Positions 1 through 20,000 of a stretch of DNA of 20,000 bases are shown one piece after another. Source of the stretch: an uncultured virus (IMG/VR IMGVR_UViG_3300008262_000044) (taxonomy: Duplodnaviria > Heunggongvirae > Uroviricota > Caudoviricetes); the IMG/VR virus record IMGVR_UViG_3300008262_000044. The stretch is one strand, 5' to 3'. Numbering within the stretch: the first letter of the stretch is position 1; every line of letters begins with the position of its first letter. Both the position numbers and the translations under genes were made by a program. The notes under the pieces are model-generated. The model was not told the origin of the DNA. It worked only from the letters and a program-made list of their open reading frames with translations, and searched no databases.

Positions 1-1
1 C

Positions 2-3000
2 TCTTACTCTAAATACTCGTTCGTCAAGGATTTCAACAACCTCGTAGTCACCGTTATATCCAACAGTTATGGCACCACTAATTCTTACATCGGATTTAAT
101 TTGTAATCCGTGATCGTTATCATCGATGGTGATTGTTATTAAACTGTTTACGGCAGTTCCGTCTGCAACAATTCCTCTAATATCGTAGCTAGGTGCAAAA
201 AGAGCACCTGTAGTATACATTGCACCTTTACCAGACTGGTAACGAATATATTTTTTACTCATACGTACTGCTTGAGCACCATGACTTGGGGTGCCTGTGC
301 TTAATAACACACCTCCATCGAATGGTCTATGTAGGAAGAATGCATCAGTTCTTGGATAGATCAATCCAGTTATACCCGGCGATGTACCAATAAGTCCTGC
401 AGATCTTACGGTATATCTTAAAGTATTTTTAGTCGGAACATCTTCAACAAAGAAAGGTCCCGAAGCCAGTGCATGATTAGAACCGCCGGAACCAATAGCT
501 ACCGATATTGATGATCCGGGAGTTAATCCATGCCCGCTTGGAAATGTTACCAATATTTTTGCAATAGCACTATATGTTGTTGTAGTTCCATTTAATAATG
601 GACCGGATAGCCCGTCACTTATATCAATACTAGACAAGAATTGAACAGGGTCGCCAGTTGATCTTGCAGTTCCAGAGATAGTCGAAACTGATATAATACC
701 GCCACCTGCAGCAATTTGAGTCACTGATAAGATTAAATTTCTACTTTGGTTTCCTTCCCCGTCTAACAAATTCTCCGGAATTCTTATTAAATTTCCTACC
801 AAATATCCTGTCCCAGATTGGCTAAGTGTTATTCCTGTGTATGAACCAGAAACTCTATTCACGTTAAATGAAGCACCATTACCTATAGGCGTTTGTACAA
901 CTGCCGTTCCTCTAGCAATAAATCCTGTCGAGAACGATTGTCCAGCCGGTAGTGTACCGGTAATATTACTGGCACTTAAAATTCCGCCACCAGATGTAAT
1001 TGTAGCTACTCTAAATGTTATATCATTAGCAGGAGTAGCTCCTACAGCATCTGCTGGAAACGGATTCGACGTCGGAGTAAATGGGTCAGAATAAGTTGAC
1101 ACATTTCTTAATCTAGTTTCGTCAAAAAATGCATTAATTCCGCTAGTGCTACTAATATCAAATGTACCACCTAATGTCAATTGAGTATTTCCTTGATAGT
1201 TTGTAGTATCATTTGCTGTAGGACCTTCTTGTACCCCATTAAGCCATAGTTTTATTTCGTCACTTAATCTATTAACTGCAATGTGGATCCATTGGTTTAA
1301 TAACGTTCTTACATCGGTTGTGCCTGTTATTGTAATACTGTTAAGACTATTGCCAAAAACTAAATTGCCAGTGGTGCCATCAACATAGATCCACCAAGTA
1401 TTGTCAGTAGAAGTGTTTCTACGATCAACAATATAATTTGCGCCTGAGCCGCTAATAGTTTGGATATAAATGAATGTTTCAAAACTAAAATTCCCAAACG
1501 TATTATAATCATTACTGGCAGCGTATTGTATCATACCGCCAACAATCCTTGCTGTTTGAGCTGATGTTCTACCAAATTTTTTCTGACTGTAAGATAGGCC
1601 TACACCACTTGTAGATGGAGTAGTTCCATTATATAAGTTTTCAAAATCTATAGAATCTTGAGCTGTCCTACCTTCTGGAATATTAAATCTAGACAAAAAT
1701 CTTGTGCTAGCGTAAACTTCTAGGGTATCTCCACTAATTTTGCACAAATCATTTTGTACATAATTTTCGCCTTCGTAAATGGCTGTTGCAAATTCGTATT
1801 GATTTTGTGCATTAACTGTAAATCTTGAAATTGCGCCGGCGCCATCGCTGGCTATAGAAGTTCCTGCTAAATTCGTATAACTTGCATCAGATCCAACTAA
1901 TCTTGTAGTTCTTCCTGAAAGAAAACTTACAGTGTTCCCGCCCACTGAGCTAACTTCCATCGCTCTATTTGAACCATTATTGATAAGATGTCCTGGCAAA
2001 ACTCCATTAGCATCTAATAATGTAAAAGAGGTAGCTCCAACTTCAACGTTTTGTGTAGCAAACGCAGTCACAACTACTCCGCCAGATCCTCTTATCGCAG
2101 ATACCTGCGTACCTACATTATAAGCAGATGCGTTAACTAGGGTACTTATAACAAGGCTTGTGGATACACTGGTAGTATAAGCGCCAATACCGCCTGGGGT
2201 ATAAAATGACACTGTTGTATTGATATTACCTGTTAACGCTTTACTAAGAGTAATTGTTGTGCCAGCAATATTGTTTACAAAAGTACCTGGTTGAAGTCCA
2301 GCAATAGTTGTATTGTTGCCAGATATTAATTGTCCTATAACAATTTGAGCAGCAGAGTTAACTACAATTGTGCTCTGGCCACTGGTACCGGTTGCAGTTC
2401 TTTGAACTACAAAATCATTATTTCCGCCATACTGTTGTTCAGTAATTCTAGTTCCAACAGGCAATGAACCGCCAGTTAATCTTTGTCCAACTGCTATTCT
2501 TCCACTTACTAGAGAAGACGCAAATATTGTTGTTGCGCTTGATGTTGCTTGAAATTGAGCTGAGTTGCTAGTTAACGGATCACCGACTTGTGGGGCTGTC
2601 CCAGTGAAGGCAAGAGTATTTTCTCCTGCAACATAATCTAAATTTGTAATAAAACTACCGCTATTACCTTGAGAAGCTACAGAGAATGTCGGGCCACCAA
2701 TATTTGCTCCAGTATAAAATCCAGAAACACGCAACTGTGTATAGGATGTAGATAATACTTCTCCAGAGATTGAGCCAACTCTTGATTTACTAAAATAGGT
2801 AAAGGATGTTGCTGTTGGAGTAGTATTAACTAAAAAGGTTCCTTCAGCACGACTAAATCCAGTTACCGAGCTAGCTAACGCTTTAATACTAATTGGTGTT
2901 CCTGCTGTTAAAAAATGAGGACTAACACAATTTACTGTAATTATACTAGGGCCAATACTATTTGTAGTAGATGATGCATCAGTTGTTACTGAAACAACTA

Positions 3001-3970
3001 GAATATCACTACCCGGAATTTCGTATGTCGATGGATATCCTCTAGTTGTCGAAATGGCTTGCCATTTAGTAGGCTGCAATCCGTATTCAAAGTCAGCATC
3101 AAGCATGGCCTGCGGAGCAGCCATTCTTTGTCGCTCCATTGCATCAGTACCAAATTGATACGGTCTAGTTCTTAATTCGTTTTCATCAACAAAAATTTGA
3201 ATAGAATCTGTAGATGCATGTGTACTGGTATTGTAATATAAAGTTAATTGTGTATAACCCTGTGCCCATTCTAACAATCTCGGAAATATGTCAGTTTCGT
3301 CTCGAATAAATTCTCTTACAGCACCTGCAGTAGGGTCACTAAAATCATATATAATTTCGTTTTTAGTTGTATTGGTAATTAAAAGAATTTGATTTTGTTC
3401 ATATTTTTTAGGAAATTTAAGTCTACCAACTCCGGTAACTTCTGTTGGCAAGGCACCTAATCCATTTTCAATTACATTGGTTAAAATTCCAACAAGCTCG
3501 GTTACTCTCGCGGTAGTTCCATTCTCAGTTATTTTTCCGGGAATAATAGCCTGCGATACCACTGCCTGATACGATGGTGCTGCGGTATTAGTAAGAATAT
3601 ATGTGTTAATTATACCTCTTAAAAATATATGTGTTTGAATTTCTACCTGTCTATCGCCGTCAATTTGCGGAACATCATTTACCCAATATTTAGAAGATAC
3701 ACGACGAGTTTCTTCATTTCCGCCATATCTTAAATCAAACAAATATGCATCGATGATATATCCTACATCCCTTTCACATTTTTCAGAATTAAAAACATAC
3801 CCAACAAATGGAGCAATGTTTGCAGTAACCTGTGCATTGATGTATGCCGTTGCTTCCTTTTTTAAATAAGTTTTATTTGCAAGAAGCAAATCATATGCAT
3901 TTGGTCTTGCATTACTAAGATACGAAAGACCTGGTTTAAAACTGTATTCTCTAAGTTGAATTTTTGCCAT
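2..3970 (-). CDS. Large mosaic virion structural / receptor-binding protein (>1323 aa, 3' end beyond window); paralog of the 2471-aa protein; contains a LamG/ConA-like domain
   Basis: Not in the ORF track because its stop lies outside the window. Hand translation from ATG at 3970 (11 nt after the upstream TAA) gives MAKIQLREYSFKPG... open to position 2 (...ILDERVFRVR). Shares LLITNxTKNxIxxxFxD, DxDFEYGLQxTKW, AEGTFxV, HRPFDGGV and KYxRYQSGKG with the 2471-aa protein. Confidence 0.9.
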   Translation of the reverse strand, partial: MAKIQLREYSFKPGLSYLSNARPNAYDLLLANKTYLKKEATAYINAQVTANIAPFVGYVFNSEKCERDVGYIIDAYLFDLRYGGNEETRRVSSKYWVNDVPQIDGDRQVEIQTHIFLRGIINTYILTNTAAPSYQAVVSQAIIPGKITENGTTARVTELVGILTNVIENGLGALPTEVTGVGRLKFPKKYEQNQILLITNTTKNEIIYDFSDPTAGAVREFIRDETDIFPRLLEWAQGYTQLTLYYNTSTHASTDSIQIFVDENELRTRPYQFGTDAMERQRMAAPQAMLDADFEYGLQPTKWQAISTTRGYPSTYEIPGSDILVVSVTTDASSTTNSIGPSIITVNCVSPHFLTAGTPISIKALASSVTGFSRAEGTFLVNTTPTATSFTYFSKSRVGSISGEVLSTSYTQLRVSGFYTGANIGGPTFSVASQGNSGSFITNLDYVAGENTLAFTGTAPQVGDPLTSNSAQFQATSSATTIFASSLVSGRIAVGQRLTGGSLPVGTRITEQQYGGNNDFVVQRTATGTSGQSTIVVNSAAQIVIGQLISGNNTTIAGLQPGTFVNNIAGTTITLSKALTGNINTTVSFYTPGGIGAYTTSVSTSLVISTLVNASAYNVGTQVSAIRGSGGVVVTAFATQNVEVGATSFTLLDANGVLPGHLINNGSNRAMEVSSVGGNTVSFLSGRTTRLVGSDASYTNLAGTSIASDGAGAISRFTVNAQNQYEFATAIYEGENYVQNDLCKISGDTLEVYASTRFLSRFNIPEGRTAQDSIDFENLYNGTTPSTSGVGLSYSQKKFGRTSAQTARIVGGMIQYAASNDYNTFGNFSFETFIYIQTISGSGANYIVDRRNTSTDNTWWIYVDGTTGNLVFGNSLNSITITGTTDVRTLLNQWIHIAVNRLSDEIKLWLNGVQEGPTANDTTNYQGNTQLTLGGTFDISSTSGINAFFDETRLRNVSTYSDPFTPTSNPFPADAVGATPANDITFRVATITSGGGILSASNITGTLPAGQSFSTGFIARGTAVVQTPIGNGASFNVNRVSGSYTGITLSQSGTGYLVGNLIRIPENLLDGEGNQSRNLILSVTQIAAGGGIISVSTISGTARSTGDPVQFLSSIDISDGLSGPLLNGTTTTYSAIAKILVTFPSGHGLTPGSSISVAIGSGGSNHALASGPFFVEDVPTKNTLRYTVRSAGLIGTSPGITGLIYPRTDAFFLHRPFDGGVLLSTGTPSHGAQAVRMSKKYIRYQSGKGAMYTTGALFAPSYDIRGIVADGTAVNSLITITIDDNDHGLQIKSDVRISGAITVGYNGDYEVVEILDERVFRVR
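1058..1585 (-). other. LamG / concanavalin A-like lectin domain within the left giant protein
   Basis: Translation KKFGRTSA...GNFSFETFIYIQT...NQWIHIAVNRLSDEIKLWLNGVQ...FFDETRLRNVSTYSDPFTP matches the Laminin_G_3-type pattern (FTxExW, WxHxAxxR, LYxNG, IDExRI, YxxxFTP). Boundaries approximate. Confidence 0.75.
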
Positions 3971-3981
3971 ATTTTTTCTCT

Positions 3982-5049
3982 TTAACCACCTAATGCAATT
4001 GCTAATGCAGTTGCTTTTCTATTTGCATAAACTTTTGTTGCCACTAGCGTATTAGTTTCTGGTGCAGTTGTTTGTGTTGTACCATCATTAAATACAATTT
4101 CTGATACATAACCAGCCTTAAATCTATAACTTGGATTACCTAACGCATATTGATTATTTACTGCCGGTACTAACACATATCTTCTATCATTATCTAATAC
4201 ATTTGTGGTTGTTAAAACTAATTGACCTGCTCCTTTAGCAAATGCATCAGTTGAAATGACTAAAGAAGTTTGTCCAGTTACTGAGGTTCCATTATAACCA
4301 GATTGTCTCATGTTAATTCCGCCGCTGGCATCAAATGCAACATCAGTTTCAAAACCAGCAGATGGTTTAATTTTTCCACTAGATGTCTTTGTTAAAATAT
4401 TAGTTTCAATGTCAACACCGCCACTACCTATCCATATTTTATTAAATCTGTTAGTATTAGAACCAATTTGTAGTGTGTTGTTTGTAAAAGATAAAATATT
4501 ACCTTTATTTGTTTGATCGTAATTTAATCTAATAGGACTGTTTATTTCTAATGTTGTAGAATCTGATGCGCCAATTTGATTATTTTGAAAATAAAATCCT
4601 TCAATGCTAACTCGTTGATCGGCGTTAATAACAATCGATCCAGATTCTGTTATTTGTACAAGTCCACTACCTGATGAATTTTGAAGTTTAATTGATGTAG
4701 CATTAACTGTACTATGTAATAAAAAGTCGGTGCCGTCAAAACTTAAACTACCTGCATTTTGACTACTTGAATTTTTAAATTCAATTTTTTCGTTGCTTCT
4801 TACATCTAAATTTCCAACCAACGACGTAACTGCCGTAATTGTACCCAAGGTTACATTAGTTGTTGCACCACCAAGATTTGAAAGATCTGACCGTAATAAC
4901 TCAAAACCTCCACGAGTTTCGCCGTCGTATAATCTTAAAGTTTTTGAATCATAGTCATAGGTAATTTCGCCGCGAAATCCTTCCCTAAAAGTTTTTAAAC
5001 TAACAGGAAGTAATCTTAATCGAGCAGCAAGTATCTCACGTGTTGGCAT
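3982..5049 (-). CDS. Tail-fibre-like protein, 355 aa, with Mtd_N-like N-terminal motif and -ALAIALGG C-terminus
   Basis: ORF track. SD-like AAGGTGG upstream of ATG. N-terminal GFRGEITYDYDSKTLRLYDGETRGGFELLRSDLSN resembles the major-tropism-determinant N-terminal motif. Fibre motifs YALGNPSYRF and IVFNDGTTQTTA. Confidence 0.8.
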   Translation of the reverse strand: MPTREILAARLRLLPVSLKTFREGFRGEITYDYDSKTLRLYDGETRGGFELLRSDLSNLGGATTNVTLGTITAVTSLVGNLDVRSNEKIEFKNSSSQNAGSLSFDGTDFLLHSTVNATSIKLQNSSGSGLVQITESGSIVINADQRVSIEGFYFQNNQIGASDSTTLEINSPIRLNYDQTNKGNILSFTNNTLQIGSNTNRFNKIWIGSGGVDIETNILTKTSSGKIKPSAGFETDVAFDASGGINMRQSGYNGTSVTGQTSLVISTDAFAKGAGQLVLTTTNVLDNDRRYVLVPAVNNQYALGNPSYRFKAGYVSEIVFNDGTTQTTAPETNTLVATKVYANRKATALAIALGG

Positions 5050-5067
5050 GTTATCCCACCTTTTTAT

Positions 5068-5074
5068 TATTTAT
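5068..5074 (-). promoter_or_regulatory. Putative late promoter ATAAATA (T4 late-like)
   Basis: GATAAATA on the minus strand, 18 nt before ATG at 5049 and just downstream of the terminator. T4 late consensus is TATAAATA. Confidence 0.65.
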
Positions 5075-5088
5075 CATAATCAAAAGGT

Positions 5089-5121
5089 AACAAAAAACCC
5101 CACCTAAGTGGGGTTTTTGTT
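5089..5121 (-). terminator. Rho-independent terminator after the 2471-aa gene (potentially bidirectional)
   Basis: Minus strand reads AACAAAAACCCCAC-TTAG-GTGGGG-TTTTTT: GC-rich stem, 4-nt loop, U-tract, starting 2 nt after the TAA at 5124. A T-tract is also present on the plus strand. Confidence 0.9.
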
Positions 5122-5123
5122 GA

Positions 5124-8100
5124 TTAGGCCTGTGATTCTTTCCAAGTAATTCGCGCAGTAACTGATGTAACTGCCGAAGTATCTGTTGGAACCATACAAA
5201 CACTTAACACATCAGGACCGTTCGGGAATACATAGTCACCACCAAGTACAGAATTTCCTAGATCAACTAGTTCATTCAAATCTTGAACTGTGACGTTTCC
5301 AGCAGTTGATGCAGTTGCACGGAATTCATAAATTGTAACTCCGCCCACAATACTATCAGTTGCTTGTCCAGTATGTTTAATCACTTGAGTTAATGACGGT
5401 GTACCAAAGTTAGCAAAATATGCCTGTTGTGATAATGCACCGTTTAGAATCAATCTTACTGAAGCAGGTCTACTATTGGTATTTTGTACAACAATACCTA
5501 CCTGTTGTAATGTAATACTCATACGGTTGATAATATCTCGATCACCCAATGCGCCTACAATACTGCTGTCAACACTTGGTGCTAGACGTAGACTTAAAAT
5601 TGGAGTAATAGTTGTACCACTAGTGTTTGCAGGAATGCTAATAGTATCGCTACCACCAGAACCTGTTGCAAGAGTAAACAAGTATGCCTTATCATCTTCA
5701 AATGTTCCATCCATAATTACCGAAGCACCCCAGTGATATAAGCTTGGTGCGTAAGTTGGTGCAGCACCATTCTTAATCTCGTAACGAGCAGGTAAATTAC
5801 CAGATCTCATATATGCTTCTACTTCTCTATTATTATGAATAAACTCATGAACATAAATTACTTTTCCGTCCGGACCTTTAAATCCAAAACGTACTTTACC
5901 TGCACCGTACCATGAATAATCAATGTAGGCCATTTGCATACGATTAACGTCAAGTACAAAACCGCTAGGTCCAGTACCATCGCATTTATCAAGACTCCAA
6001 CTACTTTGATTAACCTTGGTATCAACAACTTTGGTAATAACTGCTCCAGATACTGTCACTCCTCTGTATCTTGGTGTAACATGTAATTCAGTGTTACTGA
6101 CTACAACTACTACTTTCATAGTCTGTCCTCTAATTACAATAACATCACCGGCTGCTAACTGCTTAGTGAAATTAGTATCGGAACCTGTGACTAATCTACC
6201 TCTATTATTAATTGCAGCAGTTCCTCCAAGTTGTCCAGTTGCACTTCTACGTACACAACCTAACGCTTGTCCGTTATATTCGTAGAATAGACCGTTCTGA
6301 TCATCAAACATACCAGCACGAACTAGAGCATCCGACCATTCAGTTACAAACAGATTTGGAAATCCGCCCGGTGTAAGATCACCAGGAACACCGTTTGTAG
6401 CATAACGGAAAGTGAAATCATCAACTACATCAAATACTGTAAAATATCCAAGTCCGCCTGCTGGAGTTGTATACGGAGTTGCTGATCCAGAACCAACAAC
6501 AACCTGTTCAATTTTGATTCTATTAGTTGCAACTAATTTATGCGGTCTACGTGTTTTAACTGTTGCATAAGTTGTACCGTCGTGTGTGATACGATTTACG
6601 TCAATACTTGGACTAAAGTTAACACCTGTAGAATATTGTAGCCCTTTACCAGATTGATAGCGGAAATACTTGCGTGTCTGACGTACAATACTTACGTTTG
6701 GACTAGTTGATGCATTAATCTCAACACCGCCATCAAATGGTCTATGTACATTAGTACAATCTGGACGTACATATAATTCAGTTTCCTGAATAATTGGTAA
6801 TGCTAATAACACACCGTTTCTAACGTTACTTCCCTGTTGACCAGTAAAGAATATCGTACCTGTTGGTGCATTAGTTGTCAGTGCACCAGTATTGTCATAT
6901 CTAATATAGCTAGAACCTAGTACTGTTGATGCAATCAAGTAATGTTGGAAACCAGTACCACGAGTTGTAATATCAACTGGTATCATTCTCAATGCATTAT
7001 CTTCGTTGGTTGCTAATTGAATGATATCCTTGGTTTTTCTAATTACATAATAGGAAGTACCATCAGTTAATCCAGCCATTACAGTACCACTGTTAGGTAA
7101 ACCAAAGGTATAAACCACTTTTGTACCAGTATATAAATTATGGTCTGGTAGATAAATTTCATCAGTGTCAAGATTAACAACATCAATTTGCAAGCTAGCC
7201 ACACCAACAAAACTGCCCTGTGGATTAAATTGAATTTGTCTAGCAGTAAACGGATCAGTTACAATCATTTCTTGATCGTTTACTACAGACAATACATTCA
7301 TTTCATAGGTTACGTTTTCAATAACTGCAAATCTATGAGCAGCGTTACCTGTTGGAGCTACTGCTGTAATATTTACTGCTGTTTGTGTAGCAACTGCGCC
7401 ACCACCACTACCGCCTTCGATAGCTTCAGCGTAGGTGTTGTGCAGAGTAATATTATTAGCGTCTTGTCTGTTAACATAGTAAATTCTATTAGCTACTAAT
7501 CCGCCAATTGGTGTTTGATACGAAGTAGCGCCAGCAGTGTTAATTACTTGACTTTGAGTACCAACAGCTGGAGTTGTTCCTGCATGATTTCCGCCAATTG
7601 CATCAATTTCATAACGCACTGCGTCACCTGTTAATAATCTGTGAGCGGTGATTGTAATTGTATCATTGGCAACACTTGGTGCAGTGTTTGCGTTAAAATA
7701 AATTGTACGTTTTGGAATTTGATTACTTACCTTAACAGTATTGCCGCCTCTATAACTTACTAGGAATCTAGTACTGTATGATGGTAATGTAGGCACTCTT
7801 AACCAACTTAAATTATCCAAGTTAGTGGTTAGTGATACAGGAACTTGGCTGGCGCCAGTGTTGGCACTAGTCAAACTCATAAAGTATGTGTTGTTATATA
7901 AAACAACGTCACCGTATACATAAGTATCACTGGCGTTCCACTCGCCTCTATAAATTGTTCCTCTTAGAGTCGGATTCGATACTTTAAACTGGTGAACAGT
8001 TCCCAATCCTACACCAACAAGATCAACTAAGTCTGTATTGGTATACGCACCAACCCAAGTGTTGTGTAGAGAGAAGTTGTTGGCCGCTGATGCGCCACCA

Positions 8101-11100
8101 CCGCCCCTAGGTGCACCAGATGCAGTATTATTAACAAAATACTGGCGTCCATCAACCAGACCGTTAATTACACGACCACCGGCCCATACTCTATAAATTA
8201 CTCTGTCACCAGTTACTAAACCGTGTGAAGTAAAATTAATACGATCCGATGAAGCTAACACTGTAGCTGCTGAGCTACCGTTAACAATTAAATCTCTGGC
8301 TACAATTGTTGCTAGTCCACCCGATAAGCTTTCGCCAAATACCTGATCTGTAGTAAATGTATGGGCTCCGGCACTTCCTAAACTTGCAAATCTAGTAATA
8401 GCAATTCCTGCCAATGCATTTGCTTTGGTAGTTGCTAATTGGAAACTGTCTAAACCGGTTCTAATTACATAATATGCAGTATTATTGATTAGACTATTAT
8501 AAGTGTTGTTACCTGTTGGAGGAACTGTACCTTCACCAATAGCGTTGGCTAATGCTCCTTTTGAGTAGGTTACTTTGGTACCAGTATTAAATCCATGATT
8601 TGTAATTTGGAATTCACCGGTTTCCATTTGTAGATAATCTGCAGGTTCAAAGTAGAATATTCTATTTGAAACTGTAGTACCTATCGGTAAAGCAATAGTA
8701 TTATTTCCAACGCTGGTAGCAGTATAACCGCCATCTAAAGTTCCAGTAGACGATACATCTTCAAAAGTATGGTCAATAGCACTGCTGGCTAAACCTTGGA
8801 TAGGAACAGCATTATAGAAATGTATAAATGTCCAGTTAGTACCTGCAGTTGTAATATCAATTGGGAATCCTGCATAAGCCAATGCCGGTGTCAATGCTAA
8901 TCCAAATGTATTCGCATTAAAGATAATTGCAAAATAAACTACACCGTTACCTGCGCTAACACCTGTAGCAACACCGCCTGTGGTTGCAGCAACAGTTACA
9001 GTTTCACCTGCTTTTAAGTTATGAGTAGTAACAGTCCACCAATCGTTGGTAGCATCACCGGCACCGGCTGTAAGTTGTCTACTACGTCCAGCTTCTGTTT
9101 CAAATAGTTGGAAACTTCCGTATAGTTTTTCAACTAATGCTCCTTCTACAATAGCAGCAGCAGTTGTTGCTCGTTGTGCTCTGGTAACTGTTAGTGTAGT
9201 ACCTGAAATGTTAGTAATTAAAATAAACTCGGTACCTACTTTAATAGTGTCACCTATTGCTAATCCAGTGTTGGTAGTAATTGTCAAACTAGTTGCAACA
9301 GCAGTTGCAGCACTTAATGTTCCAGATATATTCCATAGAATAGTATTATTAACATTTCTAACAATATATTGTGTGTTGTTAACAAGACCAGGGTATCCAG
9401 ACAGGCCGCTACCTAAATCAAGTCCGCCGTTATTTTTATAACGAATAACAGCACCATCAACAAACACCTGATCTTGAATAGGTACTACAAATCTGTTGGC
9501 GTAAATGTTTTGAACAAATGGTGCAGTAAATGCCATTGGTGTACAAGCATTAGTTGTTTGAACAATTCCGCTTAACTGTACTGTTGGGTTACCTGTTGGT
9601 AACGCAGCCGATAACAGATGAACCTTAAAGATATCATTGGTGATTGGAACCATGTAGTACTGACTACCGCTGGTCAATCCAGGAATAACCTGTGTAGGCT
9701 GTGTTAGATATGTACGAATTCTTGGCCAGTTAGCACCAGTTGCATCAGTTACTGTGTCAAATAGTGGACCAGGATAATCTGGGCCAGTAGGATATACACC
9801 CTGTGATGCAATTCCTGTAACTAAATCAGTGGATCCTGAAAGATTTCCAACACGTTGATTTGTCTGTACTCCGCCGTGATTTGCTAGGAAGAAGCTGTTG
9901 CTAAATGGATTTTCATCAATTGCGCAGCAGAAAAATCTTCCGCCACCCGTAACACCTGTGCCACCGACACCAGAGGTAATTGTACCGCCACTAAAGTCAA
10001 CTGGTGAGCCTGTAGGAGTTAAGCTAATAGAAAATTCTACAACACCGTCACCAGTCCATACATTTCTTACATAGTAATATTGAAAAGCACCAAAAGTATT
10101 GGCACTGGTAGTCACACCAGTTGGCGCAGATGAACCAGTACCTAATTTTAGAATAATTTTTTGTCCTTCGTAGATATTTGCTGGCACAGTTTGATATTGA
10201 GAGATAACACGATCACGTGCTGCTCCGCTTCCACCTGTTGCTGTTGCAGTAAATGTGTTTACAGTAAATCCTGGCTGAATACACATAAAACCGCCTGCAA
10301 TTGTGGTCAATGCACTAAAGTCAAGTTTACTACCAGAAGTTGCACTGGCGTAAGGTCCTGTTGCTACTGAAACGTTTTCACCCCAAAATAGTTCAAATGA
10401 GTCAGCGTCTACTCTATTGACAAAATAGATTGCATCACCTGTAGGAACGTTAGTTCCACCACTATTGGCTTGCCCATAGTTTTGAAAAATTACTGGCTCA
10501 CCAGTTTCTAAACCGTGATTTTTAATGTAGATTGCATCGCTATTGGCAGTAATACCGCAGTGTTGCAGAGTAAACCATTTACCAGTTTTAGATCTCCAAT
10601 CGTCAATAGACGCACGATGTCTATTCCAAAGCGGATCTTCATGTAGTTGTGCTCTAATACCGAATCCTGTTACAGCATCATATCTGTTAAAACTGGTTGT
10701 ACCATTGCCACCAGAATTTAATACAGTGTAAACTTGACTGGCAGTTGCATTGATATCAACACCAGCTGCATTGGTTGGTCCCTGCATTCTAAAAGTAGTG
10801 CCATTTCTATCAAAACTGGTAGAGATAACTCTAAATACACCGTTTAATGCTGCAACATCTGCCCCGCTAACTGTAATTTGCTGTTTAGGAAAAATATTAA
10901 GTCCTTGACATGTATTTCCAGCTGTTAATGTAACAATATAAACTGAAGTTGCATTAACTGATTCAATAGAAGCAATATTAGGAATTACATCAGTACCGCG
11001 TCTAAACAATGCAAATGTATGAGTACCTGATCCAATACCGTTAAAAACTAATTGACTTGTATCGGCATATGCATCTTTTGGGTTCATGTATAACTTGAAA

Positions 11101-12539
11101 GTATCTGGTCCTGTTACATTAACAAACATAAATTTGCCCAATGTAGCACTTACCGCAGTACCGTATTGTGGTATTTGACCACCAGCATAGTTGAACCATG
11201 TAGATGCATTAGCATTGACCTGAGGCAACACTCCAGCTGGGCTAACACCAACATAAGCCACCATGTCTCCAGTTACTAGACCGTGTTTAGCCATAGTAAT
11301 TACGCCTGTTGAAATGTTAATATCAAGCTGAGTAATATTTCTTCTGATTGAACCGGTGTGGAATGGCTCAGTTGGATTAAAATAGCCAGTTCCGTAACTG
11401 GTTGCTGTATATGATACCGCACTACCGTTGGTATTTGATTGACTGATTGTATACGTACCAGTACCGCCTACTCCAGTACCGAATGCAGTAATGATACAGC
11501 CCGGAGTAAATGTTCCACCAGTAATAACAGATCCAATAGTTAACACTCCACTGGTCAATACTGTAACGGTCAGTGTTGTTGTACTAGTAGTGGCTGTAAA
11601 CACAGCGTTTGTTCCTGCTAAAGTTATACGATCGTCAACTTCGCCTGTTCCTGTAGTTAAAGAAACTGGATTAAAATCTAATTTTAAATTAGCAAGACTG
11701 TTTACCAAATAGAATGTACTGTTTGCTGGAAAGCCATGTCTTTGTTCAGTGTAGGCTGTTAAGGTACTAGGATTAGAACCGTTAGTAACTAACATACCTG
11801 TGGTGTTTGCAACAGAATTATCTAAATCTACTTGCGATCCTACATAGAATCTACCCAATGTAATTGTTACATATGGAGTAAAAATACTAGCCGGAACGGC
11901 AACATTACCTGGTTGAACAGCACGAGCTTCGTAAGTGAATGTTAAATCTGTAGTTCTTTTAACTACAAATGTACCTTCAGCAGACGGAGAACCTACTCCT
12001 CTTACATCAATAGGAATACCAGTAACAATACCGTGTGCAACACTGGTTGTTACTGTTACAATTCTTGTACCACTGGTTGTGATGCCAACAATGTTTGTTA
12101 ACGGAGTATCACCTAAAATGCTATGGAACGCTGGAACTTCATTCATGCGCTCTACGGTTTCCCACTTGGTAGATTGCAAACCGTATTCAAAGTCCGTATC
12201 AATAAGTGTGTTTGGTTGTGAAACACGCATCTTAGATACAGGATCTGTAAATGTCGGGCTTGGTTCTATTTCGTTGAAATCTTGTTCAATGAAAATCTGT
12301 AGATTATCACCAGCAAGCATTGCTGCACAATCGTATTGTAAAACAAACGTAGTTGTATCGTTTGCAGTACTATAAGTTGCACTGATAATTTTCTTTGTAG
12401 TATCAGCAAAGTTAAACAAAATAATGTTTTTTGTAACGTTTGTGATTAACAACACCCTTTTAGGTGAAACGTTACCATCGACCGTGATAGAATCTGATCC
12501 CGGTGTAAATGTATAATTGAAAACTAGTGTCTTAGCCAT
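5124..12539 (-). CDS. Giant (2471 aa) mosaic virion structural / fibre-associated protein with many HxLxTGxxVxY repeat modules
   Basis: ORF track. AAGGA SD upstream. G/T/N/V-rich beta-type composition. Repeated HG(L/F)xTG(D/E/T)xVxY...YYV...FxL modules, one CBM5/12-like module and a C-terminal core (RYQSGKG...GMFDDQNG...DGTGPSG...IDYSWYGAG...YMRSGNLPARYEI...WKE). Confidence 0.9.
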   Translation of the reverse strand: MAKTLVFNYTFTPGSDSITVDGNVSPKRVLLITNVTKNIILFNFADTTKKIISATYSTANDTTTFVLQYDCAAMLAGDNLQIFIEQDFNEIEPSPTFTDPVSKMRVSQPNTLIDTDFEYGLQSTKWETVERMNEVPAFHSILGDTPLTNIVGITTSGTRIVTVTTSVAHGIVTGIPIDVRGVGSPSAEGTFVVKRTTDLTFTYEARAVQPGNVAVPASIFTPYVTITLGRFYVGSQVDLDNSVANTTGMLVTNGSNPSTLTAYTEQRHGFPANSTFYLVNSLANLKLDFNPVSLTTGTGEVDDRITLAGTNAVFTATTSTTTLTVTVLTSGVLTIGSVITGGTFTPGCIITAFGTGVGGTGTYTISQSNTNGSAVSYTATSYGTGYFNPTEPFHTGSIRRNITQLDINISTGVITMAKHGLVTGDMVAYVGVSPAGVLPQVNANASTWFNYAGGQIPQYGTAVSATLGKFMFVNVTGPDTFKLYMNPKDAYADTSQLVFNGIGSGTHTFALFRRGTDVIPNIASIESVNATSVYIVTLTAGNTCQGLNIFPKQQITVSGADVAALNGVFRVISTSFDRNGTTFRMQGPTNAAGVDINATASQVYTVLNSGGNGTTSFNRYDAVTGFGIRAQLHEDPLWNRHRASIDDWRSKTGKWFTLQHCGITANSDAIYIKNHGLETGEPVIFQNYGQANSGGTNVPTGDAIYFVNRVDADSFELFWGENVSVATGPYASATSGSKLDFSALTTIAGGFMCIQPGFTVNTFTATATGGSGAARDRVISQYQTVPANIYEGQKIILKLGTGSSAPTGVTTSANTFGAFQYYYVRNVWTGDGVVEFSISLTPTGSPVDFSGGTITSGVGGTGVTGGGRFFCCAIDENPFSNSFFLANHGGVQTNQRVGNLSGSTDLVTGIASQGVYPTGPDYPGPLFDTVTDATGANWPRIRTYLTQPTQVIPGLTSGSQYYMVPITNDIFKVHLLSAALPTGNPTVQLSGIVQTTNACTPMAFTAPFVQNIYANRFVVPIQDQVFVDGAVIRYKNNGGLDLGSGLSGYPGLVNNTQYIVRNVNNTILWNISGTLSAATAVATSLTITTNTGLAIGDTIKVGTEFILITNISGTTLTVTRAQRATTAAAIVEGALVEKLYGSFQLFETEAGRSRQLTAGAGDATNDWWTVTTHNLKAGETVTVAATTGGVATGVSAGNGVVYFAIIFNANTFGLALTPALAYAGFPIDITTAGTNWTFIHFYNAVPIQGLASSAIDHTFEDVSSTGTLDGGYTATSVGNNTIALPIGTTVSNRIFYFEPADYLQMETGEFQITNHGFNTGTKVTYSKGALANAIGEGTVPPTGNNTYNSLINNTAYYVIRTGLDSFQLATTKANALAGIAITRFASLGSAGAHTFTTDQVFGESLSGGLATIVARDLIVNGSSAATVLASSDRINFTSHGLVTGDRVIYRVWAGGRVINGLVDGRQYFVNNTASGAPRGGGGASAANNFSLHNTWVGAYTNTDLVDLVGVGLGTVHQFKVSNPTLRGTIYRGEWNASDTYVYGDVVLYNNTYFMSLTSANTGASQVPVSLTTNLDNLSWLRVPTLPSYSTRFLVSYRGGNTVKVSNQIPKRTIYFNANTAPSVANDTITITAHRLLTGDAVRYEIDAIGGNHAGTTPAVGTQSQVINTAGATSYQTPIGGLVANRIYYVNRQDANNITLHNTYAEAIEGGSGGGAVATQTAVNITAVAPTGNAAHRFAVIENVTYEMNVLSVVNDQEMIVTDPFTARQIQFNPQGSFVGVASLQIDVVNLDTDEIYLPDHNLYTGTKVVYTFGLPNSGTVMAGLTDGTSYYVIRKTKDIIQLATNEDNALRMIPVDITTRGTGFQHYLIASTVLGSSYIRYDNTGALTTNAPTGTIFFTGQQGSNVRNGVLLALPIIQETELYVRPDCTNVHRPFDGGVEINASTSPNVSIVRQTRKYFRYQSGKGLQYSTGVNFSPSIDVNRITHDGTTYATVKTRRPHKLVATNRIKIEQVVVGSGSATPYTTPAGGLGYFTVFDVVDDFTFRYATNGVPGDLTPGGFPNLFVTEWSDALVRAGMFDDQNGLFYEYNGQALGCVRRSATGQLGGTAAINNRGRLVTGSDTNFTKQLAAGDVIVIRGQTMKVVVVVSNTELHVTPRYRGVTVSGAVITKVVDTKVNQSSWSLDKCDGTGPSGFVLDVNRMQMAYIDYSWYGAGKVRFGFKGPDGKVIYVHEFIHNNREVEAYMRSGNLPARYEIKNGAAPTYAPSLYHWGASVIMDGTFEDDKAYLFTLATGSGGSDTISIPANTSGTTITPILSLRLAPSVDSSIVGALGDRDIINRMSITLQQVGIVVQNTNSRPASVRLILNGALSQQAYFANFGTPSLTQVIKHTGQATDSIVGGVTIYEFRATASTAGNVTVQDLNELVDLGNSVLGGDYVFPNGPDVLSVCMVPTDTSAVTSVTARITWKESQA

Positions 12540-12558
12540 TTATTTCTATCCTTTTTAA

Positions 12559-12565
12559 TATTTAT
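12559..12565 (-). promoter_or_regulatory. Putative late promoter ATAAATA overlapping the upstream stop codon
   Basis: GGA TAA ATA on the minus strand, 19 nt before ATG at 12539. Confidence 0.55.
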
Positions 12566-15500
12566 CCGCCTAACGCAATGGCGTAAGCGATCGAGTTAAC
12601 GTTTGTTTGCGTATTGTTTGTATCAACATACGATTTAACTGCTGCCTCTGTTGGAACTGCTGAATTTGAATTTCCGCTTAGTGTGGTGTCTGATGAAAAT
12701 TCGTTAACCAATTCACCTAACTGAGCTCCAATACTACCTAATCTTAAACTGGTCAAACCGCTTAGATCGAATGCACTTGCATTTAACGTTGCTTTACCAG
12801 TTGCTTGATCGACTTTAAAGTATTCACCAACTCTGAAATTACCATCTTGGTCTGTTGTAACATAATAAACACGACCCGGATATGTTTCAATAACTTCATT
12901 TACTTGTGATGCTGCTTGTGAAGGAACACCTGGGTAATTAGTAGTACTAATGCCACCGGTACCAACACTTAAAAAGTCGTGACCTGTTAGTCTGACTGTA
13001 CTAAATCTGTATCTTAGAGTAACTGCGGTAGTATCTGCGCTTGCTGTTAATTTTTCTGTTGTTAAAATTACCAACGCATAACCTGCAGGTTTATAACCAC
13101 TACCACCTGCTGAATAATCAGCAACCGTTTGAATAATATATGGTTGAGAATCGCCGGCAATTGTAATACTGCCACCTGGTCTAGGTTCAGAACTAAATCC
13201 AGATAATGCTAATACAAATCCTTTCTGTCCTGTTACACCGCCGGTGGCAATAACTGCGCTTACTCCAGAACCATTTGAAACAGTTTCGCCTGCTTGGAAT
13301 GTATTAGATACTGCTTTATAATAAATTCTGCTAACACCCTCTTGCGAACTCAATACCGTTCCAGTGGCTCCTGATACACTACCAGTAATTGTCTGCCCTG
13401 GACTAAACGAACCGCCAACGATACTTTGATATGTAATTAGTCCGCCATGCAATACACCAGTCACCGGAGTTTCAAATGTATCAAATCCTTCTGATGCTGA
13501 TCCATAAGTTCCGTAACTATTATTACCGTTTAATGCACGAATTTGACCACCGTCTGATGAAGCATATCCAAACACACAATAATAAGTGAACACAGAAACT
13601 AGTTCTGCTTTAGCTGCATGTCTGGTCCAGACTCCAACACCCCCATCGTTGATACATGTAAAGTTACTTAGGACCATTGATTTATTGCCGGTATTATGAA
13701 CTCCGCCGTCAATTAACGCACCAATGCCTGCGGTAGAAAATGTAGTAACATCCTGAATATATGGACTCTTAGTAGTTACAGGACTGTCAGGATTTAGTGC
13801 AAAGAATACACCGCCTCTAGTCGCTGCTTCAATACTAGTTGGTGTTCCGCCACTTATTGCAAACCCGTTCATGCCTGTACAATTTAGATCTTTTACCATC
13901 GAAGCATTACTCATTAAGAACATAGTTGTTCTACTGTTCAATGTTGATCCGTCTGTACTAGTTCCTGCGGCTGCTGTTACAGTAGTAGTTCTTACACCGT
14001 CGCCAACGATTGAAACGCTAGCCGGTACTACAATAGGTAGTTGTTCTGTATAAGTTCCGCTCTTAACATAAATTGTTGCGGGTCCAGTGACTTGTGTGCA
14101 GGCATATCTAATAGATGCAAATGCACGATTCAGTGTTCTGCCGTTATTACTATTACTACCTTCGGGAGTGACATAATAGACATTTGCTGTTTGATTATTA
14201 TTTTCGTATCCAGGAATTCCAGCTGCACTGGCTACCAAAATTTGACCATTAGTACCAATTGGTAATCTTGCTACTGAGCCAGCCGAGTTTCTAAAATAAG
14301 TATCGCCCGTGGTTGTTAAAACAGGACCTAAGTCACCTGTTTGAGCAACTAGCTGCCACGAACCGGGCGACGAAACTGGATCGTTTCCAATATTATCACT
14401 AACAATAGAAATATACGAACTCTGTAAGTATGAAACAACATCATCTAAATCATATTCAGTGCCGGCACTCCAAGTGCCCATCCATTTCATACCAGAACTT
14501 AATAGTTCCCAGTATGTAGCATTTGGTGGTTCAATATTGGTTGCGTTATCTGATGTGTGCGCTAGGATACAAAGATAAACACGACCACCGTATCTAACAG
14601 CTTCGCCTGGTTTGTAAGCTGTAGCGTTTGCGTAATTTCCCACAAACGATAAACCGTCGACAAATTTTGTCCAATATGTGGCATTTGTCGGAACTTGGTT
14701 TGTTGCTGTTAAAATATTAACATATACATGTCCGCCGTATTTTACTAAATCTCCTGGAACATACGGATGTGCTGGAGCTCCTGTCCATATTCCTCTAAAC
14801 TGGAATCCTTTGGCAAATAAATCCCATTTGGTATTATCTGATGGTTCTTGATTAATTGCTACATCAACTTTGGCTGCATAGATACTACCACCATAATCAA
14901 CTAATTCACCTGGTTTATAAGTACCGGCAGTACTGTAAGTACCAACGTAAGTATAACCTTTAACTAGTACATCCCAATAGGTTGCATTAGTTGGAAGATT
15001 TCCTGTAGTGGTTTGTTTTGCAATATATTGGTATCCGCCGTATTGAACAACTTCCCCAATATTATAAGTTGTTCCGCCGGCATAAGTGCCGCTAAATTTA
15101 GAGCCAGTATTAAGCGTATCCCAGAAAGTTGCATTACTTGGAGCATTGCCTGTGGTATCTTGTTTGGCAACGAACGTATGTGCTCCAAAACTAACAATAT
15201 CACCTTTTCTATATGCAGTCCCTCCTGCGTAAGCACCTCTAAATTGAACACCGGTTGTGATTGCAGTCCAGTATACTGGATCAGTTGGCAAATTCCCTAA
15301 TGTGGTCTGTACTGCTACATATGAGTTTGAACCGTATGTTACAACGTCACCTGGTTGATATGAAGTGCCTCCAGCATATGCTCCTTCAAATTGTAGACCA
15401 GACGCAAATAATGTGAACTTAGCTACATCAAATGTTGATGTACTAGTGTGATGTAAATTACAGATGTATAACTGTCCGCCATAACTAACAACATCGTTAA

Positions 15501-15906
15501 CTTTATATCTTACAGCAGAAGACCATGCACCGCCAAATGCAATACCGTCTACTAAAACTTCCCAGTTGGCAGAGTTTTGTTCTAGTCCCAGTGCAGCGGT
15601 AGCAGCAGAAGTGTGACCAGTAATACAAATATAAGCGCGGCCTCCGTACTTGACTACGTCGGCAACTTTATAATATGTACTGGTCGCCCACGCTTGTGCC
15701 CACTGAATACCGTCATTCATTAACTGCCATCTAGTGGATAAATCGCTATAAAAGCCCCCTGCTACGGTTGCAGATGATGTGTGACTTGATACGCACACAT
15801 AAGCCTTGCCACCATATCTTACAATATCGTCTTTAACATATGCAGTAGATGTTGTCCATGTATTCTTCCATACAAAACGCAATCTACCTAATTTAAACTC
15901 TGCCAT
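12562..15906 (-). CDS. Tail fibre / tailspike-like protein, 1114 aa: ten CBM5/12(ChtBD3)-like repeats, fibre linker, pectin-lyase-like beta-helix, -AYAIALGG C-terminus
   Basis: ORF track. GAGGA SD. Repeats of FxGx(W/Y)xxxxxYxxxDxVxYGGxxYx(C/A)...W. Linker LTTTGDTYFR...RLPIGTNGQIL. NVYYVTPEGSNSNNGRTLNRAFASIRYAC...TIYVKSGTYTEQLPIVVPASVSIVGDG is a typical start of a right-handed beta-helix. Confidence 0.85.
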   Translation of the reverse strand: MAEFKLGRLRFVWKNTWTTSTAYVKDDIVRYGGKAYVCVSSHTSSATVAGGFYSDLSTRWQLMNDGIQWAQAWATSTYYKVADVVKYGGRAYICITGHTSAATAALGLEQNSANWEVLVDGIAFGGAWSSAVRYKVNDVVSYGGQLYICNLHHTSTSTFDVAKFTLFASGLQFEGAYAGGTSYQPGDVVTYGSNSYVAVQTTLGNLPTDPVYWTAITTGVQFRGAYAGGTAYRKGDIVSFGAHTFVAKQDTTGNAPSNATFWDTLNTGSKFSGTYAGGTTYNIGEVVQYGGYQYIAKQTTTGNLPTNATYWDVLVKGYTYVGTYSTAGTYKPGELVDYGGSIYAAKVDVAINQEPSDNTKWDLFAKGFQFRGIWTGAPAHPYVPGDLVKYGGHVYVNILTATNQVPTNATYWTKFVDGLSFVGNYANATAYKPGEAVRYGGRVYLCILAHTSDNATNIEPPNATYWELLSSGMKWMGTWSAGTEYDLDDVVSYLQSSYISIVSDNIGNDPVSSPGSWQLVAQTGDLGPVLTTTGDTYFRNSAGSVARLPIGTNGQILVASAAGIPGYENNNQTANVYYVTPEGSNSNNGRTLNRAFASIRYACTQVTGPATIYVKSGTYTEQLPIVVPASVSIVGDGVRTTTVTAAAGTSTDGSTLNSRTTMFLMSNASMVKDLNCTGMNGFAISGGTPTSIEAATRGGVFFALNPDSPVTTKSPYIQDVTTFSTAGIGALIDGGVHNTGNKSMVLSNFTCINDGGVGVWTRHAAKAELVSVFTYYCVFGYASSDGGQIRALNGNNSYGTYGSASEGFDTFETPVTGVLHGGLITYQSIVGGSFSPGQTITGSVSGATGTVLSSQEGVSRIYYKAVSNTFQAGETVSNGSGVSAVIATGGVTGQKGFVLALSGFSSEPRPGGSITIAGDSQPYIIQTVADYSAGGSGYKPAGYALVILTTEKLTASADTTAVTLRYRFSTVRLTGHDFLSVGTGGISTTNYPGVPSQAASQVNEVIETYPGRVYYVTTDQDGNFRVGEYFKVDQATGKATLNASAFDLSGLTSLRLGSIGAQLGELVNEFSSDTTLSGNSNSAVPTEAAVKSYVDTNNTQTNVNSIAYAIALGG
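14335..15906 (-). repeat. Ten tandem protein-level repeats (most 49-55 aa), CBM5/12-like
   Basis: Ten units counted in residues 1-524, each ending near W/F-x5-G, e.g. LQFEGAYAGGTSYQPGDVVTYGSNSYVA...YWTAITTG and VQFRGAYAGGTAYRKGDIVSFGAHTFVA...FWDTLNTG. Divergent at DNA level. Confidence 0.85.
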
Positions 15907-15927
15907 GGTTAATCCTCGTTAATTTTA

Positions 15928-15934
15928 TATTTAT
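15928..15934 (-). promoter_or_regulatory. Putative late promoter ATAAATA overlapping the upstream stop codon
   Basis: CAA TAA ATA on the minus strand, 21 nt before ATG at 15906. Confidence 0.55.
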
Positions 15935-16305
15935 TGTCCAACATCTACTAAACTATAATCGTATTTTTTATTGATACGTGCTACTAGTTCACCATTCTCA
16001 TTGATATAATAATAAATGTTACGCTCGTCCCACTTATATTGATCAAAATATAAATTTGGGTATGGTTTTGTTTTATCTTCTAATGTACCATCAAAAAAAT
16101 CAACACCAAATTCAAAATCATTAAAATTTTCGTCAAACGGTCCGGCAACATTAATAGGAACTATATCGTCTCCCAAGACCTGGTCAACTTTACTTAAAAA
16201 AATGTTACCTTCTGCATCGCGACGAAGTCCGTAAAAATATCTAATATTACCTTCACCAAGCATTGAGCCTAGATCTGGTGCGCCAACGTAATATGTTTGA
16301 CTCAT
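15931..16305 (-). CDS. Hypothetical phage protein, 124 aa (acidic, aromatic-rich; likely structural adaptor)
   Basis: ORF track. SD AAGGA overlaps the upstream stop. Fills the gap in a tightly packed operon. Confidence 0.8.
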   Translation of the reverse strand: MSQTYYVGAPDLGSMLGEGNIRYFYGLRRDAEGNIFLSKVDQVLGDDIVPINVAGPFDENFNDFEFGVDFFDGTLEDKTKPYPNLYFDQYKWDERNIYYYINENGELVARINKKYDYSLVDVGQ

Positions 16306-16317
16306 TTTTATAATTCC

Positions 16318-16647
16318 TTATGTAATTTCTACGTAACTTACAACAACGTCAACAGAATCTGGTTTTGTACTGACAACTTTCATTTCGTTATCGCTCATTA
16401 AAATTAATTTTTCTCCACCATTGATTGCTCTTAACGTTTGAAACGGTGGAATAATTGTTTCTTTAATAAAGTATGCTGTAGTACTAGATGTATCTGTCAT
16501 TAACACACTAACCTGAACTGCTTCCTCTAACAAATTGGTCATACTAAATCCAATAATTGTAACTCTAGCAGAAGCTCCCGTTTGAATAACTTGTGTTGGT
16601 GTTGTTCCGATTTCTGGTATAACTGTATTTTTAAATGCTGTTGCCAT
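16318..16647 (-). CDS. Small all-beta phage structural protein, 109 aa (MATAFKN... type)
   Basis: ORF track. Starts 3 nt after the upstream stop, with AGGA inside the last upstream codons. Alternating hydrophobic strand pattern ending GEKLIL...VDVVVSYVEIT. Confidence 0.85.
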   Translation of the reverse strand: MATAFKNTVIPEIGTTPTQVIQTGASARVTIIGFSMTNLLEEAVQVSVLMTDTSSTTAYFIKETIIPPFQTLRAINGGEKLILMSDNEMKVVSTKPDSVDVVVSYVEIT

Positions 16648-16650
16648 TTT

Positions 16651-18162
16651 TTATCCTAGTTGTATAACTTTCTCAATTGCAACGTCAATTGCTGTTTGTT
16701 CAGTAATAGCACCCTGAGCGCCGGATGGATTTTGCCATTGTAAACCGTTCCAAACTTCAACAACTTGAGTATCGGTGTTAAAACGAGTCATACCAACTAC
16801 TGCATATGCTGTTGGCCTTTCTAAGTTAGTACCAACTGGTAATACAAATCCGTTGGTGCCTTGAAATTTAAAATATCCATTTCCTGTTGGCTGTAATAAA
16901 CTTACTGCATCATTTACAGTGTTTGTAATAGTATTGTTATTAAATGCAAAATTTGCTAATCTAACTGCGCCAGTACCGTTGGCCTCAATAGTGAAATTTT
17001 CATTAGTTACAGTTGTTGTAATTAAATTACCTTGAATACTAATATTACCGACAGTTAACGAATTTTTAATGTCAAATCTAGTTGTATTCATATCCGCAAC
17101 TAACGAACCATTTGCATAAAATCTAATAGTATTGTCATTTGCACCCGGTGTTAGTTCTGCTGTAATTTTAGTATTACCGTCGGCATCTTCTACGCCCGAT
17201 AATCCATACCATGCTGATCCGTCATACCCTTCATATTTGCTAGTTTCCGTATTATATCTAATCATGCCCGGACTAGCGGGGAATGGTCTTTGAGCAATTG
17301 TTCCTTTTGGTAATGTAATTGCTTGAGTTGTATCAAATCTAACTACCCCAGATCCGTTAGGACGTATTAGTAAATCTTCGTTGTTGTCCCATGTAGAAAT
17401 TACATTTTCATTAATATCTATTTTTTCTAATCTTATAGCACCGGTACCGTTGGCTTTAAGTTCTAAATTAGCGTTTGAAGTAATTGTTCTAATAACATTA
17501 TCGAATATTTCAATATCAGATAGTAATATATTATTAGCATTAAGATTTTTCCATCTTAATTGCGGAGTTCCTAGCGTATAAGTATCCGTAGTTTCTGGTC
17601 TTAAATTGCTGGTAATACCTGCAACGATAGAAATGGTATCTGTTGCTTCATCACCAATTGTAATATTACCACCAATATTAATATTACCGTCTGCTGTAAT
17701 ATTTCCTGTTGTATATAAATTACCATATACATTAGCATCAGAAAATACTTCAACTTTACCAGTACCATTTGGTCTAAACTGTAAATTTGAATTTGAAACA
17801 GCAGTTGAAATTTGATTATTTTGAATTACTAGATCATCAACTTGAATCTTAGATTGATAAACAGTAAAGTCATTGTTAGCAGGTAACAACGATAAAGTGT
17901 TTGTAGTTGAACTTAAATTGTTGCCATTGAAAATTAGATTAGCTATTCTTGATTCGTTAACAACTTCTAAATCTATGGTACGTGTAGTACCTGCAACATC
18001 TAAATCGTATTGAGGATTATTCGTGTTGATGCCCACTCTTGGAGTTGCATTAGTGGGTGATGCCACTTTTAAGAATAATAGATCGGTCTCAAAAGCCAGA
18101 TCTACTCCGTTACGAAGCAAATTTGCCTTTAAGAGCGGACCGGAAATACGACCAACAGCCAT
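16651..18162 (-). CDS. Tail-fibre-like structural protein, 503 aa; paralog of the 497-aa protein
   Basis: ORF track. GAGGAG SD. Internal IxxNxIxT..SNxNLxxxxNGTGxV repeats. Two LPxGTxxxRP...GMxR(Y/F)NT...E..G..W motifs. Confidence 0.88.
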   Translation of the reverse strand: MAVGRISGPLLKANLLRNGVDLAFETDLLFLKVASPTNATPRVGINTNNPQYDLDVAGTTRTIDLEVVNESRIANLIFNGNNLSSTTNTLSLLPANNDFTVYQSKIQVDDLVIQNNQISTAVSNSNLQFRPNGTGKVEVFSDANVYGNLYTTGNITADGNINIGGNITIGDEATDTISIVAGITSNLRPETTDTYTLGTPQLRWKNLNANNILLSDIEIFDNVIRTITSNANLELKANGTGAIRLEKIDINENVISTWDNNEDLLIRPNGSGVVRFDTTQAITLPKGTIAQRPFPASPGMIRYNTETSKYEGYDGSAWYGLSGVEDADGNTKITAELTPGANDNTIRFYANGSLVADMNTTRFDIKNSLTVGNISIQGNLITTTVTNENFTIEANGTGAVRLANFAFNNNTITNTVNDAVSLLQPTGNGYFKFQGTNGFVLPVGTNLERPTAYAVVGMTRFNTDTQVVEVWNGLQWQNPSGAQGAITEQTAIDVAIEKVIQLG

Positions 18163-18262
18163 TAGCTCTCCTCAATACCCCGTGTTTCACGGTTAACCAC
18201 CTTACATTGCGGGTTTACCACAGTTTGATTACACAAGCATTTGGTCTACGCTTGTACTAGTT
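18163..18262 (-). promoter_or_regulatory. Candidate structured 5' leader RNA of the 503-aa gene
   Basis: 100 nt between ATAAATA and ATG, richer in G+C than the other spacers. Contains hairpins TACAAGCGT-AGACCAA-ATGCTTGTG (18256-18232) and CCGTG-AAA-CACGG (18192-18180). Confidence 0.5.
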
Positions 18263-18269
18263 TATTTAT
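18263..18269 (-). promoter_or_regulatory. Putative late promoter ATAAATA
   Basis: AATAAATA in intergenic DNA 12 nt after the stop of the 497-aa gene. Confidence 0.6.
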
Positions 18270-18281
18270 TCAAAATTGGAT

Positions 18282-19775
18282 TTAACCAAAGATGATGGTG
18301 TAAAGATCAATGATTTCTTCAAGTTGAGTTTGAGTAACAGTCGAACTTGGTCCAATTATAAGAGCATACTCGGTTCCGTTGAATACTTCTAAATTACCGG
18401 TGTCGGTATTTAAACGGAAGTCGCCAGTTTGAGTACCCGGTGGGGCTGTTGTAATAGTTGGACCGTTGGGAATAGCTAGCGCATTGGTTCCAGCAATTTT
18501 AAAATACCCTCGGCCTACAGTATTTAAAAGTATGTTTTGATTGGTGCTGAAAATTGTGTCGCCGCTAAATTTAAATTGTTCAACACTTAAATCTCCAGTA
18601 CCTTGCGCTTCGATCCTAATATCACCGTTAAGTACTGATGTACTGATTTTACTAACTGTTGATTCAATCGACAGTGTGTCATTTACAGAAATTTTGGTTG
18701 CATTGATTTTTGTTTGATCGATTGTGGTTTTTATTGCTCCACTAATTTGAAATTTAATAACATTACTGTTAACAGATTTTATGTCATCAATGTAGACTCG
18801 TGTGTTTCCGTCAAGATCAGAAACTTGAGTAAATCCCACAACTGTTCCACCAAACCCTTCAAAATTATTTTTTGTAGAATTAAATCTAAACTCTCCGTCA
18901 TTCAGTGATGATCGATCTCCAGTAGTGCCTACAGGTACTAATATTGCGTTAGTTTTATCAAATACAACAGTTGGATTAAAAACTACAGTTGTTCCAACAT
19001 TATTCGAAATTACATTATTGGTGAATCGTATTTGTTCTGCTAAAACGCCGCCGGTCGCACTACCAGATAATTCTAAGTTAGAATTAGAGATAGTAGTTTT
19101 AATAGTGTTGGCTTCAATTCTAATATTTTCTAAATCTATATAATCTGAAAGATATGCTGTTCGCCATCTAAAATTTGGAATTCCTAAAGAATAAGTTCCT
19201 GTAGTAGATGGATTTAAGTTTTGTGAAAATACCGGATTAATTGCTACAGTATCATTAGGATCCGCACCAATAGCAATTTGGCCGCCTATAGATACATCTC
19301 CGTCAACTAATATATTACCAGATAGATATAGATTTCCGTTAATATCCAATTGCTGATAAAAATTAACATCGCCAGTTCCGGATGGATCTAGATTAATATT
19401 AACGTTACTATTTTTTGAGCCAATGACATTACCATCAAAATATAGATCATCTGTTTCATTTCGATCTATAAGGATAACACCATTTTGTCCCCCGGCCGCT
19501 TGCAGATATAACGGTCCGTTGATTGTTTTTAATTGATCATTTTCAACAATAATGCCTTCTAATGTGGCACGAGGAGCAATTAATTCAACTGTACGAGTTT
19601 TACCATCTATTTGTAGAGTTCTACTGAAAGCATCGGTATTGATACCAATGCCTCCCGCACCGCTATTAAGACCTACGTCAAGATATAATAAGTCTGTATC
19701 AAAGGCGAGATCAACATCCTGTCTAAGCAGGTTGTCTGCAAGCATGGGGCCGGAAATTCTACCAATATCTGACAT
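18282..19775 (-). CDS. Tail-fibre-like structural protein, 497 aa; paralog of the 503-aa protein
   Basis: ORF track. AAGGAAG SD. N-terminus IGRISGPMLADNLLRQDVDLAFDTDLLYLDV aligns with VGRISGPLLKANLLRNGVDLAFETDLLFLKV and is collinear throughout. Confidence 0.88.
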   Translation of the reverse strand: MSDIGRISGPMLADNLLRQDVDLAFDTDLLYLDVGLNSGAGGIGINTDAFSRTLQIDGKTRTVELIAPRATLEGIIVENDQLKTINGPLYLQAAGGQNGVILIDRNETDDLYFDGNVIGSKNSNVNINLDPSGTGDVNFYQQLDINGNLYLSGNILVDGDVSIGGQIAIGADPNDTVAINPVFSQNLNPSTTGTYSLGIPNFRWRTAYLSDYIDLENIRIEANTIKTTISNSNLELSGSATGGVLAEQIRFTNNVISNNVGTTVVFNPTVVFDKTNAILVPVGTTGDRSSLNDGEFRFNSTKNNFEGFGGTVVGFTQVSDLDGNTRVYIDDIKSVNSNVIKFQISGAIKTTIDQTKINATKISVNDTLSIESTVSKISTSVLNGDIRIEAQGTGDLSVEQFKFSGDTIFSTNQNILLNTVGRGYFKIAGTNALAIPNGPTITTAPPGTQTGDFRLNTDTGNLEVFNGTEYALIIGPSSTVTQTQLEEIIDLYTIIFG

Positions 19776-19792
19776 GACTTCTTCCTTTTAAC

Positions 19793-19799
19793 TATTTAT
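19793..19799 (-). promoter_or_regulatory. Putative late promoter ATAAATA
   Basis: AATAAATA in intergenic DNA, 17 nt before ATG at 19775. Confidence 0.6.
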
Positions 19800-19817
19800 T
19801 GGAAGAGCAGATAGATT

Positions 19818-20000
19818 TTACTGATCAAAACCGTAGTAGATTGTGATTTCTTTACCTAAGGGAACTGCGGATAAAAAATTAAGATACGTGCCGGATGGGT
19901 ATCCTACTGGATTTGTTACTATGGTAAAGTTTGATGTAGAAATTTGAATAACGTTTTCAACCAAAACAATTATGTTATCTGCACTGGCAGGTACAAAAGT
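19818..20000 (-). CDS. C-terminal 60 aa of an upstream phage structural protein (5' end beyond window)
   Basis: Not in the ORF track. Hand translation TFVPASADNIIVLVENVIQISTSNFTIVTNPVGYPSGTYLNFLSAVPLGKEITIYYGFDQ* has the IxVxVxNVxQ...(Y/F)T...LxFxxAxPxGxxIxI pattern of phage beta-sandwich modules. Confidence 0.8.
   Translation of the reverse strand, partial: TFVPASADNIIVLVENVIQISTSNFTIVTNPVGYPSGTYLNFLSAVPLGKEITIYYGFDQ

What the first reader, a model, noticed from the sequence alone, without database searches (positions are those of the whole stretch)
230..12539. Two giant paralogs share one split core scaffold loaded with different cargo domains
Seen: both proteins have the same ordered anchors (MAK..YxFxPG, LLITNxTKN, QIF(I/V), TD....R...P...DxDFEYGLQxTKW, HRPFDGGV, KYxRYQSGKG, F(S/A)PSxD). 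Between TKW and HRPF the 2471-aa protein has about 1805 residues (W126 to H1932) and the left paralog about 910 (W303 to H1214), largely different in content: HGLxTG repeats plus a CBM-like module versus LamG plus other beta modules. Inference: from recollection, compact stand-alone phage proteins carry a 'DAFGRLRVS.P.TLFD' motif only tens of residues before 'RQT..YF.YQPGK', so these two segments would be adjacent strands of one beta-sandwich whose loop is an expansion site. That would make a scaffold-plus-cargo display system for receptor-binding modules, different from the usual C-terminal tip swapping of tail fibres.
Basis: partly seen in the sequence, partly recalled or inferred. Interest (0 to 1): 0.8.

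Follow-up and report, generated by a model that had tools for sequence, protein, structure and literature searches.

The report
Phage jelly-roll protein split by giant inserts
Two neighbouring giant structural proteins of a marine T4-like cyanophage appear to be one small lectin-like beta-sandwich whose first strands are separated from the rest by 900 to 1,800 residues of variable modules, which suggests how such phages vary their surface proteins.

Summary

- Compact 420-aa relatives (phrog_1645) carry the two motifs 63-66 residues apart.
- A profile of the compact family matches P0001 collinearly in four pieces. The 1795-aa insert falls in a 1-3-residue hairpin turn.
- The compact form folds confidently (pLDDT 90.9) as a GH16/ConA-like jelly roll (Z 17.5). 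In a full-length model of the 1095-aa S-PM2d173 homolog, the same glucanases align across residues about 104-900.
- A two-chain prediction docks P0001 residues 112-134 onto 1924-1959 as an antiparallel strand pair. The score is 0.63; the best control is 0.00.

Across 111 giant relatives the first insert spans 719-2692 aa. The flanks stay fully alignable.

The family is very large and sits in cyanomyovirus fibre/neck gene blocks. I found no description of this split core in print. The adhesin-display function is inferred, not shown. Carbohydrate-binding modules inserted into loops of 'evolved Dit' proteins are a known precedent, so this is a new variant of a known kind.

The parts
5124..12539 (-). 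P0001, 2471-aa virion structural protein of the S-PM2d173 family (phrog_5838)
   Evidence: ORF, translation. phrog_5838 E 3.4e-166 and phrog_1645 E 2.1e-52. Collinear with S-PM2d173.
12270..12539 (-). P0001 residues 1-90: small N-terminal beta domain (MAK..YxFxPG, LLITNxTKN, QIF)
   Evidence: Aligned across 16 relatives in A4. In the S-PM2d173 model the equivalent residues 1-89 form eight strands with block pLDDT 60-89. This domain is absent from the P0101 class, where FEYG sits at residue about 40.
12141..12269 (-). P0001 residues 91-133: first strands of the jelly-roll core (TD..R..P...DxDFEYGLQxTKW)
   Evidence: Compact-family HMM positions 17-59, i-E 6.2e-6. hhalign A4 vs A1 gives probability 82.8%, E 9.3e-6. 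Residues 112-134 form the predicted interface with the C-terminal core.
6756..12140 (-). P0001 residues 134-1928: site-A insert (1795 aa of cargo) with eight HGLxTG-type modules (157-254, 407-508, 663-742, 1161-1238, 1303-1395, 1427-1518, 1622-1711, 1788-1867)
   Evidence: This is the gap between HMM positions 59 and 61. Modules are, where the profile was built from these copies; an independent match is P0101 326-403, E 1.6e-16. phrog_2885 gives 3 stretches. No Pfam family at E<=0.01.
7878..7943 (-). CBM_5_12-like stretch inside the P0001 cargo (residues about 1533-1554)
   Evidence: PF02839 at 20.9 bits, below the 26.2 cut-off, E 3.7e-4 on the 81-aa piece. This is a lead only.
6621..6755 (-). 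P0001 residues 1929-1973: core segment 2 (HRPFDGGV ... RQTRKYFRYQSGKG)
   Evidence: HMM positions 61-105, i-E 4e-7. hhalign A5 vs A1 E 8.7e-55. Residues 1948-1956 pair with 124-131 in the complex prediction.
6324..6620 (-). P0001 residues 1974-2072: site-B insert (small beta module, ...RRPHKLVATNRIKI...)
   Evidence: This is the gap between HMM positions 105 and 116 and the gap in hhalign. Site B is 77-470 aa in 104 relatives.
6237..6323 (-). P0001 residues 2073-2101: core segment 3 (RAGMFDDQNGLFYEYNG..VRRS)
   Evidence: HMM positions 116-144, i-E 1e-5.
6036..6236 (-). P0001 residues 2102-2168: site-C insert (small beta module)
   Evidence: This is the gap between HMM positions 144 and 146. 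phrog_1980 matches 2105-2166. The length is constant at 59-67 aa in 104 relatives.
5127..6035 (-). P0001 residues 2169-2471: rest of the jelly roll plus the C-terminal second beta domain, ending WKESQA
   Evidence: HMM positions 146-410, i-E 1.1e-47. BLASTP to HMO-2011 gp65: 38% identity, E 2e-25.
2..3970 (-). In-window part (residues 1-1323) of the paralog P0127 (1918 aa in full; it continues to contig position 19014)
   Evidence: phrog_5838 E 1.6e-96.
3401..3928 (-). P0127 residues 15-190: extra module inserted inside the N-terminal domain, between MAK..YSFKPG and ..LLITN
   Evidence: Absent from P0001 and the S-PM2-like proteins (alignment A4). Matches internal parts of giant fibre families: phrog_4527 E 3.8e-10, phrog_701, phrog_5342. 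No Pfam hit.
3041..3181 (-). P0127 residues about 264-310: first strands of its jelly-roll core
   Evidence: HMM positions 13-79 on residues 264-332, i-E 9.2e-7.
332..3040 (-). P0127 residues about 311-1213: site-A insert (about 900 aa), with LamG at 820-954 (window 1109-1513)
   Evidence: This is the gap between HMM segments. PF13385 E 3e-9, above threshold. phrog_701, phrog_3545 and phrog_18802 match 783-991.
194..331 (-). P0127 residues 1214-1259: core segment 2 (HRPFDGGV ... KYIRYQSGKG)
   Evidence: HMM positions 64-108, i-E 4.1e-5. BLASTP E 9e-17.
3982..5049 (-). P0003, 355-aa ORF between the two paralogs, same strand, function unknown
   Evidence: Only a sub-threshold End_tail_spike match. 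No PHROG hit.
12562..15906 (-). P0004, 1114-aa tail-fibre-like protein directly upstream of P0001 (22-nt gap)
   Evidence: phrog_9851 tail fiber protein, 1031.5 bits. CBM_5_12 in 5 stretches, E 3.2e-47.

Best explanation
P0001 and P0127 are paralogous virion structural proteins of a T4-like cyanomyovirus, in the S-PM2d173 family.

Each is built on the same two-domain beta core that occurs uninterrupted in about 420-aa phage proteins (HMO-2011 gp65, phrog_1645). That core is a GH16/ConA-like jelly roll followed by a second beta domain. In the giants the polypeptide makes the first strands of the jelly roll and then leaves at the hairpin turn after the strand ...TKWE. It runs through 900-1800 residues of small beta modules and returns to complete the sandwich. 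Two shorter modules sit in later loops of P0001 (sites B and C).

Shown or predicted with controls: the homology, the collinearity, the position of the insertion sites, the fold class, and the docking of the N-terminal strand onto the C-terminal core.

Inferred:
- The conserved N-terminal domain plus the re-closed core forms one compact base that holds the protein in the virion. The gene lies in a fibre/neck block.
- The cargo loops out as a variable, probably glycan-binding adhesion array.
- Host-range variation comes from gaining, losing or swapping modules at site A, and sometimes at B and D, without touching the base.

The core is probably not a GH16-type enzyme.
For: (1) Family. phrog_5838 E 3.4e-166 and 1.6e-96; phrog_1645 E 2.1e-52. 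tblastn finds 171 phage records, of which 128 are Synechococcus phage, 29 Cyanophage and 4 Prochlorococcus phage by first word of the name.

(2) Compact relatives have the motifs close together. The spacing is 63-66 aa in 198 of the 215 proteins in which both patterns were found; the other 17 are expanded forms (16) or one at 127 aa.

(3) Collinear profile matches. The HMM of 62 compact proteins hits P0001 at 91-133, 1929-1973, 2073-2101 and 2169-2469, covering HMM positions 17-59, 61-105, 116-144 and 146-410. The same order is seen in P0127, S-PM2d173 and the P0101 class. hhalign of the N pieces gives probability 82.8%, E 9.3e-6, ending at P0128 residue 57. hhalign of the C pieces gives E 8.7e-55, starting at P0128 residue 61.

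(4) Fold. The compact model has pLDDT 90.9 and pTM 0.88, with strands 53-58 and 62-66 flanking the site. VIA-align gives 6t2o Z 17.5, rmsd 2.8, 193 aligned, model range 38..255; and 3i4i_A Z 17.4, rmsd 2.5, 178 aligned, model 37..254.

(5) Full-length S-PM2d173 model (pLDDT 81.2, pTM 0.76). The same chains align over a discontinuous span: 3dgt_A Z 15.8, rmsd 3.7, 219 aligned, model 104..900; 3i4i_A Z 15.6, rmsd 2.9, 193 aligned, model 115..898, chain 2..216.

(6) Two-chain prediction of P0001 1-135 with 1915-2471. The three runs score 0.38, 0.63 and 0.65, median 0.63; the best of 3 controls scores 0.00. This mark was reached by 116 of 157 solved complexes and 2 of 215 mismatched pairs. Those counts hold only roughly here, because my own alignments were used. 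The runs agree in at least 29% of contacts and the partner's pLDDT is at least 63. The interface is residues 112-134 against 1924-1959 plus 2270-2274 (WGASV). The pairings 124-131 with 1949-1956 follow an antiparallel ladder.

(7) Variation. In 111 of the 120 listed giant relatives, site A is 719-2692 aa (median 1227). Site B is 77-470 aa and site C 59-67 aa, both n=104. Against 119 relatives, P0001's N part aligns over a median 100% at 57% identity and its core over 97% at 54%, but site A over only 31% at 37%.

(8) Context. The genes form a run P0004 (tail-fibre-like) - P0001 - P0003 - P0127 with 22-, 74- and 11-nt gaps. Neck-type, sheath-stabiliser, sheath, tube and terminase genes lie on the same contig. 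In S-BM3 the homolog sits next to the gp13 neck gene. Passages of PMC9910659 call S-PM2d175, two genes from S-PM2d173, part of a block that may encode adhesin components.
Against:
- In the S-PM2d173 model the decisive N-terminal stretch 92-130 has low confidence (block pLDDT 44-55).
- The complex prediction is a model's own confidence. GH16/ConA-like sandwiches are abundant among solved structures, so it may complete a familiar fold from memory. One of its three runs scored only 0.38.
- The N-terminal piece alone matches the compact profile modestly (i-E about 1e-5 to 1e-6 per protein).
- A coupling analysis found no N-strand-to-core pairs among the giants (0 of the top 60, Neff 66).
- 106 of the 120 shorter hits lack the N-strand segment. 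One of them, P0012, 557 aa on a 42-kb contig, starts exactly at the core. I could not tell fragments from genuine forms that do without the N strand.
- Nothing here shows where the protein sits in the virion, its oligomeric state, or that any cargo module binds a host molecule.
- The HGLxTG modules have no assigned function.
Confidence: 0.7

Rival explanations
1. Linear fibre. The N-terminal 135 residues form an autonomous virion-attachment domain, the long middle is a shaft, and the C-terminal sandwich is a distal head that folds without the N-terminal strands. On this view the likeness of the FEYGLQxTKW stretch to the start of the compact proteins is a relic of the insertion event.
For: This is the usual layout of phage fibres (established knowledge). 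The S-PM2d173 model is unsure about residues 92-130. Many database hits begin downstream of the N strand (106 of 120). The neighbours are fibre-like proteins.
Against: The FEYG.Q.TKW block is invariant in all 45 rows of A3 and all 16 rows of A4. It docks on the core with score 0.63 against controls of 0.00. GH16 chains align to the S-PM2d173 model from residue about 104-118 onward, not from 314. Without these strands the sandwich would lack the part that aligns to the first residues of the glucanases: chain 2.. in 3i4i_A.
Confidence: 0.12
2. Strand exchange between subunits. The N-terminal strands complete the jelly roll of a neighbouring copy rather than their own, so the long insert acts as a tether that links subunits into an oligomer or chain.
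For: The two-chain prediction shows only that the pieces fit, not that they belong to the same chain. A linker of 900-2700 aa would allow either arrangement.
Against: Compact relatives close the fold within one chain through a 1-3-residue turn. In S-PM2d173 the insert is only about 170 aa and the single-chain model closes on itself. The oligomeric state was not tested.
Confidence: 0.1
3. The conserved core is an active GH16-type glycanase (a depolymerase), and the inserted modules only steer it to its substrate.
For: The best structural matches are GH16 glucanases, agarases, carrageenases and porphyranases, Z 14-17.5. The compact form reads MDIEWLG, which resembles the GH16 active-site strand as I recall it.
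Against: No ExDx(x)E pattern occurs in the cores of P0001, P0127, S-PM2d173, P0128 or P0151: 0 of 5. P0001 reads IDYSWYG where the compact form has MDIEWLG. Lectins of the same fold also match, for example ERGIC-53 Z 14.0 and Emp47p Z 13.8. That this strand is equivalent to the GH16 catalytic strand is recalled, not tested.
Confidence: 0.05
4. Artefact. The giant ORFs result from mis-assembly or from reading through separate genes.
For: One database relative (P0119) carries an internal duplicated block that looks like an assembly error.
Against: 472 proteins of 1359-4325 aa match the N-terminal 140 residues at E<=0.001. Of the 120 listed, 111 have the N strand and the core in one frame, including relatives on contigs of 115-350 kb. 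Cultured phages S-BM3 and S-PM2 carry annotated homologs.
Confidence: 0.01

Closest known systems
S-PM2d173-type 'virion structural protein' of cyanomyoviruses (phrog_5838; Synechococcus phages S-PM2, S-BM3, S-RIM44 and others)
   Same: Same family and same order of anchors. BLASTP of P0001 vs S-PM2d173 gives three collinear pieces, E 6e-28, 9e-79 and 6e-29. The insertion sites A, B and C are the same.
   Different: The site-A insert is about 170 aa in S-PM2d173, against 1795 aa in P0001 and about 900 aa in P0127. S-PM2d173 has a large site-D insert (645-867) that P0001 lacks. Two paralogs lie side by side here.
Compact ~420-aa 'virion structural protein' (phrog_1645; Puniceispirillum phage HMO-2011 gp65, S-RIM2 W1130709_103)
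   Same: The same two-domain core by profile: hhalign E 8.7e-55 for the C part and E 9.3e-6 for the N part. The family is large, with 6235 representative clusters at E<=0.001.
   Different: The core is uninterrupted. It has no N-terminal LLITN domain and no cargo. Expanded members among the top 150 representatives mostly carry N-terminal extensions with the core in one stretch.
'Evolved' Dit and Tal proteins of siphophages of Gram-positive bacteria
   Same: They work alike: carbohydrate-binding modules are inserted into a conserved structural protein. This is from the abstracts of PMC7533335 and PMC8540738 in the listing. That the insertion point is a loop of the galectin-like domain is recalled. 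A CBM2 module of the phage J-1 evolved Dit is itself a fold match to the compact core (5ly8_A, Z 13.8, rmsd 3.4, 195 aligned).
   Different: There is no sequence relationship: no Dit family appears among the PHROG or Pfam hits. The phage type is different (myovirus of cyanobacteria). The inserts are several times to over ten times longer and are made of many modules. The host scaffold here is the jelly roll itself, cut after its first strands.
GH16 glycoside hydrolases and ConA-like lectins
   Same: The fold of core residues 24-258 of the compact form: Z 17.5 to 12.6 over the 50 listed chains.
   Different: Sequence identity is 3-13%. There is no Pfam match and no ExDx(x)E motif. A second beta domain follows the jelly roll.
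C-terminal receptor-binding domain of mycobacteriophage TM4 gp23 (PDB 9n6a)
   Same: Top Foldseek match in the PDB, E 4.8e-7. VIA gives Z 12.8, rmsd 3.4, 183 aligned. It is a ConA-like domain used by a phage for receptor binding, according to the entry title.
   Different: TM-score is only 0.32-0.35 over the whole model. It is an ordinary C-terminal head, not a split one.

Membership tests
phrog_5838 (S-PM2d173-like virion structural protein) | Significant match to the family profile | tested here: met
   P0001 E 3.4e-166 (3 stretches). P0002, the in-window part of P0127, E 1.6e-96. S-PM2d173 itself scores 1841 bits over profile positions 1-1106.
phrog_5838 (S-PM2d173-like virion structural protein) | Same order of N-terminal domain, FEYG.Q.TKW strand, HR.FDGG/RYQSGKG segment, and C-terminal W.E[AS]QA end | tested here: met
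   BLASTP gives three collinear pieces. The columns are invariant in A3, 45 sequences. The ends read WKESQA, WGEAQA and WTEAQA.
phrog_5838 (S-PM2d173-like virion structural protein) | Presence in the virion | not testable with these tools
   The 'virion structural protein' label comes from the GenBank records. The proteomic paper on S-PM2 (Clokie et al. 2008) was seen only as a reference in PMC2984593, not read.
phrog_1645 (compact ~420-aa core) | Match to the whole profile in order | tested here: met
   My HMM of 62 members covers positions 17-410 of 411 in P0001, in four collinear pieces. phrog_1645 gives E 2.1e-52, best stretch 2171-2469.
phrog_1645 (compact ~420-aa core) | Core contiguous in sequence | tested here: not met
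   The core is interrupted by 1795, about 99 and 67 residues in P0001. P0001 is therefore an expanded derivative, not a plain member.
GH16 / ConA-like lectin-glucanase fold | Beta-jelly-roll sandwich superposable on members | tested here: met
   This was tested on models of relatives, not of P0001 itself. Compact model Z 17.5, rmsd 2.8, 193 aligned. S-PM2d173 model Z 15.8, rmsd 3.7, 219 aligned.
GH16 glycoside hydrolase (enzyme family) | Catalytic ExDx(x)E motif (recalled definition) | tested here: not met
   The pattern is absent from the cores of 5 of 5 proteins checked.
GH16 glycoside hydrolase (enzyme family) | Sequence membership (Pfam) | tested here: not met
   No Pfam family at E<=1 other than chance-level rows for P0128, P0151 and P0006. 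None for P0001 at E<=0.01.
Evolved Dit (distal tail protein with inserted CBMs) | Dit belt and galectin-like domains recognisable by sequence | tested here: not met
   No Dit family appears among the PHROG or Pfam hits of P0001 or P0002. The likeness is in how it works only.
T4 fibritin (wac) / short tail fibre gp12 | Sequence similarity to wac or gp12 | tested here: inconclusive
   No such family is listed among the PHROG hits of P0001 or P0002. The 176-aa N-terminal module of P0127 hits phrog_4527, labelled 'short tail fiber protein', at an internal position. The similarity of gene position to wac is recalled T4 gene order.

The most novel reading that the evidence does not exclude
The protein is a closed-loop fibre. 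An array of up to about 2,700 residues of beta modules has both ends clamped into one jelly roll by strand complementation, either within a chain or between neighbouring subunits. This would be a topology not described for phage fibres. On this reading the hairpin after ...TKWE is a general, evolutionarily proven 'socket' into which arbitrary binding modules can be plugged without disturbing virion attachment. The same core in podoviruses, haloarchaeal tailed viruses and giant viruses would then be the unloaded socket.
Probability: 0.2. Interest if true: 0.8.

Novelty: new variant of a known kind. Interest (0 to 1): 0.6.

Why it matters
- Cyanomyoviruses lack recognisable T4 fibre genes (wac, g10-g12, g34-g37; passage of PMC2984593). 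Their host-recognition proteins are therefore mostly unassigned.
- This work turns an abundant family of 'virion structural proteins' of unknown build into a defined architecture: a conserved base plus loop-borne cargo. It covers 472 giant forms at E<=0.001, thousands of C-core hits and 6235 compact representative clusters.
- It gives exact domain boundaries for expression, for structure work, and for comparing cargo with host range in marine Synechococcus and Prochlorococcus phages.
- It also offers a natural example of a beta-hairpin that appears to tolerate inserts of 170 to 2,700 residues, which is of interest for protein engineering and phage display.

Tried and rejected
- **Deletion construct.** I replaced it with a full-length fold of the short-insert homolog and a two-chain prediction.
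- **PDB by sequence.** phmmer of P0001 and the profile of A1 each gave 0 hits at E<=1.
- **Pfam.** No match on P0001 at E<=0.01 and none on the compact proteins.
- **megablast.** The window against 50,697 phage records gave no match.
- **Coupling analysis** (mutual information with APC correction) between the N strand and the core. With all 407 sequences, the 16 cross pairs in the top 60 all involve a few columns that separate compact from giant forms, so I read them as subfamily signal. With the 145 giants (Neff 66), 0 of the top 60 were cross pairs. The analysis is uninformative.
- **T4-type late promoter** TATAAATA: 0 matches in the window, against 3.2 expected by chance.
- **P0004 vs S-PM2d175:** no similarity (best E 2.3), so the neighbouring genes are not the same as in S-PM2.
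- **P0003 vs P0004:** only the last 13 residues resemble each other (E 1.5).
- **ESM Atlas** on P0128 gave only 'virion structural protein family' clusters and no structure search.
- **HFTV1 cryo-EM paper** (PMC12494034, passages only): the passages I saw did not mention the 418-aa HFTV1 protein that resembles the core in BFVD.
- **Literature searches** for the family or its architecture found nothing specific. Supplements were not opened.
- **Earlier findings of this scan:** none for this genome.
- **Second domain.** The fold of the core's second domain (compact residues 259-419) was not searched on its own, so I make no claim about it.


Full report
**Where the window lies.** The window is bases 20801-40800 of a 40.8-kb IMG/VR viral contig. 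PHROG scans of the rest of the contig find the gene set of a T4-like myovirus: tail sheath, tail tube, large terminase, head-closure and neck-type proteins, and a sheath stabiliser. GC is 33-41%. A tblastn of P0001 against 50,697 phage records hits 171 records. By first word of the name, 128 are Synechococcus phages, 29 Cyanophage and 4 Prochlorococcus phage. megablast finds no near-identical record.

**The observation.** Two long minus-strand ORFs are present.
- P0001 is 2471 aa (window 5124-12539).
- The left paralog starts at 3970 and leaves the window. In full it is 1918 aa (P0127).

BLASTP gives E 2e-27 for the N-terminal block and E 9e-17 for the HRPFDGGV..RYQSGKG block. Only 11% of P0001's insert aligns to P0127, against 80% of the N part and 88% of the core.

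The four genes P0004, P0001, P0003 and P0127 follow each other with gaps of 22, 74 and 11 nt. P0004 is fibre-like (phrog_9851) with five CBM_5_12 stretches.

**Family.** Both proteins match phrog_5838, the S-PM2d173 'virion structural protein', at E 3.4e-166 and 1.6e-96. P0001 also matches phrog_1645, a 440-position profile, with its last 300 residues. S-PM2d173 (1095 aa) is collinear with P0001 in three BLAST pieces. S-BM3 has a 2087-aa homolog next to the gp13 neck gene. Neither Pfam nor PDB sequence searches recognise the conserved parts.

**The compact relatives.** HMO-2011 gp65 (419 aa) is a phrog_1645 member. It aligns to P0001 in three collinear pieces: 17-48 with 89-120, 69-100 with 1936-1967, and 149-295 with 2171-2324.
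- The family is very large. All 8000 scored candidates passed E<=0.001 in the word-indexed search, and 6235 representative clusters did in the exhaustive one.
- Both motif patterns were found in 215 of the 397 proteins then held. In 198 of these the spacing is 63-66 residues. The other 17 are S-PM2d173 (242) and P0119 (245), a class of 1224-1314-aa proteins (594-704), P0001 (1860) and one protein at 127.
- My pattern missed P0127.

**Where the inserts sit.** An HMM of 62 compact proteins (A1) matches P0001 as follows:

| P0001 residues | HMM positions |
|---|---|
| 91-133 | 17-59 |
| 1929-1973 | 61-105 |
| 2073-2101 | 116-144 |
| 2169-2469 | 146-410 |

The same order holds in P0127, S-PM2d173, P0119 and the P0101 class. 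Profile-profile comparison agrees. The N-terminal pieces (A4) end at P0128 residue 57 (probability 82.8%, E 9.3e-6). The C-terminal pieces (A5) begin at residue 61 (E 8.7e-55).

There are therefore three insertion sites in P0001: A (1795 aa), B (about 99 aa) and C (67 aa). S-PM2d173 has a fourth, site D (645-867); I infer one in P0127 from reading its sequence.

P0127 also carries a 176-aa module inside its N-terminal domain. That module matches internal parts of giant fibre families (phrog_4527, E 3.8e-10).

**Fold.**
- The compact protein P0128 folds with pLDDT 90.9 and pTM 0.88. Site A lies between strands 53-58 and 62-66.
- Residues 24-258 are a GH16/ConA-like jelly roll. The best chain is 6t2o at Z 17.5, rmsd 2.8, 193 aligned. 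The lichenase 3i4i_A gives Z 17.4, model 37..254, chain 2..216. Foldseek agrees and ranks the TM4 gp23 receptor-binding domain first.
- In BFVD, predicted structures of uncultured Caudovirales, haloarchaeal tailed viruses and giant viruses superpose with TM 0.65-0.91 for ranks 1-20 apart from ranks 15 and 19 (0.61 and 0.49). Several targets of about 900-1500 aa are aligned over far more columns than the query has residues.
- No ExDx(x)E motif is present in 5 of 5 cores checked. A GH16-type catalytic activity is therefore unlikely.

**Does the N strand rejoin the core in the expanded forms?**

*First test.* I folded the whole S-PM2d173 with a 45-row alignment. The model has pLDDT 81.2 and pTM 0.76, but residues 92-130 are poorly defined, with block pLDDT 44-55. 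Even so, the same glucanases align to it over a span from residue about 104-118 to about 898-904. Examples are 3dgt_A (Z 15.8, 219 aligned) and 3i4i_A (Z 15.6, 193 aligned, model 115..898, chain 2..216). Rows with the low-confidence parts trimmed start at 118-122. One sandwich of about 200 residues is thus assembled from pieces spread over 800 residues, and it includes the N-terminal strands.

*Second test.* I ran P0001 residues 1-135 and 1915-2471 as two chains with controls.
- The scores are 0.38, 0.63 and 0.65, median 0.63. The best of three controls is 0.00.
- The mark was reached by 116 of 157 solved complexes and 2 of 215 mismatched pairs. These counts hold only roughly here, since my own alignments were used.
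- The runs agree in at least 29% of contacts, and the partner's pLDDT is at least 63.
- The interface is exactly the conserved block, 112-134 (LIDTDFEYGLQSTKWETVERMNE). It touches 1924-1959 and 2270-2274 (WGASV).
- The low-error pairs form an antiparallel ladder between TKWETVER (124-131) and VSIVRQTR (1949-1956), directly before KYFRYQSGKG.

No member of the family is solved. The fold class is common, however, so the model may be completing a familiar sandwich. This is support, not proof.

**How variable is the cargo?** The N-terminal 140 residues find 472 proteins of 1359-4325 aa at E<=0.001.
- Of the 120 listed, which include the window's own protein, 111 have both the N strand and the first core piece.
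- In these, site A is 719-2692 aa (median 1227).
- Site B is 77-470 aa (median 88, n=104), and site C is 59-67 aa (n=104).
- The lower bound of site A is set by the length filter of the search.
- Smaller inserts exist: about 155-170 aa in S-PM2d173 and P0119, and about 500-640 aa in 12 proteins of the P0101 class. That class lacks the LLITN domain.
- Against 119 relatives, P0001's N part and core align over a median 100% and 97% of their length, at 57% and 54% identity. Site A aligns over 31% at 37%.
- Among apparent orthologs of 2466-3081 aa the cargo is conserved but diverges faster: 47-88% identity, against 64-94% for the N part and 68-93% for the core.

**What the cargo is.**
- P0001 has eight ~90-aa HGLxTG modules. 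The profile was built from them, so the only independent evidence is matches in P0101, E 1.6e-16 and 5.9e-5.
- P0001 also has a sub-threshold CBM_5_12 stretch and a weak endosialidase beta-barrel hit, E 0.033.
- P0127 has a LamG domain above threshold.

The cargo is thus made of beta modules of kinds that often bind glycans. No binding was tested.

**Likely mechanism.** Shown or predicted with controls: a conserved base, made of the N domain plus the re-closed two-domain core, and loop-borne variable modules at defined hairpins.

Inferred:
- The base anchors the protein in the virion.
- The cargo mediates adhesion.
- Diversification proceeds by changing modules at sites A, B and D.

The very high conservation of the compact form (about 70% identity over the 120 listed hits) fits a structural partner better than a rapidly evolving receptor site.

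The gene's neighbours are fibre-like, and neck and sheath genes lie nearby. Cyanomyoviruses lack recognisable wac, g10-12 and g34-37 (passage of PMC2984593). The S-PM2d173-175 block has been called a possible adhesin block (passages of PMC9910659).

**Comparison with what is known.**
- The protein is a member of phrog_5838.
- It is an interrupted derivative of phrog_1645.
- It shares the fold, but not the defining motif, of GH16.
- It works like the 'evolved' Dit and Tal proteins, which carry inserted carbohydrate-binding modules (abstracts), but it is unrelated to them by sequence.

Four literature searches found no description of this split core. I rate it a new variant of a known kind, interest 0.6.

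**Open points.**
- The single-chain deletion construct was not folded.
- 106 of 120 shorter database hits lack the N strand. I could not tell whether they are fragments or true forms.
- Virion location, oligomeric state, and closure within one chain versus between chains are untested.

Noticed in passing
window 3982-4020 and 12562-12600 (minus strand): P0003 and P0004, the two non-paralogous genes of the block, both end in ...A(L/I)ALGG just before the stop. Nothing else in them aligns: 8 of 13 identical residues, E 1.5.
   Followed up: partly
window 12562-15906 (minus strand): P0004 (1114 aa) is a fibre-like protein (phrog_9851, 1031 bits) with five CBM_5_12 stretches in its first half. It is not similar to S-PM2d175, which occupies a comparable position in S-PM2 (best E 2.3).
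   Followed up: partly
window 16651-18162 and 18282-19775 (minus strand): Two ~500-aa ORFs both match the same repeat-containing families (phrog_6005 and several unknown-function PHROGs with ~60-aa stretches). They look like another pair of paralogs built from repeated modules.
   Followed up: no
L006:14201-14728 (window 3401-3928), P0127 residues 15-190: A 176-aa module is inserted inside the small N-terminal domain of P0127 only. It matches internal positions of giant fibre families (phrog_4527, E 3.8e-10).
   Followed up: partly
protein P0012 (557 aa, on a 42-kb metagenome contig): This relative (63% identical to the P0001 core) starts with M exactly at ...VRPSCLNIHRPFDGG, the point where the core resumes after site A. 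It could be a natural two-gene form or a broken gene call. The flanking DNA could not be fetched.
   Followed up: no
protein P0119 (1123 aa): An S-PM2d173-like protein with an exact internal repeat of about 110 residues that includes the HRAFDGG..RYQSGKG segment. It is probably an assembly duplication.
   Followed up: no
proteins P0092, P0101, P0103, P0106, P0109, P0110, P0113, P0116, P0118, P0120, P0125, P0126: A separate class of 1224-1306-aa relatives, on contigs up to 527 kb, has the FEYG strand at residues 36-40 with no LLITN domain, and a site-A insert of about 500-570 aa. The N-terminal domain is therefore dispensable for the split core.
   Followed up: partly
BFVD matches of model m406bf1b5c1bf: The two-domain core superposes (TM 0.65-0.81) on uncharacterised proteins of haloarchaeal tailed viruses (HGTV-1, HHTV-1, HHTV-2, HFTV1) and of giant viruses (Bodo saltans virus, a Mimivirus relative, Pyramimonas orientalis virus), and at TM 0.61 on a Pithovirus protein. 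This range is far wider than the sequence family suggests.
   Followed up: no
L006:472-3828 (contig 10472-13828, minus strand): The tail sheath gene encodes 1118 aa and matches a 915-position sheath profile end to end, so it too seems to carry extra inserted material.
   Followed up: no

Follow-up and report, generated by a model that had tools for sequence, protein, structure and literature searches.

The window, by which we mean the whole 20,000-nucleotide stretch of DNA analyzed here, contains part of the fiber module of a T4-like marine myovirus, and all of its genes lie on the minus strand (Table 1). Along that strand, a gene for a 497-aa fiber is followed after 119 nt by that of its paralogue, a 503-aa fiber, whose stop codon is only 3 nt from the start of a gene for a 109-aa protein; this spacing agrees with the coupling of the latter two genes proposed in a first-pass annotation of the sequence. 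A 2471-aa open reading frame (ORF) starting MAKTLVFNYTFTPG…RVLLITN lies 22 nt beyond the 1114-aa fiber gene, and a second giant, starting MAKIQLREYSFKPG…QILLITN, lies 11 nt beyond the 355-aa gene. A giant with a MAK…LLITN start was thus found directly after each of these two genes, as that annotation had also claimed.

Table 1. Genes and protein features of the fiber module in the window.
Feature	Position (nt)	Strand	Residues	Description
497-aa fiber	18282..19775	-		GRISGP…LAFDTDLL N terminus; type-C tail, last 10 residues (18285-18314), IIDLYTIIFG
503-aa fiber	16651..18162	-		Divergent type-A-like tail, last 10 residues (16654-16683), VAIEKVIQLG
109-aa MAxxFKN protein	16318..16647	-		Predicted single 8-strand jelly roll
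1114-aa fiber	12562..15906	-		Type-A tail, last 10 residues (12565-12594), SIAYAIALGG
2471-aa giant	5124..12539	-		Virion-structural type; type-A N-terminal β-sandwich
N-terminal β-sandwich of 2471-aa giant	12255-12539	-	1-95	Type A
Most conserved stretch of 2471-aa giant	12132-12245	-		DPVSK…DTDFEYG…KWE
355-aa fiber-like protein	3982..5049	-		Type-A tail, last 10 residues (3985-4014), ATALAIALGG
Second giant	2..3970	-		Runs off the window; in the 40.8-kb contig, its ORF encodes 1918 aa

The 355-aa and 1114-aa proteins end in KATALAIALGG and NSIAYAIALGG, respectively. These had been described as near-identical tails on otherwise unrelated proteins, and BLASTP supported this description: the likeness was confined to the tails, where 8 of 13 residues are identical, and no other common region was found (best E value, 1.3). 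Among the 41 ORFs of the contig that are 60 aa or longer, AIALGG is the sole terminal hexapeptide in common; none of 2,000 shuffles produced a shared hexapeptide, which excludes chance as the source of this pair. Hydrophobic tails had also been noted on the 503-aa and 497-aa fibers. Their sequences are as stated, but the two proteins are paralogues over their full length (35% identity; E = 4e-82), so the likeness of their tails is not independent evidence. All four fiber-like proteins of the window have a variant of the tail, whatever gene comes next. Both giants of this genome are preceded by the same tail, which we call plug A; thus, the tail alone cannot discriminate between the two giants, and there is no specificity at the level of the two-gene cassette. 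The alternating small and large apolar residues of the tail would suit a β-strand at least as well as a helix.

Profile and sequence comparisons place both giants among the phrog_5838/phrog_1645 virion structural proteins, which are S-PM2 d173-like. The 2471-aa protein matched the two profiles with E values of 3.4e-166 and 2.1e-52, the 1918-aa fragment matched with E = 1.6e-96, and tblastn to S-PM2 d173 gave 37.8% identity (E = 3e-71). The two giants are paralogues of each other (E = 2e-27 for the N region and 9e-17 for the C region). In both, an LLITN sandwich that begins at residue 1 is followed by a DTDFEYG segment; the 2471-aa protein further has β-barrel repeats and, at its C terminus, a domain that matches phrog_1645. 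The N-terminal domain of the second giant carries an insert of ~180 residues between MAKIQLREYSFKPG and QILLITN, and this giant has a Laminin_G_3 domain. A profile of the N-terminal domain matched 3,666 clusters at 50% identity. Of the 150 best matches, 125 had profile position 1 on residue 1, placing this domain, our putative socket, at the extreme N terminus, and no Rosetta-stone fusions were found in the same 150. The structure model of the domain is a confident 8-strand sandwich, for which a fold search gave weak matches only (Z = 5 to 6, S-layer Ig-like domains); the top Foldseek/VIA matches of the giant model fell instead on its second domain, an endosialidase-type barrel (Z = 10.1). No solved structure related by sequence to the 2471-aa protein was found. 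Apparently complete short giants of 260 to 460 aa were also considered, and those inspected were contig fragments.

The AF2 model of the 109-aa protein (pLDDT, 91; pTM, 0.80) is an 8-strand jelly roll. Its VIA matches include an Ena pilus subunit (Z = 9.9), a viral turret (Z = 9.7), and a trimeric cement protein (Z = 9.4). One mechanism considered was donor-strand complementation, as in chaperone-usher or Ena-type pili, where the fold of one subunit takes in a strand of its neighbor; the 109-aa model resembles the Ena subunit jelly roll (rmsd of 2.5 over 96 aligned residues), a fold that is widespread. Structural look-alikes in BFVD from S-TIM5, MaMV-DC, and S-SCSM1 are, by name only, "virion structural protein." The protein matched no Pfam family (E ≤ 0.01) and no PHROG family, and neither it nor the 124-aa protein had a Pfam match to the Tfa/Caudo_TAP family. 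No homology was detected between the 109-aa family and the first 100 residues of the giants (hhalign probability, 0.4%), and a search for longer relatives of the 109-aa family as fused forms, itself weak evidence, found none. We regard the 109-aa protein as a candidate free-standing socket or fiber cap for type-A tails.

The 1114-aa protein matched the phrog_9851 tail fiber family (S-CAM1/S-SSM7 type) over its whole length (1,031 bits), is 36 to 40% identical to proteins of S-CAM1, P-SSM5, and S-SSM7, and has CBM_5_12 in five stretches (Pfam); a search for solved relatives by sequence returned CBM hits only, and none for the last 120 aa. Its homologue in S-CAM1 has a different end, …GFTFWAGAM; downstream of it comes no giant but a weak match to the 109-aa family model (E = 2e-4). 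Elsewhere in S-CAM1, a 380-aa protein ends in …VAFSIALG, and a giant starting MAKRQIRDYVFSPG… comes 14 nt on. None of the 355-, 1114-, 503-, and 497-aa proteins matched Peptidase_S74 (Pfam). The sole related signal was a sub-threshold match of the 355-aa protein to End_tail_spike (E = 5.5e-4). No near-identical DNA was found among named phages.

To relate tail type to the downstream partner, we surveyed IMG/VR, taking in each survey the best 80 of more than 500 relatives. The IMG/VR contigs are mutually related, so the junction counts below are not independent events. Two tail types were defined, type A with the consensus [IV]-A-[LYF]-[SA]-I-A-L-(G) and type B with Y-P-F-[KR]-[AP]-x-D-I-[LM]-L-G-x, and two giant starts, type A with MAKKLxxxYxF…LLITN and type B with MARKVLLETxYTFTP…LITN. 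Among 76 type-A giant loci (best 80 of more than 500), the gene ending 2 to 99 nt upstream was tailed in 55 by regular expression and in a further 10 as variants recognized by eye. The terminal GG of the proposed AIALGG plug is not conserved: type-A tails were seen with G, GG, A, S, or GS at the end, or nothing at all.

Tail type followed the type of the next protein. In a cross-table of 131 distinct junctions from the best-80 surveys, type-A giants (n = 68) were preceded by tail A in 51 cases, A variants recognized by eye in 13, another end in 3, no upstream ORF in 1, and tail B in none; type-B giants (n = 58) were preceded by tail B in 44, a LamG-type end in 5, another end in 5, no upstream ORF in 4, and tail A in none. 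Proteins upstream of the type-A giants range from 44 to 1114 aa, and many of them are mutually unrelated. No A/B cross-pairing occurred in either direction among the 131 junctions, and a second tail type restricted to a second N-domain type is the sort of code put forward in the first-pass annotation. Reverse surveys gave a corresponding picture. Tail-A pattern matches lay at the very end of the ORF in 63 of 80 (best 80 of more than 500), yielding 51 distinct junctions at which the next gene encoded a giant (36), a jelly-roll protein of the 109-aa family (11), or another protein (4). Tail-B matches (best of more than 500 relatives) were terminal in 57 of 57, with a type-B giant next at all 44 distinct junctions. 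The expectation that tailed genes across genomes precede the giant N-domain or the MAxxFKN 109-aa family, not random families, was thus borne out. The bodies of the tailed proteins form many BLAST-unrelated clusters, and one cluster, linked by shared fiber repeats, contains both kinds (14 members with tail A and 44 with tail B), with A and B bodies connected by 25 direct hits. Judged from these sequences, the tail goes with the partner and not with the body.

Single genomes show the same assortment. One complete genome (G012) has three to four A-type tails before 109-like proteins or an adaptor and a single B tail before a type-B giant, including a daisy chain in which a 1780-aa protein with tail A precedes a 140-aa protein with tail B, which precedes a giant; another complete genome (G005) likewise has both tail types, each with its own partner. 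Pairs of a tail and a 109-family protein also occur in genomes that have no giants, Pelagibacter phage Mosig being an example. A tailed 126-aa protein of Mosig is annotated as a Peptidase_S74 intramolecular chaperone. Not every giant has a tailed gene ahead of it: exceptions in the 131-junction table (best-80 surveys) numbered 3 for type A and about 13 for type B, and others were found in S-PM2, where d174, ahead of the giant d173, has a LamG-type end and no tail, and in genome G008, which has two such giants. Two further patterns concern the paralogous fibers. A type-C tail, L-x-x-[IVL]-[YW]-[TAS]-L-[IV]-[LF]-G, lies upstream of 45 of 57 distinct GRISGP-type fiber starts (IMG/VR, best of more than 500), and complete relatives of the 503-aa protein end in I-A-[IA]-x-[FY]-A-L-T-L-G (IMG/VR, best of more than 500).

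The tails are conserved as peptides. Codon positions 1 and 2 are fixed, and third positions have an entropy of 1.3 to 1.8 bits; TCN and AGY codons both serve for Ser, and CTN and TTR codons both serve for Leu; the stop codon itself is variable and lies 2 to 49 nt from the next start. The variable third positions and spacing show that what is selected is the peptide rather than the DNA, and for the same reason the suggestion that the terminal Gly codons double as Shine-Dalgarno or promoter bases failed.

The matching of tail type to the start of the next protein suggests a plug-and-socket joining of fiber parts end to end. The plug would consist of the 8 to 12 apolar residues that close one fiber protein, and it would bind the N-terminal domain, or socket, of the product of the directly downstream gene. 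Plug A would pair with the type-A β-sandwich of giants and also with the free-standing jelly rolls of the 109-aa family (100 to 120 aa), which would cap a fiber, and plug B would pair with the type-B sandwich of giants. Joints predicted in the window are 1114 to 2471, 355 to 1918, and 503 to 109, and the 497-to-503 junction may be a third kind of joint. Physical binding is an inference here, as are its stoichiometry, its persistence in the virion, and its geometry, which could be the addition of a strand or burial in a trimer axis. Overall, we put the probability that successive fiber proteins are joined in this way, C-terminal plug into N-terminal socket, at about 60%.

Two other explanations are each unlikely, though they account for part of the data. 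In one, the tail would serve a class of trimeric fibers as a built-in C-terminal element for folding, registration, or capping, in the manner of a foldon, touching its own chains only, and its association with the downstream gene would be conserved synteny of fiber modules. Consistent with this, the four fiber-like proteins of the window have their variants regardless of the next gene, an aromatic-small-apolar-x-apolar-G pattern is common to types A and C, the type-C junctions are orthologous synteny, and some giants manage without a tailed upstream gene. An element of that kind does not, however, explain why tail type tracks the type of the downstream N-domain rather than body family or genome, why bodies as unrelated as 44- to 75-aa mini-proteins, collagen-like proteins, and CBM-rich proteins, among others, bear the tail, or why so few junctions lead to partners of other families (type A, 4 of 51; type B, 0 of 44; reverse surveys, best of more than 500).

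In the other, which we consider improbable to the same degree, the tail is a recognition tag, and the downstream product is a transient assembly chaperone of the Tfa or T4 gp38 class that leaves no permanent joint. Chaperone genes typically come after fiber genes, and among relatives of the 503-aa protein with a downstream ORF (best of more than 500), a small gene of the 109-aa type is next in 32 of 34, at a distance of 3 to 13 nt. Against such a role, homologues of the giants, such as S-PM2 d173, are annotated as virion structural proteins, the structural look-alikes of the 109-aa protein carry that same name (names only), and no Pfam chaperone family was matched.

Plug A precedes two partner families without detectable sequence homology, which counts against a direct joint and would fit a model in which the tail and the downstream N terminus make no contact but share a third partner, for instance a site on the baseplate or hub, to which each binds, with the genes simply co-inherited. 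We consider this model very improbable, as it leaves unexplained the strict adjacency (gaps of 1 to 69 nt), the A/B matching, and daisy chains such as that of G012. Finally, a conserved DNA or RNA element at the gene end (a late promoter, Shine-Dalgarno sequence, translational coupling, or recombination linker) would suit the final Gly codons, which adjoin A-rich spacers ahead of the next ATG, but it has next to no probability, being ruled out by the codon and spacing variation described above, to which the two AIALGG copies of the window add differences at 4 of 6 codons, every one synonymous.

The proposed plug-and-socket joint has counterparts in known systems. The long tail fiber of T4 is a chain of separate products, gp34, gp35, gp36, and gp37, linked one to the next, with the genes ordered as the parts are assembled, from proximal to distal. 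The arrangement proposed here is alike in having separate products end to end and a gene order that would follow assembly; it differs in that no sequence relation to the T4 proteins was detected (Pfam/PHROG profiles), in that the connecting part would be a short portable C-terminal peptide of at least two matched types on many unrelated bodies, and in that the partners would be the N-terminal sandwich of a giant or a small jelly roll. Branched receptor-binding proteins with conserved docking peptides and T4gp10-like domains are known from Klebsiella, CBA120, and G7C-type phages, where, as proposed here, interchangeable binding proteins are attached to one another through short conserved peptides. 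There, the incoming protein bears the plug at its N terminus, whereas here the preceding protein would bear it at its C terminus, with the next N terminus as the socket. Tfa proteins (Mu, P2, lambda) are encoded just downstream of the fiber and recognize its C-terminal part, but no Tfa family match was found here, and the partner can be a structural protein of 2,000 aa. Dunne and colleagues are said to have described, in 2018, an S16-type gp38 adhesin on the gp37 tip. In T2/T6-type phages, gp38 is a small protein encoded right after the fiber gene that binds the C-terminal end of gp37 and is retained on the virion as the fiber tip (Trojet et al. 2011, PMC3157838). The predicted 503-to-109 joint resembles gp38 on gp37, the 109-aa gene being directly downstream of the fiber gene; unlike gp38, the 109-aa protein is modeled as a plain 8-strand jelly roll without a glycine-rich domain and matches no Pfam family. 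The tails are not mentioned in the matching passages of PMC12801897. Literature searches by motif strings and topic found no description of the tails or of tail-socket pairing. The giants here are members of the S-PM2 p173-type family, and in S-PM2, unlike here, the upstream gene has no tail.

The fiber networks of marine cyanophages and pelagiphages set host range for some of Earth's most abundant viruses. Should the tails prove to be docking plugs, sequence alone would suffice to predict how fiber components are ordered and branched, and the mounting of giants and the exchange of binding modules with the joint kept would be explained; swaps of A and B tails would then offer a simple handle on fiber composition in cultured phages such as S-CAM1, which grows on Synechococcus WH7803. 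Beyond the single joint, we see about an even chance of a typed, portable code (plugs A, B, and perhaps C) in abundant marine T4-like phages and some smaller ones, in which a C-terminal peptide of 8 to 12 residues sets which protein mounts next, so that adaptors of 44 to 140 aa, fibers of ~1,000 aa, and giants of at least 2,000 aa are daisy-chained. Were this code true, the architecture of composite fibers would be readable from gene order and tail type.

The 355-aa and 1114-aa proteins of the window end in …ATALAIALGG and …SIAYAIALGG, respectively, and sequence comparison found no further similarity between them beyond these tails. Each gene is followed, after 11 nt and 22 nt, respectively, by one encoding a giant protein that starts MAK…Y.F.PG…LLITN, as the first-pass annotation had described. 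AIALGG is the sole terminal hexapeptide in common among the 41 ORFs of the 40.8-kb source contig, and a shared terminal hexapeptide appeared in 0/2000 shuffled controls. The two DNA copies of AIALGG differ in four of six codons, and every difference is synonymous.

No near-identical named phage was found with the window DNA; the closest protein matches (36 to 40% identity) are in the Synechococcus/Prochlorococcus myoviruses S-CAM1, P-SSM5, and S-SSM7 and in Pelagibacter phage Mosig. S-PM2 d173, annotated as a virion structural protein, is a homologue of both giants. The N-terminal half of the 1114-aa fibre carries at least five CBM_5_12 (chitin-binding-type) repeats (E 3.2e-47), which is unusual in a phage of marine picoplankton, and the 124-aa protein is kept directly 5' of this fibre family in S-CAM1, S-SSM7, and IMG/VR relatives.

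Features of the window, whose long ORFs are all minus-strand, and of two surveyed loci (own coordinates)
Feature	Coordinates	Strand	Remarks
497-aa and 503-aa fibres		minus	First two in transcription order; paralogues (35% identity, E 4e-82)
109-aa protein		minus	With the 124-aa protein, next after the 503-aa fibre
124-aa protein	15931-16305	minus	phrog_8997, E 6.7e-18
1114-aa fibre	12562-15906	minus	After the 124-aa protein; CBM_5_12 repeats, phrog_9851
2471-aa giant		minus	After the 1114-aa fibre; phrog_5838 and phrog_1645, "virion structural protein"
Its residues 99-136	12132-12245	minus	Most conserved stretch
355-aa protein		minus	After the 2471-aa giant
Second giant, 1918 aa in the 40.8-kb contig		minus	Last in order; window edge cuts the gene
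Its insert, residues ~15-190	3400-3928	minus	About 180 residues
S-CAM1 homologue of the 1114-aa fibre (L001)	8907-12561
Possible daisy chain, genome G012, locus L436 (G012:C1:96500-114500)	10145-18001

A profile of the giant N-terminus recovered at least 586 relatives from IMG/VR, of which the best 80 loci were examined. At 55 of the 76 loci showing a giant start, a loose regular expression finds the tail on the ORF ending 2 to 99 nt upstream, and 10 more upstream ends are variants by eye (LTYSLTFGF, MGMMAALGW, LAVALAAAL, and AVFSIALS). Among 391 ORFs of 100 aa or longer from these loci, the contig, and three named-phage loci, the expression matches 38, nearly all of them upstream genes of giants. 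The upstream proteins are 44 to 1114 aa long and, with the last 15 residues cut off, form 24 BLAST clusters, in most of which the tail (tail A) is present. The terminal GG that had been made part of the common tail varies among relatives and is not conserved across type-A tails.

Searching instead with the tail (a degenerate pattern for IAY[AS]IA[LF]G) returned at least 119 stretches, 80 of which were examined with their flanks; 63 form the extreme C terminus of an ORF, and the remaining 17 fall inside reading frames or in short frames, with unrelated surroundings. Duplicate removal left 51 junctions, in which the next gene encodes a giant N-domain (36/51) or a 100- to 120-aa member of the 109-aa family (11/51); the remaining four comprise one divergent giant-like start, two cases from a different family, and one junction with insufficient DNA. 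At loci L123 and L151, tail A precedes another family starting MPTRPIHIKSLAGVKRDG… (at least 498 aa).

Exceptions in the type-A survey revealed a second N-domain subfamily, type B, whose giants start MARKVLLETxYTFTP…RERL.LITN and are preceded by a distinct tail B, Y-P-F-[KR]-[AP]-x-D-I-[LM]-L-G-x. The pattern YPFKAxDI[LF]LG gave 57 matches, all terminal. Tailed genes are not followed by random families: the partner is a giant N-domain or the 109-aa family in 47/51 tail A junctions and a type-B giant in 44/44 distinct tail B junctions, counts that rest on related contigs and on the best 80 matches of each survey. When N-type was assigned by competing HMMs on the first 100 residues of 131 distinct junctions, the 68 type-A giants had tail A upstream in 51, A-variants by eye in 13, another end in 3, no upstream ORF in 1, and neither tail B nor a LamG-type end in any. 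The 58 type-B giants had tail B in 44, a LamG-type end in 5, another end in 5, no upstream ORF in 4, and tail A or its variants in none. Five junctions were ambiguous, including that of the 1918-aa giant because of its insert in the N-terminal sandwich, between MAKIQLREYSFKPG and QILLITN. This insert is absent from the 2471-aa paralogue and from S-CAM1; a few database relatives (P0035 and P0147) show the same offset.

LamG-type C termini (…NYNALKHRFGL and …LRTRFGL) occur in place of a tail on large proteins before some type-B-like giants, in S-PM2 d174/d173 (L216) and at loci L221, L222, L291, and L293; such ends could mark an additional kind of junction or the absence of a joint. At four other loci (L086, L087, L239, and L277), family members without the N-terminal sandwich start just before DPVSK…DFEYG, and the upstream genes are tailless.

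The evidence argues against the association of tail and partner arising from synteny alone. One large cluster of protein bodies, joined through fibre repeats that its members have in common, includes 14 proteins with tail A and 44 with tail B, and 25 direct matches link an A-tailed body to a B-tailed one; thus, tail type tracks the downstream partner, not the body. In G012, a complete 172-kb database genome, ends …SVAFSIALG, …IISSIIFGG, and one …AFLFGGM come before 109-like proteins, and …AIAMSIVFGG ends a 1780-aa fibre whose next gene encodes a 140-aa protein with the end …IYPFKATDIFLGY, itself followed by a type-B giant. A second genome, G005 (338 kb), likewise shows tail B on the gene preceding its type-B giant, and …AVALSLIFG and …AIGFNIMI before other partners, one of them 109-like. 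Pairs of a tail and a 109-family protein occur where a giant was not found, for example in the complete genome of Mosig and in a 37-kb contig that is 86% complete. In S-CAM1, the homologue of the 1114-aa fibre retains …KAVKTYVD… but ends …GFTFWAGAM, and its neighbor is a weak 109-family match (E 2e-4) and not a giant; with another partner, the same fibre body thus has another C terminus. The G012 series could form a daisy chain from the 1780-aa fibre (tail A) through the 140-aa protein (tail B) to the giant, with the 140-aa protein as a possible A-to-B adaptor.

Selection in type-A tails acts on the peptide and not on the DNA. Across 30 distinct tails, codon positions 1 and 2 are fixed, third-position entropy is 1.3 to 1.8 bits, Ser is encoded by both TCN and AGY and Leu by both CTN and TTR, and the following ATG lies 2 to 49 nt away. 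This variation answers the earlier caveat that terminal Gly codons might double as promoter or Shine-Dalgarno bases, which by that caveat could account for the final G but not for AIAL.

For the 497/503/109 part of the window, relatives show a further tail. This tail, type C (L-x-x-[IVL]-[YW]-[TAS]-L-[IV]-[LF]-G), ends the gene before 45/57 distinct "GRISGPLL…LAFETDLL" fibre starts in IMG/VR, with a gap of mostly 117 to 159 nt. The 35 complete fibres of this kind end I-A-[IA]-x-[FY]-A-L-T-L-G; 34 have a downstream ORF, which is a 109-family protein 3 to 13 nt away in 32. Since these arrangements are orthologous, they add little independent weight.

Residues 1 to 240 of the giant were modeled with an alignment of 51 sequences. 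Residues 1 to 95 form a confident eight-strand sandwich (pLDDT 90 to 97), and the third part is a barrel like the endosialidase barrel domain (Z 10.1). Residues 110 to 136, in the family's most conserved stretch (DPVSK.RVS.P..LIDTDFEYGLQ.TKWE), have pLDDT <50 when modeled in isolation; folding of this stretch may depend on the C-terminal domain or on a partner. As for the position of the candidate socket, profile position 1 falls on the first residue of the protein in 125 of the top 150 out of 3666 profile matches. The 109-aa protein is predicted to be an eight-strand jelly roll (pLDDT 91), a common fold, resembling Ena pilus subunits, viral turret and cement proteins, and TNF/C1q-like heads (Z 7 to 10); many viral proteins are structurally similar, some named virion structural protein. 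No sequence homology was detected between these two candidate sockets.

Three observations speak against a plug-and-socket reading: plug A comes before two unrelated partner families, one and the same plug is used in both cassettes of this genome, and some giants (S-PM2, genome G008, and those after LamG-type ends) have no tailed upstream gene. Motif and topic searches found no description of these tails in the literature they reached. The tails are most economically explained by a typed joint of plug-and-socket kind that would connect one fibre gene product to the next. A portable C-terminal peptide of one fibre protein would join the N-domain of the next gene's product, connecting consecutive fibre products as in the T4 gp34-37 chain and the gp37-gp38 tip, but with a portable peptide as the means of joining.

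Follow-up and report, generated by a model that had tools for sequence, protein, structure and literature searches.

Comparative sequence analysis identifies the leader of the 503-aa fibre-like gene as a real, strongly conserved and pseudoknotted folded RNA, present as a single copy in each of at least about 140 distinct contigs of uncultured T4-like phages. It is a new family of structured, pseudoknotted translational leaders, on an unusual target, a late fibre-like gene. Since the leader pairs with the first codons of this gene it probably sets the amount of protein made, and with moderate confidence we regard it as a cis-acting, pseudoknotted 5′ UTR of a late mRNA that controls translation of the fibre-like gene. 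The first-pass annotation of this DNA had proposed a translational operator or switch, which was a reasonable reading of the leader.

The window, that is the whole stretch of 20,000 nucleotides that was analysed, is part of a 40.8-kb IMG/VR viral record, and all of its genes lie on the minus strand. The leader sequence quoted in the first-pass annotation was located at 18163-18262 on the minus strand, immediately 5′ of the ATG (18162-18160) of the 503-aa gene, and covers the 100 nt from the end of an ATAAATA core up to this start codon. The upstream gene, of 497 aa, ends with a TAA at 18284-18282, leaving a stop-to-start gap of 119 nt (18163-18281), which is the longest of the window, the remaining gaps having 3-74 nt. 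No terminator-like site or U-tract was found in 18163-18281, in line with the earlier statement that the leader has no U-tract. An intrinsic terminator of the upstream gene was considered for this region and rejected, as P1 is followed by GUAAUCAAAC, with no U-tract, and lies downstream of the promoter core. The positions of the individual features are given in the table below.

Features of the fibre-gene leader and its surroundings (positions in the window; P, paired element)
Feature	Positions	Strand	Basis
Late-promoter core, T4-type ATAAATA	18263-18269	-	Family consensus (A/C)TAAATA; promoter role predicted from the T4 consensus TATAAATA (PMC3014915)
ATAAATA sites	5068-5074, 12559-12565, 15928-15934, 18263-18269, 19793-19799	-	Motif search of 20 kb
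P1, 9-bp 5′ hairpin (18256-18248 with 18240-18232), two G.U pairs, loop AGACCAA (18247-18241)	18232-18256	-	Folding; 9/9 pairs changed on both sides
P2 hairpin, UGUGG-UAAA-CC(X1)GCA, within invariant GUGGUAAACC; X1 = C at 18211	18208-18222	-	RNAalifold
Short linker AUGUAAG	18201-18207	-	Replaced elsewhere by 1-2 inserted hairpins, P3a/P3b
Y1 (G), long-range Watson-Crick partner of X1 (18211)	18200	-	Pair counts, 98 rows
3′ core: GGUUAA, P4 CCGUG-AAA-CACGG (18192-18180) and GGU	18177-18198	-	Pattern search with P4 free
Shine-Dalgarno GGAG	18168-18171	-	At least 90% conserved; 5-8 nt to ATG in the alignment
Codons 3-5, UUGGUC(G), 3′ strand of pseudoknot with P1 loop	18149-18155	-	Loop-codon complementarity and covariation
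Codons 8-11, GGU CCG CUC UUA, synonymous sites frozen	18130-18141	-	Complementary to SD region GGAGAGC
Regulated gene (predicted), 503-aa fibre-like virion protein, start MAVGRISGPLLK	16651-18162	-	phrog_6005 virion structural protein, E = 3e-36

The sequence AATAAATA at 18270-18263 matches the T4 late-promoter consensus TATAAATA at 7 of 8 positions (PMC3014915), and all 98 aligned leaders contain TAAATA unchanged. All five ATAAATA matches of the window lie in the short intervals that precede genes, always on the coding strand, and the distance from this core to the ATG is 18, 19, 21 and 17 nt at four genes, against 100 nt at the 503-aa gene, which agrees with the first-pass observation that this is the sole long leader among others of 17-21 nt. 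The cores precede the genes for 497, 503, 1114, 2471 and 355 aa, and none is present before those for 109, 124 and 1323 aa, a distribution that maps the late transcription units as 497 alone, 503-109-124, 1114 alone, 2471 alone and 355-1323. As no ATAAATA precedes the 109-aa and 124-aa genes, the 503, 109 and 124 genes plausibly form one late unit. That a structured leader stands before this unit, as had been suggested, is borne out by its conservation and by the presence of ATAAATA before the first of these three genes but not before the other two.

Folding recovered the 9-bp hairpin with two G.U pairs and an AGACCAA loop that had been described on first inspection (P1). Across the family P1 has 9-12 bp, is free in sequence with the pairing kept, usually carries the loop (N)GACCAA, and starts 1-3 nt past the predicted start of the late transcript. 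The invariant core consists of GUGGUAAACC ... GGUUAACCGUGAAACACGGGGU, and its 5′ half is unchanged across the 119 listed loci of a sample that was not selected for it. The linker between the two halves exists in 6 short variants (13 nt between the core halves) and 40 long ones (25-54 nt), the latter folding as one or two hairpins at one fixed site, many of them with GNRA loops and with stems that covary. Near the 3′ end the order in the family is Y1-N-GGUUAA, P4, GGU, 6-10 variable nt, GGAG and AUG, with about 14-15 nt from the end of the core to the ATG, GGAG included.

Pooled motif searches provided the at least about 140 contigs and 98 distinct leader sequences considered here, and this way of gathering members, through exact core motifs, biases the collection towards the structure. 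The 19-mer GGTTAACCGTGAAACACGG was found in at least 119 viral contigs; among the matches listed, 114 also have TAAATA and ATG in place, and the promoter-to-ATG distance is mostly 100-101 nt, with a maximum of 143 nt. A second pattern, in which P4 was left free, gave at least 119 loci, 4 of those listed being false. The gene that follows is of the M..GRISG/GRITG/GQISG type in 79 of 79 unique variants. A protein-based search retrieved seven contigs with close relatives of the gene (71-100% identity), and the leader is present in all seven, with the core nearly unchanged and P1 differing by compensatory changes; the comparison of leaders of homologous genes, which the first-pass annotation had put forward as a check, therefore returned a conserved leader with covariation. 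A covariance model built from the 98 leaders gave one strong match in the window (151.9 bits) and exactly one match in each of five large contigs. Compensatory helices are thus accompanied by a fixed position and orientation before one gene family, which is the generic pattern of a structured cis-regulatory RNA. The 19-mer core has no match in one genome each of 185,579 prokaryote species, and neither the 126-nt leader (blastn) nor a 3.8-kb segment (megablast) has a match among 50,697 GenBank phage records. From four RNA-library runs only one contig was obtained, of 151 nt, which maps to 17729-17879 within the 503-aa gene and off the leader; in one RNA-library run 9% of the sampled words were present.

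The evidence for the fold is comparative, as a lone sequence folds no better than chance (for 141 nt, z = 0.20, with 107 of 200 shuffles folding equally well; for 151 nt, z = -0.55). In an alignment of 99 rows (A3), which was fitted to the model structure and is hence biased towards it, and in which one row is only a weak promoter-plus-codon match at 19740-19798, 95.4% of the cells are paired, against 82.1% after column shuffling, a level of pairing reached in none of 500 shuffles, and 32-49% when the partners are slid. For covariation the score is 0.373, compared with 0.127, and double changes occur in 13 of 27 pairs; none of 500 shuffles reaches the score, although kinship among the sequences inflates such tests.

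Taken helix by helix, P1 is the most variable in sequence, with double changes in all nine pairs and 94.7% of its cells paired in A3. In P2, one base pair is U-A in 95 rows of A3 and A-U in 3, the U-G pair is UG in 92 of 98 rows and U-A in 6, and the upper two pairs never vary. The long-range pair X1-Y1 shows five pair types in 98 rows (CG 61, AU 25, GU 6, GC 2 and UA 1, with 3 other or unpaired). In the sample that was not selected for P4 (119 listed loci, 4 of them false), the consensus P4 is found 102 times and a compensatory C-G to G-C swap (CGGUG..CACCG) 5 times, together with one half-changed form (CAGUG..CACCG), five with a U.U mismatch and two in which the first loop base is changed. 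This swap backs the CCGUG/CACGG hairpin while the 5′ core stays constant, and the GGUAAACC/GGUUAACC pairing that had been proposed to compete with it is accordingly not supported. The CAAUG/UAUUG pairing, also proposed at first, fares no better, both partners lying in segments that are variable or missing in other members. The G.U pairs are frequent and valid on the mRNA strand only, which means that the structure is that of the transcript and not of duplex DNA; the strand specificity claimed for P1 thus extends to the family.

Within the limits of the search patterns, no member was found in which a C of AAACC or the first G of GGUUAA is replaced. Among searches with varied core patterns, one gave 8 matches, all with the consensus core, another gave none, and the loosest gave 120 random matches and no family member. 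Because most core positions are invariant, the upper pairs of P2 and three of the five pairs of P4 are neither supported nor contradicted by covariation, and for the same reason the GG-CC pairing within P2 given by RNAalifold is indistinguishable from an H-type pseudoknot of AACC-X1 with Y1-N-GGUU, which would place the X1-Y1 pair naturally. The minimum free energy (MFE) structure of the single 151-nt sequence, in which UAAGGUGG, ACCG, GAAA and ACGG are paired with codons 4-11, was rejected as a general structure, since long-form members do not contain UAAGGUGG and the P4 swap favours P4.

The P1 loop, GACCAA, is perfectly complementary to UUGGUC, which is formed by the end of codon 3 and by codons 4-5 (Gly-Arg). 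Among 79 distinct P1/codon combinations, both strings are present in 49, UUGGUC with a near-variant loop in 16, GACCAA alone in 1 and neither in 13, and 89.6% of the loop-codon cells of A3 are paired, the middle pair being AU in 76 rows, UA in 5 and GU in 5. The complementarity extends to 8-9 nt in some members (ACGACCAAU with AUUGGUCGU), and in members whose N-terminus has 1-3 additional residues the pairing site is displaced together with the Gly-Arg codons. In locus L061 the register is shifted with the preceding Ile codon AUC, so that UCGACC faces GGUCGA, and in L069 an Arg-to-Gln change is followed by the pairing (UGACCAA with UUGGUCA). A compensatory A-U to U-A change, with loop GUCCAA or GUCCAC and codons UUGGAC, is found in L241 and separately in L075/L169, whose P1 stems are unrelated and whose linkers are of different forms, making the two compensations independent. 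As the UGGUU of the core is unchanged in these three loci, the loop pairs with the codons, and not with the UGGU of the core as the first-pass annotation had allowed.

This pairing is not universal. In a sub-lineage comprising L062, L080, L101 and L131 (and L246), P1 forms a long, perfectly paired hairpin that lacks the GACCAA loop, and the codons read UUGGAAG and CAAAUGCUC; both pairings with the coding region are gone together, and the core is unchanged. Since 13 of 79 variants have neither string and retain an intact core, the lock formed with the codons is dispensable in part of the family and the core must fulfil an independent role.

A second contact with the coding region is suggested by codon usage. 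The choice of codons is nearly fixed up to codon 11 (GCU, GUU, GGU, AUU, GGU, CCG, CUC, UUA; CCG in 75 of 81, CUC in 86 of 94 and UUA in 81 of 100) and free from codon 12, and at a Leu four codons past the frozen block all six codons are used, with an entropy of 2.56 out of 2.58. The frozen GGU CCG CUC UUA complements the SD region, as GAGAGC with GCUCUU or as GGAGCG with CGCUCU, and over the first 150 nt of the gene the best duplex of the SD region is with the CCGCUCUU window (mean -9.5 kcal/mol), the other windows giving mostly -4 to -6.5 kcal/mol and the second best -7.7 to -7.9 kcal/mol. RNAalifold consensus folding gives no pairs for this helix, and in the single-sequence MFE structure of 151 nt the SD/codon pairing gives way to another partner, which is missing in long-form members. 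The codons vary too little for a covariation test, so for this contact we rely on complementarity and codon constraint, from which we infer that the SD region probably pairs with codons 9-11.

The RNA has no counterpart among known families. Rfam 15 gave no match at gathering score over the whole window, and a scan of 18000-18450 against 4227 Rfam families with E up to 10 gave only 4 chance matches, of 7.6-13.3 bits against thresholds of 40-80. With 20 diverse members and E up to 1, the one chance match lies outside the element and on the opposite strand. The novelty check against Rfam called for at the outset thus left the leader without a family. The core 15-mers do not occur in the searchable literature, where, of 54 papers that contain a core 10-mer, the 10 listed concern unrelated subjects, and a literature search by words found no description of a fibre-gene leader of such kind. 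A related resource is a catalogue of 8,495 candidate structured RNAs mined from intergenic regions of IMG/VR 3.0 through covariation (PMC10690425), which shares with the present work both the type of data and the type of evidence, and reports leaders upstream of the GP20 and GP32 genes. Its main text mentions no fibre or tail leader, the word 'tail' occurring 0 times, and its readable tables contain neither the core strings nor six contig number fields; the fibre-gene leader may already be among the unnamed entries of this catalogue.

From these elements a mechanism can be proposed. Late transcripts would begin just 5′ of P1 and carry the whole element, and the leader would fold compactly into P2, an optional P3 and P4, tied by one long-range Watson-Crick pair. 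The P1 loop would then close a large pseudoknot onto codons 3-5 and, if the SD is paired with codons 9-11, the ribosome-binding site would be enclosed and initiation braked. The unusual invariance of the core points to a specific partner, and a trans-acting factor may dock on the core and so determine the frequency with which the ribosome site opens, most likely a phage protein, for instance the fibre protein or a partner in its assembly. Unassembled fibre, or such a partner, would exert feedback of the kind seen with gp32, gp43 and ribosomal protein S15. Overall, this would tune the output of the second of two tandem fibre paralogs and of the two small genes downstream. Control of initiation by pseudoknots and by ribosome-site helices is established for T4 mRNAs (PMC3014915).

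One of the nearest analogues in function is the gene 32 leader of T4, T2 and RB69, likewise a 5′ leader of the T4 family with a pseudoknot upstream of the ribosome site and cis control of initiation (PMC3014915). Gene 32 encodes the ssDNA-binding protein, and in its leader a small H-type pseudoknot located 67 nt upstream nucleates cooperative binding of gp32, which covers an unstructured, A+U-rich ribosome site (PMC3014915). In contrast, the fibre leader precedes a late fibre-like gene, has a much larger fold and a ribosome site that is probably base-paired. It does not belong to the gene 32 operators, given the fibre-like virion gene downstream and the lack of sequence or model similarity. 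The E. coli rpsO operator, which responds to S15, is similar in that a hairpin loop pairs downstream to form a pseudoknot around the initiation region, with a hairpin-only conformer as the alternative and a bound form that represses translation (PMC3985624). The rpsO operator as described there is small, with S15 as effector, whereas the fibre leader pairs with codons 3-5 and has a large invariant core between the two strands; the ribosomal-leader models of Rfam do not match it.

Sequestration of the SD and/or start region in an intramolecular helix is also known for T4 genes e, soc, 49 and I-TevI, where the late promoter lies inside the structure and late transcripts, devoid of the 5′ arm, are translated (PMC3014915). 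In the fibre leader, on the contrary, the late promoter lies 5′ of the whole structure, and late transcripts would include all of the lock. Translational riboswitches of the pseudoknot type combine an invariant core, optional stems and covarying helices with a position next to the SD. The fibre leader resembles them in all four respects and differs in having no family match, with all Rfam 15 classes scanned, and in having a virion structural gene as target.

We therefore consider what kind of partner the core might have. A phage-protein operator ranks as most likely, followed by a small-molecule ligand as the main rival and then by a role in stability, processing or self-cleavage; a purely DNA-level role is unlikely. 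A more speculative version, to which we give a rather low probability, is that the core acts as a sensor, either a metabolite or signalling-nucleotide aptamer or a dock for a phage assembly protein, gating one of the two alternative fibre paralogs. If true, the T4 superfamily would have its first known regulatory RNA of the switch type, and jumbo T4-like phages would have a means of matching the receptor-binding composition of their virions to the condition of the host.

It is unlikely, though worth weighing, that the leader is a riboswitch proper, in which the invariant core would be a small-molecule aptamer whose ligand alters the equilibrium of an open ribosome site with the loop/codon and SD/codon pairings. 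An invariant core, optional hairpins, a lone long-range pair and adjacency to the SD are typical of aptamer domains. The leader presents each of these: about 35 nt are invariant while the proteins and the P1 stems diverge widely, the optional hairpins are confined to one fixed site, a lone long-range covarying pair is present, and the core stands immediately 5′ of the SD and stays intact even where the pairing with the coding region is lost. However, there is no likeness to 4227 Rfam families even with E up to 10, a structural fibre gene is an unusual target, and the search for a mutually exclusive terminator or anti-SD helix supported by covariation yielded no clear case. Moreover, according to the standard review, T4 has no characterised riboswitch or comparable regulatory RNA (PMC3014915).

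A slighter chance is given to an effect on mRNA stability or processing, with translation affected only indirectly: the fold would shield the transcript from RNases that depend on the 5′ end or hide GGAG from a RegB-like nuclease, or the core would be a self-cleaving ribozyme. T4 RegB cuts at GGAG, and GGAG is the SD in at least 90% of the members. RegB is a general regulator in T4 (PMC3014915). P1, moreover, starts within 1-3 nt of the predicted 5′ end, covariation maintains its stem through all changes of sequence, and an invariant core is compatible with a ribozyme. Yet a stabiliser could do without 60 nt of invariant core and without contacts to codons 3-5, the leader matches none of the known ribozyme families, and no read data point to a cleavage site. 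Conservation at the level of DNA, as a site for a late-transcription factor or a junction for recombinational exchange of fibre cassettes between related phages, is highly improbable: GGTTAACC is a perfect palindrome, the element lies at the boundary of two paralogous fibre genes, and contigs with flanking proteins of only 71% identity have the same core sequence, but the compensatory changes in four helices and two long-range pairings, the abundance of G.U pairs on the sense strand only, the hairpins of 12-40 nt inserted between the core halves, which would ruin a fixed DNA spacing, and the synonymous-site constraint that complements leader segments all speak against it.

Post-transcriptional control in T4-type phages has been described for a handful of early and middle genes, namely gene 32, gene 43, the RegA targets and genes with ribosome-site hairpins. 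Here, a large and nearly invariant pseudoknotted leader, on a late structural gene, is common to well over 100 uncultured aquatic T4-like phages. As an RNA of about 140 nt with precise predicted pairings (loop with codons 3-5, X1-Y1 and P4), it could shed light on the control of fibre stoichiometry or of the choice between fibres, and may offer structural biology a new RNA fold.

The carriers are uncultured T4-like phages with very large genomes and look like a jumbo T4-like lineage. Five large contigs that bear the element (G001-G005, from loci L005, L037, L029, L050 and L090) have 210-270 kb; with an estimated completeness of 60-71%, the full genomes would measure roughly 350-380 kb. The T4-type major capsid protein Gp23 is encoded by all five, and psbA is found in none of the five at this level of completeness.

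The 503-aa protein has no match in Pfam, NCBIfam or PDB, and has partial, weak relatives at 32-50% identity in cultured cyanomyoviruses, where they are annotated as virion structural proteins; the S-PM2 relative, p089, is encoded near the tail fiber gene p091. Its upstream neighbour, the 497-aa protein (18282-19775, minus strand), is a paralog whose N-terminus, MSDIGRISGPML, resembles that of the 503-aa protein. The two tandem paralogs have a common N-terminal motif, GRISGP.L...L.R..VDLAF, and differ in the remainder, and the long leader is found only on the second. All 4 related contigs examined show the order 172 aa, paralog, leader, 503, 109, 124 and fibre. For the 109-aa and 124-aa products, the predicted AlphaFold models have pLDDT values of 44 and 36, too poor to classify them.

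The large ORFs of the window match phage virion and tail-fibre families. The 355-aa protein (3982-5049, minus strand) has a weak match to the End_tail_spike endosialidase catalytic domain (E = 5.5e-4, 20.5 bits, below the cut-off of 25). Two giant virion proteins are encoded on the minus strand, one of 2471 aa (5124-12539) and one of more than 1323 aa (2-3970), the latter with a Laminin_G_3 (concanavalin-like lectin) domain at residues 820-954. The 1114-aa tail-fibre protein (12562-15906, minus strand) matches phrog_9851 (tail fiber) with E = 0 and contains five CBM_5_12 modules (Pfam E = 3e-47), which may be receptor-binding repeats.
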